Shown: one piece after another, positions 1 through 64,000 of the stretch
Layout: the number at the start of each line of letters is the position of its first letter
How positions within the stretch are numbered: the first letter of the stretch is position 1
NCBI GenBank assembly: GCA_033759635.1
Contig: GCA_033759635.1_4528.1
Source: a phage
Length of the DNA: 64,000 bases
Reading direction: 5' to 3' (one strand)
The notes under the pieces: generated by a model
The model's input: the letters and a program-made list of their open reading frames with translations, nothing else
The model's database searches: none
Told to the model about the DNA's origin: nothing
Made by a program: the position numbers and the translations under genes

Positions 1-317
1 TTTATTTCAAATGTTTCAAACTCTTCGGTGTATCTCCAATCAGACTGCTCAAATCCCTCCGCTGCTGTAGCCACACGCATCATATATGTTGTTAATGAAT
101 TTAAACCAGACTCAAAGAAATTGTTATCAGCGGTATATCCTAAATTAGTCCATCTATAGCTATTACGGGGAATTGCTTCCCCATTAGCTGTTTTGGTCTC
201 AGCTATTTCCACAAAATAGTAGAAATTAGCGCCAACCTCATCCCAGCGAATTTGAACTTGGTTTGCGGACAATTTAGATAATCTGAGACTCGTGACTGCT
301 GGCGCTTTTACTGTCAT
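1..317 (-). CDS. 7: baseplate wedge protein gp7, N-terminal fragment (gene runs off the left edge)
   Basis: Minus-strand reading frame open to the window edge; ATG at 315-317 overlaps the gp6 stop (ATGA); hand translation begins MTVKAPAVTSLRLSKLSANQVQIRWD; lies downstream of gene 6 as in T4. Confidence 0.6.
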   Translation of the reverse strand, partial: MTVKAPAVTSLRLSKLSANQVQIRWDEVGANFYYFVEIAETKTANGEAIPRNSYRWTNLGYTADNNFFESGLNSLTTYMMRVATAAEGFEQSDWRYTEEFETFEI

Positions 318-2284
318 TGTGAAATAGGCTCCAAATCTATGGTTAAATATTGTGGACGTAAGTCATTTTCAAATACAATTAATGACCCGTCTTTAGTAAA
401 GATAACATCATCAGCTGGGTCTGAATAGAGTTCAATAGTTTGAACTTCAAATCTATCGGAAGTTAAATCAATTTTAGCTATATTCCAATAAATTGAATCA
501 GCCGGATAATTTACTTCACCTATAGAGTAATATTTGTTTCTTCCGTCCGTAACATGAAGTTTATTAAAATCGTCACCAGTATATGGTTGAATATAAGCAT
601 TTTCTATAACGTCGCCATCTGCAAACGGGCCAATAATAACTTGTCCAATGCCACGGTCATTTCTATCTGAACCTACAATGCGAACGTCGTATTTAATAGT
701 AGCTTCCGTTTCAGGGTCAACGCGTAAACTATCAAATGAAAACACGTTAGATTCTAATGTTCTATCTTTAATCTGGTTATTGTATTTAATACCTGTTTCA
801 GGTGTTTTGTAGAAGTTCTGTACCTCGCGAACCATTTGAATAGTCGCAGACGAACCAATGATAGAAATATCTGCGTCATCGACATACGTTAGCATTTTAG
901 ATTTTGCGAATGACGAGTTAAAAATTTCCACGTCTTCAATATAATACCGGTCGATTTTATTAATAATTTGGCCTTCTAACCATTGTTCAGATTCCTGTAA
1001 TTTGTTCAATGCATACGTAACGCGAATATTCATTTTAATAAACAAATAATCAGGAGAAATAACAACAGGAGTTATCGTCCCTAAGTTATACTCATTAAGA
1101 TAATTTTTAATATCGTCTCGTTGGACGGAAGTCAAATATAACCCAGACTTAGGTTTAGCAGCAATAAATGCGTACCCAGGCTTAGATGAATCCGTAAATG
1201 TCTGAACCGCTTGAATAATAGAACCAAATCGTTCAGAGACGAATGTGTCGTAATCTGTCGCAGTCACACATCGTTGTTGAGTTTCGCGTTTAATTGTACC
1301 TAATTCACGGATACGTTCAATATCTTCAGGGTCGCCACCGCCATCCGCACCAACGAAGTCAGGGTTATTACTTGGGTTTTCATTAATTCCAATAACTGTG
1401 ATATTAGCTAATGTATCAGCATAAGAGAATCCTACTGCACCATTTGCTTCAGCACCATTAGTAGAAATATATTCAATTACGATTTTAGAACCCTGGACAG
1501 GTTTAAGGCCGCCAACGTAGTTAGATGTTAAAGCACCTTCTGATGTGTTAATAGAGATTTCACCTTCACCAAAATAAAATTCAGTGTTCCCGTCAACAGT
1601 TTCTCGCATATAATAAATGGTTGAAGTAGAACCAGCATGAACCATCGATTTGCGAGTCCAGTTAATCCATTCTGCTCCGTCAACATACAATTTAACCAAA
1701 TTACGGTCAATGTTCTTATCACGAATAATGATAGGTTTTAATTTATCAAATGTTAATTCAGTACGAACAATACGTCCCTGAGCTAACCTAAGACGTGGGA
1801 AATATTGATTATTTTTGTCTTTAACTACAATGACGTCTTCTGTGGAAACAAAGTTATATGGATTTACAGAAGTACCTTTAGCATACGCCAGGAAACGAGT
1901 ACCACGTGGAATAGTGATATAGTTTCTATTTAATGCATCCGTACATGTGAGCATAATTTCTGTTTGTGCTGCCGATTTAGATGAAGGCAGGTATCCGTTA
2001 TCTTGAGCCGCTTGTACAACAGAGCTACGCAAGTTTGCAGTGCGCATAAAGCTTTCATACACCGCACTATTACTGAACTGTTGGATATAAAGAGTATTAT
2101 ATGCTAAAAGGTCGCACAATACGTTTAAACGCGAACCTTCAAAATCATAATCAAGAAATTCATTCTGCCCATTAAGCCATTCGATAATGTTCTGTTTGAT
2201 TTCGGCAAATGTGCCCCCGATAAAAATCTCGGGAATAGCATTCGCTGTTCGGGTTAATTGATAATTTACAGGAGTGTTTGCCAT
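314..2284 (-). CDS. 6: baseplate wedge protein gp6
   Basis: ORF 314..2341; start moved to internal Met (MANTPVNYQLTRT...), giving 656 aa, T4 gp6-like size and N-terminus; synteny 53-5-5.4-6-7. Confidence 0.8.
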   Translation of the reverse strand: MANTPVNYQLTRTANAIPEIFIGGTFAEIKQNIIEWLNGQNEFLDYDFEGSRLNVLCDLLAYNTLYIQQFSNSAVYESFMRTANLRSSVVQAAQDNGYLPSSKSAAQTEIMLTCTDALNRNYITIPRGTRFLAYAKGTSVNPYNFVSTEDVIVVKDKNNQYFPRLRLAQGRIVRTELTFDKLKPIIIRDKNIDRNLVKLYVDGAEWINWTRKSMVHAGSTSTIYYMRETVDGNTEFYFGEGEISINTSEGALTSNYVGGLKPVQGSKIVIEYISTNGAEANGAVGFSYADTLANITVIGINENPSNNPDFVGADGGGDPEDIERIRELGTIKRETQQRCVTATDYDTFVSERFGSIIQAVQTFTDSSKPGYAFIAAKPKSGLYLTSVQRDDIKNYLNEYNLGTITPVVISPDYLFIKMNIRVTYALNKLQESEQWLEGQIINKIDRYYIEDVEIFNSSFAKSKMLTYVDDADISIIGSSATIQMVREVQNFYKTPETGIKYNNQIKDRTLESNVFSFDSLRVDPETEATIKYDVRIVGSDRNDRGIGQVIIGPFADGDVIENAYIQPYTGDDFNKLHVTDGRNKYYSIGEVNYPADSIYWNIAKIDLTSDRFEVQTIELYSDPADDVIFTKDGSLIVFENDLRPQYLTIDLEPISQ

Positions 2285-2292
2285 TTTAATTC

Positions 2293-2586
2293 CTATTTTA
2301 TAAAGACTTTTGACGAGGCCTGAGAAACAGTATCCCCGCATGAAATTGGGTCAGCCATTTGAACGGCCTTTTTACCGGTGACGTATACTTTAGATGTACG
2401 AGGTTCAGTAACACCTCCATGAGTCTCGTATGGTTTTTTAATTTCTGTATGAGGTGTTATTTGGTCTCCTGCTACAAGAACAGGAATACCGCCGGTGAAT
2501 ACTTTAGATTGAGAAGCATTAATTACTGTAGGAGGCCATGCTTCATGGCCTGTTGTAACGCACTGGTCGTAACTTAATCCAGACAT
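2293..2586 (-). CDS. 5.4: PAAR-repeat baseplate spike tip protein gp5.4
   Basis: ORF 2293..2640 trimmed to internal Met (MSGLSYDQC...), 97 aa; small Gly/Cys/His-rich protein directly downstream of gene 5 as in T4. Confidence 0.65.
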
Positions 2587-2588
2587 TT

Positions 2589-3104
2589 TTATGGCCTCGC
2601 ATAAACGTAGTTTCGTAATTGTTGAGCCCATTTGCTCCAATTTCCTACTATAGTTTTTGTATAAACCTTAGTAAGAGTTTTTTGTACCGGAGCTGGCGGA
2701 GGTTCTGTACTAGAGTCACTTCTTGAGCCGCCTGATGAACCTTCTTCTTGGTAGTTATAAATCATTTCAACCGTATAACTAAACACTTTACGAAGATTCT
2801 GAGGAGCTCTCCACAAATATAACTGTGCGGATTCATCTTTCGGTAAATCATCCCATGAAGATGCAGTTTTAAAATCATCATTTAATCGATATTTCAATGC
2901 ATCAGAAGAAAAGCTAAACACACTTTCATATGTTCCATATAAACGATTACCATCTACCGTAATGCCTTGTGTCGGTTCATAATCTGTTATATTTATTGAC
3001 ACTAAAGTTTCGGACGTTTCTAGCTGAGGAGTAAAAAGGACGTCAATAGACGCCCCTTCTATGTCTTCTCCTAAGTCGGTATTTAAAGGAAGTATTTGTG
3101 CCAT
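2589..3104 (-). CDS. hypothetical protein in gene 5.1 position
   Basis: 171-aa ORF between gene 5 and 5.4; no recognisable motif. Confidence 0.5.
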
Positions 3105-3107
3105 ATA

Positions 3108-4841
3108 TTACCCAATATCAATACGAGATCCGTCAACAGTATATTGTCCTGAAGCTATTGAGCTCATTGTAGTCATTGTCTCAGACCAATTGCCAGCAAC
3201 AGTCATATCAACATTACCATTGACAGTCCATTTAACATTACCATTGACAGTATAGTCATGATTCCCTTCAACTTGAGTCTTAGCATCACCTTTAACAAGA
3301 ATATCTGCATTTCCGTCAACAACTATTTTGATATTGCCCTTAACGTAAAGAGTTCCATCGCCTTCAACAGTTTTAGTTTGGTTACCACGAATAAAGATTG
3401 TGTCGCTGCCATCTATTTGATGGAGGCGGTCTGCCATGTTATAATATATTTCATTAGCACCAACGTTAACAAGTTTATCACCAGAAATCAAGAAGTTCCC
3501 ATCGCCATTAGTGATGTCAAAAAGGTCTTCTACAGTTTTACGAGTACGACGACCGGATGGAGAAACTTCCTCATATGACCCTGTCGGATGAACTAAGCGA
3601 TAACGTTCATTACCTGGAGTGTCGTCAAACTCTTGGATATGTCCGCTTTCTGTTTCCATAGCATGAACATACGGGTATTCACCACGATAACTTGATTCCG
3701 GTTCTTTAAAAAGGATACGTGAATCTAATGGAACAGGAGGACTAGCCGGATCTTCTGGATCTGTATTTCTAGTAACTAAATCGGCACCAACACCAGGCGA
3801 AGGTGGTGTTTTAACAGGAACACCGTATGATTCCATGTTACCAGTTAAAATAATTGTTGTTACGCGTGAAGCACGTCCTTTAGTCTGTTGGAACCATAAC
3901 GAATCACGCCCAGATTTGTATGCAGTTTTCCAATCGCCTGCGGCCATTGCTTTAAGCATAGTATTGAATTTTGCTACACCGCCAACACCCATTTGGAAGC
4001 ACATGTTTTCTAATGCCATTTGGCGAGACCTATTCATTTTGGCATAAACAGGACCTACTTTAGAATTAGAACGAATATCTTTCTGCATCTTAGCAAGGTC
4101 TTTCTCAAATAACGCTGTTGCTTCTTCTAATGTAATAGTCCCGGGATTTCCTGTTACTTCACGCCCTACTTGATCAGATAACAATTTATTAATTCGAGTC
4201 ATGTCTCGGGTCTTTTCCATTACGATAAGGTGTCCAATACCTACTGTAGGATACCCTAGATGGTCCCAATACACTTTATCACGAAGTCCTTCGTCACGAC
4301 GTAACATTTCTGTTATTGTAAAATTAGGGTCATCATCTTCTGGAATATTTGCTAAATCTGTATCATCCGGGTTTATACCATAATCCAAGTTGTTATCTTG
4401 AATTACGTTAGAGTTTGAATAATAACCAGCTTCACCACCTTGGTTTAATACGTTCGTATCATTACCTAAACGTCGCGGATATTGGCCAGTCGGGTCTGAA
4501 AAACCTTCAAGTCTATTAGGCTTTTCACGTACGATTCCGCCGTATGTACCAAGTACAATCCCGTTTGTTTTCCATTTGTCTAAGAAATGACCGTATACTC
4601 GAGTTCCTTCAACAGGACCTGTAACAGAACCACCAATACCTGAAATTGATGCAGACGTAATAGGTTGAATAACAGTCATCCACGGAAGTTTTTCTGTAGG
4701 AATACCTTGTACATCACCTTGTGCTCTCTGTGCTGGATGAAGACCAACGACTCGAACTCGAACTCGCCCTTGTTTTAATGGGTCCATTCTGTCCTCAACA
4801 ACACCCACGAACCAATTAAGGCTACTGCTAATCATTTCCAT
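3108..4841 (-). CDS. 5: baseplate central spike / tail lysozyme gp5
   Basis: 577 aa; central T4-lysozyme-like domain (GYPTVGIGHL...) and C-terminal repeated VxGxxxV beta-helix repeats (VKGDAKTQVEGNHDYTVNGNVKWTVNGNV); T4 gp5 is about 575 aa. Confidence 0.9.
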   Translation of the reverse strand: MEMISSSLNWFVGVVEDRMDPLKQGRVRVRVVGLHPAQRAQGDVQGIPTEKLPWMTVIQPITSASISGIGGSVTGPVEGTRVYGHFLDKWKTNGIVLGTYGGIVREKPNRLEGFSDPTGQYPRRLGNDTNVLNQGGEAGYYSNSNVIQDNNLDYGINPDDTDLANIPEDDDPNFTITEMLRRDEGLRDKVYWDHLGYPTVGIGHLIVMEKTRDMTRINKLLSDQVGREVTGNPGTITLEEATALFEKDLAKMQKDIRSNSKVGPVYAKMNRSRQMALENMCFQMGVGGVAKFNTMLKAMAAGDWKTAYKSGRDSLWFQQTKGRASRVTTIILTGNMESYGVPVKTPPSPGVGADLVTRNTDPEDPASPPVPLDSRILFKEPESSYRGEYPYVHAMETESGHIQEFDDTPGNERYRLVHPTGSYEEVSPSGRRTRKTVEDLFDITNGDGNFLISGDKLVNVGANEIYYNMADRLHQIDGSDTIFIRGNQTKTVEGDGTLYVKGNIKIVVDGNADILVKGDAKTQVEGNHDYTVNGNVKWTVNGNVDMTVAGNWSETMTTMSSIASGQYTVDGSRIDIG

Positions 4842-5416
4842 TATGCAATCTCCATCTCACGAATCAAATCAGTAATAAACGAGTTTATATCTTCTTTTGC
4901 AACAATTTTTATTTTACGAAGTTTTTCATTATCTAATATTGCCGCTTCATAAGTATCTACTGCAGCTAAAGGTCCTTTATATTGCGGATACTTACGAGCT
5001 TCATCACCTTTATCATACCACACTAAAGGCTCGTCTGGATATGAAACTAAATTGTAAAATTTCTCACGGTTATCGTTAATATGGTAAAGAATTTGGTCTC
5101 CGCCAGCATTTGCATATTTCTGAATAGACGCTTGATACGCTGCTTCCTGAGATGTAATCCAACCATAATACGGATCATAGTTATCATTACACATCAAAAG
5201 GACCCAGTATAATTGAGGGTTGCCATAAATTATGTTTGCTAGTTCTTCAGGACGTGGAGAGCCTTTAATATAATAAGAACGTAATCTATAATTGGCAGCA
5301 ACACGTTTAAAGTACTCTTTATAGTTACGAAATATGTCTGTCATAGGAATAGTAGGTGCATTCTTATTAATGGTTTTAGCACTATACCCTATTGGGTCGA
5401 AGAATGTAAATAACAA
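4841..5416 (-). CDS. 53: baseplate wedge protein gp53
   Basis: 191-aa ORF immediately upstream of gene 5 on the same strand; size and position match T4 gp53. Confidence 0.65.
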   Translation of the reverse strand: MLFTFFDPIGYSAKTINKNAPTIPMTDIFRNYKEYFKRVAANYRLRSYYIKGSPRPEELANIIYGNPQLYWVLLMCNDNYDPYYGWITSQEAAYQASIQKYANAGGDQILYHINDNREKFYNLVSYPDEPLVWYDKGDEARKYPQYKGPLAAVDTYEAAILDNEKLRKIKIVAKEDINSFITDLIREMEIA

Positions 5417-5443
5417 GATAGTCTCCTTCCAATATGAAATTGG

Positions 5444-5451
5444 TATAAATA
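5444..5451 (+). promoter_or_regulatory. T4-type late promoter (TATAAATA) for genes 4/2
   Basis: Exact TATAAATA about 27 nt upstream of the gene 4 ATG, in the divergent intergenic region. Confidence 0.5.
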
Positions 5452-5458
5452 ATAATAC

Positions 5459-5466
5459 TATTTATA
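5459..5466 (-). promoter_or_regulatory. T4-type late promoter (TATAAATA on minus strand) for genes 53-5-6-7
   Basis: tatttata on the plus strand is TATAAATA on the minus strand, upstream of gene 53. Confidence 0.45.
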
Positions 5467-5477
5467 AGGAGGACAAC

Positions 5478-5927
5478 ATGGCCTACTCTGGTAAATGGGT
5501 CCCGAAAAATTTAAAAAAATACCGTGGAGACCATACCAAAATAACGTATCGTTCAAACTGGGAAAAATTCTTTTTCGAATGGTTGGATAAAAATCCGGAA
5601 ATTATTGCATGGGGTAGTGAAACAGCCGTAATTCCATATTTTTGTAATGCTGAAGGTAAGAAACGTCGATACTATATGGACATATGGATGAAAGATGCAT
5701 CAGGTCAAGAGTTCTTTGTAGAAATAAAACCAAAGAAAGAAACTCAACCACCTATTAAGCCTGCAAATCTTACGACCGCAGCAAAGAAACGTTATATGAA
5801 TGAAATATACACCTGGTCTGTGAACTGCGACAAATGGAAAGCTGCTTCTGCTGTCGCAGAAAAGAGAAATATAAAATTTCGAGTTCTAACCGAAGACGGA
5901 CTTAGGAAACTCGGATACAAGGGGTAA
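5478..5927 (+). CDS. 4: head completion protein gp4
   Basis: ORF 5334..5927 trimmed to the Met preceded by AAGGAGG ([17 protein letters not shown]...), 149 aa; T4 gp4-like size and N-terminus. Confidence 0.75.
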
Positions 5928-5929
5928 TT

Positions 5930-6751
5930 ATGAGCATATTCCAAATTATATCTGAAGGCGTACAAGCCCCTAAGATTGCTCAGTCTATGAATGAAAGAAA
6001 ATGGATTGAGATAGGATTAGAATACAAGAAAGCTAAAGAGAAAGGAATCACTGCAAAAGCATTTGCAGAATCAAAAGGAATAAAATACTCGTCGTTTACA
6101 TCTGCAATGTCTAGATATGCATCATCTATTAAGACTGCACAGAAAATTGAAACGCTTGAATCTAAACCTAAAAATAAACTCAATAAGCAAGAACGTCAAC
6201 TTCTGATGATAAACTCGTTTCGCAGTTCAATACGAGAAAAGATTAGAAATGAAGGCGCAGCAGTAAACAACAAATCATCTAAGTGGTTTGTTGAAACAAT
6301 TAAGAAAAGTGTAAAAGGTCATAAAGTAGTCAAGCCTACGCCAGGCAAAATTTATACTTACGTGTATGATGCTAAACATAAAGATACTCTGCCGTATTGG
6401 GACAGATATCCTTTGATTATTTATTTAGGATTAGGTAAACATAATTTGATGTACGGGTTAAACTTGCACTATATCCCACCTAAAGCACGTCAACAGTTTC
6501 TTGAAGAATTGCTGAAGCAATACGCTAGCACAACTACTATTACTAATAACACAAAGTTGAAGATAGACTGGAGCAAGGTGAAAGGATTTCAAGGTGCTGA
6601 CAAAATGATTAAAGCATACCTGCCAGGCCACATTAGAGGAACAATAACAGAAATCGCTCCTAAAGACTGGGCTAACATAATCATGTTACCTACTCAGCAA
6701 TTTATGTCAAAAGGAAAACGTTTCTCTGCGAATACTGTTTGGAAATCTTAA
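5930..6751 (+). CDS. 2: DNA end protector protein gp2
   Basis: 273 aa (T4 gp2 is 274 aa); basic protein; synteny 4-2-3-1. Confidence 0.7.
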
Positions 6752-6853
6752 TTCTATTCTCTTCCGTTCTTCTGATATTCTGTTGAACCGGATTAATGGA
6801 AGAGACCTAAAACCATTATACTGTATTTTTATTAAAGCGTTTTTGAGGTGCTT

Positions 6854-7438
6854 ATGACTCGTCCAACGAGACAGATTTTTAACCAAACAAATATAACAAA
6901 CTTTGTTGTGGATATCCCAGATAGTACACGAACTTCAGGTTTTGTGCTCAATGCCCAAACGGCACCATTGCCAGGTGTGAGAATTCCTGTTGTTGAAACT
7001 GTGACAGGCACAATGGGGCTAGGGCGTGCAATGCGTGCAGGCACAACATTTGAATATGACCCTTTTATTGTACGATTTATAGTTGATGAAGACATGACGT
7101 CCTGGATGAACATGTATAAATGGATGCTCAGCACTAATAACTATATAACCGGACATAATACGGCCCATGCTGATGGTCCTGAGTTTGTTACTTTGCACAT
7201 TTTAAACAACAATAAGACTGAAGTCGTTTTGACGGCAAATTTCTATAAACCATGGATTTCCGATTTGAGCGAAATTGAATTTAGTTACACTGAAGATTCT
7301 GATCCTGCCGTTACGTGCGTAGCAACTATTCATTACGCGTATATGACGATAGAAAAAGACGGTGAAGTCATTGTATCTCAACAACCACGTCAGGCTGCCG
7401 AATCTAAATCCATTTCTAGACACCCTTCCTTGCGTTAA
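6854..7438 (+). CDS. 3: tail completion and sheath stabiliser protein gp3
   Basis: ORF 6848..7438 with ATG at 6854 after GAGGTG (MTRPTRQIF...); synteny. Confidence 0.65.
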   Translation: MTRPTRQIFNQTNITNFVVDIPDSTRTSGFVLNAQTAPLPGVRIPVVETVTGTMGLGRAMRAGTTFEYDPFIVRFIVDEDMTSWMNMYKWMLSTNNYITGHNTAHADGPEFVTLHILNNNKTEVVLTANFYKPWISDLSEIEFSYTEDSDPAVTCVATIHYAYMTIEKDGEVIVSQQPRQAAESKSISRHPSLR

Positions 7439-7492
7439 TCGCTTCTAGCTCCGTATGTTATAATCACTCATAAATTATATGAGGAAAAACCT

Positions 7493-8227
7493 ATGGAGCT
7501 AATCTTTTTAAGTGGCATCAAACGTAGTGGTAAAGACACTACTGCTGATTACATCAATTCAAACTTTAAATCCGTAAAATACCAATTAGCATATCCAATT
7601 AAAGACGCTCTAGCAATAGCCTGGGGGCGTAGACATGCCGAAAACCCTGATGTATTCACAGAGTTGAAATACGAATACTTTGAAGGCATTGGATACGACC
7701 GTGAAACACCATTAAATCTCAATAAGTTGGATGTTATTGAATTATTGGAAGAAGCGCTAATTTATTTACAAAGTCAATATTTACCAATTAATAATGTTAA
7801 AGTATTATCATCGTTAGAAGGTGGATACTCATATCTAGATATTAAACCGTACGAAGCCCTGCGTGAAGCTATAAATAATATCAACGACACATGGTCGATC
7901 CGCCGTCTTATGCAAGCCCTCGGTACGGATGTTGTCGTTAATTTATTTGACCGTATGTATTGGGTTAAGCTTTTTGCATTAAACTATATGGATTATATTG
8001 GAAGTGATTTCGATTACTATGTTGTGACCGATACACGCCAAGTCCATGAAATGGAAACCGCTAGAGCGATGGGTGCTACAGTTATTCATGTGGTTCGCTC
8101 TGGTACGGAATCCACCGATAAACATATTACAGAAGCTGGGTTGCCTATTGAAGAAGGCGACTTAGTTATTACAAACGACGGCTCGTTAGAAGAGCTTTAT
8201 TCTAAAATTGAAAAAATCTTAAGGTAA
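7493..8227 (+). CDS. 1: deoxynucleoside monophosphate kinase gp1
   Basis: 244 aa beginning MELIFLSGIKRSGKDTTADY (gp1-type phosphate-binding loop); T4 gp1 is 241 aa. Confidence 0.85.
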   Translation: MELIFLSGIKRSGKDTTADYINSNFKSVKYQLAYPIKDALAIAWGRRHAENPDVFTELKYEYFEGIGYDRETPLNLNKLDVIELLEEALIYLQSQYLPINNVKVLSSLEGGYSYLDIKPYEALREAINNINDTWSIRRLMQALGTDVVVNLFDRMYWVKLFALNYMDYIGSDFDYYVVTDTRQVHEMETARAMGATVIHVVRSGTESTDKHITEAGLPIEEGDLVITNDGSLEELYSKIEKILR

Positions 8228-8231
8228 TAAA

Positions 8232-8917
<686 letters not shown>

Positions 8918-8930
8918 TTTTCACAAAACA

Positions 8931-8965
8931 GTTTACATAAAGATGATGGTGTGTTACTATCATCC
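8931..8965 (+). promoter_or_regulatory. early promoter cassette with stem-loop (PeSL-type)
   Basis: GTTTAC (-35), 18-nt spacer, TGnTACTAT extended -10 flanked by inverted repeat gatgat/atcatc; upstream of 8995. Confidence 0.5.
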
Positions 8966-8994
8966 TATCAAATAAACAGCCTCAAGGAAATAAA

Positions 8995-9282
8995 ATGAAA
9001 ACCTATAAAGAATTTATATCACCTGTTGCTAACGTTTCTACTCTGACCGAAGCATCCCTTACTTCTGAAGTTATTAAAACAAATAAAGGACGTGAGGGTA
9101 AACCAATGATTAGTCTGGTTGACGGTGAAGAAGTAAAAGGTACTGTTTACTTAGGGGACGGATGGTCTGCTAAGAAAGATGGCGCTACTATTGTTATCTC
9201 TCCGGCTGAAGAGACTGCACTGTTTAAAGCTAAGCACATTTCTGTAGCTCAGCTTAAAATTATTGCAAAAACTCTTCTGTAA
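8995..9282 (+). CDS. internal-protein-like head protein with capsid targeting sequence
   Basis: N-terminus MKTYKEFIS resembles the T4 internal-protein targeting sequence MKTYQEFIAE; 95 aa; sits where T4 ipI lies. Confidence 0.6.
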   Translation: MKTYKEFISPVANVSTLTEASLTSEVIKTNKGREGKPMISLVDGEEVKGTVYLGDGWSAKKDGATIVISPAEETALFKAKHISVAQLKIIAKTLL

Positions 9283-9285
9283 GTA

Positions 9286-9323
9286 GTTTACATGCCGATA
9301 GGACTATGTTATAGTAGTCCTAT
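9286..9323 (+). promoter_or_regulatory. early promoter cassette with stem-loop (PeSL-type)
   Basis: GTTTAC then ATAGGACTA-tgTTATAGT-TAGTCCTAT: 9-bp inverted repeat bracketing an extended -10. Confidence 0.55.
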
Positions 9324-9353
9324 CAAAACAAAATGAGTAAATGGAGAAATAAA

Positions 9354-9539
9354 ATGAAACGCGCTGAACTGATTCGTAATGTTGCTGTAGTAATTGCTTC
9401 AATGGCTTTTAGCTTTTCGATGTTTGTAGGATTCATTTGTGGACTACTGACAACAACAGAAAATTCTATCTCATTGGTAGTAGCATTTCTAATCGGCTTA
9501 ATCGCTATCGTTATGGATAAAATTGCAAAAGGTGAGTAA
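9354..9539 (+). CDS. small membrane protein
   Basis: ORF 9333..9539; second ATG has a GGAG RBS; one long hydrophobic stretch. Confidence 0.5.
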   Translation: MKRAELIRNVAVVIASMAFSFSMFVGFICGLLTTTENSISLVVAFLIGLIAIVMDKIAKGE

Positions 9540-9902
9540 ATGAAATATCATGTATATGCAGATTTTGAAGCAAATCCTTCTAAAGACCCTGATTGTCTTT
9601 TGATACGCAGACCATTTGATTCAGCAGCTCAAGCATGGGCTTGGATTAAATCTAAATCGCCTGGTTATATGTTCTTTGAAGTAGTCGATGACAATGGTAC
9701 ACTGCATCCAGAACCTACAGAAACTATTAATTTCCTTCTGTTTGCTGGTTACGACTGTTATCCTCTTGGCGGTATTGACGATCTTGTTGCTACAGGAAAA
9801 ACTGTTGAAGCTCTTCGCGAAATTTATAAAAACGCGGAAGAAAATTTTGACTGGTATCATATTGTTGATGCTCATACCTTTGAAATGGTGGAACATTCAT
9901 GA
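9540..9902 (+). CDS. hypothetical protein
   Basis: 120-aa ORF, start overlaps previous stop; no motif recognised. Confidence 0.5.
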   Translation: MKYHVYADFEANPSKDPDCLLIRRPFDSAAQAWAWIKSKSPGYMFFEVVDDNGTLHPEPTETINFLLFAGYDCYPLGGIDDLVATGKTVEALREIYKNAEENFDWYHIVDAHTFEMVEHS

Positions 9903-10189
9903 TTCTTTATGCTAAAGTATCGTCCATTGAGAACGGATATGAAAGCGACCAACGTGCAGCTAAAGCACTAGTTGATGACTATGGTATTCTGACTAACTTT
10001 GAGGTTGAAAAGGTTTATATCGACCGTTCGTCTTCGCAAGTTAAATTACTCTGTGAAGACGATAAATTTAACACAGTTAACTTTGATTTCTTTATTGAAA
10101 CAGAAAAAGGCCCTCTTGAATATGATATTTTCAAGAATCCTTTGAAATTACGTTGCATTGAATATAATTACATTAATATGGTACGGTGA
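9899..10189 (+). CDS. hypothetical protein
   Basis: 96-aa ORF with ATGA overlap to the upstream gene. Confidence 0.5.
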   Translation: MILYAKVSSIENGYESDQRAAKALVDDYGILTNFEVEKVYIDRSSSQVKLLCEDDKFNTVNFDFFIETEKGPLEYDIFKNPLKLRCIEYNYINMVR

Positions 10190-10193
10190 GTAA

Positions 10194-10709
10194 ATGAATA
10201 TTTGTTTAGGCAGTACAATCCCTAAAGGTTACGTAATTGATGTCACTACTTCGGAAAATGACGGCGACAACTATAAAACCAAAACATTATTTGGTGTAGA
10301 AGAGCATGAGCTCCAACAGTTTAAATATCTCTTGAAGAAATTTAAGAGTCGTCATTCTAGCACTAAAGCTGAACGTTACTGTGGTAATACACCATTCAGT
10401 GATTGCTCGCTTATTATCTACGAATATCTGGTTGAAGGACTGTTCTCAGACCATCTTTATCCAGAATTCATTAAAAAGGTCTTTGATATTGAAGTTGACC
10501 TCGGTAATAAATCTGAAGAAGACGAATCACGTGTATTTGACCTGTTCCGTGAGAATGGATATTTAGTATCAGAAGGTCTCATTGATATTCTTGGCCATGC
10601 TTCCGAATATTATGATTATGATTTCTTGCGTGTAGTTGAATGTGTTGAATTTGCTTATATTGAAGAAGAAATCGTTTTGCCGACTGTTAAAATGATTGAT
10701 TTGCTTTAA
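10194..10709 (+). CDS. hypothetical protein
   Basis: 171-aa acidic ORF; no motif recognised. Confidence 0.5.
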   Translation: MNICLGSTIPKGYVIDVTTSENDGDNYKTKTLFGVEEHELQQFKYLLKKFKSRHSSTKAERYCGNTPFSDCSLIIYEYLVEGLFSDHLYPEFIKKVFDIEVDLGNKSEEDESRVFDLFRENGYLVSEGLIDILGHASEYYDYDFLRVVECVEFAYIEEEIVLPTVKMIDLL

Positions 10710-10788
10710 GAATTATGTGTTATTATTAATTCATACCCTCTATTACCAAAGGTGCTCTAAAGTGCCTTTCATAATAGAAAGTTATTTA

Positions 10789-10862
10789 GGCCCTGTAGCT
10801 CAACGGTTAGCAGCAGTCCCCTCATAAGGGAAAGGTTACCAGTTCGAATCTGGTCTGGGTCA
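10789..10862 (+). tRNA. tRNA with CAU anticodon (Met, or Ile if lysidine-modified)
   Basis: Hand-folded cloverleaf: acceptor GGCCCUG/CUGGGUC (one U-U mismatch), anticodon stem UCCC/GGGA with loop CUCAUAA, T-arm ACCAG-UUCGAAU-CUGGU; CCA not encoded. Confidence 0.65.
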
Positions 10863-10868
10863 TATATT

Positions 10869-10945
<77 letters not shown>

Positions 10946-10963
10946 ACTTTAAGTGAGGAAAAT

Positions 10964-11308
10964 ATGAAAGGCAATGTTTATCTGGTAGTTCATGATTTAA
11001 CGTTTTATTTTAACGAATATGATACAGTTATTTCTCATCGATTGATTAATTCGCTGTATCAGCATGCCGATTACATCTATGTTCAAAATGAATTTGGTCA
11101 TTGGAAGTTCATTAAAAACCGTTCCGGGTTAACTAGTTTTGAATACTTTGACCGTAAAGACCTTTTAAACGAAATCCCATTGCAACATCGGTTTCAGAAA
11201 CGCGAATCATTATATTATTGCCGTCATATACCAAACGCCGAATGTGTTGATGAAGCAATTAATCTATGGCGTAGACGTAGAGAACAAATTGATGATATGC
11301 CAAAATAA
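10964..11308 (+). CDS. hypothetical protein
   Basis: ORF 10916..11308 overlaps tRNA-Arg; trimmed to the Met with GAGGAA RBS (MKGNVYLVVHDL...). Confidence 0.5.
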   Translation: MKGNVYLVVHDLTFYFNEYDTVISHRLINSLYQHADYIYVQNEFGHWKFIKNRSGLTSFEYFDRKDLLNEIPLQHRFQKRESLYYCRHIPNAECVDEAINLWRRRREQIDDMPK

Positions 11309-11309
11309 G

Positions 11310-11618
11310 AAGCCGGGTCGCTACCGGCAAGTCGTCGGACTGATGTTCCCTGAGTAAGGACTGGTCTTAATAAATCTTTATGATTCGTTAATATCCCCTT
11401 ACATCACAGCAGAAACGGCGCACAGAATTATCGATTCGAGGAAATATCTTTGCCGTAAGCCGAGTAGCGTTTTTGACGGAACGTTCGGATATGGTCGAGA
11501 TATGGCCTTTTAAAAATATTGAGTAGCGTCAACTGCTTAATAACCGGGTTCGAATCCCGGCGTTTCGTACAAACACTTGCCTTAGCAGGTGGAACCCCGA
11601 CAAGGTTACCGCAAGGCT
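11310..11618 (+). ncRNA. ORF-free structured region downstream of the tRNAs; candidate small stable RNA(s)
   Basis: About 300 nt with no plausible plus-strand ORF; contains a perfect T-arm-like element CCGGG-TTCGAAT-CCCGG and a 7-bp acceptor-like pairing (CGGAACG/CGTTTCG), but no clean anticodon arm could be folded; ends in a strong terminator. Confidence 0.3.
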
Positions 11619-11619
11619 T

Positions 11620-11648
11620 AGCCCCTTCCGAAAGGTTGGGGCTTTTTT
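11620..11648 (+). terminator. rho-independent terminator (repeated cassette, copy 1)
   Basis: AGCCCC-ttccgaaaggtt-GGGGCT followed by TTTTTT. Confidence 0.7.
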
Positions 11649-11692
11649 GCATAATAATAAATAGATAAGTTAATTAACTTAGGAAAAGTAAC

Positions 11693-12157
11693 ATGAAATC
11701 ATATGCAGAATTTTTGACTGAACAATCTAGTTCAGATGTAAAAGCCGCTGCGATTGCAGCAATTCAAGCAGGTAAATATTCTTACAAAGACGCCTCTGAT
11801 GAAGAACGTTTCCGTTTTATTAGAGATTTTAAAGCCGAAGGTTTTACTAATGCTAATACTGTTAGCCGAGTTTTTAAAAGCCTAGCTGCATCAGGTGAAT
11901 TGTTCCAGAAAGCTACAGGTAAAGCACCAGCACCAAAAGCGGACCCTAAAGCAGCTCAAGAAAAAAATATCGCCAAAGGAATTATTTCTAAGTATGAAGC
12001 AATTCTTAAAGAACTTTTGGTAATCAAAACTGAAGGTCAGAAACTAGCTCGAGCACATAGCTTCAAAGATAATCCTCACGCTCATAGCCTTGAGTATGTT
12101 GAAGATATCCAAAAACTTATTAAAGACCGTATCTGGTCTGCTAAGCAAATTAAATAG
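11693..12157 (+). CDS. internal-protein-like protein with capsid targeting sequence
   Basis: N-terminus MKSYAEFLTEQ (targeting-sequence-like); 154 aa, Ala/Lys-rich. Confidence 0.5.
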   Translation: MKSYAEFLTEQSSSDVKAAAIAAIQAGKYSYKDASDEERFRFIRDFKAEGFTNANTVSRVFKSLAASGELFQKATGKAPAPKADPKAAQEKNIAKGIISKYEAILKELLVIKTEGQKLARAHSFKDNPHAHSLEYVEDIQKLIKDRIWSAKQIK

Positions 12158-12162
12158 TAGAA

Positions 12163-12190
12163 AGCCCCTTCCTTACGGTTGGGGCTTTTT
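12163..12190 (+). terminator. rho-independent terminator (repeated cassette, copy 2)
   Basis: AGCCCC-ttccttacggtt-GGGGC + TTTTT; near-identical to copies at 11620 and 27026. Confidence 0.7.
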
Positions 12191-12223
12191 GGCATCTAGG
12201 GCATAAAAATATTTCATAAAGAT

Positions 12224-12260
12224 GTTTACTTCTTCCCTAGATGTGTTACTATAGACCTAT
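12224..12260 (+). promoter_or_regulatory. early promoter cassette (GTTTAC ... TGTTACTAT)
   Basis: GTTTAC -35 and extended -10 TGTTACTATAG about 20 nt upstream of the 12281 start. Confidence 0.5.
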
Positions 12261-12280
12261 CAAAACATGAGGAAAATGTT

Positions 12281-12586
12281 ATGAGTCTTTACACTGAACT
12301 GAATAAAAAATCTGAAGAATCTGCTGAAACTATTTTTAAAAACGTGCAAAAGCGTATTTTAGAAAAGATGTATAACACCGCAGCTAAAGGTGAAAAATCT
12401 TGCCGGTTTCCGATGAGGTGTTCTTCAGATTTATGCGCAAACACTATTGAATGGCTGGAAAGTGAAGGTCTTACGGTAGAGAAAAACCCGGCGACTTCTA
12501 TTGATAGCGAATCATATATTAGTATTTCTTGGGATAAACCTCGTACGAATGAAGGACACTACAAGTTGTTAAGTTGGAAAAATTAA
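12281..12586 (+). CDS. hypothetical protein
   Basis: 101-aa ORF with AGGAAA RBS. Confidence 0.5.
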   Translation: MSLYTELNKKSEESAETIFKNVQKRILEKMYNTAAKGEKSCRFPMRCSSDLCANTIEWLESEGLTVEKNPATSIDSESYISISWDKPRTNEGHYKLLSWKN

Positions 12587-12655
12587 AAATAATGATGTAC
12601 AAGCACCAAGGATGGTGATACTATAGACTTATCAACTACAGTGGAGTAAACAAAA

Positions 12656-12819
12656 TGACTACTTTAATTATTTGGTTCGATGAAAATGAAGAAACATACT
12701 GTGTGAATATTGGTGAAAGCCCAATGCCTGAATTTGAATCCTCAGATAAAAACTCTGTTGTATCTTGGGCCGAAGGTTATAAAGCAGCTAAAGGTGATGT
12801 TGAAATAATTTACATCTAA
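12656..12819 (+). CDS. small hypothetical protein (54 aa)
   Basis: Hand-translated MTTLIIWFDENEETYCVNIGESPMPEF...; GGAG RBS; preceded by a promoter-like cassette; below the ORF-track size cutoff. Confidence 0.4.
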
Positions 12820-12866
12820 GTAAGTTTATGTTATAGTAATCACATCAAATCAAGAGGAGAAACAAA

Positions 12867-13094
12867 ATGGCTACAGTTAGTATTGATGTCGTTGATTATG
12901 AATACACTGAAGAAGTTATTCGCAACCGTCACCCTGAAGTTCGTATCGATTCAGTCCAAGATTCCAAGTTTTGGACAACTGAGCTTAATCTGAGTGGTCC
13001 TTATGAAGCTGTTAAGAAGTTCATGGTTGAAGAATACTGCGAAGGCATGCACCCCGAAGACGCTAAGTTTTATGTCAATTTGATTAAAAAATAA
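12867..13094 (+). CDS. hypothetical protein
   Basis: 75-aa ORF with AGGAGA RBS. Confidence 0.5.
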   Translation: MATVSIDVVDYEYTEEVIRNRHPEVRIDSVQDSKFWTTELNLSGPYEAVKKFMVEEYCEGMHPEDAKFYVNLIKK

Positions 13095-13130
13095 TTTACA
13101 AACTCTTGAGAGCAGAGTATAATGCTCTCA
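13095..13130 (+). promoter_or_regulatory. early promoter cassette with stem-loop (PeSL-type)
   Basis: TTTACA -35; inverted repeat TGAGAGCA/TGCTCTCA bracketing GAGTATAAT; near-identical copy at 42931. Confidence 0.55.
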
Positions 13131-13163
13131 TGGATAATAAACCACCAATTGAAAGGTAATAAT

Positions 13164-13757
13164 ATGAACACACTGAAGAAACTTGTTGAATTCATCCGCA
13201 CTAAACTGGGCACTGCTATGGCTAAAAATCTGACTGTAGAAGAACAGTATAACGCAGCTGCAGATAAGTTGATTACTCAAATCAAAGAACTAAAAACGGC
13301 TTCTGTTAAATCTATTAATGAAGAAAAACGTATTCGCGAACTTGTTAATGAAAAGAACAAGCAAGCCGCTTCTAAGGAACGTGAAATTCGTAAGCTCCTG
13401 GCTGAAGGACAAGATGTTACCATGCATGCTAAGCTTGGTCTTCTGTATCGTCGAACTGCCGAACAACTTAATACAAAAGCTGACGGGTACGCCGCTATGC
13501 GAATTGAAATTGCTCGTAAGGTGGTTGAACTTGATGATGCTCGTCAGAATTTGGCAATCAAACTCGAATACATCCGCGAAACTCGAGCAGCCAATGCCCT
13601 TGGTATCTCTACGGCTGATGATGTGATCGAAATTGCTGCACTGACTAAGGTTGATATCGAAGACACTCTGACTCGTGTTGAAACATTCAATGGCACTCCA
13701 GCTGGTGTCGAAACCACTTCTGCTGATGTACAAGAATATATTAACTCTTTGAAATAA
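13164..13757 (+). CDS. coiled-coil protein (possibly PspA-like)
   Basis: ORF 13122..13757 trimmed to [10 protein letters not shown]...; long heptad-rich helical sequence; the PspA resemblance is by eye only. Confidence 0.45.
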
Positions 13758-13765
13758 AATAATAT

Positions 13766-13788
13766 GGAGGACTCCGGTCCTCCTTTTG
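13766..13788 (+). terminator. rho-independent terminator
   Basis: GGAGGAC-tccg-GTCCTCC followed by TTTT. Confidence 0.6.
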
Positions 13789-13806
13789 GATAATAAAGGA
13801 GTTAAC

Positions 13807-14409
13807 ATGCGAAACCAAAATAATGATATTGACTCAATGTTCGAAGAGTTCCGAGATAAGGTAAATCCACCTACGTCTTTAGTTGATTCATTACGATATG
13901 TTTCAACCGGACGTAAATGGTACTGGTCGTCTTCTTATGAGACCACCGAGAAAACGGCTAGCCATAGCAGAAAATCTTTATTAGCCCCAGGTATTATGAT
14001 TCATGATATCGGAGCTATTGCTAAACTAGTTGCAGACCATGATATTAGATTCACTGATTTCGTTGCTCCTACGTGGTCTGTTTGTTGTTTAAACACTGAA
14101 TGGGAATATATCAGCGAACGCTCTGAAGATTATTATGGTTTTAGAGATAAGCTTCTGAGGTCTAATATGTTTTATATCGATACAGAAGTTCTAGTCGATA
14201 ATAAAAAATACTACTTTACGTTAATCGTCGATTCTGAAACTATGTATGAAGGCAAGCCTTTGCTTAAGAGAGTTGATGCTTTAAGTGCTATTGATGCGCT
14301 TTATGAAACTATGGTTGTTAGTCCTAATTTCACTAACAATTTAATCCTTGAGCAATTTATTATGGAATGTAGAGAATATGTCAAAGCCAACCCTATACAT
14401 GCCAAGTAA
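13807..14409 (+). CDS. hypothetical protein
   Basis: ORF 13786..14409 trimmed to the Met after AAGGAG (MRNQNNDIDSMF...). Confidence 0.5.
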   Translation: MRNQNNDIDSMFEEFRDKVNPPTSLVDSLRYVSTGRKWYWSSSYETTEKTASHSRKSLLAPGIMIHDIGAIAKLVADHDIRFTDFVAPTWSVCCLNTEWEYISERSEDYYGFRDKLLRSNMFYIDTEVLVDNKKYYFTLIVDSETMYEGKPLLKRVDALSAIDALYETMVVSPNFTNNLILEQFIMECREYVKANPIHAK

Positions 14410-14773
14410 GCCCTGGGCGTATGAATACAAGCGTAAATTAATCCCAAATGAAGTACTATTTGGCCCTATTTTAGCTTTAGCATTTTTAATCTTTATGATT
14501 ATAGGAGCCGTTTTAGATTTTAGTGAAGTTATATCGTCTGATGCAGCATTTTCATTAATGTTTGTCGCACCACTTATTGTACCGTTTTTATTAATGCCTA
14601 TTAACTGGATGGGATATTGGTACCAAGGACGTCATCACAGGGCCCGATTAAGAGAATGGAAAGTTCAGTGCGCAAAAGCCCAAGCTCAGTATGATGAAGC
14701 TGTTAAAAAGTATGAATATGAAGAAGCTATGGAATTCGTTAAGGAAATAAGATGCAAAAGCCTTAACTCTTAA
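14348..14773 (+). CDS. membrane protein (start uncertain)
   Basis: Two hydrophobic segments; true start probably at an internal Met (14378 or 14399) because the 5' end overlaps the previous gene. Confidence 0.45.
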   Translation: MSNLLWNVENMSKPTLYMPSKPWAYEYKRKLIPNEVLFGPILALAFLIFMIIGAVLDFSEVISSDAAFSLMFVAPLIVPFLLMPINWMGYWYQGRHHRARLREWKVQCAKAQAQYDEAVKKYEYEEAMEFVKEIRCKSLNS

Positions 14774-14814
14774 CCGTATGGCCTTCTCTTGGTGAGAACA
14801 TTCTAATTTTTATT

Positions 14815-15111
14815 ATGAGTATTGGCATGGGATTTGCCTTTGGATTAGTTGGATTTATTATTGACGGCGTTGTGTTAGGATTTATAGGGAACACTGGTGG
14901 ATTCACAGATCAATGGCAGGACTTACGGTATACCCAAGCCTTTGCATCCATCGCATCATTTTGTACTGTAGTCTATTTTTACTACAATTTTATAAACCAT
15001 AACAAGAAAAATAAAAAAGTTTACGCTTCTCAAATGATTAGTTATAATGAACTCCTAGCTAGACGTGAAAATGAAACAATCGAAAACTTTATTAAGGAAT
15101 GTAGAAAATGA
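14815..15111 (+). CDS. small membrane protein, ENFIKECR-tail family (copy 1)
   Basis: N-terminal TM segments; C-terminus ...ENFIKECRK shared with the 17257 and 18250 products. Confidence 0.55.
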   Translation: MSIGMGFAFGLVGFIIDGVVLGFIGNTGGFTDQWQDLRYTQAFASIASFCTVVYFYYNFINHNKKNKKVYASQMISYNELLARRENETIENFIKECRK

Positions 15112-15413
15112 GTAAGATTATTGAAATTAAAGTACCAGAGTTTAATGATGCCAAATCCGCTTCAGATGCAATTTATAAACTTCTGAATCAAGCTGAACGT
15201 ATCGAAGAAGAAGCTACAAAGATTGCAGACCAATATGCAGTATCGTTTTCTGTAGGTGATTATGGTAGCGGTCGTACTTATTATCCTAAGGGTGAAATCG
15301 TATCCCAGTGGATGAAAGATGAAATTGAAAATAATGGCGGCGATGTTAAGCGTGAAGGTAATGGATACGTTATTACTGAAGGTGCTTGGGTTTCATCTTC
15401 TGCGTTGTGCTAA
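15108..15413 (+). CDS. hypothetical protein, WVSSSxxC-tail family (copy 1)
   Basis: 101 aa ending GAWVSSSALC; shares a YGxGxTYY motif with the next gene. Confidence 0.5.
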   Translation: MSKIIEIKVPEFNDAKSASDAIYKLLNQAERIEEEATKIADQYAVSFSVGDYGSGRTYYPKGEIVSQWMKDEIENNGGDVKREGNGYVITEGAWVSSSALC

Positions 15414-15422
15414 GGAATCATT

Positions 15423-15695
15423 ATGTCTAAAGAACAAACCGAACTGGCTGAAGCTGTAGCAAAAATCTATGCAGCTATTGAGGCTGCCAAAGAAATTGCT
15501 GATAAACAAAACACAACATTCGACTTGTATCCAGCTTATGGTATGGGTGGAACGTATTATTCTCCTGGATTCTTGAAAAAAGAACTTGAGCATTATACCG
15601 AACAAGGCAATCCGAATTGGGCCACTGTCAACCAACACTCATATTACACCAGCCTCGAATCAGGTGGTTGGGTTGCATCTTCTATGGAATGCTAA
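15423..15695 (+). CDS. hypothetical protein, WVSSSxxC-tail family (copy 2)
   Basis: 90 aa ending GGWVASSMEC. Confidence 0.5.
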   Translation: MSKEQTELAEAVAKIYAAIEAAKEIADKQNTTFDLYPAYGMGGTYYSPGFLKKELEHYTEQGNPNWATVNQHSYYTSLESGGWVASSMEC

Positions 15696-15704
15696 GGAAA
15701 TCAT

Positions 15705-15902
15705 ATGTCTCGTGAATTAGATTGTGCTGTACGTACGGCAGTAGCTGCTCTGGAAAACCTGTTCCAAATTGCAACAGAAGAACGCGAAGAAGTTACATTA
15801 TGGATTGAAGATAACGCAGGTCTGAATCTCCAGGACGCGATCTCATTATCCCACAATAGTATCACTGTTCAAGGCTGGGTATCATCTAGTTATTCTTGCT
15901 AA
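15705..15902 (+). CDS. hypothetical protein, WVSSSxxC-tail family (copy 3)
   Basis: 65 aa ending QGWVSSSYSC. Confidence 0.5.
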   Translation: MSRELDCAVRTAVAALENLFQIATEEREEVTLWIEDNAGLNLQDAISLSHNSITVQGWVSSSYSC

Positions 15903-15906
15903 AACA

Positions 15907-15944
15907 GTTTACAACAAGATAGGGCTATGTTATAGTAGTCCTAT
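15907..15944 (+). promoter_or_regulatory. early promoter cassette with stem-loop (PeSL-type)
   Basis: GTTTAC + ATAGGGCTA-tgTTATAGT-TAGTCCTAT. Confidence 0.55.
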
Positions 15945-15952
15945 CAAATTAA

Positions 15953-16204
15953 ATGGAGACAACAATGGTTTATTACGAAAGTATCGGAACCGAAGTAGTT
16001 GCTAAAACTATTACTCGTGAAAAGTTTGCAAAGATATTCGATATGCGTTATAAAAAATCTGAACACAAAGGCATCCGATTCGAAGATGCGCACTGTACAA
16101 TTTGCCCTTATAATGAAGACATAAACGGCACAATCGTTCCATTGGTAGAGGCTTCACATGACGACCTCTGGGATGAATATAATATCGCATGTCGCGAAAT
16201 TTAA
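15953..16204 (+). CDS. hypothetical protein
   Basis: 83-aa ORF following a promoter cassette. Confidence 0.5.
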   Translation: METTMVYYESIGTEVVAKTITREKFAKIFDMRYKKSEHKGIRFEDAHCTICPYNEDINGTIVPLVEASHDDLWDEYNIACREI

Positions 16205-16229
16205 GTAATCTAAATTCGAGGAAAATATT

Positions 16230-17186
16230 ATGATGTTAGTTATTGGTTCTCGTGCACTTCACTATCACGGTCTTATTGATTCTAGCGCTATCAAAAATAG
16301 TGATTGGGACTTTATTGCGGACCAATGTTCTTGGAATGCATTCAAAAATCAAATGATGGGTGTATATGTTCACCAAGATAACCCTGGTGTCCAAGTTTTC
16401 AAATGTTTCCATAATGGACGCGAAACTCATTTTGAAGCATACATCGTTCCGGCTATCACTAACGTTCGCGAACTAGTCGGTGAACTCACTCCTGAAGATT
16501 TCACGTCTTCTTATGACCTTTTAAAATACGCCAAGAAAAATTTGACTAAAGACCGTTTGAACGGGTTTTACTGGGCAACTCCTGAGATATGTCTTGCAAT
16601 TAAGATGTCTCATCGTTTCAAGAAAAATAATCCATTCTTTTTAAAGACTATGAACCATATTCAGTATCTTCGTGGTAAAGGTGTTACACTGGACGATGAA
16701 CTTACTGAAATTATGCTGAAACGCCAGAAAGAAACCTTGAACTATGCTCACCCAGTTCTTGACACTTCTAAAAGCGCATTCTTTAAAGATGACATCTATA
16801 CGTATGACCATGATACTATTCACGAAGCCATTGCACTAACAGACCGTCCAGCGTATACATTTTATATGAAAGATGGTTCTGAAGTCATGACCTCACGCGA
16901 GAAGTTCGAATCATTACCAGAAATGGTCAAATTAGCCGGCGTATACGAAGAATCATGTGTACTAGCGTTAGAACGTTCTCAGATTCCTAATAACTTTGAA
17001 ATCCATCCACGTGATAGTTTTATGATGGCATTAGAAAAAGTCTGTACTTCAATCACGTCAGGCTGGTTCCGTGAATACGCTTGGGAAAACTACAGCAAAG
17101 TTGTAAGTATGTACCAAAGCTTAGGACATGACGATTATGTAAAACGTTTTAAACAAAATTTCCATATGGTAAAACCTTTCAAATAA
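16230..17186 (+). CDS. hypothetical protein, possible Pol-beta-type nucleotidyltransferase fold
   Basis: 318 aa; N-terminus IGSRALHYHGLIDSSAIKNSDWDF resembles the hG[GS]...DxD minimal nucleotidyltransferase motif, but spacing is longer than canonical. Confidence 0.4.
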   Translation: MMLVIGSRALHYHGLIDSSAIKNSDWDFIADQCSWNAFKNQMMGVYVHQDNPGVQVFKCFHNGRETHFEAYIVPAITNVRELVGELTPEDFTSSYDLLKYAKKNLTKDRLNGFYWATPEICLAIKMSHRFKKNNPFFLKTMNHIQYLRGKGVTLDDELTEIMLKRQKETLNYAHPVLDTSKSAFFKDDIYTYDHDTIHEAIALTDRPAYTFYMKDGSEVMTSREKFESLPEMVKLAGVYEESCVLALERSQIPNNFEIHPRDSFMMALEKVCTSITSGWFREYAWENYSKVVSMYQSLGHDDYVKRFKQNFHMVKPFK

Positions 17187-17198
17187 TTTCGCAAAACT

Positions 17199-17236
17199 GT
17201 TTACACAATTATAGGACTATGTTATAGTAGTCCTAT
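17199..17236 (+). promoter_or_regulatory. early promoter cassette with stem-loop (PeSL-type)
   Basis: GTTTAC + ATAGGACTA-tgTTATAGT-TAGTCCTAT (same cassette as at 9286). Confidence 0.55.
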
Positions 17237-17256
17237 TAAAACATGAGGAGAATATT

Positions 17257-17562
17257 ATGAAATTAGGCGAAACCAACCGAATTGGTCTTTTAACTATATT
17301 TGTATCACTTTTTTACGTAGCTCTTTCTGTTGCAGTATTACAAAAGGCTTACGATATGGATGGTGTTCCTGGTTTTGTATTCTTATCACCATTTTTATTA
17401 TTCGTCGGGGCTTTGTTATTATATGCCACGACTAGTTTTGACCATAACGTCTGGGTTAATTATAAATGTAAATTGTCTGAAGAAGAACACGCAGAAGCTC
17501 GTAAAAAAACTATTGAATCTACCAATCTAGAAAATTTCATTAAAGAATGTCGAGGAAAATAA
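17257..17562 (+). CDS. small membrane protein, ENFIKECR-tail family (copy 2)
   Basis: Two TM segments; C-terminus ...LENFIKECRGK. Confidence 0.55.
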   Translation: MKLGETNRIGLLTIFVSLFYVALSVAVLQKAYDMDGVPGFVFLSPFLLFVGALLLYATTSFDHNVWVNYKCKLSEEEHAEARKKTIESTNLENFIKECRGK

Positions 17563-17563
17563 T

Positions 17564-18250
17564 ATGAATAGTTCTAAAGTGTTTAATAGTCAAGCTCGTG
17601 CAGTAGGTGGTTTTGCTCATAACGTACAAAATGACCAAATCAAAAATGAACCAATGTTCTTTAACTGTGATTTGAGTTTTGCTTGGGATAACGGCGGTCC
17701 TATTACTCGTAGCTTTATTGCCAATCTCCCAATTGATTGGACTAATCAACATGTTGTATTTGATTCTCGGGTTCATATGCTGATGCCTGGTTGGTATCCT
17801 GCTATTCCTGGATATCACCATGACGATGTTCCTCGCCCTGATATTCCAGTCTGCCAACACTTTATTACTGCAGGACAACCTGACTATGATAACCCTCGTT
17901 ACCATTCTGAACATATTCTTGGTCTTGTTAACGCTGACGTGTGTCCTACTCATTTTGCAACAGGAACTGCAGAGTTCAGTCAGATTCCTGATGGCGAACT
18001 TATCTATCGCCAATGGCACAAAGAAGTCCTCGAAAAAATTGAAAAAGGTGAACTAGAGAAATGGGAAGCTCCAGACCGTACTCTTCTTCAGTTTGATTGG
18101 CAAACATGGCACACTGGTTCTCGTGCAATTAGTAATGGATGGCGTTGGTTCGGACGTGTATCTCGTAATACAGACCGAGTTAAAAAGATTACCAATGAAA
18201 TTCGTGTCAATGCCCAAGTTTATCTGGAATTCCCTATGGAAGGCTGGTAA
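17564..18250 (+). CDS. hypothetical protein (His/Cys-rich)
   Basis: 228-aa ORF; several HxD/HH/Cys clusters suggest metal binding, but no family recognised. Confidence 0.5.
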   Translation: MNSSKVFNSQARAVGGFAHNVQNDQIKNEPMFFNCDLSFAWDNGGPITRSFIANLPIDWTNQHVVFDSRVHMLMPGWYPAIPGYHHDDVPRPDIPVCQHFITAGQPDYDNPRYHSEHILGLVNADVCPTHFATGTAEFSQIPDGELIYRQWHKEVLEKIEKGELEKWEAPDRTLLQFDWQTWHTGSRAISNGWRWFGRVSRNTDRVKKITNEIRVNAQVYLEFPMEGW

Positions 18251-18741
18251 TGATTAACAAAACATATTGGTCTAATATTGTCGACGGCAATGAAGGTATT
18301 TCATACTATTCAGTAGATTGGACAGGATGTCCATCCTACTTAGTGAAACGTATTTGTCAAGAATTTAAAATCGACCAGCCAGCAGGTATTATCGTGAACA
18401 GATACATTAATGGATATCAACCTATCGATGAAGTAATACGAACAACTCAAGCTGATCTTGAAAAGTTTTTCAATAAGTGTCAATGGATAACAGGATGGAT
18501 TATATTTGTACCGTCGGTATGGTTTTTTAGTACTAAAGTAAGTGCCTTTGCCATACCAGATATTATCGCTATCTTATTAGCATCTACTATCGTAAGTATT
18601 ATTGGTGGTATTATTGGTGGAGGTACTATAGGCATCATTATTAATCTTGTTAAAAGTAGTTTACAGGAACGTAAAGACAAGATAAAGGCCAAGAATAATG
18701 AAGTTGAACGTTTTATTACCGAATGCAGGAATTTGAGATGA
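18250..18741 (+). CDS. membrane protein, ENFIKECR-tail family (copy 3)
   Basis: TM segments with a GG-rich helix (IIGGIIGGGTIG); C-terminus ...VERFITECRNLR. Confidence 0.5.
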   Translation: MINKTYWSNIVDGNEGISYYSVDWTGCPSYLVKRICQEFKIDQPAGIIVNRYINGYQPIDEVIRTTQADLEKFFNKCQWITGWIIFVPSVWFFSTKVSAFAIPDIIAILLASTIVSIIGGIIGGGTIGIIINLVKSSLQERKDKIKAKNNEVERFITECRNLR

Positions 18742-18974
18742 GTATAGCAATTTACATTAAATCAGAATCATGTGATAGTTATCTGTACACATATGATAAA
18801 GATGTGTCAGAAGAAAAAATCAAAGACAACCTTAATACGGACCTTGATTTGTTCCGTCCTATTGCAGATTACAAACTTGCGGTCTCTAATAGTGAAAGTC
18901 CATCTAAAGAAACGCGCATTGAAGAATTTATGTCCGAATTAATGGCCAAATCATGGGACCGAGATGATGAGTAA
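18738..18974 (+). CDS. hypothetical protein
   Basis: ORF 18723..18974 trimmed to the Met with AGGA RBS (MSIAIYIKSE...). Confidence 0.45.
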   Translation: MSIAIYIKSESCDSYLYTYDKDVSEEKIKDNLNTDLDLFRPIADYKLAVSNSESPSKETRIEEFMSELMAKSWDRDDE

Positions 18975-19422
18975 GAAAAATAAAGTGAAAGAGATATCAG
19001 CTGGTATTATCTTCATGACAAAAGATAAAGAATTATTCATGGGGCGTGTAACTGGTTCTAGTCCTAAAGGTTCTTTAGCTCATCGGTGGGATATTCCTAA
19101 AGGCCGTGTCGAACCTGGCGAATCTCCTATTGAAGCCGCTATTCGTGAATGCGAAGAAGAAACTGGGTTTACACAATATGACCCTGCCTTCCTGAAAGAC
19201 CTAGGTGAACATAATTACTCAGACAATAAGAATATTCATCTGTTCCTATATACCATCCCTGTAGAGCACGAGCAATTCAGAAACAGTGTTTGTAATTCCT
19301 ATCATACATTCCCGGACGGACGACAGATTCCTGAATTTGATGCATTCGCTTTAATTAAACCTTCTCAATGGGAATATGTAATGGGCAAATCATTATATAA
19401 GGTGCTCACTACCCTCCTATAA
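18964..19422 (+). CDS. nudE: Nudix hydrolase (NudE-like)
   Basis: Nudix box GRVEPGESPIEAAIRECEEETGF; 152 aa; next to lysozyme e as T4 nudE (e.1) is. Confidence 0.8.
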   Translation: MMSKKNKVKEISAGIIFMTKDKELFMGRVTGSSPKGSLAHRWDIPKGRVEPGESPIEAAIRECEEETGFTQYDPAFLKDLGEHNYSDNKNIHLFLYTIPVEHEQFRNSVCNSYHTFPDGRQIPEFDAFALIKPSQWEYVMGKSLYKVLTTLL

Positions 19423-19430
19423 GTAATAAA

Positions 19431-19454
19431 TACCTCCTATAAACGTGGGAGGTA
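19431..19454 (+). promoter_or_regulatory. RBS-sequestering hairpin upstream of lysozyme gene e
   Basis: TACCTCC-tataaacgtg-GGAGGTA; the right arm contains the Shine-Dalgarno GGAGG, 5 nt before the e ATG. Confidence 0.5.
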
Positions 19455-19456
19455 TT

Positions 19457-19945
19457 ATGAATATATTTGAAATGCTTCGTAATGACGAAGGTCTTAGACT
19501 GACTTTATACAAAGACACTGAAGGCTTTTGGACGATTGGCATAGGCCATTTAGTAACAAAGAACCCGTCTTTAGCCGTAGCTAAAGCTGAACTTGACAGA
19601 ATGATCGGTCGTAAATGCAACGGTACAATTACCCTTGATGAGGCTGAAAAGCTATTTAATGAAGACGTTGATAAAGCCGTTCGCGGGATCTTGGGTAATG
19701 CTAAACTTAAACCGGTATATGATTCTTTAGATGCGGTTCGTCGATGTGCATTGGTCAATATGGTCTTCCAAATGGGTGTATCAGGCGTCGCCGGTTTTAC
19801 TAATTCTCTTCGTATGCTTCAACAGAAACGTTGGGATGAAGCGGCAGTAAATTTAGCCCAATCTAAATGGTATCGTCAGACACCTAATCGCGCGAAACGC
19901 GTAATCTCAACATTTAAAACAGGAACTTGGAAAGCGTATATATGA
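19457..19945 (+). CDS. e: endolysin (T4 lysozyme, gene e)
   Basis: [32 protein letters not shown]... is colinear with T4 lysozyme including catalytic Glu11/Asp20/Thr26 context; 162 aa. Confidence 0.95.
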
Positions 19946-20223
19946 AAACATACAGTGAATTTTTATCAGAATCTATTCTTAACGAAGCTACTGACACATT
20001 TGCAACTAAGCTAGGTGCAGCTTTGGTCGAAGCCGAAAGTCTATTAGCACGTATTTCTGAACTTGCTAGTAAGATAGATACTCGCAAATTTGAGCGCACC
20101 AGTGATATCGTTAAGCTTGAAGCACTGTTGCGTATGTGCGATAAACCGGAAGAAATCGCTAAGAACGGCTCGCTGATGAAACAACGTCTTGAAAAATATA
20201 TTTCAGGCGCTTCAGAAAAATAG
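19942..20223 (+). CDS. internal-protein-like protein with capsid targeting sequence
   Basis: ORF 19927..20223 trimmed to [11 protein letters not shown]...; targeting-sequence-like N-terminus; adjacent to e as T4 ipIII is. Confidence 0.55.
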
Positions 20224-20224
20224 T

Positions 20225-20278
20225 GTTTACTTCCTCCAAGGGTTTTGATACTATACATTCATCAACTACTTGGAGGAA
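20225..20278 (+). promoter_or_regulatory. early promoter cassette with long-range inverted repeat
   Basis: GTTTAC; TTCCTCCAAG ... CTTGGAGGAA inverted repeat bracketing GATACTATA; the right arm carries the RBS of denV. Confidence 0.5.
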
Positions 20279-20281
20279 ATT

Positions 20282-20695
20282 ATGACTCGTATCAATTTAA
20301 CACTTGTTTCTGAACTGGCCGACCAACATCTTATGGCTGAGTATCGTGAATTACCTCGTGTATTCGGTGCAGTCCGTAAACATGTTCAAAACGGTAAACG
20401 TGTAAAGGATTTTAAAATCTCTCCAACATTTATCTTAGGCACGGGTCACGTAACATTCTTTTACGACAAACTCGAATTTTTACGTTTACGCCAAATCGAG
20501 CTAATCGCTGAATGTTTGAAACGTGGTTTCAAAATCAAGGACACGACTGTCCAGGATATTTCCGACATCCCTGCCGAATTTCGTAATAATTATGTCCCGT
20601 CCGAAGCGTCCATTGCGATAAGTCAAGCACGCTTAGATGAAAAAATTGCTCAACGTCCGACTTGGTACAAATACTATGGTAAATCAATTTACTAA
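20282..20695 (+). CDS. denV: endonuclease V, pyrimidine-dimer DNA glycosylase (DenV)
   Basis: [34 protein letters not shown]... colinear with T4 endonuclease V; 137 aa. Confidence 0.95.
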
Positions 20696-20701
20696 GGAAA
20701 A

Positions 20702-20962
20702 ATGAAAATGTATCAAGAATTTATCACTGAAGCAGATGCCAAAGGTCCTAAATTTAAAGTTAAAGCTTTCATTGGTGATGCCGAAGACTTTGGCTCATTA
20801 AAACGTAATGGGTATTCTTTCTTAGGTGGCGATGGTAAAGAAATCAACACCTATGCAAAACGTAGTGAAATTGCTTATGTTGTAGTAAATCCTAAAGTAG
20901 ATGTTGACGATATTGGATACGATTTTAACAACTTCGGAATTATTTCTGGCGGTAAAGCTTAA
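20702..20962 (+). CDS. internal-protein-like protein with capsid targeting sequence
   Basis: N-terminus MKMYQEFITEA; 86 aa. Confidence 0.55.
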   Translation: MKMYQEFITEADAKGPKFKVKAFIGDAEDFGSLKRNGYSFLGGDGKEINTYAKRSEIAYVVVNPKVDVDDIGYDFNNFGIISGGKA

Positions 20963-21026
20963 ATTGTTTACGCTTAAGTATTAATATGGTATAATTACTC
21001 TATCAAAACAAACAAGGAAACAAAAA

Positions 21027-21329
21027 ATGAAAACATATCAAGAATTTATTACTGAAGCGCGAGTGAGTGCAGGTAAATTAGAAGCCGCTATAAATAAAAA
21101 GGCCCATTCATTTCATGATTTGTCCGATAAAGACCGTAAGAAACTTGTAAGCCTTTATATTGACAAAGAGCGTATTCTCGCTCTTCCTGGCGCTAATGAA
21201 GGTAAACAGGCCAAGCCTTTGAATGCTGTCGAAAAGAAAATTGATAACTTTGCTTCTAAATTCGGTATGTCTATGGATGACCTTCAGCAAGCGGCTATCG
21301 AAGCAGCTAAAGTAATTAAAGGTAAATAA
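21027..21329 (+). CDS. internal-protein-like protein with capsid targeting sequence
   Basis: N-terminus MKTYQEFITEA (near-consensus targeting sequence); 100 aa. Confidence 0.6.
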   Translation: MKTYQEFITEARVSAGKLEAAINKKAHSFHDLSDKDRKKLVSLYIDKERILALPGANEGKQAKPLNAVEKKIDNFASKFGMSMDDLQQAAIEAAKVIKGK

Positions 21330-21442
21330 CAGTTTACTTTCTCCTAGAATTGTGATAGTATATTCATAATTACTTAGAGGGGTAAATACAGAAATGGACA
21401 ATTCATGCGCCACGGAATGGCCCAACCTAAAAGAGAAACTAA

Positions 21443-21982
21443 ATGAGAACATTTTTAACTGGTCCTTATCTATCCCTGATGAATGCTTTTACACACCATT
21501 CTGATGCTAGAGTAGAAGAAATTTGTAAGAACGGTTATGCCCCACCATTTGAAGACGTACTCAAGCAGTACTGTACACTTCGTTTAGACGGCGGCAGACA
21601 ATCCGGTAAATCAATTGCTGTGACTAATTTTGCTGCTAATTGGTTGTATGATGGCGGAACAGTTATTGTTCTTTCTAATACTTCAGCTTACGCTAAAATT
21701 TCTGCCGGCAACATTGAAAAAGAATTTTCTCGATATTCTAGCGATGATATTCGATTCCGTTTATTTACTGATTCTGTCCGTAGTTTTATTGGTAATGAAG
21801 GACATAAATTCCGTGGATTAACGCTTTCTCGTATTCTGTACATAATTGACGAGCCTATTAAAGCTCCTGATATGGATAAGATTTACGACATCCATATTAA
21901 AACAGTCCAACACTGTTGCAAAAGCAAATATTGCATCGGTGGTATTGCTCGTCCTCAATTTTTTGTGATTGGAATGCAATGA
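21443..21982 (+). CDS. hypothetical P-loop protein
   Basis: Walker-A-like GGRQSGKS; 179 aa. Confidence 0.45.
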   Translation: MRTFLTGPYLSLMNAFTHHSDARVEEICKNGYAPPFEDVLKQYCTLRLDGGRQSGKSIAVTNFAANWLYDGGTVIVLSNTSAYAKISAGNIEKEFSRYSSDDIRFRLFTDSVRSFIGNEGHKFRGLTLSRILYIIDEPIKAPDMDKIYDIHIKTVQHCCKSKYCIGGIARPQFFVIGMQ

Positions 21983-22287
21983 TGACCACTATTGAAGTTT
22001 TTGAGCATTGTTATAACAGCCCAGTATGTAATAAAAGGGCCCTTGTAGAAAATTATGAGATTTACCATTTTAAACCTAAACGATACCGTTTGACTAAAGG
22101 TCCGTTCGCAGGGCAGCAGGTTCTTTGTACTGCTCCTAATGCACGGTTGATGACTAGTATTCCGCATTTCAAAATGGAATTTATTGATGGGCCATTTAAG
22201 GGATTAATAACTCAAAGTTTAATGGCGTTTAATTCCGATCCATTTTTGATTAAAGAAAAATCTTGGATAAATTTATTTTCTAATTGA
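21979..22287 (+). CDS. hypothetical protein
   Basis: ORF 21916..22287 trimmed to the Met overlapping the previous stop (MMTTIEVFEH...). Confidence 0.45.
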   Translation: MMTTIEVFEHCYNSPVCNKRALVENYEIYHFKPKRYRLTKGPFAGQQVLCTAPNARLMTSIPHFKMEFIDGPFKGLITQSLMAFNSDPFLIKEKSWINLFSN

Positions 22288-22293
22288 GGTTAT

Positions 22294-22656
22294 ATGAAAG
22301 CATATCAAATTCTTGAAGGTGAACATAAAGGCACTATTTATTTTGAAGACTGTACTCAAGCCCGGATTATTGTCTCTAAGACTTTTAAAGAAGACGCTAT
22401 TGTAGATCCAGAAATTTTCTACGGTTTGAATGCTCGTGAAATTGAAATTGAACATCAACCTAAAGTTAAAATTGAAGGTGGTCAACACCTGAACGTTAAC
22501 GTTCTGCGTCGCGAAACTCTGGAAGATGCAGTTAAGCATCCAGAAAAATATCCGCAGCTGACCATCCGTGTATCCGGTTATGCAGTTCGCTTTAACTCTC
22601 TGACTCCGGAACAGCAGCGCGACGTTATCGCTCGTACCTTTACCGAGAGTCTATAA
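22294..22656 (+). CDS. autonomous glycyl-radical cofactor (GrcA/YfiD-like)
   Basis: C-terminal glycyl-radical domain ...[29 protein letters not shown]; about 120 aa, the size of E. coli GrcA and T4 Y06I. Confidence 0.8.
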
Positions 22657-22880
22657 TGGCTAAATTGATTATAGAAGGGTCTGAAGATGTTTTAAAATGT
22701 TTTGCCGCCTGGTTTAGTTGCTCAGGCGAGCAATCATTCATTGAAGCATTTAGAATGGGTGATATTACTGGAAACTATCCGACAACTGATATCACTGTAC
22801 GTGGATATGGTATTAATGAGCCTATCCAATTGGTCGAATATGACCTTGCCACAGATGAGGAAATTCCTTATGTCGATTGA
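22656..22880 (+). CDS. hypothetical protein
   Basis: 74-aa ORF, ATGA-coupled to the GrcA-like gene. Confidence 0.45.
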   Translation: MAKLIIEGSEDVLKCFAAWFSCSGEQSFIEAFRMGDITGNYPTTDITVRGYGINEPIQLVEYDLATDEEIPYVD

Positions 22881-23136
22881 AGATATTAAAGGCTACAAGC
22901 CACATACCGACGATAAAATCAGTAAAGTGAACGCTATTAAAGATGCAGAAGTCCGTCTTGGATTGATGTTTGATGCTCTGATTGAAGAAGCATATATCTT
23001 AAAAGAAAATGAAACAGAGCAACAAACCAAAGAAGATATGGATGCAGTGCAGGCTCTTAAGTATGCTAAGCAACATCTAAAAGAAGCTAGTATGTGGGCT
23101 TGTCGTGCGGTATTTCAACCAGAGGAAAAATACTAA
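22870..23136 (+). CDS. hypothetical protein
   Basis: Taken from long ORF 22702..23136 at the internal Met ([12 protein letters not shown]...) to avoid overlap. Confidence 0.45.
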
Positions 23137-23435
23137 TGGCTCAAATCCTATCAGGCTTTGGAACTCATTATGAAGCATCTCGACGCATAACTGAAAGCAA
23201 TCCTTTTGGCCTTGTTCCGAAGCACAAGAAAATTCAAAGCCTTGATGACTTTGAGAATCGCCTATGGGCCCTCTTTAATGAGTACAAGGCATATCTGAAA
23301 GAAGACGCTGACGATTGTCTTGAAGAAGATGAGATTGCGTATTACGAACAACGCCTTGAACAGCTCAAGAACTTCCACCAGGTTCGTGACGAAGTATCTA
23401 AAGCAGTTAAAAAGTTAATTCCTTTCAAAGAGTAG
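23136..23435 (+). CDS. hypothetical protein
   Basis: ORF 23094..23435 trimmed to MAQILSGFG...; TAATG coupling. Confidence 0.45.
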
Positions 23436-23485
23436 TTTACTTCTCCTCTAGTTGTGTTACTATAGACCTGTCAACTAGAGGAGAA
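23435..23485 (+). promoter_or_regulatory. early promoter cassette with long-range inverted repeat
   Basis: GTTTAC; TTCTCCTCTAGTTG ... CAACTAGAGGAGAA bracketing TGTTACTATAG; right arm includes the regB RBS. Confidence 0.5.
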
Positions 23486-23491
23486 ATCAAA

Positions 23492-23950
23492 ATGACTATC
23501 AATTCAGACGTTTTTATCCGCCGTAATAAACTCCGTCGAATCTTTGAAACGGAGTTCCGCAAAATAAATGCCGGTATAAAAGATGCTGCAAAGTCTCTTG
23601 GACTACCAGGCTTTCATATCAAGTATTCTCAACATCTCTTAGATCGTGCCATCCAGAGAGAAATAGATGAGAATTACGTTTTTGAATTATTTCGTAAAGT
23701 AAAAAATCATGTTAAAGAAGTTGCAGAATTTTTATCAATGCCGGCACGTCCAGATGTTGATGAAGATTTTGTCGAAGGTGTCGAATATCGCCCAGGCCGT
23801 TTAGAAATAACTGATGGAAATCTTTGGTTAGGACTTACAGTCTGTCGCGAAAATCCAGCATTCAAAATGAAGACTCTTCAATGTAGAATGGCTATTATTA
23901 ACAGTAAACGACTACCAGGAAAAGCTTCTAAAGCAGTGATTAAAATCTAG
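23492..23950 (+). CDS. regB: RegB site-specific endoribonuclease
   Basis: MTINSDVFIRRNKLRR...KYSQHLLDRAIQREIDE...GVEYRPGRLEITDGNLWLG... matches T4 RegB as recalled from memory (not searched); 152 aa. Confidence 0.8.
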   Translation: MTINSDVFIRRNKLRRIFETEFRKINAGIKDAAKSLGLPGFHIKYSQHLLDRAIQREIDENYVFELFRKVKNHVKEVAEFLSMPARPDVDEDFVEGVEYRPGRLEITDGNLWLGLTVCRENPAFKMKTLQCRMAIINSKRLPGKASKAVIKI

Positions 23951-23958
23951 AGGTAAAC

Positions 23959-24501
23959 ATGAGAAAAGCACTACTCGCTGGTCTATTTGCTCTTTCGTTA
24001 TCAGCACATAGCTCCGAGCATACTTTTAGTAATGTCCAACTCGATAACTTGAATTATGCTTATCAGTTTGGGGAACAGTTTTCTAAGGACGGAAAATTTA
24101 AAACGCATGAAAATATGCATAAGAAAGGACTTGGATACATAATGGCCGCAATACTATGGCAAGAATCATCTGCCGGTATTAATCTTAAAGATAAGAAAGG
24201 TCACCATGCGTATGGAATGTTCCAAAATTATCTACCGACAATGAGGGCAAGAATTAACCAGCTTGGTTATAATATGTCTGATGCCCAAATTAAGAAAATG
24301 CTATCTAAGCGGTCTAATTCGGCCAGATGGGCTTATATCGAATTTTCTTATTGGTTAAATATACATAACGGGGATATAAGAAAAGCTATATCCTCATATA
24401 ATGCGGGGTGGAAGACAAGTGCTGGAAGTAAATATGCTTCTGAAGTCCTAGAAAAGGCTAATTACCTTAAATCAAATAAACTACTGGAAATAAAAGAATG
24501 A
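23959..24501 (+). CDS. exported lytic transglycosylase (SLT domain)
   Basis: N-terminal signal peptide; SLT motifs in order: ES (LWQESSAG), GLMQ-like (YGMFQ), AYNAG-like (SYNAGW). Confidence 0.65.
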   Translation: MRKALLAGLFALSLSAHSSEHTFSNVQLDNLNYAYQFGEQFSKDGKFKTHENMHKKGLGYIMAAILWQESSAGINLKDKKGHHAYGMFQNYLPTMRARINQLGYNMSDAQIKKMLSKRSNSARWAYIEFSYWLNIHNGDIRKAISSYNAGWKTSAGSKYASEVLEKANYLKSNKLLEIKE

Positions 24502-24845
24502 CCAAAATGTTAGCTTTAATAGTTGGCTTGGTTTCATTTAACGCTCTTGCTAATACTACATATACTGATGTAACGGAGTATACAAACAGAACGGCGTCTG
24601 ATTATTGTGGTAAAAGTCAAGAGTGTAAAGTAGATTTTTCACAAAAATTGTTATATGCGTATAAAGACGGAGAAAAAGATGGGGCGTCTAGTAGGTTCAA
24701 GGCGTCTACCTTAATTAAAAGATACTATAAAAAATGGCAAATATTAGAATGCTCGGTGGCGGAACCTAAAGATAAGGCAGCATGCAATTCTATGGTGGAC
24801 CGTCTAGTTGACTCTTATACTAGAGGACTTGCAGCAAGTGATTAA
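24498..24845 (+). CDS. exported Cys-containing protein
   Basis: Signal peptide (MTKMLALIVGLVSFNALA), four Cys; ATGA-coupled to the transglycosylase gene. Confidence 0.5.
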   Translation: MTKMLALIVGLVSFNALANTTYTDVTEYTNRTASDYCGKSQECKVDFSQKLLYAYKDGEKDGASSRFKASTLIKRYYKKWQILECSVAEPKDKAACNSMVDRLVDSYTRGLAASD

Positions 24846-25305
24846 AAACTATATCAAGGGCGATATTGTCGCCCTGTTTTCTAAAGGTAATAATATTGCT
24901 CATGGGTGCAATTGTTTTCATACAATGGGTGCCGGTGTAGCAGGTCAATTGGCAAAGGCTTATCCAAAAATTTTAGAAGCCGATAAACTTCAAACCGAAT
25001 TCGGAGACGAGTCTAAACTCGGGACTTATTCGGTTTATGAAAAATATTTTAAGACCCATAAAGCTTATTGCTTTAATCTTTATACACAGTTTGAGCCGGG
25101 ACCTAATTTTGAGTACTCTGCTTTAATGAATTGTATAATAGAATTAAATGAATTCGGAAAAAATAAGATAACAAAGCCTGTAATTTATATGCCAAGAATT
25201 GGTGCAGGTATTGGTGGTGGAAACTGGGATGTCATCGAAGAGATTTTAGATACGTATTCCACTAAACTAGAAATTGTGATTGTTGATTGGGAACCATTGT
25301 TATGA
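24808..25305 (+). CDS. macro domain protein (putative ADP-ribose binding/hydrolase)
   Basis: Macro-domain signature N-x-A-x(5)-G-x-G-V-x-G (NIAHGCNCFHTMGAGVAGQLAKAYP); track start is TTG at 24808, GTG at 24838 is an alternative. Confidence 0.6.
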   Translation: MTLILEDLQQVIKNYIKGDIVALFSKGNNIAHGCNCFHTMGAGVAGQLAKAYPKILEADKLQTEFGDESKLGTYSVYEKYFKTHKAYCFNLYTQFEPGPNFEYSALMNCIIELNEFGKNKITKPVIYMPRIGAGIGGGNWDVIEEILDTYSTKLEIVIVDWEPLL

Positions 25306-25514
25306 ATGTGCATTATCCTCACCCGTATGACCCAAAGAATAAAGCAGTTATTATTCGTGAATGGGAAGAAATTCGTCAGACTAAGTGTCCTATTAATAGT
25401 CCACATGATGTCGATAAAGACTACATTGGAACATTCGTTGAATATACCTTTATTGATAAGAAAGGTCGTAAACAGCATGTAGAAGAATACTGCTTAAAGG
25501 TGACATGGTTATGA
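25302..25514 (+). CDS. hypothetical protein
   Basis: ORF 25287..25514 trimmed to MNVHYPHPYD... Confidence 0.45.
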   Translation: MNVHYPHPYDPKNKAVIIREWEEIRQTKCPINSPHDVDKDYIGTFVEYTFIDKKGRKQHVEEYCLKVTWL

Positions 25515-25696
25515 GTTTAAGTAAAGAACAAAAAGACAAACTCTTTTCTCTTATCCATGAAGTTATGGATAAAAATAGCGAATTGGAAAAAGTTTGTAAT
25601 GAATGTGGTCCTTTTAATACTGACGAATACGAAGAACTGTGTAAAGATTTTGACGATAAAGAGCAAGAACTTATTGATTATATAAATTCATTATGA
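25505..25696 (+). CDS. small acidic hypothetical protein
   Basis: 63 aa; similar in size and composition to the next ORF. Confidence 0.45.
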   Translation: MVMSLSKEQKDKLFSLIHEVMDKNSELEKVCNECGPFNTDEYEELCKDFDDKEQELIDYINSL

Positions 25697-25890
25697 TTAC
25701 TCGCGAACAAAAGAACGAAATATTATTTTTAGTTGGTGAAATTATTAGTTTAGAAAAGGATTTGTCTTTTGAAATATCTTCTGAATATGGAGATGCCGAA
25801 ACATATTACGAATTAGTAAAATCTATCAATAAAGCTGAAAATGATTTAGAAACATATTTAGAAAATTTAACTAAGGACTCTTATGGCTAG
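25693..25890 (+). CDS. small acidic hypothetical protein
   Basis: 65 aa, ATGA-coupled. Confidence 0.45.
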   Translation: MITREQKNEILFLVGEIISLEKDLSFEISSEYGDAETYYELVKSINKAENDLETYLENLTKDSYG

Positions 25891-26464
25891 TTTAATTTTT
25901 ACCTATGCCGCTATGAACGCTGGTAAGTCTGCTTCATTACTTACTGCCGCACATAACTATAAAGAACGTGGCATGGGTGTATTAGTTCTTAAACCTGCTA
26001 TTGATACTCGAGATTCAAAAGGTGAAATAGTCTCTCGTATTGGTATTCGTCAGGATGCCAATATAATTACAAAAGACATGGACATCTTTGAATTCTATAA
26101 ATGGGCTGCAGCACAAAAGGATATTCATTGTGTATTTGTTGACGAAGCTCAGTTCTTAACTACTGAAAAGGTGTATCAACTTAGTCGTATTGTTGACGTA
26201 TACAATGTGCCAGTAATGGCATATGGACTACGAACAGATTTTAAAGGTAATCTATTTGAAGGTTCTCAAGCATTAATGGCTATTGCCGATAAGCTTGTTG
26301 AACTTAAAGGTGTCTGTCATTGCGGTAAAAAGGCCACAATGGTAGCTAGAGTCACGGAAGATGGACTTCCAATTACAGATGGTGGACAAATTGAAATTGG
26401 TGATACCGATAGATACGTGTCATTATGCCGGAAGCATTGGAATGATTTGACAGGGATGTTATAA
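25883..26464 (+). CDS. tk: thymidine kinase
   Basis: P-loop YAAMNAGKS, VDEAQF, C-terminal Zn-ribbon CHCGKKA...CRKH; 193 aa as T4 Tk. Confidence 0.9.
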   Translation: MASLIFTYAAMNAGKSASLLTAAHNYKERGMGVLVLKPAIDTRDSKGEIVSRIGIRQDANIITKDMDIFEFYKWAAAQKDIHCVFVDEAQFLTTEKVYQLSRIVDVYNVPVMAYGLRTDFKGNLFEGSQALMAIADKLVELKGVCHCGKKATMVARVTEDGLPITDGGQIEIGDTDRYVSLCRKHWNDLTGML

Positions 26465-26491
26465 ATACTAATATCTAACCAAGAGGTATAT

Positions 26492-26704
26492 ATGCAGCAA
26501 TTAAACGAAAGACAACTTCGTAATCTTACTGTAACCCAATTGGATGAAATCCGAAGAGAATTAGGACATTCTATTTCTCATTTAAATGAGGATATCCGTC
26601 AAACTGGTTCTAAAGCTGATTATACACGCAAGCGCAAGCTGGAAAAATACCTCACAGATGTTAAGGCCGTCCAAAGGCGAAAAATAAATACTGGCCAAAA
26701 TTAA
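26492..26704 (+). CDS. hypothetical protein
   Basis: 70-aa basic ORF between tk and rI. Confidence 0.45.
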
Positions 26705-26716
26705 CAGGAGGCCTAT

Positions 26717-27019
26717 ATGGCCTTAAGAGCGATAGCTGTCATAGCGATGCTGGGGTTTTTTGCAGCAACAACTCCTATCGTTGGTACTGCACATATTGAC
26801 CCATATTTTGATAACTTTATGGAATCAGGGATTAAAAACGTATATACTTTGTTTGAAATTCAAAATGTCGAGAATTCTGAAAAATTCTATAAGTATATGG
26901 CAAAGCATTACAAAAATAGCCCCTGTGATGATGCATTTGAATGTCATGAACAAGGCATAAAAACTGCCAGACAATTTGCTGAGTTCATGAAAATAAAATT
27001 AGAGCCTACATCTATCTAA
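26717..27019 (+). CDS. rI: RI lysis-inhibition antiholin
   Basis: N-terminal signal-anchor-like segment then DPYFDNFMESGIKNVYTLFE...SPCDDAFEC..., colinear with T4 RI as recalled from memory; 100 aa; next to tk as in T4. Confidence 0.8.
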   Translation: MALRAIAVIAMLGFFAATTPIVGTAHIDPYFDNFMESGIKNVYTLFEIQNVENSEKFYKYMAKHYKNSPCDDAFECHEQGIKTARQFAEFMKIKLEPTSI

Positions 27020-27025
27020 TTTACT

Positions 27026-27053
27026 AGCCCCTTCCTTATGGTTGGGGCTTTTT
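27026..27053 (+). terminator. rho-independent terminator (repeated cassette, copy 3)
   Basis: AGCCCC-ttccttatggtt-GGGGCT + TTTT, followed by ggcatcta as in copy 2. Confidence 0.7.
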
Positions 27054-27064
27054 GGCATCTATCA

Positions 27065-27116
27065 GTTTACTTCTCCTCAGGTTGTGTTATAGTAGTCCTT
27101 ACTTACTAGAGGAGAA
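27065..27116 (+). promoter_or_regulatory. early promoter cassette with long-range inverted repeat
   Basis: GTTTAC; TTCTCCTC ... GAGGAGAA bracketing TGTTATAGT. Confidence 0.5.
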
Positions 27117-27120
27117 CGTT

Positions 27121-27300
27121 ATGACACGTAAAGAAAAGATTTCTAAGTTGATGTTTTTGATTGAAGAGTACGCTAATGCGGTATCTGATTGGGAAAATGC
27201 TCATGGTTGCGAAGATGGAGACATCGACATTAACAGAGCTATGAAAAAGATGGCCGACGCCCACACTGAATTGCAAATGTATGTTAACGAGATTATGTGA
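27121..27300 (+). CDS. hypothetical protein
   Basis: ORF 27052..27300 trimmed to MTRKEKISKL... downstream of the promoter. Confidence 0.45.
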   Translation: MTRKEKISKLMFLIEEYANAVSDWENAHGCEDGDIDINRAMKKMADAHTELQMYVNEIM

Positions 27301-27307
27301 GGATATT

Positions 27308-27514
27308 ATGCTTTACGATTATACTGGAAAATCTGAAGACGGTGTGCTTGAACTTTTACCTGAAAGCGCTGAAGATGATGATATGGTGGCAATGTTTTGT
27401 AAAAATGGTCCTGGGGATAAGGGATGGATTTATCTTCGCCAAGAAAATGACCTAATTGTTTTAGACCCAAAACAAGTTGAAGAACTTTATCAACATTTAA
27501 AACACAATCGGTAG
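27308..27514 (+). CDS. hypothetical protein
   Basis: ORF 27281..27514 trimmed to MLYDYTGKSE... with GAGGA RBS. Confidence 0.45.
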   Translation: MLYDYTGKSEDGVLELLPESAEDDDMVAMFCKNGPGDKGWIYLRQENDLIVLDPKQVEELYQHLKHNR

Positions 27515-27551
27515 TTTACATCTTGGTAGGACTATGTTATAGTAGTCCTAC
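27514..27551 (+). promoter_or_regulatory. early promoter cassette with stem-loop (PeSL-type)
   Basis: GTTTAC + GGTAGGACTA-tgTTATAG-TAGTCCTACC (10-bp arms). Confidence 0.55.
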
Positions 27552-27572
27552 CAAAACAAACGGAGAACAAAA

Positions 27573-27683
27573 TGAAACTTTTGCTTATCGCTTATGTTGT
27601 AGTACAATACAATTATCCGATGTTTACTTATAACATGGTAAACGGCATAGTGAATCTTATTGAAACGAGTATGGTAAAATGAC
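27573..27683 (+). CDS. very small hydrophobic ORF (36 aa)
   Basis: MKLLLIAYVVVQYNYPMF...; GGAG RBS directly after the promoter cassette; below track cutoff. Confidence 0.3.
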
Positions 27684-27858
27684 CCGTGAACAAGCTAATA
27701 AATTGATGGACCTTATCCGTGACCTACGTGAAGCCGATTCAGATTTGAATGATGTAGCTTATCACGCGGTAAATGATAACGGAGACTTTTATGAAAATCA
27801 GGTTGATGCGTGCCAGAATGCTTTGGTGAATTTTGTTGAAACTTTAATTGGTGAATAA
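27679..27858 (+). CDS. small hypothetical protein (59 aa)
   Basis: MTREQANKLMDLIRDLREADSDL...; ATGA-coupled; below track cutoff. Confidence 0.4.
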   Translation: MTREQANKLMDLIRDLREADSDLNDVAYHAVNDNGDFYENQVDACQNALVNFVETLIGE

Positions 27859-27859
27859 T

Positions 27860-28390
27860 ATGAAAATTGTAATTGAAACAACCGAGTTGTTTGGTGATTT
27901 ATGTATCGAAAAACGTGGTTATGTGTATGTTCTGACACAAGAAGATGATTCTGTTACTATTCTTCCTATGGAACTGGACAAGATTTTGAAACTCAATCCG
28001 CCAGGCCATGCATCTGTAATTAACATCGATGAAGACCTTCAAGTTCGTTTTTATCACGGTCTTTATAGTGGGGTTAATATCGAAACAGAAGATGAATGCC
28101 TTTCTATTAATAATTGGAAAACATTCGTCACTAAGGTGAAAGAATTAATGGAATCTGAAACAGCCAAAAAGGCCAAACTTCAATGGGCTAAATGCCGTAA
28201 TGCTTTTATTACAAATCAGGACCGCCCTGACTATACAACGGTCCTAGGCGTTAATCCTTCTTATGAAGATGGCGATGTTGTAGTTATTCGCCAAATTGAT
28301 GACCTTCGTCAACATATCGTTACATTAGACAAAGATGAAGCAGTTGCTCTTAAAGCTTATCTCGATTCTATTATCCCAACTTTGAAATAA
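27860..28390 (+). CDS. hypothetical protein
   Basis: ORF 27848..28390 trimmed to MKIVIETTEL... Confidence 0.5.
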   Translation: MKIVIETTELFGDLCIEKRGYVYVLTQEDDSVTILPMELDKILKLNPPGHASVINIDEDLQVRFYHGLYSGVNIETEDECLSINNWKTFVTKVKELMESETAKKAKLQWAKCRNAFITNQDRPDYTTVLGVNPSYEDGDVVVIRQIDDLRQHIVTLDKDEAVALKAYLDSIIPTLK

Positions 28391-28399
28391 GGAATTATT

Positions 28400-28873
28400 A
28401 TGATTATCAATGAAAACTCTTGGCACTTTAAAATTTATGCCGCGTTTAATAGTACATGGAATCGTCCGAAAACGTTGTGTGCTTATTTTTGGAAAACGTT
28501 TCTCCCGGTATTGTTTGTTTCGATTATTGGATTTGCGATTTTAGCAGCGGCCACAATCGTTGGCCATGAAATTTTAACTAAATTCTTTGTCTTTAGTAGT
28601 TTATGGTCATTGGTTCCGGCCTCAATTGGTGTAGGTGTTTTATTCATTGCATTATGTGTTGGTATTTCTATAGTTTTAGTATTAGGCATACCGTGGCTAA
28701 TCGACTTATATAGAGAGCGGAAGTATTATAAAGAAATTGAGCTCATTGCGCAAAACCAAGAACGAATTAAAAATGGACTTGAGCCTATTGAACGTAAGAA
28801 ATCATTAATAGGTGAATACCTTAAAGCTCGTAAAGAAAAAGTCTGTCCTACTCTTGAATATAAGGCTAAATAA
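28400..28873 (+). CDS. membrane protein
   Basis: Three predicted TM segments, charged C-terminal tail. Confidence 0.5.
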   Translation: MIINENSWHFKIYAAFNSTWNRPKTLCAYFWKTFLPVLFVSIIGFAILAAATIVGHEILTKFFVFSSLWSLVPASIGVGVLFIALCVGISIVLVLGIPWLIDLYRERKYYKEIELIAQNQERIKNGLEPIERKKSLIGEYLKARKEKVCPTLEYKAK

Positions 28874-29859
28874 TGAAAACGATTGTTAAGGCTTACTTTG
28901 GTAGCCACCTTTATGGAACGTCTACTCCTGAATCTGACGTTGATTTTAAAGAAATTTATGTCCCTCATGCTCGTGATATTTTGACCGGTAACGTTAAAGA
29001 ACATATGAGCAAGAACACGAATAACACATCTTCTAAGAACACAAAAGACGACGTAGACCATGAGTTGTATAGTCTCAAATATTTCTTTAAACTAGCTGCA
29101 GATGGTGAAACCGTCGCATTAGATATGCTTCACACTCCACCGAGTCTAGTAGTTAAATCTGATTTGCCTGATGTATGGAAGTATATTCAAGATAACAGAT
29201 CTCGTTTCTATACCACTAACATGAAATCTTATTTAGGGTATGTCCGTAAGCAAGCTTCTAAATATGGCGTCAAGGGTTCTCGTCTGGCTGTTCTCCGCCA
29301 AGCCCTTAAACGTTCTAATGAATGGGGACAATACTTTGACAACGGTGCAGTAATTCGTTTATCACATATGAAGAATGTTCTGCCTATAGGTGAATTTGCT
29401 TCGTGGATTGAAACCGAAAACGAGAAAACAGGTAAGCAAACATTCTATAATCTGTTAGACCGTAAATTCCAAGACACGTTAACCAATAAAGAGTTCAATG
29501 CCATCCTGGTTAAACTGGAAGAGAACTATGGTGAACGTGCTCGTAAGGCAGAAGCTAACGAAGGTATTGATTGGAAAGCATTGAGTCATGCATGCCGTGG
29601 TGGACTTCAGCTCTTAGAAATTTACAAAACCGGCGACCTGGTTTACCCGCTTCAGGATGCTCCATTTATTCTCGATGTTAAGCTTGGTAAACATACGTTT
29701 AAAACCGTACAGGAATTCTTAGAAGATATCGTTGACCAAGTTGAACATGCCGCAGAACAAGCCGCTAAGAACGGTATGCAGCAAAAAGTAGATATGAGTT
29801 TCTGGGATGACTTCCTTGAGCAAGTCTACTTAGAAAACCACAATTCATACTATAAATGA
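28873..29859 (+). CDS. Pol-beta-superfamily nucleotidyltransferase-fold protein
   Basis: N-terminal FGSHLYGTSTPESDVDF (G-S...D-x-D) with a downstream acidic strand (GETVALDML); 328 aa with a helical C-terminal half. Confidence 0.5.
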   Translation: MKTIVKAYFGSHLYGTSTPESDVDFKEIYVPHARDILTGNVKEHMSKNTNNTSSKNTKDDVDHELYSLKYFFKLAADGETVALDMLHTPPSLVVKSDLPDVWKYIQDNRSRFYTTNMKSYLGYVRKQASKYGVKGSRLAVLRQALKRSNEWGQYFDNGAVIRLSHMKNVLPIGEFASWIETENEKTGKQTFYNLLDRKFQDTLTNKEFNAILVKLEENYGERARKAEANEGIDWKALSHACRGGLQLLEIYKTGDLVYPLQDAPFILDVKLGKHTFKTVQEFLEDIVDQVEHAAEQAAKNGMQQKVDMSFWDDFLEQVYLENHNSYYK

Positions 29860-29860
29860 T

Positions 29861-29878
29861 AAGGGCCTTCGGGCCCTT
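29861..29878 (+). terminator. GC hairpin with UUCG tetraloop (terminator-like)
   Basis: AAGGGCC-ttcg-GGCCCTT immediately after the stop; weak T-tract. Confidence 0.4.
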
Positions 29879-29966
29879 TAGGGGGTCAAAATATTTTTAA
29901 AAAGTAGTGTACATGCTTTTAGGATATGTTATTATAGGACCTATCAAAACAAGAGGAGAAAACAAA

Positions 29967-30185
29967 ATGAAAACCAAAATGTTAGAAATGATTCGTGAAG
30001 CTGGTGATAAAGGTCTTATGGTTAACACTCGTAATGCAGACCAACGTCAAGCATTCGGTGAACTGAAATCTAAAGGTCTGGTTAAAGCATCCTTGGGAAT
30101 CGGTAATGCATTACGAGTCACTTTGACTCCTGCCGGTAAAGCAGTGTTCTTTCAACCTCTTACCAAAAAATCTCGTCGCAAATAA
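29967..30185 (+). CDS. small basic protein
   Basis: ORF 29907..30185 trimmed to MKTKMLEMIREAGDKG... (AGAGGAGAA RBS); 72 aa. Confidence 0.45.
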   Translation: MKTKMLEMIREAGDKGLMVNTRNADQRQAFGELKSKGLVKASLGIGNALRVTLTPAGKAVFFQPLTKKSRRK

Positions 30186-30255
30186 TTGTTTACTTTTGCT
30201 TTAAACATGTTATTATAGACCTATCGAAACGAAATGAGTAAATTTGGAGAATAAA

Positions 30256-31236
30256 ATGTTCAACGTTCAGATCAAAAAAGGTATCTATCGTAATAACGAA
30301 ATCTCTGGTTCTTATGTTGCCACAAAGACATGGTTCCCGGCAAAGCTTAATCCTGAATGTTCCCACTTAGGTGACGGTAAAATTTTCGTTATGATTGATG
30401 GTTCTGAACGTGGAGTATGGGTCTTCAAATCAGACATCGTAATGGAAGGAGTTGAGACATCACCAGTTGCAGTTGTTGAAAGCACTGAAGATATGAAAAC
30501 TCGTATCAACAAACGCTTTAAAGTAATGAACATGATGACGAATGGCATTATTGATGGCAAAATTCGTTCACTCATTATTTCAGGTGCAGCTGGTATTGGT
30601 AAGACGTATTCTCTGGATAAAGCACTTAATAATGCTAATGATAACGGTTTCATCAAATACAAAAGCATTAATGGTAAAATCTCTGGTATTGGCCTTTACG
30701 AACAACTTTGGCTCAACCGTGATGAAGACAGCGTTCTCTTAATCGATGACGTTGACGTATTCTCAGATATGGACATCCTGAACCTTCTTAAAGCAGCATT
30801 AGATACCGGAGATAAACGCAAAGTTTGTTGGAGCACTGCGTCATCTTATCTCGAGGATAAGGGTATTGATAAAGAATTTGAGTTTGAAGGTACTATCGTT
30901 TTCATTACAAACGTTGATATCGATAAAGAGTTAGAACGGGGTTCGAAACTTGCTCCACACCTTCAAGCTTTAGTATCTCGTTCAGTGTATCTCGACCTTG
31001 GAGTACACTCTAATGAAGAGATTATGGTTCGAGTTGAAGATGTAATATTATCTACTGACATGATGCAGAAACGTGGTCTGACGGATGCAGAAACGTATAA
31101 AGCATTGTCCTGGATGAAGGCTAACGTATCTCGTCTTCGCAATGTATCATTACGTACGGCTCTTTATGTAGCAGATTTTATTTCAACTGATAAAGATGGT
31201 TGGGAAGAAATCTCGGAAGTTACTTTACTGAAATAA
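30256..31236 (+). CDS. P-loop ATPase (AAA-like)
   Basis: Walker A GAAGIGKT and Walker B LLIDDVD; 326 aa. Confidence 0.55.
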   Translation: MFNVQIKKGIYRNNEISGSYVATKTWFPAKLNPECSHLGDGKIFVMIDGSERGVWVFKSDIVMEGVETSPVAVVESTEDMKTRINKRFKVMNMMTNGIIDGKIRSLIISGAAGIGKTYSLDKALNNANDNGFIKYKSINGKISGIGLYEQLWLNRDEDSVLLIDDVDVFSDMDILNLLKAALDTGDKRKVCWSTASSYLEDKGIDKEFEFEGTIVFITNVDIDKELERGSKLAPHLQALVSRSVYLDLGVHSNEEIMVRVEDVILSTDMMQKRGLTDAETYKALSWMKANVSRLRNVSLRTALYVADFISTDKDGWEEISEVTLLK

Positions 31237-31374
31237 GCTTATAGGAAGTTCTGAGGTAACAAAAGCCATAAAGATGAATAATCATATGGCTTACCTCAAA
31301 GAAGGACACCAGGAACCTACTGAGGGCATAGAAATATTTAAAAATAATGATGTACAAATCAAAGAGGATATGTT

Positions 31375-31662
31375 ATGGATTTTATGCAAAAAATTAAAGC
31401 CGCAGTCGAACTCTATGCACATCGTATGGTTAGTTCTACGATGAAATATAGCGAGGAAGTTCGCCAGGACTCTTCCTTGAAAGGAAAAACTAAAGCCTTA
31501 ATTACCTTAGATCGTTTGCAAAAGAATGCCATAGAGATGCTCCAGTACGACAAGAGTGTATATAAGAAAGAACAGGAAGAGAAACTTAAATCTGAAAAAT
31601 TACAAAAAATCCCGAAGTCTGTTTGGTTCAGTGGAAAAAATACTGAAAAAAGTTTCTTTTAG
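31375..31662 (+). CDS. hypothetical protein
   Basis: 95-aa Lys/Glu-rich ORF. Confidence 0.45.
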   Translation: MDFMQKIKAAVELYAHRMVSSTMKYSEEVRQDSSLKGKTKALITLDRLQKNAIEMLQYDKSVYKKEQEEKLKSEKLQKIPKSVWFSGKNTEKSFF

Positions 31663-31664
31663 TT

Positions 31665-31699
31665 GTTTACAAGGTCTATGGTTATGTTATTATAGACCT
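31665..31699 (+). promoter_or_regulatory. early promoter cassette with stem-loop (PeSL-type)
   Basis: GTTTAC + AGGTCTAT-ggttatgTTATTAT-ATAGACCT. Confidence 0.5.
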
Positions 31700-31720
31700 A
31701 TCAACTACTGGAGGTAAAAC

Positions 31721-32248
31721 ATGAACGCTAAAGATATTTTCAACCTGGTAAATTATAACGACGGTAAATTTAAATCTGAAGCACAAAGCAAGTTCTTTAA
31801 TGACGTTGCTTATGATAACGAGATTACCGTGGACGGAGGTCAGATTTTCAAATCTCGCTGGAATTGGATTGTTATCATCGATTCAGTTGGAATTGTGGAA
31901 GTCTACAAAAACACTAACAAAAAACGTACATTATTCTGGTCTCGTGAAACTAACGAGCAGTACAAAAAGGATAAAGCGTCTCGTTTATCCAAAGTAACCC
32001 AGGAAGATATCGAGTTTATCAAGAAAGATATCGAGATGTACGAAAATTTAATCGCTGAAGACCAGGCAGTACTCGACAAGTTTGATGAAATTAAAGCTTC
32101 TCGTGAAATCCCTGACTTCATGAAAGAAACAGTAAACGAACGATACGCTCTCACTTCAGAACGTATTGCAAACTATACAAAACAGAAAGCAGAACGTATT
32201 AGTACTCTTCGGAAATTTGAAGAACGTTTAAAGACGGTTCACGCATAA
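31721..32248 (+). CDS. hypothetical protein
   Basis: 175-aa ORF after the promoter cassette. Confidence 0.5.
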   Translation: MNAKDIFNLVNYNDGKFKSEAQSKFFNDVAYDNEITVDGGQIFKSRWNWIVIIDSVGIVEVYKNTNKKRTLFWSRETNEQYKKDKASRLSKVTQEDIEFIKKDIEMYENLIAEDQAVLDKFDEIKASREIPDFMKETVNERYALTSERIANYTKQKAERISTLRKFEERLKTVHA

Positions 32249-32310
32249 ACGCTTTACCCAAGGACGGGTTATAATGGTTTTGAGTTCCAATTCAATCTGA
32301 GGAAATAGTT

Positions 32311-33306
32311 ATGAGCATTACATCTGATGCGGTAAAACATGAAATTAACGGTTTATGTGCTTCACAGATTAAAGTGTGGTTTAAAGACCATAACGATCGC
32401 AGAGCACTTAATTATGAGCAAATTGCTATCCAAGTTCATCAATTACTGACTAGTAAATTTGATTTTCATATGCCGCCTGAAATCTATACTAATCTGCCGC
32501 GAGCACTTATTAAAGCGTGTAAAGGTTATGGAAAATCAATGGCTGATGGAATCTTCAGCGCGCTGAATAAACTTAACGTTCTGTCGATGATTAACTCTAA
32601 CAATATCCTGCGTAATCTAGGACGTACTGATTTGTTCGGTCGTGAACAGTGTAAAATGCCTTTGAAATGGATTGTTGCTCATCTTAACGAGAACCAAACA
32701 CGTTTTATGGCCGTAACAGCACGTTTACAAATGGGCCTAGATCGTCAGATGAACTTTAAAACTCATCCACGTTATTCAGGTTCAACAGACTTTTATAAAT
32801 GCGAGCTTCAAAAGGTCGCTGGCAAAACTGTCTTAGTAGTTCGTGTAACGTTTGAAGGACGACGTCAAGGATATTTTGACCTAATCGGCTCTGGTCTTAA
32901 ACATTGTGGATTTATCGACGAAGTTGATATCAAGCGAGACGGCATTGGATACCGTATTGGGTATGTTTGTACTCTTAAAGAAGAGATTTCAGGACCAGCT
33001 CCAGGACTAAAAGACGTTAGATATAAAGACGAGCTCGTTGAAGAAATAAAAGAAGTTGAATATGATATCAACCAAGAAGATGCTCTTAAAGACCTTATTG
33101 ATGAACTGAACCAAGATGTTATTCCTGTTCAGAAATTTGAATCAAAACATGCTGAGCAAATCAAATACTTTGAAGCTTTGATTAACGAACTTAATGTAAC
33201 TATTCAACAGACTGACGATGAAATCTCACGATTAGCAGGCTTAAATGGTAAAAATAAAACAGAACGAGCTAATCTTATTCAAGTAGTAAAACTTCTTAAG
33301 GAATGA
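32311..33306 (+). CDS. hypothetical protein with C-terminal coiled coil (331 aa)
   Basis: Globular N-terminal region plus about 70-aa heptad-rich C-terminus. Confidence 0.5.
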   Translation: MSITSDAVKHEINGLCASQIKVWFKDHNDRRALNYEQIAIQVHQLLTSKFDFHMPPEIYTNLPRALIKACKGYGKSMADGIFSALNKLNVLSMINSNNILRNLGRTDLFGREQCKMPLKWIVAHLNENQTRFMAVTARLQMGLDRQMNFKTHPRYSGSTDFYKCELQKVAGKTVLVVRVTFEGRRQGYFDLIGSGLKHCGFIDEVDIKRDGIGYRIGYVCTLKEEISGPAPGLKDVRYKDELVEEIKEVEYDINQEDALKDLIDELNQDVIPVQKFESKHAEQIKYFEALINELNVTIQQTDDEISRLAGLNGKNKTERANLIQVVKLLKE

Positions 33307-33335
33307 TGTACAACCAAGGATGGTTGGAGTATAAT
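33307..33335 (+). promoter_or_regulatory. early promoter cassette with stem-loop (PeSL-type)
   Basis: TGTACA + CAACCA-agga-TGGTTG hairpin + GAGTATAAT; near-identical copy at 34326. Confidence 0.55.
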
Positions 33336-33361
33336 AAATTTTTCAACATGAGGAATATAAA

Positions 33362-34321
33362 ATGGCTTTTATTACACGTAGAGAACTTATCAAAGAATTT
33401 ACCTCGAACGCATATACTCCAGGACCTAATCCTATCCGTATGCCTGTAAAAACTCCTGAAGAGATTGAGGAAGTCTGTTCGTATTATGGGATTACTTCTC
33501 GTATGTTTACTCAATTTGAATGTGTTACTAACACGCCCGTTAAAGAGTTCATTAAAAATGGTGAGTTCAGCCGTTTACTAGCCAAACAGAAACTTCGTAA
33601 TTTTTGTATTGGCGGTGAAGGACAATATTTCGCTAAGCAGTTCCGGAATAACCTTAACAATCTGATGGCCATTGCTTCTCGTATTCGTCCTCAAGCAATT
33701 AACATGAAACATTTGAAATATACTTACGATAAGTTGGAAATCATGGTTATCAGTGAGAACGAGTTCACTCTCACGTATAAACCTAAGAACGATAACGTTG
33801 CTCGTGTATTCCACCAAGCGTTAGAAGTTTTAGGTGATAATATCCACCAGATTAAAGCAATTTATTCTCGTGAGCTTAATATTATCGACCCTATCAAGAA
33901 TAAGGGCCATATCGCTATCCAGGCTCGTGTATCTATTGGTAAAAAGGTTCCTGCGCCATGGTGGCACAAAGACTCTGAATACTATCAAAATCTTAAAAAG
34001 GAAAATGCAACGTTCGAAGGCAATATCACAGCAACACCAGTCGGTAATGCAGAGGTTCTAAGCGCATATTCTCCGACACAACCCGGTATGTTTAAAGGTT
34101 TGCCAAATGTGTGCAAACTGTCGGCAGTAAAACTAAATGTTTCTAATGACCTTCTTCCGGCCGAAGATTATCATTACAACCAAATCAAGGCTACTGTAGA
34201 CCAACTGTCCGTTGAACTTGACAAAGCACAAGCTAAGCTTCGTGATGCTCAAAGTGTTGTAACGAATCTCCAGTTGCAGTACTCTAAACTTTTTAACGCA
34301 ATGAATGCGTTAAAATCATAA
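33362..34321 (+). CDS. hypothetical protein with C-terminal coiled coil (319 aa)
   Basis: Same architecture as neighbours; C-terminus ATVDQLSVELDKAQAKLRDAQSVVTNLQLQY. Confidence 0.5.
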   Translation: MAFITRRELIKEFTSNAYTPGPNPIRMPVKTPEEIEEVCSYYGITSRMFTQFECVTNTPVKEFIKNGEFSRLLAKQKLRNFCIGGEGQYFAKQFRNNLNNLMAIASRIRPQAINMKHLKYTYDKLEIMVISENEFTLTYKPKNDNVARVFHQALEVLGDNIHQIKAIYSRELNIIDPIKNKGHIAIQARVSIGKKVPAPWWHKDSEYYQNLKKENATFEGNITATPVGNAEVLSAYSPTQPGMFKGLPNVCKLSAVKLNVSNDLLPAEDYHYNQIKATVDQLSVELDKAQAKLRDAQSVVTNLQLQYSKLFNAMNALKS

Positions 34322-34325
34322 AACG

Positions 34326-34355
34326 GTTTACAACCAAGGATGGTTGGAGTATAAT
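34326..34355 (+). promoter_or_regulatory. early promoter cassette with stem-loop (PeSL-type)
   Basis: GTTTAC + CAACCA-agga-TGGTTG + GAGTATAAT. Confidence 0.55.
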
Positions 34356-34383
34356 GAATCTATCTTAACGAGAGGAAAATATT

Positions 34384-35334
34384 ATGACACGTTCACATTA
34401 CATTGAATACTTTGCCGGTCTTATCGCTAACGTTCATGCCCAGCGTGCTGTTGGTGCACTAGGATTTGATGTTCCACACCGAGATGTAGTAAGTGGTATT
34501 CTTCGCGATTTTGGTACATACACAGGTCAAGAAAATCATATCTGTAAAGATACTCAGAATGCGTATTCTCATTCATTAGGGACACTGCTTCAATGGTTCA
34601 AACGTTCTCGTTTATTATCTTCTACTGTAGCTCGCGATAACATTAAAAACTTTATGAAACCGAGCTTTATTAAATCTGTGACATCTAAAACTGATTTGGT
34701 TGAATTCACTATTATTAATGATGTTAAAAAGACTCATTTGGCTGATTGGTTATCTACCATTCCTGAAACTAAATTCGCTGATAAATTTGCTTGTGAATTC
34801 AATAACCAAGTGAATATGCTTTTTAAACATTCTCGTAAATTATTCACGGGCGGTGATGGTCGTACAAATAAAGTTCATGTTAAAGATTGGGTTACTGCAG
34901 TATTCAAACCGACCGGTAATGGTAACGCATCATTATCAATTGATATCCAGGTTCCTTATTACTACTCACGTAATCTCGGTACCATGAAAGCTGAAGAAAT
35001 TAATAAGCATAACAAAACCGTTCGTTCATTGTCTTATAAACTTATTACATTGTTAGAGACTATGGATGTTGTTGAAACGTTCGACGAATCCGAAGATAAC
35101 GGTTCAATGTTATACAGTTCTCGCACCCGAATTAAGCTGAAGAACCCTAACGAGTATAAACTTAAGACTATTAAAGAACCTAAAGTAGAAAAAGTTGACA
35201 ACTTGAGCGAAGAACGTGAATATCTCAAATCTCGTCTGAAAGAAGTCGAAGCCCAGATTAAAGAACAGACTAAATCGTTAAAAGCTCTGAATGCGAAAGC
35301 GGACGGTTTACGAAATGCCATTGAGGTGTTATAA
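34384..35334 (+). CDS. hypothetical protein with C-terminal coiled coil (316 aa)
   Basis: C-terminus EEREYLKSRLKEVEAQIKEQTKSLKALNAKADGLRNAIEVL. Confidence 0.5.
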   Translation: MTRSHYIEYFAGLIANVHAQRAVGALGFDVPHRDVVSGILRDFGTYTGQENHICKDTQNAYSHSLGTLLQWFKRSRLLSSTVARDNIKNFMKPSFIKSVTSKTDLVEFTIINDVKKTHLADWLSTIPETKFADKFACEFNNQVNMLFKHSRKLFTGGDGRTNKVHVKDWVTAVFKPTGNGNASLSIDIQVPYYYSRNLGTMKAEEINKHNKTVRSLSYKLITLLETMDVVETFDESEDNGSMLYSSRTRIKLKNPNEYKLKTIKEPKVEKVDNLSEEREYLKSRLKEVEAQIKEQTKSLKALNAKADGLRNAIEVL

Positions 35335-35639
35335 TGAAACTACGTCTTTTAGAGGATATTGATATGAGCACTAATCATGGCTTGGTTAAGTTTATTGACG
35401 ATAGTTCAAAGATTGAATTTGTTCAGCGAGATAAAATCCACGGTGAAGAAGAGTTCGTTCCTCCAGCATGGAACGAAATAATGAAAATGGTTGAACGACG
35501 TGAAAATGCTGCCAAATCAGCAGCAAAACATCCATGCCCGAAATGTGGAACTATCCAAGTCCAACTGGTTAACTGGACCACTGATAACTTGAAATTGAAA
35601 TGCCGTAAATGCTTCCACAAATTTGAGAGAATATTATAA
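35334..35639 (+). CDS. zinc-ribbon protein
   Basis: CPKCG...CRKC C-terminal Cys4 pair; 101 aa. Confidence 0.5.
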   Translation: MKLRLLEDIDMSTNHGLVKFIDDSSKIEFVQRDKIHGEEEFVPPAWNEIMKMVERRENAAKSAAKHPCPKCGTIQVQLVNWTTDNLKLKCRKCFHKFERIL

Positions 35640-36052
35640 TGAGATATAGCCTTCGTTGTTTTATCGCAGCTTTAGTTTTTGCCATTATTCCATTCATTTG
35701 GAACAGTCAGAATACTTACATGGAAACTAAAGTAATTCCTGTGGAGGTAGTGGAATTAATCTCAGGCCAATCTACAGGAAAATATTCTAAATTAGAATTT
35801 ATTGCAGTCTATAAAGATGAGCAAGGACGAGTTTTTGACAGGCGTGTATCACCGTCGTTTTATACGCTTCTGAATAAAGGTGATACGATAGCTATAGAAA
35901 TTCGTGAGATGGATATCAAACAAACTACTAAAGATAACTTGATTTGGTTCTTTGGTACAGTGTTGTTGGTTTCTATCTGTATCACAGGTTTTATTACATG
36001 TATTGTATTTGGCATTGCATATTTAATCGATGAAAGGAAAAATAATGTTTAA
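35639..36052 (+). CDS. membrane protein
   Basis: N- and C-terminal TM segments; 137 aa. Confidence 0.5.
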   Translation: MRYSLRCFIAALVFAIIPFIWNSQNTYMETKVIPVEVVELISGQSTGKYSKLEFIAVYKDEQGRVFDRRVSPSFYTLLNKGDTIAIEIREMDIKQTTKDNLIWFFGTVLLVSICITGFITCIVFGIAYLIDERKNNV

Positions 36053-36308
36053 AGTGTACGGGTATGACTCTACTATTCATAAATGCATTTATTGTGATAA
36101 TGCGAAACGATTGCTGACTGTTAAGAAACAGCCATTCGAATTCATTAATGTTATGCCAGAAAAAGGTGTTTTTGATGATGAGAAAATTGCTGAGCTTCTG
36201 GTTAAGCTTGGACGTGAATCACAAGTTGGATTGACTATGCCTCAAGTATTTGCTCCTGATGGAAGTCATATTGGTGGATTTGACCAACTACGAGAATATT
36301 TTAAATGA
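36045..36308 (+). CDS. nrdC: glutaredoxin/thioredoxin NrdC
   Basis: ORF 36030..36308 trimmed to MFKVYGYDSTIHKCIYCDNAKRLL... (CxxC active site); 87 aa, colinear with T4 NrdC. Confidence 0.9.
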   Translation: MFKVYGYDSTIHKCIYCDNAKRLLTVKKQPFEFINVMPEKGVFDDEKIAELLVKLGRESQVGLTMPQVFAPDGSHIGGFDQLREYFK

Positions 36309-36601
36309 GTATTGATTTAACTTTCCCGGGCCCTTATGATCAGGGCGAATTAGAAGCTTTGTTATATCAAGAAATGCGTTCTCGTGCTAAGAACGATATC
36401 CAATATGCTATCGATAATCCATGGGGTGAATTTCATATATTAATGGGTAATCGAATCATCGGTGTCCAATGGCGATTCGTTGGCCTTGAGGCTGAGGACT
36501 ATGAAGAAAACGAGCACGGTGTCTGGATTCCTGTTGGTGAATACCACTGGGAATACGGTGGTCCTGACTTCGAAGTTTCCTGTGCATGGGTAGAACAATA
36601 A
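36305..36601 (+). CDS. hypothetical protein
   Basis: 98-aa ORF, ATGA-coupled. Confidence 0.45.
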   Translation: MSIDLTFPGPYDQGELEALLYQEMRSRAKNDIQYAIDNPWGEFHILMGNRIIGVQWRFVGLEAEDYEENEHGVWIPVGEYHWEYGGPDFEVSCAWVEQ

Positions 36602-36619
36602 ACTGCGAGAATATTTTAA

Positions 36620-36955
36620 ATGAACGATATTGATTTCGCCAAAGCATATAAATTTGTAGCAACTCTTCTCGGACCTGACGCTCCTACTAAGCTTGAAGTT
36701 TTAAATTCTATTCCGACTTCATTGGTTCGAGATGCTGAAATATGGACATGGGACGACTCGGCTGTTTGTGAAGATCTGTACATTCTGATGAATGACATGA
36801 TGGTTAAAAAGCCTGAAACAATGGTTACTATTACTGTTGAAGAATATAATCGCCTGCAAGCCATTGAAGAGCTTCTGTGGAACATTGAATGTGACCTGCC
36901 GTCAGGGCTAGAATCCTGGATTGATTATGAAGAGCTCAATAAACTCCGGGGTTAA
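36620..36955 (+). CDS. hypothetical protein
   Basis: 111-aa acidic ORF. Confidence 0.45.
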   Translation: MNDIDFAKAYKFVATLLGPDAPTKLEVLNSIPTSLVRDAEIWTWDDSAVCEDLYILMNDMMVKKPETMVTITVEEYNRLQAIEELLWNIECDLPSGLESWIDYEELNKLRG

Positions 36956-37083
36956 ACCGTGGTATTCTGCTCGATGGGAGACTGTCGAGCCAGACGTCGA
37001 AACGGTTTACAACGACGAAGAACCATGTTATGATGAACCTTCAATAAATGAATTAATTGATATGGAAATGGGAAGAGATTATT

Positions 37084-37254
37084 ATGCAAGTTAAATTATT
37101 GTACCGTTTATTAAAAAATGGCAAGCATGATTGGTATTTGCTTATTAAAACCGATCCGAATTTTTTCTCTGGACAACCATTTACAGTTCGTCCTACTAAA
37201 CGTCAGCTTCGCAAAGCTAAACGTTCTCATCGTAACTTTTATAGAGAATATTGA
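37084..37254 (+). CDS. small basic hypothetical protein
   Basis: ORF 37057..37254 trimmed to MQVKLLYRLLKNG... Confidence 0.4.
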   Translation: MQVKLLYRLLKNGKHDWYLLIKTDPNFFSGQPFTVRPTKRQLRKAKRSHRNFYREY

Positions 37255-37255
37255 T

Positions 37256-37669
37256 ATGAATATTTCTGAAACTCGCGGTAAATGGTTCAAGATTGTTAAA
37301 GAAGACGAAGAACTACAAGACAAGTTTCCTGAATTAAAGAAAGGAACAATCATCAAGGTAATTGGTACTACTACCGAAGATGGTTATGGCGACCATGGCA
37401 TTATCGAAGTGATGTTGAACACAGGTGAGAAACTTTGCATCTATGACCGTGATACTTCTCTTTGGTGCTTCTGGGAATCCCATTCAATAGATGAACTCGA
37501 AGAAATTGACCAAGTAGTTTGTGATGGTGGACTTGTTGAATTCGAAGGTGAACGTATTTCTTATGCTTTAGCTAAATTAGCTGGTCAAGAAAATAATGAC
37601 GGTTATGAAGGTAATCTGATGCAAGCCGCAGCGGAATACATTGAATATTTAGAAAGACGTTTAAGTTAA
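37256..37669 (+). CDS. hypothetical protein
   Basis: Internal Met of ORF 37118..37669 (MNISETRGKWFKIV...); 137 aa. Confidence 0.45.
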   Translation: MNISETRGKWFKIVKEDEELQDKFPELKKGTIIKVIGTTTEDGYGDHGIIEVMLNTGEKLCIYDRDTSLWCFWESHSIDELEEIDQVVCDGGLVEFEGERISYALAKLAGQENNDGYEGNLMQAAAEYIEYLERRLS

Positions 37670-37704
37670 TAAATACCCTTATCTATTTAAGGTAAGGGTT
37701 TATT

Positions 37705-38178
37705 ATGTTATTATCTGGCAAATTATACAAAGAAGAAAAACAAAAATTTTATGATGCACAGAACGGTAAGTGTCCTATTTGCCACCGTGAATTAGACCCT
37801 GATGTTCAAGGTAACCATCTTGACCACGACCACGAGTTAAACGGGCCAAAAGCCGGTAGAGTTCGTGGATTACTCTGTAATCTGTGCAACGCAGCAGAAG
37901 GCCAAATGAAGCATAAGTTCAACCGTTCTGGTCTTAAAGGTCAAAACGTTGATTACCTCGAATGGCTTGAAGCTCTTCTTGCTTATTTGAAACAAGATTA
38001 TTCTGATAATAATATCCATCCTAATTTTGTTCCAGACAAAACTAAAGAGTTCTCAAGACTAGGTAAAGAGGAAATGATGGCTGAGATGCTTCAAAGAGGA
38101 TTTGAATATAATGAATCTGATACTAAAACACAATTAATAGCTTCATTCAAAAAGCAGCTTAGAAAGAGTTTAAAATGA
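37705..38178 (+). CDS. 49: endonuclease VII (Holliday junction resolvase, gp49)
   Basis: MLLSGKLYKEEKQKFYDAQNGKCPICHREL...HLDHDHELNGPKAGRVRGLLCNLCNAAEG... colinear with T4 EndoVII; 157 aa. Confidence 0.95.
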   Translation: MLLSGKLYKEEKQKFYDAQNGKCPICHRELDPDVQGNHLDHDHELNGPKAGRVRGLLCNLCNAAEGQMKHKFNRSGLKGQNVDYLEWLEALLAYLKQDYSDNNIHPNFVPDKTKEFSRLGKEEMMAEMLQRGFEYNESDTKTQLIASFKKQLRKSLK

Positions 38179-39992
38179 AAATTGAAAAAGAAATTGAAGG
38201 ATTAATTCATAAAACTAATAAAGATCTTTTAAACGAGAATGCTAATAAAGATTCTCGTGTTTTTCCAACTCAACGGGACCTTATGGCTGGTATTGTGTCT
38301 AAGCACATTGCCAAAAATATGGTCCCGTCTTTTATTATGAATGCGCATGAAAGCGGAATCATTCACATGCATGATATTGATTATTCTCCTGCTCTTCCGT
38401 TTACTAATTGTTGTTTAGTCGATTTAAAGGGGATGCTTGAGAATGGATTTAAATTAGGCAATGCTCAAATTGAAACGCCTAAATCGATTGGTGTTGCTAC
38501 TGCAATTATGGCACAAATTACTGCACAAGTTGCTTCCCATCAGTATGGCGGAACTACATTTGCGAATGTCGATAAAGTTCTTTCTCCTTATGTTAAACGT
38601 ACATACGCTAAACATGTTGAAGATGCAGAAAAATGGCAAATACCAGACATTCTGAATTATGCTCAATCTAAAACAGAAAAAGACGTATACGATGCATTCC
38701 AAGCTTATGAATATGAGGTAAATACTCTTTTTAGTTCAAACGGTCAAACTCCTTTTGTTACCATAACATTTGGAACAGGAACTGATTGGACTGAACGAAT
38801 GATTCAGAAGGCAATTCTTAAAAACCGCATTAAAGGTCTTGGTCGTGATGGAATAACTCCTATTTTTCCTAAACTTGTTATGTTTGTTGAAGAAGGTGTT
38901 AATCTTTATAAAGATGATCCGAACTATGATATTAAACAACTTGCGTTAGAATGTGCAAGCAAAAGAATGTATCCTGACATTATTTCGGTTAAGAATAATA
39001 AAGCTATTACTGGTTCTTCAGTTCCGGTTTCTCCAATGGGCTGCCGTAGTTTCTTGAGTGTATGGAAAGATTCGACTGGTAATGAAATTCTTGATGGACG
39101 CAATAATCTTGGTGTTGTAACATTGAATCTTCCTCGCATCGCGTTAGATTCTTATATTGGAACACAGTTCAATGAACAGAAATTTGTTGAGCTATTTAAT
39201 GAACGAATGGATCTGTGCTTTGAAGCCTTGATGTGTAGAATTAGTTCCTTAAAAGGAGTTAAAGCGACTGTTGCTCCTATTCTTTACCAAGAAGGTGCAT
39301 TCGGGGTTCGTCTTAAACCTGATGACGACATAATTGAGTTATTTAAAAACGGTAGAAGTTCAGTGTCTTTAGGATACATTGGTATTCACGAATTGAATAT
39401 TCTTGTCGGACGTGATATTGGACAAGAAATTTTAACTAAAATGAATGCTCATCTTAAACAGTGGACCGAAAGAACTGGATTTGCTTTTAGTTTGTATTCT
39501 ACTCCTGCTGAAAACTTGTGTTATCGTTTCTGTAAACTCGACACAGAAAAATATGGAAGTGTAAAGGATGTTACTGATAAAGGCTGGTATACTAATAGTT
39601 TCCATGTTTCAGTAGAAGAAAATATTACTCCGTTTGAAAAGATTTCTCGTGAAGCGCCATATCATTTCATTGCGACAGGTGGTCACATTTCTTATGTTGA
39701 ACTTCCTGATATGAAAAATAACCTAAAAGGTCTTGAGGCTGTATGGGATTATGCTGCACAACATTTAGATTATTTTGGTGTTAATATGCCAGTAGATAAG
39801 TGTTTTACATGTGGAAGTACCCATGAAATGACTCCTACTGAAAACGGATTTGTTTGTTCAGTTTGTGGAGAAACTGATCCTAAAAAGATGAACACAATAA
39901 GAAGAACATGCGGCTATCTGGGAAATCCGAACGAACGCGGATTTAATCTCGGTAAAAATAAAGAAATAATGCATAGGGTTAAACACCAATGA
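38175..39992 (+). CDS. nrdD: anaerobic ribonucleoside-triphosphate reductase NrdD (uninterrupted)
   Basis: 605 aa; C-terminal glycyl-radical motif RRTCGYLG and Zn-ribbon Cys (CFTCGS...CSVCG). Confidence 0.9.
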   Translation: MKIEKEIEGLIHKTNKDLLNENANKDSRVFPTQRDLMAGIVSKHIAKNMVPSFIMNAHESGIIHMHDIDYSPALPFTNCCLVDLKGMLENGFKLGNAQIETPKSIGVATAIMAQITAQVASHQYGGTTFANVDKVLSPYVKRTYAKHVEDAEKWQIPDILNYAQSKTEKDVYDAFQAYEYEVNTLFSSNGQTPFVTITFGTGTDWTERMIQKAILKNRIKGLGRDGITPIFPKLVMFVEEGVNLYKDDPNYDIKQLALECASKRMYPDIISVKNNKAITGSSVPVSPMGCRSFLSVWKDSTGNEILDGRNNLGVVTLNLPRIALDSYIGTQFNEQKFVELFNERMDLCFEALMCRISSLKGVKATVAPILYQEGAFGVRLKPDDDIIELFKNGRSSVSLGYIGIHELNILVGRDIGQEILTKMNAHLKQWTERTGFAFSLYSTPAENLCYRFCKLDTEKYGSVKDVTDKGWYTNSFHVSVEENITPFEKISREAPYHFIATGGHISYVELPDMKNNLKGLEAVWDYAAQHLDYFGVNMPVDKCFTCGSTHEMTPTENGFVCSVCGETDPKKMNTIRRTCGYLGNPNERGFNLGKNKEIMHRVKHQ

Positions 39993-40459
39993 ATTATGAT
40001 AGATTTTATCCTTGCGATTTTGTGAATGGCCCTGGTTGCAGGGTCGTTCTTTTCGTTACAGGTTGTTTGCATAAATGCGAAGGGTGTTATAATAAATCAA
40101 CATGGAATGCTAGAAATGGTATTCCATTCACTGGTGAAACACTAGAACAATTAATTGAATGTTTGAATAATGATTATATAGAAGGATTAACTATAACCGG
40201 AGGAGACCCTCTCTATCCTGATAACCGAGATGTTATTCACTCTGTAGTTCAAACTATTAAAAATCTTTATCCCAATAAAAGCATTTGGTTGTGGACAGGA
40301 TATACGTTTGAAGATATTAAACAACTAGAAATGCTTAAATATGTTGATGTTATTATTGATGGGAAGTATGAGAAAAATCTTCCGACCAAAAAACTGTGGC
40401 GAGGATCAGATAATCAGCGACTTTGGTCAAATACCGATGGGGTGTGGAAACATGATTAA
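39989..40459 (+). CDS. nrdG: anaerobic RNR activating protein NrdG (radical SAM)
   Basis: CxxxCxxC (CLHKCEGCYN) radical-SAM cluster motif; 156 aa; ATGA-coupled to nrdD. Confidence 0.85.
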   Translation: MNYDRFYPCDFVNGPGCRVVLFVTGCLHKCEGCYNKSTWNARNGIPFTGETLEQLIECLNNDYIEGLTITGGDPLYPDNRDVIHSVVQTIKNLYPNKSIWLWTGYTFEDIKQLEMLKYVDVIIDGKYEKNLPTKKLWRGSDNQRLWSNTDGVWKHD

Positions 40460-40573
40460 ATTGAATTACATTATGGACACTATAAATGATATGATTTTTC
40501 ATTTTGGCCCAGAATTTTATTCGCAATATAGTTTAGTGCTTATCAATGCTTGGTTAATTAATTAAGGGTAAAT

Positions 40574-40789
40574 ATGTATAAATTTCGTAAAGGTTTAGCT
40601 GATTTTCTTACAACTGTAACGTTCTTTTTGTTTATGGCAGTTGGAGCTATTTTTCTTATTCCTTTTACTGGTGTATTTTTCGTGATTAGTTTAATTTCTC
40701 CAGAAAAGGGCTTATCTTCTAATGAGTTCAATGAGCGTCTGGATAAAATTACTAACAAACTGAATTCTGTTCTTGATAAAAAGGCTTAA
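40574..40789 (+). CDS. small membrane protein
   Basis: 71 aa, two hydrophobic segments. Confidence 0.45.
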   Translation: MYKFRKGLADFLTTVTFFLFMAVGAIFLIPFTGVFFVISLISPEKGLSSNEFNERLDKITNKLNSVLDKKA

Positions 40790-40791
40790 TT

Positions 40792-41109
40792 ATGATTAGT
40801 TTTGAGCGGTATGTAGTAGAGAGTTGGAATGGGTTTGATATGTTCGGTAATGACTATTATTTTTACGAATGTAATCTAAATCCTAGTTTTTGGGCTGGAC
40901 GTGAACGAGATCTCGAAGAAATTAATGCTCGCGCCGAATTGTTAGGTGAACTGCCTACAGTTTATTTTACATTTGATGAATCCGGCTTCGTTATCCAGGT
41001 TTATTTTCCTGAAGAAAACTCTGGTGAGGATTCGGTTAATCCTCCTTATTGGGCTTACCAAGGAATTATTTCTCGTGGAACAAAACTCGAACTTAAAGAA
41101 CAAGATTGA
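40792..41109 (+). CDS. hypothetical protein
   Basis: 105-aa aromatic-rich ORF; its stop overlaps the start region of the glutaredoxin-like frame. Confidence 0.5.
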   Translation: MISFERYVVESWNGFDMFGNDYYFYECNLNPSFWAGRERDLEEINARAELLGELPTVYFTFDESGFVIQVYFPEENSGEDSVNPPYWAYQGIISRGTKLELKEQD

Positions 41110-41398
41110 AATTTATGGCATCCCTGAAGAAGTTGGACGTTGTCCAGGATGTTATACTGTTACAAAACTTTTAAAGGAGCTCAATGCTCCTTATACATTT
41201 TATAAAGTCCTCACTAATAATGGTAAGATTGAATATGACCGTCCTTTAATCGTATCTCTTGCTAAACGTGCAGGATTCACTTCACTTAATATTCGTTATC
41301 CTGTCATATTTTTAAATGATAAGAAACAAAAGAATATTGCAGAGTTTAAAAAGTCCTTGATTTCATTAGGATATGACTCTGATATCATAGAAGATTGA
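41105..41398 (+). CDS. glutaredoxin-like redoxin (NrdH-like) with no canonical start codon
   Basis: Frame encodes KIEIYGIPEEVGRCPGCYTV... (CPGC redox motif), but the first in-frame codon after the upstream stop is ATT; the only ATG/GTG starts lie 130-160 nt upstream inside the preceding gene and give an implausible N-terminus. Confidence 0.45.
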   Translation: MEIYGIPEEVGRCPGCYTVTKLLKELNAPYTFYKVLTNNGKIEYDRPLIVSLAKRAGFTSLNIRYPVIFLNDKKQKNIAEFKKSLISLGYDSDIIED

Positions 41399-41421
41399 CC
41401 AGGTGCCGCCTGGTCTTCTTT
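41397..41421 (+). terminator. rho-independent terminator
   Basis: GACCAGG-tgccg-CCTGGTC followed by a T-rich tract. Confidence 0.55.
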
Positions 41422-41563
41422 ATCTCATTTCTAATATAATCCATTGGAATCTTCACTTCACTATCTCCTTGTGCCCCTCTCAAATCAAAAATATTTTCAT
41501 AAAACAGTTTACATCCTCGATAGATATGTTAAGATTAAACCATCTGCTATAGAGGAAAACAAA

Positions 41564-41746
41564 ATGACAATTGAAGATAAAGAAATTAAGGTTGACCAGT
41601 ACTATTCTGTCAACGGTAATGCAGTACAGATAACCAGAGTTTCAAGCCTGGATGTTTGGTACCGTTCAATCAAATATCCGGAAATTGGTGAAATGCTTTG
41701 TGACCGTAGTATCTTCTGTTCAATTGCGAAGGAAATTAAGCCATGA
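41564..41746 (+). CDS. small hypothetical protein
   Basis: Internal Met of ORF 41444..41746 with GAGGAAAA RBS (MTIEDKEIKV...). Confidence 0.45.
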   Translation: MTIEDKEIKVDQYYSVNGNAVQITRVSSLDVWYRSIKYPEIGEMLCDRSIFCSIAKEIKP

Positions 41747-41991
41747 TTAGTTTAGATTCAAAGAAGGTTGTTCTAACCCTTAAAGTTAATGATGAGCATC
41801 CGGTATTCATTACCATTTCTGATTTGCATGTTGAAATTGCTAATGACGTTCGTACTTATCAAGCAAATAAAACTCAATGGGACTATATCCCAATGTTGAC
41901 GCTTACTCAGCGTTTAGAATCAATCGGACTTAAAGACCTTTCAGTAAGTGAAGTGAATTTTATCAAACGCATTGTATCAATCAACCTCTGA
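41743..41991 (+). CDS. hypothetical protein
   Basis: 82-aa ORF, ATGA-coupled. Confidence 0.45.
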   Translation: MISLDSKKVVLTLKVNDEHPVFITISDLHVEIANDVRTYQANKTQWDYIPMLTLTQRLESIGLKDLSVSEVNFIKRIVSINL

Positions 41992-41998
41992 GGTACTT

Positions 41999-42292
41999 AT
42001 GGGTAAAACATATCGTCGTAAAGATTTGAAAGTTCGCGATTACGACTATTTTGGTAAGCGTAAAGCTCCTGATGGTGTTAGCCACAAAGACATGGTTGAA
42101 AACATCTTCCGCTCAGATAAATGGAAACGTATGAAAGGCGTTGATTCTGAAGTCAAGAATGAAATGAATCGACAACTCCGCAAAGAAGTTCGTAAGTTGA
42201 AAAAAGATGTTTACAGTAAAGAAGATTATGATTATAATACTTCTCATACTGAAGCCAAACGTAAAGCTAACGAATGTTATCGTTACAGTTGA
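41999..42292 (+). CDS. basic hypothetical protein
   Basis: ORF 41972..42292 trimmed to MGKTYRRKDLK...; Lys/Arg-rich. Confidence 0.45.
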   Translation: MGKTYRRKDLKVRDYDYFGKRKAPDGVSHKDMVENIFRSDKWKRMKGVDSEVKNEMNRQLRKEVRKLKKDVYSKEDYDYNTSHTEAKRKANECYRYS

Positions 42293-42299
42293 GGAAATT

Positions 42300-42434
42300 A
42301 TGAATATCAAACGAATGCTTTTTAAGCAGGGATTATATACTTTAAATGTTAATCCAAAGGGTGATACAACTAAATGGTCTGTAAATGACTGGATTAAGTT
42401 CATCGATGAAAATGGGGCATGGAACACAAAATGA
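42300..42434 (+). CDS. small hypothetical protein (44 aa)
   Basis: Internal Met of ORF 42207..42434 (MNIKRMLFKQ...), GAGGAAA RBS. Confidence 0.35.
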   Translation: MNIKRMLFKQGLYTLNVNPKGDTTKWSVNDWIKFIDENGAWNTK

Positions 42435-42631
42435 ATCCTGAAAATATTGTGTCATGGCAACTTCGTGAAGAACGTGCAGAATTCTTTGCCAATATGAAAC
42501 TCAACGGTGTTGAGGATGAAGACTTTTTACGCTGGTTCTGGATTTACAAATACAAAGAATGCCAACATGCTGTGCTATTGACTTGCGCAATTATGTACGA
42601 AGGCTGGAAAGGCGCTAAAAAGTTCGGTTAA
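42431..42631 (+). CDS. hypothetical protein
   Basis: ORF 42419..42631 trimmed to MNPENIVSWQ... Confidence 0.4.
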   Translation: MNPENIVSWQLREERAEFFANMKLNGVEDEDFLRWFWIYKYKECQHAVLLTCAIMYEGWKGAKKFG

Positions 42632-42686
42632 TAGTTTATGATGGTAGGAAGATAACACTTCTTCCTACCAATTTGAGGAGAATATC

Positions 42687-42926
42687 ATGGAACAAGAATT
42701 AGACATTATTACATCGAAAAAACGTCTTGAAGTTGTAGTGAATGGCTCAACTATTAAGTTTGTATATGACACTTTAACTGATGCTATTACCGTTAGTTGT
42801 GGTGGAAAGGCTTTTAGTCTAGATTCTACTGAAAACAAATACCCGTTCTATAAAGGTATCTTTGATATGGGTGTTGATATCAGTGTTCGTCAAGCAAACT
42901 ATTTACATTATCTTATCACTAAATAA
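42687..42926 (+). CDS. hypothetical protein
   Basis: 79-aa ORF after an inverted-repeat cassette (GGTAGGAAG ... CTTCCTACC). Confidence 0.45.
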   Translation: MEQELDIITSKKRLEVVVNGSTIKFVYDTLTDAITVSCGGKAFSLDSTENKYPFYKGIFDMGVDISVRQANYLHYLITK

Positions 42927-42930
42927 CGCA

Positions 42931-42962
42931 CAAACTCTTGAGAGCAGAGTATAATGTTCTCA
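42931..42962 (+). promoter_or_regulatory. early promoter cassette with stem-loop (PeSL-type)
   Basis: CTTGAGAGCAGAGTATAATGTTCTCA; near-identical to the cassette at 13095. Confidence 0.5.
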
Positions 42963-42992
42963 TTGGATAATAAAATAACCGAGGAAAATAAT

Positions 42993-43325
42993 ATGTCTAC
43001 TAAAATCAAAAACGTAGTGAACTCTTTCGCTTTCGATAAAGTTGTTAGTCTTCTAGAAAAAGGTGGTATTGTTACTCCTCAAGTTCTTGACGCGTGGGAA
43101 TTCCGTCTTTATGAAATCATGCAAAAACACGACCAGAAAATTGGACGTAATTCTATTCGTGAAATTCTAGTACAATATATTCTTTCTGAATTTGACGTTG
43201 CTGCATTTGGTGTTGAATCTAAAGCTTATCAGAAACATGAAATCTCTGAAAAGACTATCCGTCGTATGAAAAATCAACGTAAGAAAAAATTCGTTGACCT
43301 GAAAATTGTTAAGGCGGTAAAATGA
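42993..43325 (+). CDS. hypothetical protein
   Basis: ORF 42954..43325 trimmed to MSTKIKNVVN... Confidence 0.45.
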   Translation: MSTKIKNVVNSFAFDKVVSLLEKGGIVTPQVLDAWEFRLYEIMQKHDQKIGRNSIREILVQYILSEFDVAAFGVESKAYQKHEISEKTIRRMKNQRKKKFVDLKIVKAVK

Positions 43326-43549
43326 GCGTATTAACAGAAACTTTGATTAATGACCTGCGTCTAGCTGGTTACGAAGTTGGTACAAATAGCCTAGGTCTTC
43401 CTCAGATTGAAGGGTCTGGATTTATCCTAGAATATGAATTCAAACAATGGTGGTTATATGCTACGGTTGACGATGCGTTGAATATCGATTTCGTTGACCA
43501 ATTTGATTCGCTGGATGCTGCCTTATTTGCAGCAAAGGAAATAGAATGA
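43322..43549 (+). CDS. hypothetical protein
   Basis: 75-aa acidic ORF, ATGA-coupled. Confidence 0.45.
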   Translation: MSVLTETLINDLRLAGYEVGTNSLGLPQIEGSGFILEYEFKQWWLYATVDDALNIDFVDQFDSLDAALFAAKEIE

Positions 43550-43638
43550 AACTATCTCGAATCGCTATAACCGAAGAAAAGTTTGGTGAATTTTAAGTCG
43601 ACAACTTTATAAAAGTTATGTATCTTTGATAGTATCTC

Positions 43639-43683
43639 GTGCTTTAAGATAGGTCTCTAAATATTATGATATAATAGACCTAT
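43639..43683 (+). promoter_or_regulatory. middle-type promoter (MotA-box-like GCTTTA) with stem-loop, upstream of gene 55
   Basis: gtGCTTTAag about 30 nt upstream of tatgatATAAT; inverted repeat ATAGGTCT/AGACCTAT brackets the -10. Confidence 0.45.
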
Positions 43684-43704
43684 GAATTGAGCCAAGAGGT
43701 ACTT

Positions 43705-44262
43705 ATGACTGAACAAAAACCTAAAAATAACTATGTGAATAATAAAGAGCTTCTCGCCGCTATAATCGAGTGGAAAAAGGAGCTCTTAAATAATAAAGAC
43801 CCAAACAAAATTATTCGTCAGAATGATACCATCGGTTTAGCAATTATGCTTATCGCCGAAGGCCTGTCTAAACGTTTCAACTTTTCAGGATATACCCAGT
43901 CTTGGAAGCAGGAGATGATTGCAGATGGGATTGAAGCCTCTATTAAGGGACTTCATAATTTCGACGAAACTAAGTACAATAACCCACATGCATACATAAC
44001 TCGAGCTTGTTTTAATGCTTTTGTCCAACGTATCAAAAAAGAACGTAAGGAAGTTGCAAAGAAATATAGTTACTTCGTTCATAATGTCTACGACAGTCAT
44101 GACGATGATATGGTAGCGTTGGTAGATGAAACGTTTATTCAAGACATCTACGATAAAATGACGCATTATGAAGAATCCGCTTATAAAGCTCCTGGGGCTG
44201 AAAAGAAGGAAGTTGTTAGCGATTCGCCTAGTTTGGATTTTTTATATGAGGATGACAATTGA
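43705..44262 (+). CDS. 55: late-transcription sigma factor gp55
   Basis: ORF 43687..44262 trimmed to [25 protein letters not shown]...; 185 aa as T4 gp55; synteny nrdD-nrdG-...-55. Confidence 0.8.
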
Positions 44263-44461
44263 TATCTCTAACTACTTAGAAGAACCTTTTGACGAAGCAA
44301 TCCCTTATTTGGTAAAACTGTTGGGTCGAGAATTTAAAATTAATTTTGACATCGACCCTTTGAACCCACATGACGTGTCATTTTCGATAAATGGGACTCC
44401 AGTTGAGTACGAGTTCTGTATTGAAGAGGATGGACGTTTTTATTTTAATTTAATGAGATAA
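44246..44461 (+). CDS. small hypothetical protein (start uncertain)
   Basis: ORF 44168..44461 largely overlaps gene 55; only the 3' part from Met 44246/44252 is plausible. Confidence 0.35.
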
Positions 44462-44462
44462 T

Positions 44463-44786
44463 ATGACTACCGAGATTATTGAAAATAAAGAAGCAGAAGA
44501 TGCAGTAGCTAAAATGCTACAAGAAATCCAAAAGAAAAATGAAGCTGAAGCACGTAAAAAATCCGAAAAGATTCTTAAAAAGAATCGTTTTGAACTAAAC
44601 CGTCTTTATGCACATGCTCAAGAAGCAGCAATTCAAAACAACTTCGAAGCTTACGAATATGCTATTAAGAAATCTCGGGATATTCTACGACAACCATACA
44701 ATGACAAGTTAATTAAAATCCAGTGGGTTACTACTCGTCAGGCTATTGAGGACATCATTAATGGCGCTAGTTCAAACAAAGTTTAA
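44463..44786 (+). CDS. hypothetical protein
   Basis: 107-aa Lys/Glu-rich helical ORF. Confidence 0.45.
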   Translation: MTTEIIENKEAEDAVAKMLQEIQKKNEAEARKKSEKILKKNRFELNRLYAHAQEAAIQNNFEAYEYAIKKSRDILRQPYNDKLIKIQWVTTRQAIEDIINGASSNKV

Positions 44787-44967
44787 ACGTCTGAAGCTGA
44801 ACGCAGGGTTCTCCCTTAAATTGGGAGGTCCTCTTTGTGTTAAAATTTCTGAAAAGGAATATCACGACGGTTCTATTACAGAAATTTGTCCGCCTATTGT
44901 AAAGGCAGACCCAAAACAACTCGTGTGGGTCGATTCATTTCAAGTTAAGAAATGGTGGAAACGATGA
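44746..44967 (+). CDS. hypothetical protein (start uncertain)
   Basis: 73-aa ORF overlapping the previous gene by about 40 nt. Confidence 0.35.
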   Translation: MRTSLMALVQTKFKRLKLNAGFSLKLGGPLCVKISEKEYHDGSITEICPPIVKADPKQLVWVDSFQVKKWWKR

Positions 44968-45006
44968 TAGAAATTGATTTAGGCATTTTCTGAGAGGTGC
45001 TTATGC

Positions 45007-45180
45007 ATGACGAACATCCCGACTTCTGAAAATTTCGATAAAATCCGTAAAGGCAAAGCAGAAAGAATGAGACGTTTTAAAGAGACTTATGATAAAGCTA
45101 AAGCCGAAGGAACTATTACGTACAAGCCAATTCGATTTAAAAGTTCAAATGAGCCTCTGTACGGTGTACTATGTGGATAG
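45007..45180 (+). CDS. small hypothetical protein (57 aa)
   Basis: MTNIPTSENFDKIRKGKAERMRRFKETYDKAKAEG...; GAGG RBS; followed directly by a terminator; below track cutoff. Confidence 0.4.
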   Translation: MTNIPTSENFDKIRKGKAERMRRFKETYDKAKAEGTITYKPIRFKSSNEPLYGVLCG

Positions 45181-45204
45181 GAACTCTTCGGAGTTCCTTT
45201 TTTG
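45179..45204 (+). terminator. rho-independent terminator
   Basis: AGGAACTC-ttcg-GAGTTCCT followed by TTTTTT. Confidence 0.7.
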
Positions 45205-45249
45205 CTTTATAAACGGATGATAGAATGAATTAACTAATGAGGAAATAAT

Positions 45250-46269
45250 ATGAAAATTTTGCACTTAGGCGACTTCCATATCGGAGTCAAACAAGACGAC
45301 CCATGGGTTCAAGATATTCAACGTGATGGTATTCGACAAGCAATTGAATACTCTAAGAAACACGGGATTAAAACTTGGATTCAGTACGGTGATTGGTTTG
45401 ATGTCCGTAAAGCAATAACACATCGTACAATGGAATTCAATCGTGAAATCGTTGATATGATTTCTAAAGCAGGCATTCACGTTCATGTCACGATAGGAAA
45501 CCATGACATGGCGTTTAAGAATACAATAACACCTAACACTGTTTCTGAATTGTTAACTCAATTTGAAAACTTTACTATTTACGAACATCCAACTACTGTA
45601 GATTTTGACGGATGTCTGATTGATATCGTTCCATGGATGTGTGAAGAAAATACAGGTGAAATCTTAGAGCACATCAAGACTTCTTCTGCTGCGTATTGTG
45701 TTGGTCACTGGGAACTGAACGGCTTTTATTTCTATAAAGGAATGAAGTCTCATGGGCTTGAACCCGATTTCTTAAAGACATATAAACAAGTCTGGTCTGG
45801 CCACTTCCACACAATCTCTGAAGCTGCTAACGTCAAATATATTGGGACACCATGGACCCTTACTGCAGGTGACGAGAACGACCCACGTGGATTCTGGGTA
45901 TTTGACACTGATGTTGAACGTATGGAATTTATTCCTAATGAAACAACATGGCATCGACGAATCACTTATCCATTTAAAGGCAAAATCAATTATTCTGATT
46001 ATACTAATCTAGCCGTACGTGTTATAGTATCAGAAATTGATTCAGAGTTGACTAAGTTTGAATCTGAACTTGAAAAAGTAGTTCACTCTCTTCGTATGGT
46101 TTCTAAAGTTGATAACAGTGTTGAATCTGATGACGACCAGGAAATCGAGATTAAATCACTTCAAGATATCATTAAAGAATATATTGACGCGATTCCAGAT
46201 ATCTCAGACGAAGACAGAGAAGCGCTGGTCAAATATTCCAACGAACTTTATATTGAGGCAACACAATGA
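45250..46269 (+). CDS. 47: recombination endonuclease subunit gp47 (Mre11/SbcD-like)
   Basis: Phosphoesterase motifs (LHLGDFH, GNHD, GHWE/GHFH); 339 aa as T4 gp47. Confidence 0.9.
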   Translation: MKILHLGDFHIGVKQDDPWVQDIQRDGIRQAIEYSKKHGIKTWIQYGDWFDVRKAITHRTMEFNREIVDMISKAGIHVHVTIGNHDMAFKNTITPNTVSELLTQFENFTIYEHPTTVDFDGCLIDIVPWMCEENTGEILEHIKTSSAAYCVGHWELNGFYFYKGMKSHGLEPDFLKTYKQVWSGHFHTISEAANVKYIGTPWTLTAGDENDPRGFWVFDTDVERMEFIPNETTWHRRITYPFKGKINYSDYTNLAVRVIVSEIDSELTKFESELEKVVHSLRMVSKVDNSVESDDDQEIEIKSLQDIIKEYIDAIPDISDEDREALVKYSNELYIEATQ

Positions 46270-46523
46270 CTTTAGATGAATTTAATAATGCTGGGCTCGG
46301 GCTTGAAGTTGAAATAGACGTTAAAGATGATGATGGATTCGAGAACACTATCAAGTATTGGATTGAGCCATTACGCGTTGAAGGCAATGAAGTTAAAGCC
46401 GTTCATGTCTGTACCGACTGGGCTATTGAATTTAGCTTTAATATAATGGACAACGATACTCCTGGCTCTATTCTTAAAATGGCTGAAGCATGTATCAAGG
46501 ATGCGTATAATGACGAAGACTGA
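46266..46523 (+). CDS. hypothetical protein
   Basis: 85-aa acidic ORF between 47 and 46. Confidence 0.45.
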   Translation: MTLDEFNNAGLGLEVEIDVKDDDGFENTIKYWIEPLRVEGNEVKAVHVCTDWAIEFSFNIMDNDTPGSILKMAEACIKDAYNDED

Positions 46524-46749
46524 TTATGAAATCCATCGTCATGAATTTAGTATTGGTGACGGTTATATTGGTATCGTTGAATGGACTGAGAATTACGAGG
46601 AGACAACTCCTCGTTTCTTTGGAACAATGTATGTTACCTGTGAGTACGCACCGGGTGTTGTTATGTATGCAGAACTAGATGAATATTTTGCTGATAGAGA
46701 TGACATGTTAAAATATGTAGAGGACTTCATTCGAAGAGAATACATATGA
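46501..46749 (+). CDS. hypothetical protein
   Basis: 82-aa ORF, coupled to gene 46. Confidence 0.45.
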   Translation: MRIMTKTDYEIHRHEFSIGDGYIGIVEWTENYEETTPRFFGTMYVTCEYAPGVVMYAELDEYFADRDDMLKYVEDFIRREYI

Positions 46750-48434
46750 AATCATTTAAATTAAATCGTGTTCGTTATCAAAACATCATGTCGGTAGGTG
46801 GGAATCCTATTGATATCCAATTAGATAAAGTCCAAAAGACATTAATCACCGGTAAAAATGGCGGTGGTAAATCTACGATGTTAGAAGCCATCACTTTCGG
46901 ACTTTTCGGTAAACCATTTCGTGATGTTAAGAAAGGACAAATCATTAATAGCACGAACAAGAAAGAGCTCTTAGTTGAGCTTTGGATGGAATTCGATGAT
47001 AAAAAATACTTCATTAAACGTGGCCAAAAGCCCAATATTTTCGAAATCTCCGTTGACGGTGTTCGTCTTGATGAATCTGCCAGCAGTCGTGACTTCCAAG
47101 AAGAATTTGAACGTAGCATCGGAATGTCATACGCGTCTTTTAAACAGATCGTTGTGCTTGGGACGGCAGGGTATACCCCTTTCATGGCTCTTAGCACCCC
47201 TGCTCGCAGAAAACTTGTCGAAGACCTTTTAGAAGTTGGCACACTCGCTGAAATGGATAAAATCAATAAGTCTCAAGTTCGAGAACTTAATTCCCAGGGA
47301 CAAGTTCTCGATGCCAAGAAAGATGGTGTTATCCAACAAATTAAGATTTATAATGAGAATATCGAACGTCAAAAGAAATTATCTGGTGATAATGTAGCGC
47401 GTCTACAGAATATGTATGACGACCTAGCCAAAGAAGCTCGTTCATTAAAATCAGAAATTGAAGAAGCTAACGAGCGTCTACTTAATATCGTTCTTGACGA
47501 AGACCCTACTGAGGCATTCAACAAGATAGGACAAGAAGCATTCTTGATTAAATCTAAAATTGACTCATATAACAAAGTTATTAAGATGTATCATGATGGC
47601 GGTACATGTCCTACTTGTGCATCACAGTTGCACCAGGGTGATCCTATTGTCTCTAAGATTACCGATAAGCTTCATGAATGTAATCACTCATTCGAGCAAC
47701 TTACCTGTCACAGAGATAATCTGAGTGTCCTAGTGGACGAATATAGAGCTAATGTTAAGACTAAGCAGGACCTTGCATCTGATATTCGTACCAAGAAACA
47801 AGCAATGATTGCCACTATTGATAAAGCTAAGAAAGTTAAAGCTGCAATAGAGCAAGCCTCGGCAGAATTTATCGACCATGCCGATGAGATAGCTTTGCTT
47901 CAAAAAGAACTTGATAAAATCATTAAAACAAAATCAGATATCGTTCTTGAAAAATACCATCGTGGTATTATCACAGATATGTTAAAAGATTCTGGTATTA
48001 AAGGTGCTATCATTAAAAAATATGTGCCTCTGTTCAACAAGCAGATTAACCATTATCTTAAAATCATGGAAGCTGATTACGTGTTTTCTATTGATGAAGA
48101 ATTCAATGAATCTATAAAATCACGTGGCCGTGAAGAGTTCAGTTATGCTTCATTTAGTCAAGGTGAAAAGGCACGTATCGATATCGCATTGTTGTTTACA
48201 TGGCGAGATATTGCTGAAAAAGTCTCTGGTGTTAGAATCAATACATTAATTATGGACGAAGTCATGGATTCCGCGACTGATTCTGAAGGTATTAAAGCTA
48301 TTTCAACAATTCTTAACTCTCTAACCGATGCAAACGTGTTTATAATTAGTCACAGAGACCATGACCCACAAGCTTATGGACAACATCTTCAAATGAGCAA
48401 AGTTGGACGATTTACTGTGATGACTGTTTCATAA
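46746..48434 (+). CDS. 46: recombination endonuclease subunit gp46 (Rad50/SbcC-like ATPase)
   Basis: Walker A GKNGGGKST, central coiled coil with CPTC zinc hook, signature SQGEKARIDIAL, Walker B LIMDEV; 562 aa. Confidence 0.9.
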   Translation: MKSFKLNRVRYQNIMSVGGNPIDIQLDKVQKTLITGKNGGGKSTMLEAITFGLFGKPFRDVKKGQIINSTNKKELLVELWMEFDDKKYFIKRGQKPNIFEISVDGVRLDESASSRDFQEEFERSIGMSYASFKQIVVLGTAGYTPFMALSTPARRKLVEDLLEVGTLAEMDKINKSQVRELNSQGQVLDAKKDGVIQQIKIYNENIERQKKLSGDNVARLQNMYDDLAKEARSLKSEIEEANERLLNIVLDEDPTEAFNKIGQEAFLIKSKIDSYNKVIKMYHDGGTCPTCASQLHQGDPIVSKITDKLHECNHSFEQLTCHRDNLSVLVDEYRANVKTKQDLASDIRTKKQAMIATIDKAKKVKAAIEQASAEFIDHADEIALLQKELDKIIKTKSDIVLEKYHRGIITDMLKDSGIKGAIIKKYVPLFNKQINHYLKIMEADYVFSIDEEFNESIKSRGREEFSYASFSQGEKARIDIALLFTWRDIAEKVSGVRINTLIMDEVMDSATDSEGIKAISTILNSLTDANVFIISHRDHDPQAYGQHLQMSKVGRFTVMTVS

Positions 48435-48469
48435 ACGCTTTAACACGATGTGGTTATAATGACCACATC
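48435..48469 (+). promoter_or_regulatory. middle-type promoter (GCTTTA box) with stem-loop
   Basis: aacGCTTTAac then GATGTGGT-TATAAT-GACCACATC. Confidence 0.45.
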
Positions 48470-48488
48470 AAATTAAATGGAGAACAAC

Positions 48489-48677
48489 ATGGAGTATTCA
48501 ACCGGACAACATCTTCTCGTTGTCCCTGAAATTAAAAAATATGTTTTGACCAATACGTTTTCAGGTGAAGAACATATTGTTACTGAACAAATGCTCAAAT
48601 CTGCTTTTAAAGATGAGTATAATAAAATAATGTCTAATCGCAATTCCGCATGGACAGTTACTGACTTCTACGAATAA
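48489..48677 (+). CDS. hypothetical protein
   Basis: ORF 48477..48677 trimmed to the Met with GGAG RBS (MEYSTGQHLL...). Confidence 0.45.
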   Translation: MEYSTGQHLLVVPEIKKYVLTNTFSGEEHIVTEQMLKSAFKDEYNKIMSNRNSAWTVTDFYE

Positions 48678-48689
48678 GAGAGAAATAAT

Positions 48690-49106
48690 ATGTTTACTAC
48701 TGCTAAAGGTTTCACTGCTGCTGATCTGAAAGTTACTTCTATCCGTACTGACGCTAACCCGCATAACCATAATCGTGTTCGTAAAGCATGGGTCCTGCAT
48801 TGTGATGACGCAAGTGCTAAAAAGCTTCAATCTTTGCCACAAGAAACTCGTTTTATGATTTATGGTTTTATTGATAACGATGTATCTGATATGTGGATTC
48901 ATCTGATGCGTAAGCACTATAAAGATTCTATTGAAGCCGGCGGGAAAATCGTTCTTGATAAAGACGGTTCTGAGCGTCTAGAAGATTTCTATTGTGTTGA
49001 TGCCGACGAACAACTAATCGCAGCCGGCGAAATTGTTGCTTCTAAAATTCCAGAATATATTGAATCACTGCCTGAAGCTATTAAAAAGCAGATGGTTGCT
49101 GCTTGA
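48690..49106 (+). CDS. hypothetical protein in rpbA position
   Basis: 138 aa; sits between gene 46 and gene 45 where T4 has rpbA; no motif checked. Confidence 0.35.
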   Translation: MFTTAKGFTAADLKVTSIRTDANPHNHNRVRKAWVLHCDDASAKKLQSLPQETRFMIYGFIDNDVSDMWIHLMRKHYKDSIEAGGKIVLDKDGSERLEDFYCVDADEQLIAAGEIVASKIPEYIESLPEAIKKQMVAA

Positions 49107-50001
49107 TAATTATGAATTTAATATATCTTATAACCTTTTATAATCGTGAGATTAAAAATGAATACCCTTGTTATTATATAGGTTCTAAAGTTTCGTGTCA
49201 TTTTAATGGAAAGGATATTATTGAAGATTCTACCGGTAAAATATATACCGGTAGTGTTAATTCCTCGTATTCTCCTTTATATAACAGATTAATAGACCAA
49301 GGCGAATATTCTGTAAAATTTTAGGCGAAACCACATTAGACCCTAGAAGAATAGAAAGACTATTCCAACTCAATGTTAAAGCCGTTTCAAATGAAAAATA
49401 TTTTAATAAGGCTTATGCTAACGAGAAGTCTAGAATATCAGCTAAAGGATATGCACCGTATAAAAATTTAAAAACAGGCAAAATAGTAAAACTTTCTAAA
49501 AACGAAATAAACGAAGATTACGTCGGTGTTAGAAAAAATTGCAAATTGTCGGAGAATCATTTAAACGCAATTAGAGAATTTCAAAAAACATATTGGACCA
49601 AAGAACGAAGAGAGAAAGTTTCTATTCGTTCTAAAAAAATGTTTAGCGATAGAGATTTTGCTTTAAAATTTAAAGATATAATGAATTCTCCTAATGTTAA
49701 AGATAAAATAAAAATATCTAAAACATTGTATTGGTCTAAACCTGAAAATAGAGCAAAGGCCTCTATCGCAGCTTCGAAAAGAAATGCAACCAAAGAATTT
49801 AAGGATAAATTCAGAAAATCTAAAGCTAGAGGTACATGGATATTTCATGAACAAAAATTAAAGGAATTGTGGATTGCTTTAGGAAAACCAAGTTATATTA
49901 CATTTAGAAAACATGCAATTCAGCATGGTTTTAATGATGAATCATACCAAGGTGCTATCCGGTCTTGGACAAATTATTATGCTAATAGGAAACCTAAATG
50001 A
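49103..50001 (+). mobile_element. free-standing GIY-YIG homing endonuclease gene (seg-like), split by a frameshift
   Basis: ORF 49103..49324 carries the GIY-YIG N-terminus (LIYLITF...YYIGS); a second frame is open from about 49285 to 50001 and carries repeated basic S/K motifs (REKVSIRSKK, RAKASIAASKR) typical of homing-endonuclease DNA-binding tails; locally AT-rich; lies between gene 46 and gene 45. Confidence 0.5.
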
Positions 50002-50684
50002 AACTTAGTCGTGAAACCGTAAATATTCTGAAAAACTTCGCTTCTATTAACTCTGGCATTCTGCTGAGTCAAGGTAAATTTATTATGACTCGTGCAGTTA
50101 ATGGCACCACTTATGCGGAAGCAAATATCTCTGATGAAATTGATTTTGACGTAGCACTTTATGATTTGAATAGCTTCTTAAGCATTTTGAGTCTAGTGTC
50201 TGACGATGCTGAAATTTCAATGCACACTGATGGTAATATTAAAATTGCAGATACACGTTCCACAGTTTATTGGCCTGCCGCTGACAAGAGCACCATTGTT
50301 TTTCCTAATAAGCCAATTCAATTCCCAGTGGCTTCTGTGATTACTGAAATTAAAGCCGAAGACCTTCAACAATTGCTTCGAGTTTCACGTGGTCTCCAAA
50401 TTGATACAATTGCTATTACAAATAAAGATGGTAAAATTGTTATCAATGGTTACAATAAAGTTGAAGATTCTGGCTTGACTCGTCCTAAGTATTCTTTGAC
50501 TCTTACCGATTATGATGGTTCTAACAACTTTAACTTCGTAATCAATATGGCTAATATGAAAATCCAGCCAGGTAACTATAAAGTAATGCTGTGGGGAGCT
50601 GGTGATAAAGTTGCAGCCAAGTTTGAAAGCTCTCAAGTAAGTTATGTTATTGCAATGGAAGCCGATTCTACTCACGACTTCTAA
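49998..50684 (+). CDS. 45: sliding clamp gp45
   Basis: 228 aa, identical in length to T4 gp45; synteny 45-44-62-regA-43. Confidence 0.9.
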   Translation: MKLSRETVNILKNFASINSGILLSQGKFIMTRAVNGTTYAEANISDEIDFDVALYDLNSFLSILSLVSDDAEISMHTDGNIKIADTRSTVYWPAADKSTIVFPNKPIQFPVASVITEIKAEDLQQLLRVSRGLQIDTIAITNKDGKIVINGYNKVEDSGLTRPKYSLTLTDYDGSNNFNFVINMANMKIQPGNYKVMLWGAGDKVAAKFESSQVSYVIAMEADSTHDF

Positions 50685-50759
50685 GTCAAAGCTTTACGTT
50701 TAATGTAGTACGATTATGGAGGAGAAATCCTCCAGATTAATGATAATGAGGAAAATTAC

Positions 50760-51722
50760 ATGATTACTATCAATTCCAAAGAACACATTCTAGAACAGAA
50801 ATATCGTCCTTCTTCCATTGACGAATGTATTCTGCCTGCGTATGACCATGAAACATTCAAGTCTTTAGTATCTAAAGGAAAACTTCCTCATATTATTTTA
50901 CACTCTCCATCTCCTGGTACAGGTAAAACAACCGTAGCAAAAGCATTATGTAATGATATCAATGCCGAAATGATGTTCGTCAACGGTTCTGATTGTAAGA
51001 TTGATTTTGTGCGTGGTCCGTTAACTGCATTCGCTCGTTCAGTCTCAATGGAAGGCAAGCCTAAAGTTATTGTTATTGATGAATTTGACCGTAGTGGCCT
51101 CGCCGAATCACAACGTCACCTTCGTACATTCATGGAAGAATTCTCTAGTAACTGCTCTATTATTATCACTGCTAACAATATTGATGGAATTATTGAACCA
51201 TTACGTAGCCGTTGTCGAGTTATCGAATTCGGACGTCCGACTGAAGAAGATAAAATCTCGATGATGAAGAAAATGATTCATCGTATGGTTGAAATCTGTA
51301 AGAACGAAAATATCGAAATCGCTGATATGAAAGTTGTTGCAGCTCTGGTTAAAAAGAATTTCCCGGACTTTCGTCGTACAATTGGCCAATTAGACCAGTA
51401 CTCGTCTAAAGGTGTTCTTGATGCAGGTATTCTGTCTATCGTAACTAATGACCGTGGCACAGTCTCTGATGTTATCGAAGCAATGAAGAACAAAAATATC
51501 AAACAGCTTCGTGCATTAGCTCCAAAATATGCTGCAGATTATTCATGGTTCATCGATAAATTAGTTTCAGAATGTTACGACCAAGTTGCACCTGGTAAAA
51601 GTATTATTTCGCTTTACGAAATTGCAGGCGAAAATAATAAGTTTCATGGACTAGCAAGTAATATTGAATTACATGTTATGTATATGCTTCTTCAACTGAC
51701 CTGTGAACTGACTTGGAAATAA
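50760..51722 (+). CDS. 44: clamp loader large subunit gp44 (AAA+)
   Basis: Walker [11 protein letters not shown], Walker B VIVIDEFD, sensor SRC; 320 aa. Confidence 0.9.
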
Positions 51723-51723
51723 T

Positions 51724-52287
51724 ATGAACTTATTCGATGATGACGTCCAGCTTAACGAGCACCAAATTGCATGGAAGTCTAATGACGCTGATGCGATTCA
51801 AAAATGTGCTGATATGTTTAAAGAAAAACCTGAGAATGAATTCTTTAAAATCATTAATGCTATTAATGAAAAGAAATCTATGTCAATTGCTCAGGTCGAC
51901 TACTCAAAATTTATGGTTGAGAACTCATTATCCCAGTTCCCAGAATGTATGCCAGCCGTTTACATGATGAACTTAGTCGGTTCTGAATTAAGTGATGAAG
52001 CGCACTTCAACTATATGATGGCGGCAATTCCACGTGGTCGTCGATTCTCTAAATGGGCTAAACTAGTCGAAGACACTTCAGAGTTACTAGTTATCAAACT
52101 GTTGATGAAACATTACACAATCAACATGAACGATGCTACCGAGTATAAGCGGCTCCTTGAAAAAAATAACAAGTTGCCAATAGTCCTTAAAGAACTGAAG
52201 GCCATGGTCACTGATGAATTTCTCAAAGAAGTTACTAAAAACGTAAAAGAACAAAAACAATTTAAAAAATTAGCATTGGAATGGTAA
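51724..52287 (+). CDS. 62: clamp loader small subunit gp62
   Basis: 187 aa immediately after gene 44, as in T4. Confidence 0.8.
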
Positions 52288-52289
52288 AA

Positions 52290-52658
52290 ATGATTGAAAT
52301 TAAATTGAAGAACCCTGAAGATTTTCTTAAAGTCAAAGAGACTTTGACCCGTATGGGCATCGCTAATAACAAAGATAAAGTCCTTTACCAGTCTTGTCAT
52401 ATCCTCCAAAAGCAAGGTAAATATTACATCGTCCACTTTAAAGAAATGCTGCGTATGGACGGGCGTCAGGTTGATATTGATGGTGAAGACTATCAGCGAC
52501 GTGATTCGATTGCTCAGTTGCTTGAAGACTGGGGATTAATTGTTATTGAAGACTCTGCTCGTGAAGATCTGTTTGGCCTGACTAATAACTTCCGTGTTAT
52601 CTCTTTTAAACAGAAAGATGACTGGACTTTGAAAGCAAAATATACAATTGGTAATTAA
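52290..52658 (+). CDS. regA: translational repressor RegA
   Basis: ORF 52281..52658 trimmed to MIEIKLKNPEDFLKVKETLTRMGIANNK...; 122 aa as T4 RegA. Confidence 0.85.
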   Translation: MIEIKLKNPEDFLKVKETLTRMGIANNKDKVLYQSCHILQKQGKYYIVHFKEMLRMDGRQVDIDGEDYQRRDSIAQLLEDWGLIVIEDSAREDLFGLTNNFRVISFKQKDDWTLKAKYTIGN

Positions 52659-52663
52659 AGCAA

Positions 52664-52683
52664 TGGGACTTCGGTCCCATTTG
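52664..52683 (+). terminator. UUCG-tetraloop hairpin (terminator-like) overlapping the gene 43 promoter region
   Basis: TGGGAC-ttcg-GTCCCA followed by TTT and GGAGTATAAT. Confidence 0.4.
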
Positions 52684-52739
52684 GAGTATAATAATTTCAT
52701 CAACAAACAAAAGACAATAACTCGTCTAAAGGAAATTAA

Positions 52740-55451
52740 ATGAAAGAATTTTACTTAACGGTTGAACAGATTGGTGATTCAATTTTTGAACGTTACATCG
52801 ATTCTAATGGCCGTGAACGTACTCGTGAAGTAGAATATAAACCATCACTGTTTGCTCATTGTCCAGAAAGTCAGGCTACGAAATATTTCGATATCTACGG
52901 TAAGCCGTGTACTCGTAAGTTGTTCGCTAATATGCGTGATGCCTCCCAATGGATTAAACGCATGGAAGATATAGGACTTGAAGCACTTGGCATGGACGAT
53001 TTCAAATTGGCGTATTTGTCTGACACTTATAACTATGAAATCAAATACGACCATACAAAAATTCGTGTGGCTAACTTCGACATCGAAGTAACATCTCCGG
53101 ATGGGTTCCCTGAGCCGTCACAAGCAAAACATCCGATTGATGCTATCACCCATTATGACTCAATTGACGACAGGTTCTACGTATTTGATCTATTGAATTC
53201 TCCGTATGGTAATGTAGAAGAATGGTCTATCGAAATTGCGGCTAAGCTTCAAGAACAAGGTGGTGATGAAGTTCCATCCGAAATTATCGATAAAATCATT
53301 TATATGCCGTTCGATAACGAAAAAGAATTGTTGATGGAATATCTCAACTTCTGGCAACAGAAAACTCCTGTCATTTTGACTGGATGGAACGTTGAGTCAT
53401 TTGATATTCCATATGTGTATAACCGAATCAAGAATATTTTTGGCGAATCTACTGCGAAACGTTTATCACCACATCGTAAAACTCGTGTTAAAGTTATCGA
53501 AAACATGTATGGTTCTCGTGAAATCATTACATTGTTCGGTATCTCTGTTCTTGATTACATTGACCTTTACAAAAAATTCTCTTTTACCAATCAACCGTCG
53601 TATTCTCTGGATTACATTTCAGAATTTGAATTGAACGTTGGTAAACTGAAATATGACGGCCCTATTTCTAAGCTTCGTGAAAGCAATCACCAACGATATA
53701 TTTCTTATAACATTATCGACGTGTATCGTGTATTGCAAATTGATGCTAAGCGTCAGTTCATCAACTTGAGTTTGGACATGGGTTATTATGCTAAGATACA
53801 GATTCAATCTGTGTTTAGCCCAATTAAAACATGGGATGCTATTATTTTTAATAGCCTTAAAGAGCAGAACAAGGTGATTCCACAAGGTCGTTCTCACCCG
53901 GTTCAACCTTATCCTGGCGCTTTTGTTAAGGAACCTATTCCAAATCGATACAAATATGTAATGAGTTTCGACCTTACATCTCTGTATCCAAGTATTATTC
54001 GCCAAGTGAATATTAGCCCGGAAACAATAGCAGGAACGTTTAAAGTAGCTCCATTGCATGATTATATTAACGCAATCGCTGAACGTCCTTCAGATGTGTA
54101 CAGCTGCTCTCCTAATGGCATGATGTATTATAAAGACCGTGATGGTGTAGTTCCAACTGAAATCACTAAGGTCTTTAATCAACGTAAAGAACATAAAGGT
54201 TATATGCTTGCGGCTCAACGTAATGGTGAAATAATTAAAGAGGCATTGCATAATCCTAATCTTTCTGTTGACGAACCATTAGATGTTGATTATCGTTTCG
54301 ACTTCAGTGATGAGATTAAAGAAAAGATTAAAAAGTTGTCTGCTAAATCTCTTAATGAAATGTTGTTTAGAGCTCAACGTACTGAAGTTGCAGGTATGAC
54401 TGCACAGATTAACCGTAAATTGCTCATCAACTCGCTTTATGGTGCACTTGGAAACGTTTGGTTCCGTTATTATGATTTGCGTAATGCTACTGCAATCACA
54501 ACATTCGGGCAAATGGCTTTACAGTGGATTGAACGTAAAGTTAATGAATATCTGAATGAAGTTTGTGGTACAGAAGGTGAAGCTTTCGTTCTTTATGGTG
54601 ATACAGACTCTATTTACGTATCTGCTGATAAAATTATCGATAAGGTTGGTGAATCTAAATTCCGTGATACCAACCATTGGGTAGACTTCTTAGATAAGTT
54701 CGCACGTGAACGTATGGAACCGGCTATTGATAGAGGTTTCCGTGAAATGTGTGAATACATGAATAATAAGCAACATTTGATGTTCATGGACCGAGAAGCT
54801 ATCGCTGGTCCTCCGCTCGGTTCTAAAGGTATTGGTGGATTCTGGACTGGTAAGAAACGTTATGCATTAAACGTGTGGGATATGGAAGGAACCAGATACG
54901 CTGAGCCTAAACTTAAAATCATGGGTCTAGAGACTCAGAAATCTTCGACCCCTAAAGCAGTACAGAAAGCTCTTAAAGAATGTATTCGTCGTATGCTTCA
55001 AGAAGGTGAAGAATCATTACAAGAATATTTTAAAGAGTTTGAAAAAGAATTCCGTCAATTGAATTATATTAGCATCGCGTCGGTATCTTCTGCGAATAAC
55101 ATTGCTAAATATGATGTAGGTGGATTCCCTGGTCCCAAATGCCCGTTCCATATTCGTGGAATTCTGACATATAACCGAGCTATCAAAGGTAATATTGATG
55201 CTCCACAAGTTGTAGAAGGTGAAAAAGTATACGTTCTGCCTTTACGTGATGGAAACCCGTTCGGTGATAAATGTATCGCATGGCCTTCTGGTACGGAAAT
55301 CACCGATTTAATCAAAGATGATGTACTTCATTGGATGGACTATACTGTTCTCCTTGAGAAGACATTTATTAAACCACTTGAAGGATTCACAACAGCAGCT
55401 AAACTCGATTACGAGAAGAAAGCATCTCTGTTCGATATGTTTGATTTTTGA
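52740..55451 (+). CDS. 43: DNA polymerase gp43 (family B)
   Basis: 903 aa; exonuclease motifs (FDIEV), polymerase motifs (DxxSLYPS, KxxxNSxYG, YGDTDS). Confidence 0.95.
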   Translation: MKEFYLTVEQIGDSIFERYIDSNGRERTREVEYKPSLFAHCPESQATKYFDIYGKPCTRKLFANMRDASQWIKRMEDIGLEALGMDDFKLAYLSDTYNYEIKYDHTKIRVANFDIEVTSPDGFPEPSQAKHPIDAITHYDSIDDRFYVFDLLNSPYGNVEEWSIEIAAKLQEQGGDEVPSEIIDKIIYMPFDNEKELLMEYLNFWQQKTPVILTGWNVESFDIPYVYNRIKNIFGESTAKRLSPHRKTRVKVIENMYGSREIITLFGISVLDYIDLYKKFSFTNQPSYSLDYISEFELNVGKLKYDGPISKLRESNHQRYISYNIIDVYRVLQIDAKRQFINLSLDMGYYAKIQIQSVFSPIKTWDAIIFNSLKEQNKVIPQGRSHPVQPYPGAFVKEPIPNRYKYVMSFDLTSLYPSIIRQVNISPETIAGTFKVAPLHDYINAIAERPSDVYSCSPNGMMYYKDRDGVVPTEITKVFNQRKEHKGYMLAAQRNGEIIKEALHNPNLSVDEPLDVDYRFDFSDEIKEKIKKLSAKSLNEMLFRAQRTEVAGMTAQINRKLLINSLYGALGNVWFRYYDLRNATAITTFGQMALQWIERKVNEYLNEVCGTEGEAFVLYGDTDSIYVSADKIIDKVGESKFRDTNHWVDFLDKFARERMEPAIDRGFREMCEYMNNKQHLMFMDREAIAGPPLGSKGIGGFWTGKKRYALNVWDMEGTRYAEPKLKIMGLETQKSSTPKAVQKALKECIRRMLQEGEESLQEYFKEFEKEFRQLNYISIASVSSANNIAKYDVGGFPGPKCPFHIRGILTYNRAIKGNIDAPQVVEGEKVYVLPLRDGNPFGDKCIAWPSGTEITDLIKDDVLHWMDYTVLLEKTFIKPLEGFTTAAKLDYEKKASLFDMFDF

Positions 55452-55491
55452 TATAATGCCAAGGACGGCCAACTAATTAAATGAGAGAAAT

Positions 55492-56127
55492 ATGAAAACT
55501 ACTCCTATTACTATCGCTATTGACGCAATCATAAAACAAGCTTCTTCTTTGGCCGCTATGGCCAAAGTAATTAGTCAAAACCCTGCTCGTTATAATGCTA
55601 TTCTAGAAACTCTTCGACGCCCAGGACTGAGTAATTATGAAAGTCGTGTAATTATTACAGGTGTCGGTAAGAATGCTAATATCGCAACTAAAGCTTCCGA
55701 GACTTTTGCTTCATTGGGTATTCCTAGCATGTATTTGAACACCGGGCATTATTCTCATGGTGACGCAGGATTTATTGCACCTAATGATGTATTAGTTCAC
55801 ATCAGTCGTTCTGGTAAGACTGAAGAAATGATAGGTGTTGCTAAACATCTTCGTATGATTCGTCCTCAGGTTAAACAGATTCTGTTACATTGTAACCCTG
55901 ACATTCCACAAGAATACGAAGCTCTTTTTGATTATACGTTCTGTACCGGTATCGCGGTAGAAGTTGACGAGAACTCTTTAGCTCCGACAATGTCCACTAC
56001 ATTGTTGTTAGCGCTTATCGATACGTTCGCTATCAACCTTTCGTCTGAACGTGGATTTACCTCTAATGATTTCCTTAAGTTCCATCCAGGCGGTGCACTA
56101 GGTGCCATGTTACGAGGCGAGCAATGA
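55492..56127 (+). CDS. SIS-domain sugar-phosphate isomerase (KdsD/KpsF-like arabinose-5-phosphate isomerase core, no CBS domains)
   Basis: VIITGVGKNANIATKASETFASLGIPSMYLNTGHYSHGDAGFIAPNDVLVHISRSGKTEEM and C-terminal LAPTMSTT...FHPGGALGAMLRG align by eye with the KdsD SIS domain. Confidence 0.7.
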   Translation: MKTTPITIAIDAIIKQASSLAAMAKVISQNPARYNAILETLRRPGLSNYESRVIITGVGKNANIATKASETFASLGIPSMYLNTGHYSHGDAGFIAPNDVLVHISRSGKTEEMIGVAKHLRMIRPQVKQILLHCNPDIPQEYEALFDYTFCTGIAVEVDENSLAPTMSTTLLLALIDTFAINLSSERGFTSNDFLKFHPGGALGAMLRGEQ

Positions 56128-56267
56128 AAGCAATAACAATAGGACTTTTACTATTGATGCTTGTCATGACTATCTACTGGAGCTTAACGGCTCCAGTAAT
56201 GATTCCGACTCTTATAATCGGATGGATTATGATTGGACTACAAGCAAAGTATGAATGCTTTAACTAG
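56124..56267 (+). CDS. small hydrophobic membrane protein (47 aa; possibly Imm-like)
   Basis: MKAITIGLLLLMLVMTIYWSLTAPVMIPTLIIGWIMIGL...; ATGA-coupled to the SIS gene; sits where T4 imm lies. Confidence 0.35.
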   Translation: MKAITIGLLLLMLVMTIYWSLTAPVMIPTLIIGWIMIGLQAKYECFN

Positions 56268-56308
56268 AATAGTGTACAATACTCCTACTTACCAATGAGG
56301 ACCACAAC

Positions 56309-57997
56309 ATGAAAAAAGCTGTTATTCTTGGTGCTGGATTAGCAACTCGTTTATATCCAATTACTCACCATATTCCTAAGGTGCTTGTTAACTATAAACA
56401 AGACACTATTCTGAGCAATTTGTATACAATTTATTCTGACCTTGGCGCAGATGAAATTATTGTAGTAGTTCATTCAAAATTTGCTGAAACTGTTCGAGCT
56501 TATTGTGAGCAAGAAGGGTTCAATGTGACTATTCGTACAGTTGATGAAGCGTATGGTTCTGCTTATGCTCTTGCTAAATTACACAAAGATTTAGACGGCC
56601 ATAACGTAATTGTTAACTGGTGTGATATTATTCCTGATTTTGGTTCATGGTCTTGGAATGTTAACGCAATCTATGTTAAGGGTGATGAATGTCGATATAA
56701 TTTCGATGGTGAAAATATCACTAACGTAGGTTCAACTGGTGGTAATGTTGTAGGAATTTATCAGTTCAAAGACTGGGAATTCTATATGGGTTCTACTGAT
56801 GAGGAAATTCATGAATACTGCAAAGGACGTGATTTCGTAGAATTCCTTTACAGCGGCGCATTCAATAAATCAGAGCTTATGAATATCATCGACCTTGGTG
56901 ATATGCCTAAACTTGAAAAAGCTCATGAAGTTCGTGAACTTAATCGTAGTTTTAATGCAGTTGAAATTGGTGAAGAAACGGTAACAAAGATTGCTTTAAC
57001 AGAACAGGGCGTTGCACTTCAAAAAGATGAAGTCAATTGGTATAAGAAAGTTAAATCAGATTCAGTTCCACGGATTGTAAGTTATCATCCTGGCGGCCAC
57101 TTTATTATGGAACGCATTAAAGGTAAGCCGGCATTTGAATATATTAAATCCAAATCAAGTCTTGCTCGTCCACAAATTGTTGATGCAATTTTAGATGCAC
57201 TGAAATTCAGCACAGACATGTATTTTGTAAGTCCTGAAACTGTTCGTCGTGATTTCACTAAAGAATTCTATACGAAAGTTATTGATCGTTGTGAAAGTAT
57301 TCAACCATTGATTGATTCATTTGGTAAAATCACACATGTGAACTACACTAAGATTGGACGTCTGAAGCCAATGCTGAAGCAAGCTTTAGAACATCTTATT
57401 CGTTATCATACCCGTTCTCAGGGACAGTACTCTGTTATTCATGGTGACCCGAACTTCAGTAATACTATGATTACTGATAACGGCGAAGTCAAGTTTATCG
57501 ACCCTCGTGGATATTTTGGCGAAACCAAGATTTACGGGCCAAAATTGTACGATGAAGCTAAAGTGCTTTATGCTGTTTCAGGTTATGATGAATTCAATGC
57601 TAATCCGACCTGGGGACAGTTTACTATTGATGAAACAACTTGTAATGTGACTATTAACATCAATCCATTAATTTACAAATATGGAAAGATGAGTTCGTTT
57701 AACGAGTATCATCATTTGGCGGTGGCAATTATCTGGATTGCATTAGGTGGTTATTTCAAGAATAATCCACTTAAAGCGGTAGCCGCATATTATAAAGGTA
57801 TGGAACTTCTGACTAAGCAATTACGCAACATGGGCCGTGTACTTCAAGACGGCTCTATTAGTTATGACGTAGCAGGACCTGTAACGGCTACTCTGATTAC
57901 AAAAAATCCTGGTAAATGGGTACTAACTGATAAAGAAACTGGTGTTTCCTATCGTCCAATCGGTGGCGATATCACTCATCAATGGGAACGAATCTAA
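56309..57997 (+). CDS. bifunctional sugar-1-phosphate nucleotidyltransferase / sugar kinase (protein-kinase-like fold)
   Basis: N-terminus ILGAGLATRLYPITHHIPKVLV matches the RmlA/GlmU-type G-x-G-x-R...K motif; C-terminal half has the Brenner motif HGDPNFSN and the IDPRG metal-binding motif of APH/choline-kinase-type kinases; 562 aa. Confidence 0.65.
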   Translation: MKKAVILGAGLATRLYPITHHIPKVLVNYKQDTILSNLYTIYSDLGADEIIVVVHSKFAETVRAYCEQEGFNVTIRTVDEAYGSAYALAKLHKDLDGHNVIVNWCDIIPDFGSWSWNVNAIYVKGDECRYNFDGENITNVGSTGGNVVGIYQFKDWEFYMGSTDEEIHEYCKGRDFVEFLYSGAFNKSELMNIIDLGDMPKLEKAHEVRELNRSFNAVEIGEETVTKIALTEQGVALQKDEVNWYKKVKSDSVPRIVSYHPGGHFIMERIKGKPAFEYIKSKSSLARPQIVDAILDALKFSTDMYFVSPETVRRDFTKEFYTKVIDRCESIQPLIDSFGKITHVNYTKIGRLKPMLKQALEHLIRYHTRSQGQYSVIHGDPNFSNTMITDNGEVKFIDPRGYFGETKIYGPKLYDEAKVLYAVSGYDEFNANPTWGQFTIDETTCNVTININPLIYKYGKMSSFNEYHHLAVAIIWIALGGYFKNNPLKAVAAYYKGMELLTKQLRNMGRVLQDGSISYDVAGPVTATLITKNPGKWVLTDKETGVSYRPIGGDITHQWERI

Positions 57998-58383
57998 TGC
58001 ACCGTGTAGAAAACATGCTTAATCTTTGTTTTGATGTCGATGATTGTATAACAGAGTGGAATAACAATCGTGATTACGTGAACTTCAAACCAGACGTCGA
58101 AATGGTGTCTGCCATTAATGCCCTGTATGATGCAGGGCATACCATAACGCTTTACACTGCTCGTGGTATGAAGTCAGTAGGTCCTGGTCGTATAGCAATT
58201 GACATTCTCCCAAGTCTGATTCAGAACTTGGCAAACATTGGCTTGAAGTACCATAATTTGCTAACACATAAACCAGTATATGATTGGATTATCGACGACA
58301 AAGCTATGCGTCCTGACGAATTCAAAGCTCTTATGAATAAAGGCGAATTCGAAACATTTAAATCATATAAACCGAATCTATAA
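57997..58383 (+). CDS. HAD-superfamily phosphatase
   Basis: ORF 57982..58383 trimmed to the TAATG-coupled Met; HAD motif I FDVDDCIT, motif II LYTARG, motif IV IIDDKA. Confidence 0.6.
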   Translation: MHRVENMLNLCFDVDDCITEWNNNRDYVNFKPDVEMVSAINALYDAGHTITLYTARGMKSVGPGRIAIDILPSLIQNLANIGLKYHNLLTHKPVYDWIIDDKAMRPDEFKALMNKGEFETFKSYKPNL

Positions 58384-58437
58384 TAATTTAAGTAAGACCT
58401 GCAAAAACCATCGCATCAATTAACGCGAGATGCAAAA

Positions 58438-59598
58438 ATGAATACTTTTAAAATCGGAACGAATTTTGATTTAGCTCTTCTTGATAAAATCGTAGAGCTC
58501 AATAAAACTTATCCTAATAGCTTGATAAACGAAGTATACGGCTCTACAAGAGAAATGGCTTTTGTAGCAGCCAGACCTGATTTTAGGCTTCCTGACGTTG
58601 ACAAAAAGATGTTAGAAGATTACGTTAAACGTTGTAACGAATTAGGTATTTGCTTTAACTATACACTCAACACGATAAATCCTGGTTCAAAAAGAGAACT
58701 AGTCGAGTGGAAGAAGAAAGCTATTCAGGATTATGTTCAGTATCTTTGGTCAATAGGCGTATGGCGTATTACTATCGCTAACCCTGTTGTTATGGAAATT
58801 GTTCGTGAAGTCAATAAAGACATTGAGATTGAAGTTTCAACAATTCTACATGTCGATGCTGTAACTCAAATAAAATACTTACATGACCAATACAATATCA
58901 AAAAGGTCTGCTGTGGAATTCATAAGAACCGTTCAGTTTCTTTCCTGAAGCGTGCAGCAGAGTTTTGCAATAAGAACAATATAATATTTGAAGTTCTTGT
59001 AAATGAGTTCTGTTCTAATGCTGGTAAAGGGTATACAACACATTGTAGTTATCGTGACTCTTGCTATATTTTCCATAGTACTGATGTTACAGCTGATGAT
59101 GCTAAATCCTTAAATGGATATCCAATGCAACACTGCATTAAAGCTCGTGATACAGACCCATTTAACTGGTTGAGAACTCGTTTTGTTCGTCCTCAAGATT
59201 TGAAACTTTATAATGATATTGGTATCACTCAATTCAAAGTTTCAGGACGTACAGGTAGCACAGACTACATTTTGAAAGTTCTTGAAGCATACGCTTCTGA
59301 AAAGTTTGAAGGTAATTTGTTAGAACTGTGGAAGCCTTTAGAGACTATTTTCACTCTTGAAAATGAAACTGAGTTTTCACATACAGTAAATATTGAAACC
59401 TCTTTGTTAGATGGCTTTTTAGAAAAAAGGTGGTTCAGACATCCAGATTTTGATTGTGCTAATGAAATCTGTGGATCAACGTGTACATATTGTGAAAGAT
59501 ATTATAAACGTCAATTATCTAAAAACGGGTTAGCAGAAAACTCTATATCTATTATTGATATAACTAACTCTGATGACGCTCTGAGGTACCCGGAATGA
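58438..59598 (+). CDS. Cys-rich protein, possibly peptidase-U32-family-like Fe-S enzyme
   Basis: 386 aa; clusters EFCSNAGKGYTTHCSYRDSCY and CANEICGSTCTYCERYY; the U32 resemblance is by eye only. Confidence 0.3.
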   Translation: MNTFKIGTNFDLALLDKIVELNKTYPNSLINEVYGSTREMAFVAARPDFRLPDVDKKMLEDYVKRCNELGICFNYTLNTINPGSKRELVEWKKKAIQDYVQYLWSIGVWRITIANPVVMEIVREVNKDIEIEVSTILHVDAVTQIKYLHDQYNIKKVCCGIHKNRSVSFLKRAAEFCNKNNIIFEVLVNEFCSNAGKGYTTHCSYRDSCYIFHSTDVTADDAKSLNGYPMQHCIKARDTDPFNWLRTRFVRPQDLKLYNDIGITQFKVSGRTGSTDYILKVLEAYASEKFEGNLLELWKPLETIFTLENETEFSHTVNIETSLLDGFLEKRWFRHPDFDCANEICGSTCTYCERYYKRQLSKNGLAENSISIIDITNSDDALRYPE

Positions 59599-59834
59599 TT
59601 TCTAGAAAAACTTTTAATCACCAACTTAATGAAGAGATTTTGACTATTAAACTGAACACTAACGAACAAATTCTTAAAAAGGCCCTTATGGGCCTGTTTG
59701 AAACTAAAGCGGCTAAAGCGATTAAAGAACCTGTTCAACTAGAATACTATGCCGACGCATTCCTTCATAGTGTCCTTGGAAGTATTGATGCCGAAGCTCT
59801 ACGTTATATCAACATCGCTAAGAAATTCAAATAA
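59595..59834 (+). CDS. hypothetical protein
   Basis: 79-aa ORF, ATGA-coupled. Confidence 0.45.
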   Translation: MISRKTFNHQLNEEILTIKLNTNEQILKKALMGLFETKAAKAIKEPVQLEYYADAFLHSVLGSIDAEALRYINIAKKFK

Positions 59835-59875
59835 GCTTTATGAATTGAGTATATAATAACTGTATTGAGGTAAAC

Positions 59876-60592
59876 ATGGGAAAACATAACACAATGAAAT
59901 ATATTAAAGCCGCAGATTTTCAATCCGCATTTAAAGCTGTCAATCGTGAAATTTTAGAAAACCCGGAATTCGTAACTGATTCTCGTATTGGACGTTGTAA
60001 TGAAATTGGGTCTATGACAGTAGTTGTTGACACTCCATCATCATTCAAAATGACCGACCCACGTATTAATCGCATCTCTTATGAATATGCTGAAGATTTC
60101 TGGAAGTTTATGATTTCTGGTGGTACTGATGCAGAAGAAGCATTTAAGGCATATCCTAATGTCGCTAAATTTATTTCTAAACCAAAATCAGATGTTTTGC
60201 CTGCAAACTTCAACACTTTCTACGGTCCTCGCATTGCGGCCCAATTACCAGCTCTTCTAAAAGAACTTAAAGAGAAACCTAACTCTCGAAGAGTTGTGTT
60301 CCAAATTCTAGAAAGTTCTGATCAGGCTTTGCTTGATTCGGACGAAACACTTGAATATCCATGTACTGACTCGGTAACTTATTATATTCGTGATGGTAAG
60401 CTTTATACTCACTGTCATATGCGTTCCCAGAACTGTGCTGTTGTTATGCAGTTGGATTTTTATCTCCAAGGAAAATTACTTCATTATATCGCTAACGAAT
60501 GTGGTGTAGAAGTTGGTGATTATACTCATACCATGGTAAGTGCCCATGTGTTTGAACGTGATTTTGATTATGTTAAAGGATTCCTTGACTAA
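59876..60592 (+). CDS. 42: thymidylate-synthase-fold pyrimidine hydroxymethylase (gene 42-like dCMP hydroxymethylase)
   Basis: 238 aa; RRVVFQIL and EYPCTDSVTYY...HCHMRSQN resemble the TS/dCMP-hydroxymethylase active-site region; sits between 43 and uvsX like T4 gene 42; lacks the TS-specific GPVYG motif. Confidence 0.55.
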   Translation: MGKHNTMKYIKAADFQSAFKAVNREILENPEFVTDSRIGRCNEIGSMTVVVDTPSSFKMTDPRINRISYEYAEDFWKFMISGGTDAEEAFKAYPNVAKFISKPKSDVLPANFNTFYGPRIAAQLPALLKELKEKPNSRRVVFQILESSDQALLDSDETLEYPCTDSVTYYIRDGKLYTHCHMRSQNCAVVMQLDFYLQGKLLHYIANECGVEVGDYTHTMVSAHVFERDFDYVKGFLD

Positions 60593-61491
60593 TGGCTATT
60601 TTCCGCGTACCAATCTTGAGTATGCGGTCTTATGAAACTGGACAGTATGCTATCCTTAAGGATGGCAACTTCCAACTTCATTTGCACCGTGCTAATCCAG
60701 GCGATGTGATTACATATCCACGTAATGCATCTGATATTAAAGAATGTGAACGTCTTTTCCCAGAATTTAAGTTTGTTCCATTATGGTATAAAGATAACGC
60801 GTATAACACTCGTAAATATTTCTGGTCTGAAAATGAATTTGTGGTTGATTCATTAATTGCTTATTATGATTGTGATTTTCTAATCACAGATATCACTGGA
60901 TATGATGGCGCTTTTGACGTAGAATTCAATTTCAATATCACTGCAGACCCTAATAAACCACGTTTTTATATTGATGAATTCTTAAAAACCGACATGTTGT
61001 CTGTTAATCGTTCACTTCAAACTACTGTGTTGAATGAACGTCAAAAAGAAGTGCTGGTTAACGCAGGTGCAGATGGTAATAAGATTATCGTAACGCAGAA
61101 AGTTATACGTCCTTCCGTCATGCAGCGTCTTGTAGGTGATTTGGCTCCTATTCATCTAGATGGTATTTTTCATCCATTTCGAATTAGTGACCCATGCTAT
61201 CGTTTTGAACAAGTTGTTGAATGCGCAATTCAATTAGGTCAACCGCTTTATATAACTGATCCAAATAATAGCTTCGACAGAAATAAGTATCCTGAAGAAG
61301 CGCTGATTCGAATTTTTAATCCAACTAAAACTGAGTACTATCAAATTCTTAAAGGACGTCCGAAGATTCAATATTTCGAAAATCCTGAAGAAGTATTCCA
61401 TCCAGGTCTTGGTGAGTTCATCTACTTTAATGCTTTAATTTCTTCGCCGTATAATATACCTAAATACGAAGATGTCGTAATCGAGGAATAA
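60592..61491 (+). CDS. hypothetical protein in the beta-glucosyltransferase position (candidate DNA glycosyltransferase)
   Basis: 299 aa, ATGA-coupled to the gene-42-like ORF; occupies the slot T4 beta-gt holds; no similarity to T4 beta-gt noticed. Confidence 0.3.
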   Translation: MAIFRVPILSMRSYETGQYAILKDGNFQLHLHRANPGDVITYPRNASDIKECERLFPEFKFVPLWYKDNAYNTRKYFWSENEFVVDSLIAYYDCDFLITDITGYDGAFDVEFNFNITADPNKPRFYIDEFLKTDMLSVNRSLQTTVLNERQKEVLVNAGADGNKIIVTQKVIRPSVMQRLVGDLAPIHLDGIFHPFRISDPCYRFEQVVECAIQLGQPLYITDPNNSFDRNKYPEEALIRIFNPTKTEYYQILKGRPKIQYFENPEEVFHPGLGEFIYFNALISSPYNIPKYEDVVIEE

Positions 61492-61492
61492 A

Positions 61493-62041
61493 ATGGCTAA
61501 AATTATTTTAGTAGATGGCCCGGATAATGCCGGTAAAACAACTTTCATTAATGACATAATGGAAATTAGTGAAAGATATGTAAAGATTGATTTCCCTAAA
61601 CGAACAGTTGATGGACGTTTCGATGTTAAGTCTCGAAATGAAGTTGGTTGTTTCGAAACGATGTTGAATTATTTAGACCCTACTAAGATTTATCTGTTAG
61701 ACCGTGGATATATTAGTAACTGGGTTTATGGACGTATTCGACAAGATGCGGACTCGGTTCTTGACGTTTATGAACAGGACTATGTTCGTCTTTGCCAAAA
61801 CCATGATGTGTTCACAATTATTTTAACACGTAACGAAATGACTGAAAGTTTTGAAGACGACCTTATTACTTTGTCTTCATTCGGTTTTAATACAGTCATT
61901 TCACATTTTGAAGAGTTTGCAATTCATAACAAAATCCAAACATATCAATTACTTAATCATGATGGTGCTAACAAAGTTATAGGATTTAATGCAAGCGAAC
62001 GTAATGGTTTGATTACAGAAATCATCAAATGGGCTCGTTAA
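61493..62041 (+). CDS. thymidylate-kinase-like P-loop nucleotide kinase
   Basis: P-loop VDGPDNAGKTT and DRGY lid-like motif; 182 aa. Confidence 0.5.
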   Translation: MAKIILVDGPDNAGKTTFINDIMEISERYVKIDFPKRTVDGRFDVKSRNEVGCFETMLNYLDPTKIYLLDRGYISNWVYGRIRQDADSVLDVYEQDYVRLCQNHDVFTIILTRNEMTESFEDDLITLSSFGFNTVISHFEEFAIHNKIQTYQLLNHDGANKVIGFNASERNGLITEIIKWAR

Positions 62042-62139
62042 GAGCCATTTAAAGTTTTAAATGCTGTATAACCCTTAGTATATAATCATCTTATCTTTTA
62101 AACATGAGTAAAATATAATGATGCCTATGGAAAAATACA

Positions 62140-63312
62140 ATGTCTGATTTAAAATCTCGTCTGATTAAAGCTTCTACTTCTAAAATGACTGCAGACTTGA
62201 CTAAGTCTAAGCTGTTTAATAATCGTGATGAAGTCCCTACTCGTATTCCGATGTTGAATATTGCACTAGGTGGTGCTCTGAATGCAGGATTGCAATCAGG
62301 CTTGACTATTTTTGCTGCACCTTCTAAACATTTTAAAACATTGTTTGGACTAACTATGGTTGCAGCTTATATGAAGAAATATAAAGATGCAATCTGTTTG
62401 TTCTATGACTCAGAATTCGGTGCTTCAGAATCTTATTTTCGTTCAATGGGTGTCGATTTAGACCGTGTAGTTCATACTCCTATTCAATCTGTCGAACAAC
62501 TTAAAGTTGATATGACTAATCAGCTTGACGCTATTGAACGCGGTGATAAAGTTATTATCTTTATCGATTCAATCGGTAATACTGCATCTAAGAAAGAAAC
62601 CGAAGATGCATTGAACGAGAAAGTCGTAGGTGATATGTCTCGTGCTAAGGCACTTAAATCTCTTTTCCGTATTGTAACTCCTTATCTGACTATTAAAGAT
62701 ATTCCATGTGTTGCAATCAACCATACAGCAATGGAAATCGGCGGATTGTATCCTAAAGAGATTATGGGCGGTGGTACAGGTATTCTTTATTCTGCCAACA
62801 CGGTATTTTTTATCTCTAAACGTCAGGTTAAAGAAGGTACAGAATTGACCGGTTATGACTTCACGTTGAAAGCGGAAAAATCTCGTACAGTTAAAGAGAA
62901 ATCTACTTTCCCGATCACGGTTAATTTTGATGGCGGTATTGACCCATTCAGTGGCTTGTTAGAAATGGCAACTGAAATTGGTTTTGTAGTTAAGCCTAAA
63001 GCCGGGTGGTATGCTCGTGAATTCCTTGACGAAGAAACAGGCGAAATGATTCGTGAAGAGAAATCATGGCGTGCTAAAGCTACTGATTGTGTAGAATTCT
63101 GGGGACCTTTGTTTAAACATAAGCCTTTCCGAGATGCAATTGAAACTAAATATAAACTAGGTGCTATCTCTTCTATTAAAGAAGTTGATGACGCTGTTAA
63201 CGACCTTATTAATTGCAAAGCAACAACTAAAGTTCCTGTTAAAGCTTCTGATGCTCCGTCTGCAGCAGATATTGAAAACGACCTTGACGAAATGGAAGAT
63301 TTCGATGAATAA
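62140..63312 (+). CDS. uvsX: UvsX recombinase (RecA-like)
   Basis: MSDLKSRLIKASTSK..., Walker A PSKHFKT, Walker B IIFIDSIG; 390 aa as T4 UvsX. Confidence 0.95.
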   Translation: MSDLKSRLIKASTSKMTADLTKSKLFNNRDEVPTRIPMLNIALGGALNAGLQSGLTIFAAPSKHFKTLFGLTMVAAYMKKYKDAICLFYDSEFGASESYFRSMGVDLDRVVHTPIQSVEQLKVDMTNQLDAIERGDKVIIFIDSIGNTASKKETEDALNEKVVGDMSRAKALKSLFRIVTPYLTIKDIPCVAINHTAMEIGGLYPKEIMGGGTGILYSANTVFFISKRQVKEGTELTGYDFTLKAEKSRTVKEKSTFPITVNFDGGIDPFSGLLEMATEIGFVVKPKAGWYAREFLDEETGEMIREEKSWRAKATDCVEFWGPLFKHKPFRDAIETKYKLGAISSIKEVDDAVNDLINCKATTKVPVKASDAPSAADIENDLDEMEDFDE

Positions 63313-63646
63313 TCTCGATGATTTAAATCTAGAAATCGTTGATGAATCCCCTTCTTCGGAAGGGGAAGACATTCGCAAAGAACGAGTGTTTAATGAATCT
63401 CTTAAAATTATCCGTTCAGCAATGGAAAATGTCATTCAAGAGATTCTGATTACACTTGAAGACGGTTCTCATCATATAGTCTATATTACAAAACTAGACT
63501 GGGTTGATGGTAAAATCGTAATGGACTTTGCAGTTCTTGACCAGGACAGAAAAGCAGAACTTGCACCACATGTTGAAAAATGTGTTACAATGCAGGTACA
63601 ACAAGCTTTTAATGAACGAACCAAGAAAAAATTTAAATTCTTTTAA
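63305..63646 (+). CDS. 40: head vertex assembly chaperone gp40
   Basis: Internal Met of ORF 63161..63646 overlapping the uvsX stop (MNNLDDLNLEIVDESP...); 113 aa; T4 order uvsX-40-41. Confidence 0.7.
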   Translation: MNNLDDLNLEIVDESPSSEGEDIRKERVFNESLKIIRSAMENVIQEILITLEDGSHHIVYITKLDWVDGKIVMDFAVLDQDRKAELAPHVEKCVTMQVQQAFNERTKKKFKFF

Positions 63647-63655
63647 GGAGTTATC

Positions 63656-64000
63656 GTGGTAGAAATTATTTTGTCTCATCTCGTATATGACCAGGCTTAT
63701 TTTTCTAAGGTCTGGCCTTATATGGATTCTGATTACTTTGAGCGTGGACCGGCAAAAAATGTCTTTAAAATTATAAAGAACCACGTTAACGAATATAACG
63801 CAATGCCATCCATTAATGCATTAAAGGTGGCTTTAGATAACAGTTCTTTAACTGAAGCCGAATATAAAGGAACTTCAGACTTAATTGAAAAATTGGCTGA
63901 TACTCCTGAAGACCACGAATGGTTGGTTAAAGAAACTGAGAAATATGTCCAGCAAAAAGCGATGTATAATGCTACATCCAAAATCATTGAGATTCAGTCT
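63656..64000 (+). CDS. 41: replicative DNA helicase gp41, N-terminal fragment (runs off the right edge)
   Basis: GTG start after GGAG; translation VVEIILSHLVYDQAYFSKVWPYMDSDYFERGPAKN... matches the T4 gp41 N-terminus as recalled. Confidence 0.8.
   Translation, partial: MVEIILSHLVYDQAYFSKVWPYMDSDYFERGPAKNVFKIIKNHVNEYNAMPSINALKVALDNSSLTEAEYKGTSDLIEKLADTPEDHEWLVKETEKYVQQKAMYNATSKIIEIQS

Follow-up and report, generated by a model that had tools for sequence, protein, structure and literature searches.

Repeated early-promoter cassettes, many with an inverted repeat around the promoter, in an RB69-group phage

Promoter cassettes of the early region

About 25 copies of a compact cassette of promoter and ribosome-binding site are present in the early region of this T4-type phage, and in many of them a conserved hairpin surrounds the promoter. 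The window (the whole stretch of 64,000 nucleotides analysed) derives from a Mosigvirus (RB69 group) with 96% identity to Shigella phage Shf125875, and not from an RB49-like phage. We interpret the repeats as T-even-type early transcription and translation cassettes, analogues of the promoter-plus-stem-loop elements (PeSLs), and regard this explanation, taken as a whole, as probable. Such a cassette would open with an A/T-rich tract upstream of a strong sigma70 early promoter (GTTTAC, 17–18 nt, TGn-TAnnnT), continue with a short conserved leader (..CCTATCAAAAC..), and close with an SD and an ATG about 27–28 nt past the -10.

GTTTAC-N17/18-TAnnnT occurs 22 times in the whole window (1.96 expected; 22 was reached in 0 of 100 shuffles), 20 times on the + strand, which is the early-gene strand, and 19 times within positions 8931–48469. 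This count far exceeds chance, and the motif is specific to the early-gene strand. TAGGACTA is present nine times in the window against 1.3 expected, the 25 nt 5' of the -35 are 74% A/T (63% in the background), and the spacing from -10 to ATG clusters at 27–28 nt. Transcription starts were inferred from promoter geometry. All sites named in the preliminary description were recovered at their positions, and the description as a whole held in part. Five consensus promoters (15019, 35306, 37005, 40065, and 42209) are located within coding sequence, all without a repeat. The cassettes do not delimit most small genes, as had been proposed: about 25 of 90 genes (28%) lie directly 3' of a cassette, and among genes of at most 120 aa the count is 14 of 61.

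Inverted repeats and their conservation

In 23 promoters the best arm spanning the -10 averaged 6.39 bp, above both permutation nulls (spacers swapped between promoters, mean 4.87 bp, maximum 5.91, 2000 trials; spacers shuffled, mean 4.58 bp, maximum 5.43). Many cassettes have a hairpin-forming repeat with the -10 in the loop. A repeat of at least 6 bp across the -10 was found in only 11 of the 23 promoters and its geometry varied, so the earlier claim that such a repeat brackets the -10 at all of about 20 sites did not hold; roughly half the promoters have no stem as long as 6 bp, so a cassette can do without the hairpin. About ten repeats bracket the -10, three are internal to the spacer, four or five pair the spacer with the downstream SD (regB, denV, rI), and several cassettes have none.

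All cassettes described here lie on the + strand. The ipI cassette (8931–8994; -35 GTTTAC 8931–8936, -10 TACTAT 8955–8960) has arms GATGAT (8942–8947) and ATCATC (8959–8964), with an 8-bp arm in Shf125875. Upstream of a trna.4-like gene (9286–9353), TATAGT (9310–9315) occupies an 8-nt loop between GATAGGACTA (9297–9306) and TAGTCCTATC (9315–9324). Related arms are found at 15907–15964 (GATAGGGCTA 15918–15927, TAGTCCTATC 15936–15945, one G.T pair), 17199–17256 (ATAGGACTA 17211–17219, TAGTCCTAT 17228–17236), and 27514–27571, where a 12-bp stem (TTGGTAGGACTA 27523–27534, TAGTCCTACCAA 27543–27554) precedes a 37-codon ORF. The copies at 9286, 17199, and 27514 agree completely in a 24-nt core (TAGGACTATGTTATAGTAGTCCTA) and show 64–73% identity over 86 nt, which bears out their description as near-identical, as do identities of 83% over 54 nt for 13095/42931 and 86% over 43 nt for 33307/34326. 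In the e.6 cassette (13094–13163) TGAGAGCA (13107–13114) and TGCTCTCA (13123–13130) flank TATAAT, and in the vs.8 cassette (21332–21442) AATTGTGA (21348–21355) and TCATAATT (21364–21371) surround TAGTAT with a wobble pair; the T4 counterpart of the latter has AATTGTGA/TCACAATT. The cassette at 31665–31720 has arms AGGTCTAT (31672–31679) and ATAGACCT (31692–31699). A degenerate cassette at 42632–42686 (GTTTAT, poor -10) retains a 9-bp repeat (GGTAGGAAG 42643–42651, CTTCCTACC 42660–42668), and at 42927–42992, where the -35 is destroyed, TGAGAGC (42939–42945) and GTTCTCA (42956–42962) pair around TATAAT (42950–42955) with one G.T. Upstream of gene 55, an extended -10 promoter-like site (43649–43704, TGaTATAAT) carries ATAGGTCT (43649–43656) and AGACCTAT (43676–43683).

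Spacer-internal repeats are present at 12595–12654 (-35 ATGTAC; CACCA 12604–12608, TGGTG 12613–12617) and 33306–33361 (ATGTAC; CAACCA 33311–33316, TGGTTG 33321–33326), and the latter recurs at 34326–34383 (GTTTAC-18-TATAAT; AACCA 34332–34336, TGGTT 34341–34345). No significant inverted repeat was detected in the frd.3 cassette (12808–12866; ATTTAC ... TGTTATAGT), none in the cassette of an ipII-like internal-protein (IP) gene (20966–21026; consensus GTTTAC-18-TATAAT with TGn), and no strong one at 29907–29966 (GTGTAC-17-TATTAT; terminator 29861–29887 before it) or upstream of the nrdC.10-like gene (30188–30255). At 12224–12280, just behind a canonical terminator (12163–12190), there is only weak spacer/SD pairing (TTCTTC/GAGGAA).

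A scan of public contigs with the pattern GTTTAC-N15-TGTTATAGT gave nested pairing of 0–3 bp in unrelated contigs versus 7–12 bp in T4-like contigs, the arms of which differ (TAGGACTA/TAGTCCTA, TAGGGCTA/TAGCCCTA, TAGGGTCA/TGACCCTA, TAGGGCCA/TGGCCCT, and TAAGGGTCA/TGACCCTTA). In a formal covariation count of 31 promoters, selected on -10 type only, 79.7% of cells were paired compared to 67.3% after shuffling, and both sides had changed in 40 cells compared to 15.7 (each 0/500); slid registers gave 31–53% paired. At the sequence level, compensatory changes across phages maintain the pairing.

Possible roles of the stems

The left arm always precedes the predicted start, so the hairpin would form only in RNA reading through from an upstream promoter, and not in RNA begun at the cassette. 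In one subset the right arm covers the SD. The regB cassette (23435–23491) contains a 14-bp perfect repeat (TTCTCCTCTAGTTG 23441–23454, CAACTAGAGGAGAA 23472–23485) with the -10 in the loop and the SD in the right arm; its read-through RNA is predicted to fold at -23.2 kcal/mol (z -2.91) with the SD paired, and the RNA from its own start at -2.5. For denV (20225–20281; spacer arm TTCCTCCAAG 20231–20240, SD-containing arm CTTGGAGGAA 20269–20278) the values are -19.8 kcal/mol (z -2.95), again with the SD paired, and -2.1. The regB stem is retained in four lineages with differing sequences, with compensatory arms in T4-type and other relatives, and the denV arms of T4 (TCTCCTGTAG/CTACAGGAGA) differ from those of the window yet are complementary. 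The read-through fold was not significant for rI (27065–27120; TTCTCCTC 27071–27078, GAGGAGAA 27109–27116; terminator copy 27026–27053 just before; z -0.54), and was weak and not significant at 41507–41563 (z -1.0), where TCCTCGATAG (41514–41523) and CTATAGAGGA (41547–41556) pair with one mismatch and cover the SD, downstream of a terminator (41397–41415).

In this subset (regB, denV, and probably rI and 41507) the ribosome site would be hidden in read-through RNA and translation blocked, while transcripts started at the gene's own early promoter would be open. The same structure may also block RegB cleavage, following the published rule that RNA structure shields GGAG from RegB (PMC3014915). 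Ribosome-site-sequestering hairpins with an internal promoter are known from T4 e, soc, 49, and I-TevI (PMC3014915): the SD is paired in the long read-through RNA, the promoter lies within the hairpin, and a transcript that starts from the gene's own promoter has no 5' arm and hence is translatable. In their predicted folds regB and denV match this geometry and folding. The internal promoter of e, soc, and 49 is late (TATAAATA), whereas here it is early sigma70, so that expression would be limited to the earliest phase rather than delayed. If true, the switch would restrict expression to an immediate-early pulse; we found no experimental test of it in these genes in the literature.

For the -10-bracketing class, in which the hairpin lies directly 5' of an A-rich unstructured leader, the most likely role would be that of an RNA insulator or processing boundary between cistrons, rather than a terminator. 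A less probable reading is that the palindrome acts as DNA, either as a hairpin or cruciform whose single-stranded -10 tunes promoter opening or early shut-off, or as a structure-specific target (e.g., of endonuclease VII) that starts shuffling recombination. The loop invariably contains the -10, and the bracketing class has both arms upstream of the start, so that the cassette's own RNA never includes the hairpin; according to PMC3014915, the way in which early promoters are shut off is not understood, and a stem as target of recombination proteins has been speculated upon (Arbiol 2010, PMC2839356). Against it, the arms vary freely among promoters, which leaves no common recognition sequence, mapped crossovers fall outside the stems, in SD-ATG homology and the IP leader, and the SD-covering class makes sense at the RNA level only. 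Cruciform extrusion is poor for short A/T-rich stems with loops of 8–30 nt. Pooled internal mismatches on the sense strand lean to G.U over A.C (21 vs 9), a preference not expected from a two-strand cruciform, but this strand bias is a trend only (13:7 for -10-bracketing stems and 8:2 for SD stems, counts that are partly redundant), is not significant in the bracketing class alone (13:7, 4:2), and the accompanying sense/antisense energy asymmetry is confounded by the conserved loop.

We consider it unlikely that the stem-loops are terminators or attenuators of upstream transcription, making the cassette a self-contained insulating terminator-plus-promoter unit as proposed for PeSLs. One RB49/phi1 stem-loop reduces lacZ read-through to a similar extent as rrnB T1 (Arbiol 2010, PMC2839356), the stems are intergenic, and five promoter sites lie directly behind canonical terminators (12163, 27026, 29861, 41397, and 45179). 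These GC-stem and T-run terminators, including a repeat at 12163–12198 on the + strand (AGCCCCTTCC..GGGGCTTTTT) with further copies at 11620–11655 and 27026–27061, are separate elements. Among 46 unique promoter-embedded stems, not one has at least five T in the 8 nt beyond it (mean 1.8 T, 4.1 A), and thus they are not canonical terminators; a terminator scan detected none of them. They are also short and A/T-rich, unlike the polyG/polyC stems of RB49, and in the SD class it is the ribosome-binding site that serves as right arm. The part of the PeSL concept that concerns termination finds no support in these cassettes. That the repeats have no function, and reflect either random complementarity or the mere duplication of a single ancestral cassette, is suggested by the evident paralogues at 9286, 15907, 17199, and 27514 with one common arm pair and by the stemless half of the promoters, but is largely refuted and very improbable given at least ten different arm sequences within the window, the exceeded permutation nulls, compensatory changes inside the paralogue set (GA..TC vs GG..CC) and between phages, and the absence of pairing from chance promoter-pattern matches in unrelated viruses.

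Known elements, module exchange and middle promoters

Elements of this kind are already published (Repoila 1994; Arbiol 2010; Comeau 2014), and the finding is real and largely ordinary. In a PeSL, a sigma70-type promoter with an A/T-rich region upstream of it is combined with a stem-loop, which lies most commonly between -35 and -10 or overlaps the -10, and is followed by an SD and an ATG; T-even elements are explicitly analogues, not homologues, of those of RB49 (Arbiol 2010, PMC2839356). The PeSL-like reading is supported by its agreement with this definition and by our tests. Like RB49/phi1 PeSLs (PMC2839356), the cassettes are compact, repeated, and intergenic, have the same order of parts with a stem-loop often overlapping the -10 or in the spacer, are concentrated among small non-essential early genes, and mark the ends of indels between close relatives. 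They differ in promoter (TTGACA in RB49/phi1, T4-type GTTTAC here) and in their A/T-rich stems without polyG/polyC and without a following T-tract. PeSLs of the T-even pair T4/PST (Comeau 2014, PMC4122927) have the promoter TTTACW-N17-TAYWAT and AGNA-loop-TCNT stems, matched here by the promoter consensus and by AGGA...TCCT in TAGGACTA...TAGTCCTA; degraded 'half' elements beside indels, as at 42927, are a further likeness, and the stems apparently lie just upstream of the promoter, whereas those of the window mostly enclose the -10 or reach the SD. Repeats flanking the IP locus (Repoila et al. 1994, as cited in PMC2839356) and the T4/PST elements likewise involve cassette-flanked IP genes with a common leader that are swapped between phages; both were reported from Tequatrovirus, and the window belongs to the RB69 group. 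For RB69, with the same promoter classes and in the same phage group, 57 early promoters were predicted, many upstream of novel ORFs, with no mention of inverted repeats or recombination at promoters (Nolan 2006, PMC1524935). The added value is modest: the stems gain support from covariation, and SD-sequestering hairpins enclose early promoters, an arrangement that mirrors the known late-promoter switch of T4 e, soc, and 49.

Gene-sized indels between the window and Shf125875, PhAPEC2, and RB69 end in cassettes. Of the 54 breakpoint ends, 21 fall no more than 30 nt from a cassette, against 7.4% of positions; this enrichment is inflated by the general intergenic bias of viable indels and based on only about 17 independent events. 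At one junction, PhAPEC2 has an exact hybrid between window cassettes 12595 (upstream partner) and 12808 (downstream partner). In Shf125875, ip7 is inserted exactly at the 9286 cassette, and the 12224 cassette is the right breakpoint of a replacement of about 1.1–1.2 kb relative to PhAPEC2 and RB69, against which breakpoints also fall in terminator repeat copies (11647 and 12190). An IP-gene replacement extends from the IP leader just downstream of the 20966 cassette to the vs.8 cassette (21332); IP-gene swaps have their crossover in this leader. The 42632 cassette and its 79-aa ORF form a module missing from PhAPEC2, inserted into the -35 of the 42927 cassette where PhAPEC2 retains ATTTAC. 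The 43649 site lies 22–24 nt from the end of a 184-bp indel relative to Shf125875 and RB69. The indels ending in cassettes and the exact hybrid junction support the modular shuffling previously suggested. Repeated cassettes, IP leader codons, and repeated terminators probably serve as short homologies through which recombination adds, removes, and exchanges gene modules, independently of any role of the hairpin.

Three intergenic GCTTTA sites on the + strand, earlier put forward as MotA-type middle promoters, were verified at 32251–32310 (GCTTTA-13-TATAAT), at 45204–45249 upstream of gene 47 (GCTTTA-11-TAGAAT, directly 3' of the terminator at 45179–45198), and at 48437–48488 (GCTTTA-12-TATAAT). 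Their spacing agrees with the 11–13 nt between GCTT Mot box and -10 in RB69, which has a motA orthologue (Nolan 2006, PMC1524935). The MotA-type pattern occurs 17 times in the whole window compared to 3.5 expected, and the -10 of the 48437 site is flanked by TGTGGT (48449–48454) and ACCACA (48462–48467).

Early-promoter cassettes in an RB69-like genome

The window represents the early, hyperplastic arm of an RB69-like genome. Within the range flagged in the preliminary description, a 10-kb piece matches 853 phage records, with Shigella phage Shf125875 (Straboviridae, Tevenvirinae, Mosigvirus) as the top match at 96% identity. From about 5.3 kb, the genes on the + strand follow the order 4, 2, 3, 1, 57A, 57B, ipI, trna.x, two tRNAs, e.x, nudE, e, denV, ipII, vs.x, regB, vs, tk, rI, mobD, nrdC.x, pin, 49, nrdD/G, 55.x, 55, a-gt.x, 47, 46, rpbA, 45, 44, 62, regA, and 43. 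By best match and gene order, the genome belongs with RB69 (Mosigvirus) and is not that of an RB49-like phage.

The window has 22 matches to GTTTAC-N17/18-TAnnnT where 1.96 are expected, and the + strand carries 20 of the 22. Enrichment was limited to this T4-specific motif among the sigma70 patterns scanned; generic TTGACA-type scans gave no excess (74 vs 67 and 63 vs 69). The -35 box is of the T4 early type (GTTTAC/TTTACA) and the -10 occurs as TATAGT, TACTAT, TATTAT, or TATAAT. The 25 nt 5' of the -35 have an A/T content of 74% compared to a background of 63% (0/5000 resamples reach 74%), and every cassette contains a Shine-Dalgarno (SD) sequence and an ATG, the latter mostly 27–28 nt past the -10. 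Direct-repeat families link the cassettes to one another. The three copies named first, at window start coordinates 9286, 17199, and 27514, have the claimed layout of GTTTAC, 7–8 nt, TAGGACTA, TGTTATAG, and TAGTCCTA, with a TATAGT -10 preceded by TGT in the hairpin loop, and the remaining named sites share this layout with differing arms. Behind cassette 27514, at the standard SD-ATG spacing, lies an ORF of 37 codons (27572–27685, MKLLLIAYVVVQYNYPMFTYNMVNGIVNLIETSMVK) that is present with the same sequence in Shf125875 but is not annotated as a gene there.

The cassette observation is real and statistically solid, if partly overstated. Cassettes do not delimit most of the small genes, as had been proposed, but lie directly before approximately 25 of the 90 genes and 14 of the 61 small genes. 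Close to half of the junctions between genes are tight or involve overlap. Near-perfect early-promoter matches also occur within coding sequence just 5' of the next gene (15019, 35306, 37005, 40065, and 42209). All five of these consensus promoters are without an inverted repeat, which constraints from the coding sequence may preclude.

Geometry and conservation of the inverted repeats

The best arm spanning the -10 has a mean length of 6.39 bp over 23 promoters. Exchange of spacers between promoters gave 4.87 bp on average and 5.91 bp at most, and shuffling of the spacers gave 4.58 bp on average and 5.43 bp at most, so that no randomised set attained the observed value. The inverted repeats are thus above chance, but repeats of at least 6 bp spanning the -10 are found in 11 of the 23 promoters, i.e., about half. 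Three geometries were distinguished. In class (a), arms of 6–12 bp bracket a loop of 6–12 nt that holds the -10, with the right arm ending approximately at the predicted start site. This class comprises 8931 (arms GATGAT/ATCATC), 9286, 13094 (named 13095 previously; TGAGAGC/GCTCTCA), 15907, 17199, 27514, 31665, 42927 (named 42931; TGAGAGC/GTTCTCA), 43649, and 48437 (named 48440; TGTGGT/ACCACA), and its stems are of the AGGA...TCCT style at 9286, 17199, and 27514 and of the AGGG...TCCT style at 15907. Class (b) hairpins of 5–6 bp lie entirely in the spacer (12595, 33306, and 34326); 33306 (named 33307) and 34326 carry the repeat AACCA-agga-TGGTT, and one pair of this class covaries (CACCA/TGGTG vs AACCA/TGGTT). 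In class (c), a left arm in the spacer is complementary to a right arm formed by the SD sequence of the downstream gene, over 10 bp at denV (20225), 14 bp without mismatch at regB (23435), 8 bp at rI (27065), and 9 bp plus one mismatch at 41507. The left arm lies 5' of the predicted start site in all cases. Hairpin formation is therefore restricted to upstream read-through RNA and impossible in RNA initiated at the cassette.

Quantitative evidence from sequence comparison indicates that the stems are under selection. Public viral contigs were scanned with GTTTAC-N15-TGTTATAGT, which gave 102 distinct instances, mostly in unrelated viruses that served as the negative control. Nested pairing was 0–3 bp in these chance matches and 7–12 bp in 160–180 kb T4-like contigs, where the arms differ (TAGGACTA/TAGTCCTA, TAGGGCTA/TAGCCCTA, TAGGGTCA/TGACCCTA, TAGGGCCA/TGGCCCT, TAAGGGTCA/TGACCCTTA, and GGTAGGAAG/CTTCCTACC). 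Using a fixed 10-pair stem and 31 T4-like promoters selected by -10 type alone, 79.7% of cells were paired compared to 67.3% after column shuffling, 40 cells were changed on both sides compared to 15.7, and the covariation score was 0.392 compared to 0.196 (0/500 shuffles for each), while registers shifted by 1–3 columns had 31–53% paired cells. MAFFT alignment of the regB cassettes left the stems out of register, and each regB sequence was therefore analysed with its own stem. The regB spacer/SD pairing is kept in four lineages with differing sequences; at two regB loci it has given way to a -10-bracketing stem (GGGCCAT/ATGGCCC). The denV arms are TCTCCTGTAG/CTACAGGAGA in T4 and TTCCTCCAAG/CTTGGAGGAA in the window. 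A query with the nrdC.6 protein yielded two loci only. Stem-loops preceding T4 ipIII, ipII, and denV were reportedly described by Valerie et al. in NAR in 1986.

RNA folding, termination, and known systems

Arbiol 2010 (PMC2839356) defined PeSLs in RB49/phi1, for which promoter activity, terminator activity of one stem, and mini-circles were shown, and in that account the T-even IP-locus elements of Repoila 1994 are analogues that use T4 early promoters and have A/T-rich stems of lesser strength. Like those PeSLs, the window cassettes have an A/T-rich tract 5' of the -35 (74% vs 63%), a stem-loop in or near the promoter (11/23 spanning the -10 with at least 6 bp, three spacer-internal), and a 3' end formed by SD and start codon, and indels or replacements between close relatives end in them (21/54 within 30 nt). 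They differ in that the RB49/phi1 promoters are near-perfect sigma70 sequences (TTGACA-N17-TATAAT) whereas the -35 in the window is GTTTAC/TTTACA, and in that the stem as defined there is a G/C-rich polyG...polyC element that acts as an effective terminator whereas the stems here are A/T-rich and lack a T-tract (0/46). Comeau 2014 (PMC4122927) extended PeSLs to T4/PST and KVP40/nt-1. The T-even form given there (TTTACW-N17-TAYWAT) is matched by TTTAC[AT] at most sites, the AGNA-loop-TCNT stems by the AGGA/AGGG...TCCT sites 9286, 17199, 27514, and 15907, and the hyperplastic setting by their position in the ipI-tRNA-e-vs-tk-nrdC region. Because their features match published PeSLs or analogues, the cassettes are of a known kind. 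Nolan 2006 (PMC1524935) predicted 57 early promoters in RB69 together with MotA-type middle promoters and did not mention repeats.

Of the PeSL reading, the promoter/stem/SD cassette stands, but its terminator half is not supported for these stems by their sequence. No T-tract follows any of the 46 unique stems, the next 8 nt averaging 1.8 T and 4.1 A, and terminator scans of the window picked up no promoter-embedded stem. The stems are A/T-rich rather than polyG...polyC, and no Rfam family matched the hairpins. Canonical terminators with a GC stem and T-run are separate elements, located directly before cassettes at 12163, 27026, 29861, 41397, and 45179; one of them, AGCCCCTTCC...GGGGCTTTTT, is present in three copies (11620–11655, 12163–12198, and 27026–27061), the second and third 97% identical over 36 nt. 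A literature search found no T4 transcriptome paper with 3' ends mapped at these sites.

Folding supports an RNA-level reading of class (c). Predicted read-through RNA has −23.2 kcal/mol at regB and −19.8 kcal/mol at denV with the SD paired (z about −2.9 for both), compared to −2.5 and −2.1 kcal/mol for the essentially unstructured RNA from their own starts; folds at rI and 41507 were not significant. Internal mismatches comprised 21 G·U vs 9 A·C (p about 0.02; 350 unique promoters, 80 strong stems), with G·U:A·C of 13:7 in -10-bracketing and 8:2 in SD stems, counts that include some redundancy, and 4:2 in the in-register subset (not significant). Strand specificity of the stems is only a trend. 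A sense/antisense asymmetry in folding energy (37/46; 23/46 in the random control) was discounted as RNA-level evidence because the conserved loop sequence gives perfect stems, too, a difference of 1–2 kcal/mol.

Uzan and Miller 2010 (PMC3014915) review hairpins that sequester the ribosome-binding site and contain internal late promoters at e, soc, 49, and I-TevI, and the protection of GGAG from RegB by RNA structure. Class (c) is an e/soc/49-type device around an early promoter: as in those genes, the SD of regB and denV is predicted by folding to be sequestered in read-through RNA and accessible in own-promoter RNA, but the promoter is late (TATAAATA) there and early sigma70 here. Only five occurrences of TATAAATA were found in the window, none within these cassettes. 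A tentative reading, to which we give rather less than even credence, is that T-even promoter-embedded hairpins are a selected RNA device and not terminators, with the fate of a cistron set by the promoter from which its RNA originates. At regB, denV, and probably rI, the SD and the RegB-sensitive GGAG would be hidden in read-through RNA, and translation would be left to transcripts that start at the gene's own early promoter. Expression would thereby be confined to an immediate-early pulse, a mirror-image counterpart to the switch that late promoters provide at T4 e, soc, 49, and I-TevI; -10-bracketing hairpins would act as intercistronic RNA insulators. The usual promoter-terminator reading is qualified because the stems are without the features of terminators and, in a subset, the ribosome-binding site is sequestered. 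The current view of T4-type gene expression is not overturned and novelty is low, the additions being the evidence for stem selection and the reading of SD sequestration at early promoters, and the published PeSL picture is extended to the RB69 group (Mosigvirus).

Modular shuffling, middle promoters, and gene content

The PeSL-like and shuffling interpretation is supported. In comparison of the window with Shf125875, PhAPEC2, and RB69, collinearity is lost at 54 breakpoint ends, and 21 of these are within 30 nt of a cassette compared to 7.4% of positions, an enrichment that is overestimated given the general preference of viable indels for intergenic DNA. Approximately 17 events are independent, of which about eight touch a cassette and five to six have both ends in cassettes. 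The comparison also gives examples of cassette-to-cassette recombination at sequence level. ORF 12655–12819 is missing from PhAPEC2, where the junction is an exact hybrid of the 5' part of cassette 12595 and the 3' part of cassette 12808, with the crossover in the common GGAGnAAACAAAATG. In Shf125875, ip7 is inserted within the 9286 cassette, and in the window a module of a cassette and a 79-aa ORF interrupts the -35 of cassette 42927, for which PhAPEC2 retains ATTTAC. Swaps of internal-protein (IP) genes have crossovers in the common leader ATGAAAACnTATnAAGAATT, and two indel breakpoints lie within the repeated terminator copies. In annotation of the many small early ORFs, which include candidate anti-defence genes, e.g., internal proteins, the cassettes serve as markers of transcription units and of likely module borders.

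The motif GCTTTA-N11-13-TAnnnT occurs 17 times in the window vs 3.5 expected. The three intergenic GCTTTA sites of the preliminary description are correct (32251, 45204, and 48437), with GCTTTA 11–13 nt 5' of TAnnnT, which supports their interpretation as putative MotA boxes; motA itself is outside this window, and an orthologue was reported in RB69 (Nolan 2006, PMC1524935). Two further GCTTTA-type sites (49660 and 49876) are located on a 914-bp segment between rpbA and gene 45 (49109–50024) that is missing from Shf125875, PhAPEC2, and RB69 (65 bp there). No early cassette bounds this segment, and a Pfam search with its ORFs 49103–49324 and 49546–50001 gave no match.

Five ORFs on the + strand (8995, 11693, 19942, 20702, and 21027) have the common leader ATGAAAAC(A/C)TAT..GAATTT (MKTY.EF), which looks like the capsid-targeting leader of internal proteins; five IP-like proteins are thus apparently encoded at two loci of the window, a complement that seems to differ from those of Shf125875, PhAPEC2, RB69, and T4. 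T4 small stable RNAs C and D adjoin tRNA-Arg. In the window, about 300 nt (11309–11620) 3' of tRNA-Arg and an ORF150c-like gene, with a terminator copy at the end, contain no convincing ORF and match no Rfam family. Adjacent small ORFs of 63 and 65 aa (25505–25890) both match Pfam DUF7438 and are therefore a tandem duplicate; 25295–25875 is replaced by shorter sequence in Shf125875, PhAPEC2, and RB69, with neither end at a cassette. ORF 37118–37669 matches the Lon protease inhibitor PinA (PF10465, E 6e-48), the gene for which the window shares with RB69 and PhAPEC2, whereas Shf125875, the closest relative, lacks it.

Follow-up and report, generated by a model that had tools for sequence, protein, structure and literature searches.

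Five genes in a 64,000-nucleotide stretch of phage DNA (the window) very probably encode T4-type internal head proteins (Ips), each with a capsid targeting sequence (CTS) at its extreme N-terminus, that would be injected and act against restriction. The window belongs to a Mosigvirus, an RB69-like T-even phage of the T4 type, and is 96.6% identical to Shigella phage Shf125875, a complete genome. Four of the five genes are already labelled as internal head or internal virion proteins in RefSeq and PHROGs, and only the gene starting at 11693 has no label (genes are designated here by their first nucleotide). This is long-known, ordinary biology with one annotation gap, and it confirms a typical Mosigvirus Ip set; the contribution of the window is small and current understanding is unchanged. 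The preliminary description of this DNA had proposed an expanded repertoire of CTS proteins as candidate injected anti-restriction factors of unknown specificity. The CTS and the candidate role stand, but the proposal was overstated or outdated on expansion, on specificity and on newness.

The strict motif MK.Y.EF(I/L) occurs at the start of exactly five ORFs in the 64 kb (Table 1), as compared to a mean of 0.01 and a maximum of 1 at start codons in 200 shuffles of the window. A six-frame scan of the window found K.Y.EF[ILVM] at these five initiation codons only, and the same motif scan of the T4 63-76 kb region, used as a control, returned exactly ipI, ipII and ipIII. The concept of a capsid targeting sequence dates from 1996; the residues critical for targeting are an aromatic one at position 4 and Phe at 7, those critical for processing are I/L at 8 and Glu at 10 (Mullaney and Black 1996, summarised in PMC9026906). 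By itself the T4 CTS is enough to package foreign proteins (PMC9026906). Following M-K-x, the targeting residues Y4 and F7 are present in all five proteins, in agreement with the earlier identification of the leader as the T4 internal-protein CTS. Residue 8 is I or L throughout, and four proteins have Glu at residue 10, giving the processing motif (L/I)-x-E at residues 8-10 (ITE, ITE, LSE, LTE). The common leader first described is thus present in all five genes, except that position 10 of 8995 is Pro and not Glu. The leader codons vary synonymously (TAT/TAC, ATA/ATC/ATT, TTG/TTA, ACC/ACA/ACT), so the leader is conserved at the protein level. From residue 11 to the end the proteins are mutually unrelated, as had been claimed: pairwise BLASTP among the five gave no match better than E = 0.004. 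None of the five has an NCBIfam model, and a literature search on the leader peptide strings, whose reach did not extend to the Ip lists of Repoila et al. 1994 and Comeau et al. 2007, returned T4 engineering papers only.

Table 1. Coordinates in the window of the five leader genes and of the elements that flank them.
Feature	Coordinates	Strand	Product (aa)	Basis
T4-type early-promoter cassette (GTTTAC...TACTAT) directly upstream of ipI	8925..8976	+		Repeat families D1-D3; promoter scan 8932-8960
ipI ortholog	8995..9282	+	95	T4 IPI identity, Pfam PF11634, 2JUB, phrog_4363
Terminator hairpin downstream of rnaC homolog, left boundary of 11693 cassette	11620..11652	+		Direct repeat, family D14
AATAAATA, one-mismatch late-promoter-like motif, 37 nt upstream of 11693	11656..11663	+		Motif scan
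Leader gene, phrog_2280, RB32ORF133c / PhAPEC2_134 type	11693..12157	+	154	Leader, relatives, fD1 homolog, RB69 site
Second terminator hairpin copy, right boundary of 11693 cassette	12163..12195	+		Direct repeat of 11620..11652
Ip5-like internal head protein, RB69ORF127c type	19942..20223	+	93	phrog_3499, RefSeq, Ip5 similarity
RB69ORF125c-type internal head protein, leader MKMYQEFITE	20702..20962	+	86	phrog_2667, RB69p125
T4-type early-promoter cassette upstream of ipII	20956..21018	+		Repeat families, promoter scan
ipII ortholog, leader MKTYQEFITE	21027..21329	+	100	T4 IPII identity, phrog_7857, relatives' labels

Four of the genes lie at the classical ip loci, beside 57B (8995) and beside e/denV (19942, 20702 and 21027). 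Gene 8995 is the ortholog of T4 ipI, with 86% identity to T4 IPI over 95 aa and 91% across the mature part; it falls in phrog_4363 ('internal virion protein') and is labelled Ip1 in the relatives Shf125875 and SA79RD. Its leader comprises residues 1-19 (nt 8995-9051, MKTYKEFISPVANVSTLTE). The first L-x-E is LTE at residues 17-19, where T4 IPI has ITE, and the two precursors are equal in length (95 aa) with a 19-residue propeptide ending in (L/I)-T-E. The predicted mature IPI*-like protein has 76 residues (nt 9052-9279). Residues 20-95 match positions 1-76 of the Pfam model PF11634 IPI_T4 (2.6e-49, 165.5 bits versus a curated cutoff of 25) and residues 1-76 of PDB 2JUB 'Internal protein I' (7.4e-41), and the boundary at residue 20 is the start of the solved IPI* chain. 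The leader differs from that of T4 IPI in being nearer the IPII/IPIII consensus (Y4 and I8 as compared to F4 and T8). As in T4, the gene lies downstream of 57B and has an early promoter. The homolog in Yersinia phage fD1 (g146) is among the particle-associated proteins of an LC-MS/MS dataset whose specificity is low. The 57B gene adjoining ipI is Acb1, an anti-CBASS gene.

Gene 21027 is the ortholog of T4 ipII (93% identity, 100/100 residues, E = 2e-67); its product belongs to phrog_7857 (4.5e-55) and is labelled IpII in Shf125875 and SA79RD. It shares with T4 IPII the 10-residue leader except for A9T, the early promoter upstream and the ip locus at e/denV. The gene order at this locus is e - 19942 - denV - 20702 - ipII, in contrast to e - ipIII - ipII - denV in T4. 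Beyond the leader, 21027 has no similarity to IPIII, and tblastn of 11693, 19942 and 20702 against T4 63-76 kb returned leader matches only. Since no window protein resembles mature IPIII, this phage appears to have no IPIII; 19942, which has the leader alone in common with IPIII, takes the place of ipIII directly downstream of e. The alignment with the three T4 proteins that had been proposed as a check thus yields orthologs of IPI and IPII and no match to IPIII.

The ATG of 19942 overlaps the stop codon of the lysozyme gene e (ATGA). Its product belongs to phrog_3499 'internal head protein' (1.2e-46), a PHROG common to Ip5, and its relatives, among them RB69p127, are labelled 'internal head protein' in RefSeq records. 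By tblastn it is 47-55% identical over residues 1-84 to genes labelled ip5/Ip5/ipV (E about 1e-15), with about 48% to Ip5 of T2 and RB32, a similarity that marks it as a distant allele of Ip5, below an ortholog-level match. A second L-x-E follows the leader (LNE, residues 13-15) and the first 40 residues hold four (L/I/V)-x-E sites, given which the protein might be cut into fragments. Gene 20702 starts 6 nt past the denV stop codon, and its product is assigned to phrog_2667 'internal head protein' (3.2e-21) and is 95% identical to RB69p125, an 'internal head protein' in NC_004928. Mature 19942 and 20702 are near-neutral (pI 6.3-6.4); IPII and IPIII are basic.

The remaining gene, 11693, carries the leader MKSYAEFLTE (nt 11693-11722) and lies at a third site, downstream of a tRNA/rnaD/rnaC cluster and outside the two classical ip loci. 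Its family (phrog_2280), though widespread, is 'hypothetical' in 512/512 phage records, the gap that we flag here. The mature protein is basic (pI 9.6, 26 K+R) and is predicted to be all-helical, with two domains joined by a Lys/Ala/Pro-rich linker (AF2 model, pLDDT 70.6). Relatives at 48-60% identity retain a CTS-like leader (MLKFNEFLAE, MLEYSEFLKE, MKFKEFLIE). At identities as low as 48%, and even with a one-residue shift of the leader, they preserve the critical residues 4, 7, 8 and 10. The C-terminal domains of these relatives differ, indicating domain swapping within the family. At the same site RB69 has a different leader-bearing gene, ORF149c, with the leader MKTYAEFLTE and an unrelated mature part. 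LC-MS/MS of virion preparations identified fD1 g140, a homolog of 11693 (PMC8309999 Table S3); the specificity of this dataset is low, because it flags 113-137 of 277 proteins as particle-associated, NudE and denV among them (PMC8309999). A remote homology between the N-domain of 11693 and IPII (BLASTP E = 0.004; phrog_7857 E = 0.008) was ruled out by an hhalign probability of 1.5% for the leaderless comparison. The predicted fold offers no hint of function: Foldseek against BFVD and PDB returned the family itself or nothing below E = 1, a PDB sequence search was empty, and Pfam gave no match above cutoff. The 384-nt non-coding stretch upstream, in which Rfam found two tRNAs only, is the rnaD/rnaC homolog by BLASTN.

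The 11693 cassette is bounded by two terminator hairpins that are direct repeats of each other (88% identical). The homology of the window to RB69 and to T4 ends at the left copy, and an early promoter (GTTTAC at about 12226) follows the right copy. Between the left terminator and the gene, AATAAATA is the sole promoter candidate; such one-mismatch sites arise about once per 640 nt, too often to be decisive. Another occurrence of this variant, at 19425-19432, corresponds in the alignment to the late promoter proven for T4 e. A perfect late promoter TATAAATA is absent upstream of all five genes. The window contains 5 perfect copies versus 8.4 expected by chance, and the only one in the region is inside ipII; T4's own ip genes also have none directly upstream. 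The early-promoter layout upstream of ipI and ipII is the same as for T4 ipI and ipII, and T4 ipIII is alike. In SA79RD an extra leader gene occupies a site whose left border is the cassette upstream of ipII. In addition, the 30-mer encoding the leader and the ribosome-binding site AAGGAAA recur as DNA repeats (families D4-D6) and act as indel boundaries. The indel junctions between relatives show gain or loss of cassettes between copies of a leader or promoter sequence, and the window offers clean cases of such turnover where leader, promoter and terminator sequences are repeated. The Ip set varies by strain because ip genes behave as cassettes that come and go through recombination between such repeats (early-promoter, terminator and leader-coding).

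By analogy with T4, the leader would dock each protein onto the prohead scaffolding core. Cleavage by gp21 would follow the Glu of (L/I)-x-E, past residue 10 in four proteins and residue 19 in the IPI ortholog, and the freed mature proteins would remain in the DNA-filled head and enter the host with the genome. We infer that the gp21 prohead protease and the gp22 scaffolding core are present in this phage from their core status in T4-related phages (PMC9026906) and from the 96.6% identity to a complete Mosigvirus genome; packaging, cleavage, injection and targets are likewise carried over to this particular phage from T4, where injection of Ips with the DNA is established. Co-injected with the genome, the mature proteins would act ahead of any phage gene expression, and would therefore influence host range, which makes them relevant to phage therapy. 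T4 Ip1, Ip2 and Ip3 each block one distinct GmrSD variant (2025, PMC12373910). Once injected, IPI (Ip1) inhibits GmrSD, a type IV restriction enzyme, of E. coli CT596, injected IPII (Ip2) inhibits ECOR21 GmrSD (Silas et al. 2025, PMC12373910), and IPIII (Ip3), an inhibitor of ECOR17 GmrSD (PMC12373910), is needed for T4 on ECOR17. Like their T4 counterparts, the orthologs of IPI and IPII most likely inhibit GmrSD-family type IV nucleases that attack sugar-modified hydroxymethylcytosine DNA, so a specificity, first described as unknown, can be proposed for these two. The phage differs from T4 in belonging to the RB69 genus. The DNA of RB69, the type member, and of RB69-type phages has arabinosyl-hmC and not glucosyl-hmC, and the targets may therefore differ from those of T4; the nuclease variant relevant to 8995 may not be that of T4 IPI. 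Since all three T4 Ips are now specific GmrSD inhibitors, a new variant of nuclease or defence may be the target of each uncharacterised Ip, and the products of 19942, 20702 and 11693 most likely join the injected inhibitors, acting on other variants of host nucleases or defences. Perhaps the 11693 family, encoded at a third ip hotspot, forms a class of injected internal proteins that has gone unrecognised, with a conserved N-domain and exchangeable C-domains, that counters a defence other than the three GmrSD variants of Ip1-3; we offer this only tentatively.

It is unlikely that 11693, 19942 and 20702 are packaged for structure or DNA handling (to neutralise charge, to condense or eject DNA, or as a scaffold-like filler that is broken down to peptides) and not for counter-defence. 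About 1000 internal protein molecules are embedded in T4 DNA (PMC3012670), the basic charge and linker of mature 11693 would suit such a role, and the several potential gp21 sites of 19942 resemble those of scaffold proteins. However, 19942 and 20702 are not polycations, a specific anti-restriction target is now known for 3/3 T4 Ips, and these dispensable genes differ in their presence even between phages that are nearly identical, which suits accessory host-range factors better. Packaged anti-restriction proteins are also favored over a reading that we regard as very unlikely, in which the leader of these three genes is a hitch-hiking recombination or translation-initiation cassette, copied with the promoter and ribosome-binding site module, and the unpackaged proteins act in the infected cell. 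The repeated 30-mer and AAGGAAA at indel boundaries, and the function of CTS-less T4 IPIII when expressed by the host, are consistent with such copying, but the amino acids are conserved through synonymous codon differences and the critical residues persist in distant 11693 relatives. Packaging of foreign proteins by the CTS alone in T4 (PMC9026906) and the fD1 homolog of 11693 in virion preparations (PMC8309999) also argue against it. Recurrence of the motif by chance, or in ORFs that are not genes, is suggested by small ORF size only and is already refuted by five occurrences against 0.01 expected and by the conservation of all five as annotated CDSs in hundreds of phage genomes.

The window contains five leader genes as compared to T4 (3), the two closest relatives (6 each) and RB69 (7). 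Repoila et al. in 1994 reportedly found Ip variants by means of the common leader. More than 30 Ip variants have been recorded (Arbiol et al. 2010, PMC2839356), and the repertoire is therefore expanded relative to T4 but not relative to its relatives. Genes 20702 and 11693, together with RB69 ORF123c/124c/149c/156c, fit the pattern of variants such as Ip5 of T2/RB32 and Ip7 of RB15, in which the leader is common, the mature parts are unrelated and promoter-like repeats delimit the cassettes. Gene 11693 differs from other variants in its larger product (154 aa, two domains), third site and C-terminal domain swapping. The head-packaged Dar (defence against restriction) proteins of phage P1 follow a similar strategy, as do ejection proteins in phiKZ/SPN3US-like giant phages, which a T4-like prohead protease processes at x-x-E: the proteins enter the head during assembly, often with propeptides that a protease removes, and are delivered with the DNA to act first. 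Neither group is related to the T4-type proteins in sequence or targeting signal, and the giant-phage propeptides are mostly over 100 residues long.

Five plus-strand genes of the window, named here by start coordinate, begin with a leader of the T4-type capsid targeting sequence (CTS), and the motif scan, orthology and family membership bear out their preliminary description as T4-like internal head proteins (Ips) in kind. The pattern MK(T/S/M)Y(Q/K/A/S)EF(I/L)(S/T)E given for them is found at all five starts, except that 8995 has Pro for Glu at position 10. A six-frame scan of the 64 kb for K.Y.EF[ILVM] found no match beyond these starts; shuffled sequence gave 0.01 motif-bearing ORF starts on average as compared to 5 in the window, and the identical scan of T4 63-76 kb returned ipI, ipII, ipIII and nothing else. 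Codons of the five leaders differ synonymously with the amino acids unchanged, and thus the constraint acts on the peptide. BLASTP among the five confirmed that their mature regions are unrelated to each other. The sole weak similarity, of the 11693 N-terminal domain to IPII, failed a profile-profile test.

Coordinates of the leader genes and of other features (in the window unless RB69 is named)
Feature	Position	Strand	Leader or remark
8995	8995 (start)	+	MKTYKEFISP
11693	11693 (start)	+	MKSYAEFLTE
19942	19942 (start)	+	10 residues
20702	20702 (start)	+	MKMYQEFITE
21027	21027 (start)	+	MKTYQEFITE
Gene 57B	8462-8917		Acb1
trna.3-like gene	9540-9902		
rnaD + rnaC homolog	11303-11647		'non-coding'
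Terminator hairpin	11620-11652		
Second hairpin copy	12163-12195		88% identical
A7 run in 11693	11961-11967		GA_A_AAA_AAT
Open alternative frame in 11693	11895-12023		
F-I-x-E-C-R genes	13786-14409, 14815-15111, 17257-17562, 18250-18741		QFIMECRE, NFIKECRK, NFIKECRGK, RFITECRNLR
Tandem paralogs	15108-15413, 15423-15695, 15705-15902		W-V-(S/A)-S-S-x-x-C ends
AATAAATA upstream of e	19425-19432		
CCTCC	19433-19437		
Shine-Dalgarno of e, GGAGG	19448-19452		
Early-promoter cassettes	8925, 9280, 12802, 15901, 17193, 20956		about 50-60 nt each
RB69 (NC_004928) ORF149c	10551-10991	-	MKTYAEFLTE
RB69 ORF124c	848-1120	-	MKTYKEFIAE
RB69 ORF123c	450-779	-	MKTYQEFIAA

The five-gene set is textbook T-even biology, in which Ips are diverse defence proteins with only the CTS in common (Rao and Black 2010, PMC3012670). 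Public records already label 4/5 of the genes. The exception is 11693: its family, widespread and everywhere called 'hypothetical', very probably represents a further internal protein, encoded at a third cassette site; this is the sole increment over known biology.

As in T4, the CTS would dock on the scaffolding core while the prohead assembles, the prohead protease gp21 would cut after the Glu of (L/I)-x-E, and the mature Ips would stay with the DNA and then be injected. Sequence comparison with T4 identifies 8995 as the IPI ortholog (86% identical; Pfam IPI_T4 match to residues 20-95, 2.6e-49) and 21027 as that of IPII (93% identical across 100 residues) and not of IPIII; no window protein resembles mature IPIII. 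Residues 20-95 of 8995 align end to end with the solved 76-residue IPI* (2JUB), and therefore cleavage is predicted after LTE-19, like T4. IPI* inhibits the GmrSD of CT596, Ip2 inhibits the GmrSD of ECOR21 and Ip3 that of ECOR17 with no cross-protection, and all ip-locus proteins have been proposed to target variants of the GmrSD family (Silas et al. 2025, PMC12373910). By orthology, 8995 and 21027 are most likely GmrSD inhibitors like their T4 counterparts. The specificity described as unknown for all five can thus be inferred for these two, and the description stands for 19942, 20702 and 11693, which, by analogy with the T4 Ips, are most likely injected inhibitors, each with a different target. 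Because RB69 DNA carries arabinosyl-hmC (PMC9026906), the nucleases relevant to phages of its genus may differ.

Both 19942 (phrog_3499) and 20702 (phrog_2667) fall in 'internal head protein' families. Several RefSeq genomes, RB69p127 included, annotate the 19942 type as such, as is RB69p125, 95% identical to 20702. Ip5 of T2 and RB32 is about 48% identical to 19942, whose ATG overlaps the stop codon of the lysozyme gene e; in T4 ipIII holds this place. The RB69 ORF127c leader is degenerate (MKTYMNFYQNLSLNE), whereas that of the window copy, 19942, is canonical. The start of e is probably ATG 19457 rather than the GTG 19445 from the ORF finder. Its Shine-Dalgarno sequence can pair with CCTCC, and AATAAATA lies just upstream, a layout that mirrors the T4 arrangement in which the ribosome-binding site is freed in late transcripts only.

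The 11693 family (phrog_2280, 'unknown function') is called 'hypothetical' in 512/512 phage records that carry it, and no Pfam or NCBIfam model was found for 11693. Five lines of evidence indicate that it is probably a genuine internal protein. Its leader has all T4-critical residues for targeting (4 and 7) and processing (8 and 10). Tequatrovirus homologs (about 75% identity) start MKSYAQFLNE(A/V)VLNE, which contains two L-x-E sites in a row, and relatives at 48-60% identity, from an exhaustive HMMER search, start MLKFNEFLAE, MLEYSEFLKE or MKFKEFLIE and share the N-terminal domain, with different C-terminal domains. The site acts as a cassette locus of the ip type: the sequence is homologous to RB69 and T4 across the rnaD/rnaC homologs, and this homology ends at the terminator hairpin; the second hairpin copy forms the right end of the cassette; and RB69 has at this site ORF149c, whose leader is the same and whose mature part is unrelated. 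Synteny is preserved for one distant relative, in a different T4-like contig. In Yersinia phage fD1 the homolog, g140 (157 aa), is listed as phage-particle-associated by LC-MS/MS (PMC8309999), which counts weakly for packaging because about half of all products carry this flag in the dataset, NudE and denV among them. Between the terminator and 11693 there is a single promoter candidate, AATAAATA, a one-mismatch late-promoter variant whose copy upstream of e lines up with an established T4 late promoter; as a late promoter of 11693 it adds weakly to the internal-protein reading. The AF2 model (pLDDT 70.6) has two all-helical domains, and a structure search found no informative neighbour.

The A7 run within 11693 matches the X_XXY_YYZ slippery pattern in frame. 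Database variants P0007, P0008 and P0009 (93-111 aa) shift frame exactly there and are truncated after the N-terminal domain; this could reflect an error in sequencing, a genuinely inactivated allele or slippage. P0010, a 94-aa metagenomic protein, is a chimera with a trna.3-like N-terminus followed by the final 30 residues of the 11693 type, evidence of deletion or recombination across the tRNA region in some phage. Between ORF150c and 11693, the stretch 92% identical to T4 rnaD and rnaC (stable RNA species 2 and 1) includes their terminator and a tRNA-like T-arm sequence, and matched no Rfam family.

Described as expanded, the repertoire is so relative to T4 only. Shf125875 has six leader genes (the extra one Ip7, after ipI), SA79RD six (an ORF124c type before ipII) and RB69 seven in the same region: ORF156c, ipI, ORF149c, ORF127c, ORF125c, ORF124c and ORF123c. 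Three of these (ORF149c, ORF124c and ORF123c) are annotated 'hypothetical', and ORF149c seems frameshifted relative to ORF148c. Because two copies of a leader-coding 30-mer flank the ORF124c-type cassette, the window seems to be a leader-to-leader deletion or insertion product. The Ip7 cassette is bordered by early-promoter cassettes and that of 11693 by the duplicated terminators. The six T4-type early-promoter cassettes (GTTTAC ... TATGTTATAGTAGTCCTATCAAA, each containing an inverted repeat) are PeSL-like elements, which are presumed to bring about the shuffling of modules. The window junctions match an ip-locus cassette pattern reportedly noted by Repoila et al. in 1994. They also match the description by Arbiol et al. 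2010 (PMC2839356), who counted more than 30 Ip variants.

By megablast against the phage collection, window 8000-22000 matches Shigella phage Shf125875 (96.6% identity, 100% coverage), as it does many further Mosigvirus (RB69-like) genomes at 95-97%. The genes are arranged as in the early region of T-even phages: gene 1 (dNMP kinase), 57A, 57B, ipI, trna.4-trna.2, two tRNAs, e.x genes, nudE, e, denV and vs.8. Directly upstream of ipI, 57B is a clear Pfam Acb1 member (anti-CBASS nuclease, 7.4e-59); this places two distinct counter-defence functions side by side, consistent with a counter-defence neighbourhood. Elsewhere, the gene ends and next ribosome-binding sites of three small tandem paralogs are repeated in DNA (78%, family D10), and a C-terminal F-I-x-E-C-R motif is common to four genes lying close together, several of which have predicted membrane segments.

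Follow-up and report, generated by a model that had tools for sequence, protein, structure and literature searches.

A C-terminal tail shared by small proteins of the e.6 gene module in T4-like phages, a candidate docking helix

Why do small proteins encoded in one phage gene cluster, mostly on different scaffolds, end in nearly the same peptide? The question was raised by the initial annotation of a 64,000-nucleotide stretch of phage DNA (the window; GenBank assembly GCA_033759635.1), which described three membrane proteins with a shared tail. The three ORFs (14815..15111, 17257..17562 and 18250..18741) are present and their ends, ...ENFIKECRK, ...ENFIKECRGK and ...ERFITECRNLR, were confirmed. 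The tails thus stood, but the number did not: five proteins carry the tail. A fourth exact copy had been missed in the e.5 homologue (13807..14409), which ends in ...EQFIMECREYVKANPIHAK, and a degenerate fifth in the e.4 homologue (14378..14773), which ends in ...EFVKEIRCKSLNS with Ile replacing Cys. A six-frame translation of the window gave four matches to the pattern E.FI.EC[RK], where residue frequencies predict 0.0022. All four matches lie on the + strand, in real ORFs and 1-11 residues from the stop; the proteins carrying them are homologues of T4 e.5, e.3 and e.2 and of RB69 ORF133c.

The window is the early region of a Mosigvirus, a T4/RB69-like phage. The cluster contains the following features.

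13095..13123, + strand: sigma-70/T4-early-like promoter match, TTTACA-17-TATAAT, 11 of 12 consensus positions (a consensus match only), just 5' of the e.6 homologue
13164..13757, + strand: T4 e.6 homologue, 197 aa, phrog_1203, PspA/Vipp1-like, first gene of the module
13766..13783, + strand: terminator-like G+C hairpin followed by TTTT, between e.6 and e.5
13807..14409, + strand: T4 e.5 homologue, 200 aa, no TM segment, phrog_2607; tail EQFIMECR at 14350-14373, 11 residues before the stop
14378..14773, + strand: T4 e.4 homologue, 131 aa, two TM segments, phrog_2604; degenerate tail EFVKEIRC, with FVKEIRC at 14735-14755
14815..15111, + strand: T4 e.3 homologue, 98-aa ORF, phrog_2330; tail ENFIKECR at 15082-15105
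17257..17562, + strand: RB69 ORF133c homologue, 101 aa, two TM segments, phrog_9798; tail ENFIKECR at 17530-17553
18250..18741, + strand: T4/RB69 e.2 homologue, 163 aa, N-terminal domain of about 80 aa and two TM segments, phrog_2203; tail ERFITECR at 18706-18729

The five tail proteins gave full-length profile matches to PHROGs 2203, 2330, 2604, 2607 and 9798 with E values from 4.9e-39 to 2.1e-95. The gene order e.6, e.5, e.4, e.3 ... e.2, nudE, e is the same in the window and in T4. In the closest relative, Shf125875, the genes are annotated as 'similar to RB69 e.6/e.5/e.4/e.3/ORF133c/e.2' and the order is identical. The tail-carrier genes are part of a conserved, probably early-transcribed gene module headed by the e.6 homologue; the hairpin at 13766..13783 might attenuate read-through into them. 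The ORF at 14815..15111 exists but is not the full gene. In relatives e.3 starts at the ATG at 14752 and encodes 119 aa; in the window a C-to-T change at 14764 turns codon 5 into the stop TAA (14764-14766), and the annotated ORF is a shortened e.3.

A repeated nucleotide cassette was ruled out as the source of the likeness. The tail-core DNA showed pairwise identity at 16-20 of 24 bases, with the minimum at third codon positions. The 45 bases 5' of the tails were alike at only 11-17 positions, which is chance level, and no long direct repeat across the tails was found in the window. The synonymous codon differences noted initially are real: 4 of 24 bases differ between the two ENFIKECR tails, which are identical as peptides, and every one of these changes is synonymous. 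The protein-level constraint claimed from them was also borne out: relatives vary synonymous codons freely and the motif is bound to the C-terminus. Among 61 distinct tail DNAs from relatives, Arg was encoded by all six codons, Cys by TGT (29) or TGC (32), and Phe and Ile by all of their codons. Orthologues retrieved by full-length homology, with the motif unused, kept the tail or a conservative variant of it.

It is hardly credible that the tail is a nucleic-acid signal, for ribosome binding or translational coupling to the next gene, or a recombination cassette. The ATG of the next gene does lie 1-31 bases past the Arg codon in nearly all cases, and the K-E...R-K codons are purine-rich, often giving AGGA or GAGG. 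However, codon usage largely refutes a nucleic-acid signal. Phe, Ile/Val and Cys, where conservation is strongest, have U- and pyrimidine-containing codons, and Arg is CGT or CGC, which gives no Shine-Dalgarno match, in 27 of the 61 tails. Variation is greatest at third positions, and the gap to the next start is not fixed, ranging from 4 to 31 bases inside the e.5 family. For a recombination cassette, a segment with 16-20/24 identity and random flanks is too short and too divergent.

The general form of the motif is hydrophobic(-7)-x-x-[F/Y/W/I](-4)-[I/V](-3)-x-x-[C/A/other](0)-[R/K](+1), and the next residue is usually basic. Of 93 + strand matches in relatives, 92 are no more than 20 residues from the stop. 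Position -7 played no part in the selection; about 51 of 52 tails have a hydrophobic residue there, which completes an i, i+3, i+4, i+7 stripe along a single helix face. The tail of e.5 is helical in the AF2 model (residues 179-194, low confidence), and the helical hydrophobic moment exceeded that of shuffles in just one of the five window tails. Some relatives lack the Arg, such as L025 and L026, whose tails read F[IV]xYC[IV]. Each genome has three to eight carriers, soluble proteins among them. We regard the shared motif as almost certainly real and as conserved at the protein level.

The tail had been described as a property of diversified membrane anchors with different TM regions. For most scaffolds the difference holds: similarity between family profiles is confined to the last 10-58 residues and is gone after tail removal, except for e.3-e.4. 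These two are paralogues over the whole length (hhalign 82.7% over 101 columns, tails removed), so two of the supposedly diversified anchors are plain paralogues. A weak match links the protein at 17257, the ORF133c homologue, to the C-terminal half of the e.2 family (phrog_2203, E 9e-5; 58 columns in hhalign). Nor is the tail specific to membrane anchors: it also occurs on two kinds of soluble protein, the 200-aa e.5 homologue and, in relatives, a family of about 95 aa. The e.4, ORF133c and e.2 homologues have two hydrophobic segments each; in the e.3 homologue one segment is clear and a second, weaker one was seen by eye, under the cut-off. The C-terminal segments hold 8-11 Lys+Arg against 0-1 in the inter-TM loops, which makes the cytoplasmic location first proposed plausible. 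In the four 2-TM proteins, the tail closes a basic C-terminal segment that is plausibly cytoplasmic.

The paralogy of e.3 and e.4 and the weak match between the ORF133c homologue and the e.2 family also suit a tail without separate function, which would merely be the part that evolved most slowly after repeated duplication of a single ancestral small membrane protein. Small TM proteins diverge fast, so loss of similarity elsewhere would be expected. We consider this very unlikely, because the tail is also found on soluble e.5, on the family of about 95 aa and on an Ackermannviridae protein of about 180 aa, without detectable similarity to the membrane families. In the e.5 family alignment, where identity is 18-47%, the only invariant residues are M1, N96, F184, C188 and R189. 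The tail therefore holds the only invariant residues of e.5 bar M1 and N96, which indicates that selection acts on the tail itself; such invariance among proteins of 18-23% identity argues against a remnant.

The tail follows the e.6 gene. In each of the 48 sources that have a full e.6-family ORF, one or more tail ORFs lie in the 7 kb downstream of it. Of the 912 ORFs in these 7-kb stretches, 120 have the strict tail, compared with 25 of 2934 other + strand ORFs. In the window, all membrane tail proteins (e.4, e.3, ORF133c, e.2) are encoded within 5 kb downstream of e.6. Further loci were retrieved by e.6 homology alone. Those of Ackermannviridae carry I[IV]xxAR on one protein of about 180 aa and on up to three tiny TM proteins, Morganella phage MP1 has seven tails, and a Proteus phage clade and L109/L110 again have several neighbouring tail genes. 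An HMM built from the F...C tails does not recover the Ackermannviridae I[IV]xxAR; this less specific motif was counted as equivalent on the basis of its spacing, position and gene order and of bridging variants such as FIESAR. Contig L015 has two tail genes and no e.6 in the stretch examined, and its upstream part is rearranged. With good confidence, the tail is tied to the e.6 module.

The key tail residues shift by lineage, in concert across non-homologous carriers of one genome. Enteric T4-like phages have an F/C variant (F in 86 of 93 tails, C in 74 of 93), Ackermannviridae an I/A variant (I in 15 of 16, A in 14 of 16), and the Proteus clade a Y/K variant. A common partner is favoured because non-homologous carriers of one genome share the lineage-specific variant, and because the tail genes always adjoin one conserved gene, the PspA-like e.6. 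As far as sequence comparison can tell, the tail rather probably docks its carriers onto one common partner. On the other hand, tight linkage in a compact phage cluster may equally mirror shared history, and the concerted lineage variants could stem from gene conversion or recent duplication and not from co-evolution with a partner.

The lineage variants also bear on whether the partner is a host protein. A docking peptide for an Enterobacterales protein (for example host PspA or PspF, a protease or a membrane insertase), serving delivery or turnover, would agree with the finding of all carriers in Enterobacterales phages, bar one putative Aeromonas-like pair with a divergent tail. Short C-terminal peptides are a frequent means of engaging host hubs, and the C-terminal stretches MERYVTSD and LESILDAE of E. 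coli PspC and PspB are faintly similar, which is a lead only. Such a host target is nevertheless unlikely. The tail differs by phage lineage (F/C, I/A, Y/K) despite closely related hosts, for example between Klebsiella T4-likes and Klebsiella Ackermannviridae, so a phage-encoded, co-varying partner is a better fit than a host target that is conserved. The motif was not identified in any host protein.

Concerted variation would be equally expected of a motif that associates with itself. The tails might bind each other in a short hetero- or homo-oligomeric helix bundle, joining e.5, e.4, e.3, ORF133c and e.2 into a membrane complex without e.6; each member has the identical hydrophobic stripe, and soluble e.5 could thereby be brought to the membrane members. 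However, with a stripe of only about two helical turns and polar residues at -10, -11 and -14, the helix would be short for stable bundling, and self-association leaves the invariable e.6 neighbourhood in two phage families unexplained. We hold it to be rather unlikely.

The e.6 homologue is a PspA/Vipp1-like protein of the ESCRT-III superfamily, a likeness already published (HHpred 99.9% to PspA for e.6; PMC7862958). The e.6 protein of the window (13164-13757) had no direct match to Pfam PF04012 PspA_IM30 at E <= 0.1. With phmmer it matched the distant family members P0042 and P0043 (E 1.8e-7 and 3e-7), which score 35.1 and 39.0 bits on PF04012, above the cut-off of 33.9. The top eight PDB matches of the e.6 family profile are Vipp1/PspA (E 6e-5 to 2.5e-3), and the alignments run colinearly from residue 1. 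The AF2 model (pLDDT 83.3) has helices at residues 2-22, 25-80 and 86-145. This N-terminal helix and long helical hairpin agree with the PspA/Vipp1 layout, an N-terminal amphipathic helix followed by a hairpin, and the top 12 PDB matches of the model in Foldseek are all Vipp1/PspA with probability 1.00.

We return to docking onto a common partner. That the tail is a C-terminal docking helix for such a partner, most plausibly the PspA-like e.6, is a reading to which we give about even weight; to name the e.6 homologue as the partner, from gene neighbourhood alone, is tentative. The tail would dock otherwise unrelated proteins onto one partner, for which the e.6 scaffold is the best candidate. 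The membrane tail proteins would serve as anchors or adaptors for e.6, much as PspC binds PspA through its C-terminal cytoplasmic domain. A further reading, possible but doubtful, sees in the tail the recruitment code of a phage ESCRT-III-like machine, with a polymerising e.6 scaffold and changeable adaptors plugging in by a C-terminal helix. If this were true, the adaptors would steer e.6 to the inner membrane or, more specifically, to various sites or cargo on it. The system would have been kept from T4-like (Straboviridae) to Vi1-like (Ackermannviridae) phages, and during infection its role would be either to maintain a tight host membrane or to reshape that membrane.

T4 e.2, e.3, e.4, e.5 and e.6 and RB69 ORF133c are direct homologues of the window genes. 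They are ORFs between the tRNA region and gene e. The T4 tails are ...EKFVKECREYV... in e.5, ...KFVKESRCKSQS in e.4 and ...EFVIDCRKIK in e.3; in the T4 reference an indel pair shortens the e.2 ORF, and its tail NNFITECRKLK is unannotated. Compared with T4, seven genes (3.1 kb) are inserted between e.3 and e.2 in the window, among them the gene for the additional tail protein at 17257. PeSL (promoter-early stem-loop) cassettes are proposed gene shufflers in T4-type genomes. Two such intergenic repeats of about 59 bases lie in the cluster (15901-15959 and 17193-17251, 80% identical). In contrast to these, the tails are coding, 24 bases long, divergent at synonymous sites and located at other positions.

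MIM1 helices of eukaryotic ESCRT-III subunits bind the Vps4 MIT domain and have the consensus (D/E)xxLxxRLxxL(K/R). Like MIM1, the phage tail is a C-terminal amphipathic helix that belongs to an ESCRT-III-type system, and in both a basic residue comes after the hydrophobic positions i, i+4 and i+7; the likeness is no more than a resemblance. MIM1 lies on the ESCRT-III subunit itself and has Arg at i+3, whereas the phage motif is on neighbouring proteins, is absent from the C-terminus of the e.6 homologue and has Phe/Tyr/Ile at i+3.

Pairs related to PspA-PspC are LiaH-LiaI in Bacillus and PspA-PspM in mycobacteria. For the PspC/PspB Pfam families, no window protein had a match at E <= 0.1. The phage module differs from PspA-PspB/PspC in that one short motif is common to three to eight carriers per genome, soluble ones included, and in that it is phage-encoded, without a PspF-type regulator nearby. 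As in E. coli and Yersinia, a PspA-family gene adjoins genes for small integral inner-membrane proteins, and PspA homologues usually act with accessory proteins from their own operon (PMC7619361). [quoted passage not shown]

The products of the ORFs at 14815..15111, 17257..17562 and 18250..18741 ended exactly as the initial annotation had described, in the C-terminal motif E(N/R)FI(K/T)ECR (hereafter the tail; Cys is position 0, Arg +1, Ile −3 and Phe −4). Translation of the 64 kb in six frames gave four matches to the pattern E.FI.EC[RK], against 0.0022 expected from residue frequencies, and all four were on the plus strand, in real ORFs, 1–11 residues ahead of the stop codon. The fourth exact copy belonged to the homologue of T4 e.5, and a degenerate copy was found in the e.4 homologue. 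The features of the cluster are as follows.

Features of the tail cluster in the window
13164..13757, homologue of T4 e.6, ~200-aa family, predicted PspA/Vipp1-like
13766-13783, terminator-like hairpin GGAGGACTCCGGTCCTCC, then TTTT, between e.6 and e.5
13807..14409, plus strand, e.5 homologue, fourth exact tail copy, ends ...EQFIMECREYVKANPIHAK
14378..14773, plus strand, e.4 homologue, degenerate tail copy, ends ...EFVKEIRCKSLNS
14815.., short form of e.3, the 98-aa ORF being the only one left open (relatives start at 14752)
16230-17186, DUF7277 + DUF7275 protein of 318 aa (domain E 1e-26 and 4e-79), in a block inserted between e.3 and e.2 relative to T4
17564-18250, homologue of RB69 ORF132c, 228 aa, phrog_1843

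The tail was absent from the window outside this cluster and from T4 bases 1-50,000 (T4 was scanned at 1-50,000 and 65.5-75.5 kb); it is specific to the e.6 cluster. The only loose-pattern match elsewhere in the window, in thymidine kinase (25883..26464, ...YVSLCRKHW...), was an unrelated false positive. The ORF at 15953..16204 (...EYNIACREI) was considered as a sixth member and rejected, as its orthologues end ...NTYCYEI or ...NTYCQEI, without Arg.

A repeated DNA cassette, the condition under which the initial annotation would have given up protein-level conservation, was refuted. The tail cores were alike at 16-20 of 24 bases and differed most at third codon positions; identity in the 45 bases upstream of the cores was at chance level, and no long repeat covering the tails was found in the window. 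Across relatives, 61 distinct tail DNAs used all six Arg codons, TGT (29) and TGC (32) for Cys, and all Phe and Ile codons, indicating that the constraint acts on the protein, as had been proposed. This codon usage, together with the uneven spacing between the tail and the next start codon, argues against any RNA- or DNA-level signal (Shine-Dalgarno or translational coupling, or a DNA cassette), which is largely excluded.

The region was 97.7% identical to that of Shigella phage Shf125875, a Mosigvirus of the T4/RB69 group, in which the annotated order (similar to RB69) is e.6, e.5, e.4, e.3, ORF139c-134c, ORF133c, ORF132c, e.2, ORF130c, nudE, e. The gene order in T4 is the same, e.6 through e.2 and then nudE and e, so the tail cluster corresponds to the ORFs of unassigned role upstream of the lysozyme gene. 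In Shf125875 and phage 55, e.3 has its long form of 119 aa, which starts inside the e.4 tail codons AGATGC (window 14752-14766); here a C-to-T change at 14764 turned e.3 codon 5 from CAA into a TAA stop. In the T4 reference (locus L001 1973-2461; T4 67472-67960, minus strand), the annotated e.2 product is 102 aa long and lacks the tail. By comparison with its relatives, T4 e.2 is missing one base in an A run and carries one extra base 78 bases further on, and an end encoding NNFITECRKLK lies unannotated within the e.2-nudE gap. This indel pair is either a real disruption or the result of old sequencing errors.

Other elements were observed in the cluster. Two 59-base intergenic repeats (15901-15959 and 17193-17251; 80% identical) precede an 83-aa ORF and the ORF at 17257; each contains an early-promoter-like GTTTAC...TATAGT as well as a stem-loop. 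The repeats are similar to the PeSL cassettes known from T4-type genomes. Small soluble paralogues of phrog_899, three in tandem (15108-15413, 15423-15695 and 15705-15902), share a second conserved C-terminal motif, GWV(S/A)SSxxC, directly before the stop; in relatives the copy number reaches five (...VWISSSEMC, ...SIWQPSSC, ...FWYSSSMSRC). The ORF132c homologue had no Pfam match and is conserved very widely, in 80 viral loci down to 38% identity, many of them outside T4-like contexts. Many His, Asp and Pro residues (e.g. GYHHDDVPRPD) were invariant in four close relatives.

To follow the tail in relatives, 92 T4-like phage loci were fetched, anchored on e.6 or on the conserved 228-aa homologue of ORF132c. 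Of 93 plus-strand matches to F[IV]..CR, 92 lay at most 20 residues from the stop. The carrier families were e.5 (soluble, 180-243 aa), e.3, ORF133c, a soluble family of ~95 aa and e.2, the last with an N-terminal domain and two TM segments (short versions, 88-136 aa). Members gathered by full-length homology, without use of the motif, still had the tail or a conservative variant (FIKECKS, FVKESRC, FIKEVRN, FIKNVRRK, FIESARKK, NWIKGCRK). In the e.5 alignment (18-47% identity), only M1, N96, F184, C188 and R189 were invariant. Position −7, unused in selection, was hydrophobic in about 51 of 52 tails; with −4, −3 and 0 it forms an i, i+3, i+4, i+7 stripe, as on one face of a helix. Position 0 was mostly Cys, and in many carriers Ala, Val, Ile, Ser, Met, Leu or Lys, a variability that argues against a role by thiol chemistry; a metal site, disulfide or modification was therefore dropped. 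The cleavage consensus of the T4 prohead protease is I-x-E, and the tail was also considered as such a site; this was dropped because its Glu varies, Q, S, N, G and D being found as well. A 42-aa tail profile gave one match in a set of 5.8 billion proteins, the motif being too short for significance at that size, and nothing relevant on the motif strings or on e.2-e.5 was found in a limited literature collection.

Profile-profile comparison aligned any two carrier families over their last 10-58 residues only. With the tails removed, similarity persisted only for e.3 versus e.4 (82.7% probability, 101 columns), indicating that these two are paralogues; the ORF133c homologue may, by its sequence, be related to the C-terminal half of e.2. 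The soluble and membrane families had no similarity detectable by profile comparison beyond the tail, and the e.5 homologue has no hydrophobic segment. The initial annotation had placed the tail on diversified membrane anchors. The scaffolds are indeed unrelated, except that e.3 and e.4 are paralogues, and the carriers include soluble proteins as well. Possibly the tail is no more than a relic of duplication. In the membrane carriers the C-terminal segments are rich in Lys and Arg (8-11 K+R) and the loops between TM helices are nearly uncharged, so the tail is probably cytoplasmic. The AF2 model of e.5 was poor (pLDDT 57.8) and drew the tail as a helix (residues 179-194). Searches with e.5 gathered 4 proteins from the single protein and 12 from the family profile, and no solved structure related to that profile was found.

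The e.6 homologue is, by several lines of sequence comparison and modelling, PspA/Vipp1-like. Among 1.84 billion representatives, its small family of ~200-aa proteins made up 37 clusters, and no further branches were found in viral and metagenome contigs. Distant members scored 39.0 and 35.1 bits on Pfam PspA_IM30, against a cut-off of 33.9. A first, shallow profile found no relative among solved structures; with the family profile, the top eight PDB matches were Vipp1/PspA chains (E 6e-5 to 2.5e-3), colinear from residue 1. The AF2 model (pLDDT 83.3) had an N-terminal helix and a long hairpin, and the top 12 Foldseek matches to it were all Vipp1/PspA. The likeness is already known, in print only in the genome announcement of phage Metamorpho, where its e.6 homologue matched E. 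coli PspA with HHpred at 99.9% (PMC7862958).

Each of the 48 sources with a full e.6-family ORF carried one or more tail ORFs in the 7 kb downstream of it. The strict tail was present in 120 of 912 ORFs in these 7 kb and in 25 of 2934 other plus-strand ORFs, most of the 25 being thymidine kinase or, in the Proteus phage clade, paralogues with tails that lie just upstream of e.6. In the phiP4-3 clade of Proteus phages (L105 4398-5743, L104 4504-5434), e.6 is directly preceded by two or three paralogues, soluble and ~150 aa long, whose Y[IV]xxCR tails lie 7-14 residues ahead of the stop, so tail genes can flank the PspA-like gene on both sides. One viral contig (L015) was the only source with tail genes but without e.6 in the fetched stretch; it matches the window only from 7647 on, and the unrelated genes at 1-7646 indicate that it is rearranged or chimeric.

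Loci fetched by distant e.6 homology alone served as a prospective test. In Ackermannviridae (e.g. Klebsiella phage May, L096), the gene after the PspA-like one encodes a protein of 177-196 aa with ...[IV]E[ST]I[IV]xRARG... 18-21 residues ahead of the stop, and next come up to three TM proteins of 51-62 aa ending ...I[IV]xxAR.R.., with the same tail spacing as in the T4 type. An HMM trained on F...C tails did not recover these I...A tails, whose motif is of low complexity; it is on spacing, position and gene order, not on score, that we argue for their equivalence to the T4-type tail. Morganella phage MP1 had seven [YF][IV]xxCR tails, the Proteus clade YIxxKR tails, and loci L109 and L110 three [YF][IL]xxC[RK] tails. 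Non-homologous carriers within one lineage had the same variant: at positions −4 and 0, enteric T4-likes had F (86/93) and C (74/93), Ackermannviridae I (15/16) and A (14/16), and the Proteus clade Y and K.

Thus a C-terminal motif is conserved at the protein level on unrelated scaffolds, is strictly associated with a PspA-like gene in two phage families and varies in concert by lineage. From these sequence patterns and the bacterial analogy, we infer that the tail serves as a helix by which the carriers dock on a single partner, the PspA-like e.6 product being the most plausible one. It is possible instead that the tails assemble with one another, or that they bind a host partner. A promoter-like site was found upstream of e.6 and the terminator-like hairpin (13766-13783) downstream of it; we speculate that this arrangement would suit a plentiful scaffold with fewer adaptors, and the hairpin might make expression of the scaffold gene and of the tail genes unequal.

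T4 is one of the most thoroughly studied viruses, and e.2-e.6 are without assigned function. These ORFs now have a testable organisation, a putative PspA-type scaffold with three to eight neighbouring tail proteins per genome, in which the common nine-residue, presumably helical C-terminus is the most conserved part of each carrier. As an annotation aid, the motif flags module members in Straboviridae and Ackermannviridae once full-length similarity is gone.

Mimicry of the PspC or PspB C-termini was considered and dropped, the resemblance being too weak. In E. coli (L108 3302-3885), PspC ...LREMERYVTSDTF... and PspB ...ALESILDAEH... are faintly like the phage tails VESYIKQCR and IESIIRRAR, a likeness too short for evidence and kept as a lead only. 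[quoted passage not shown] Were the tails to dock in this way, the module would amount to a viral equivalent of the phage-shock system of bacteria, of unusual design, with one motif on many adaptors, and protection or reshaping of the host inner membrane by large lytic phages, e.g. in lysis inhibition or superinfection, would become open to experiment.
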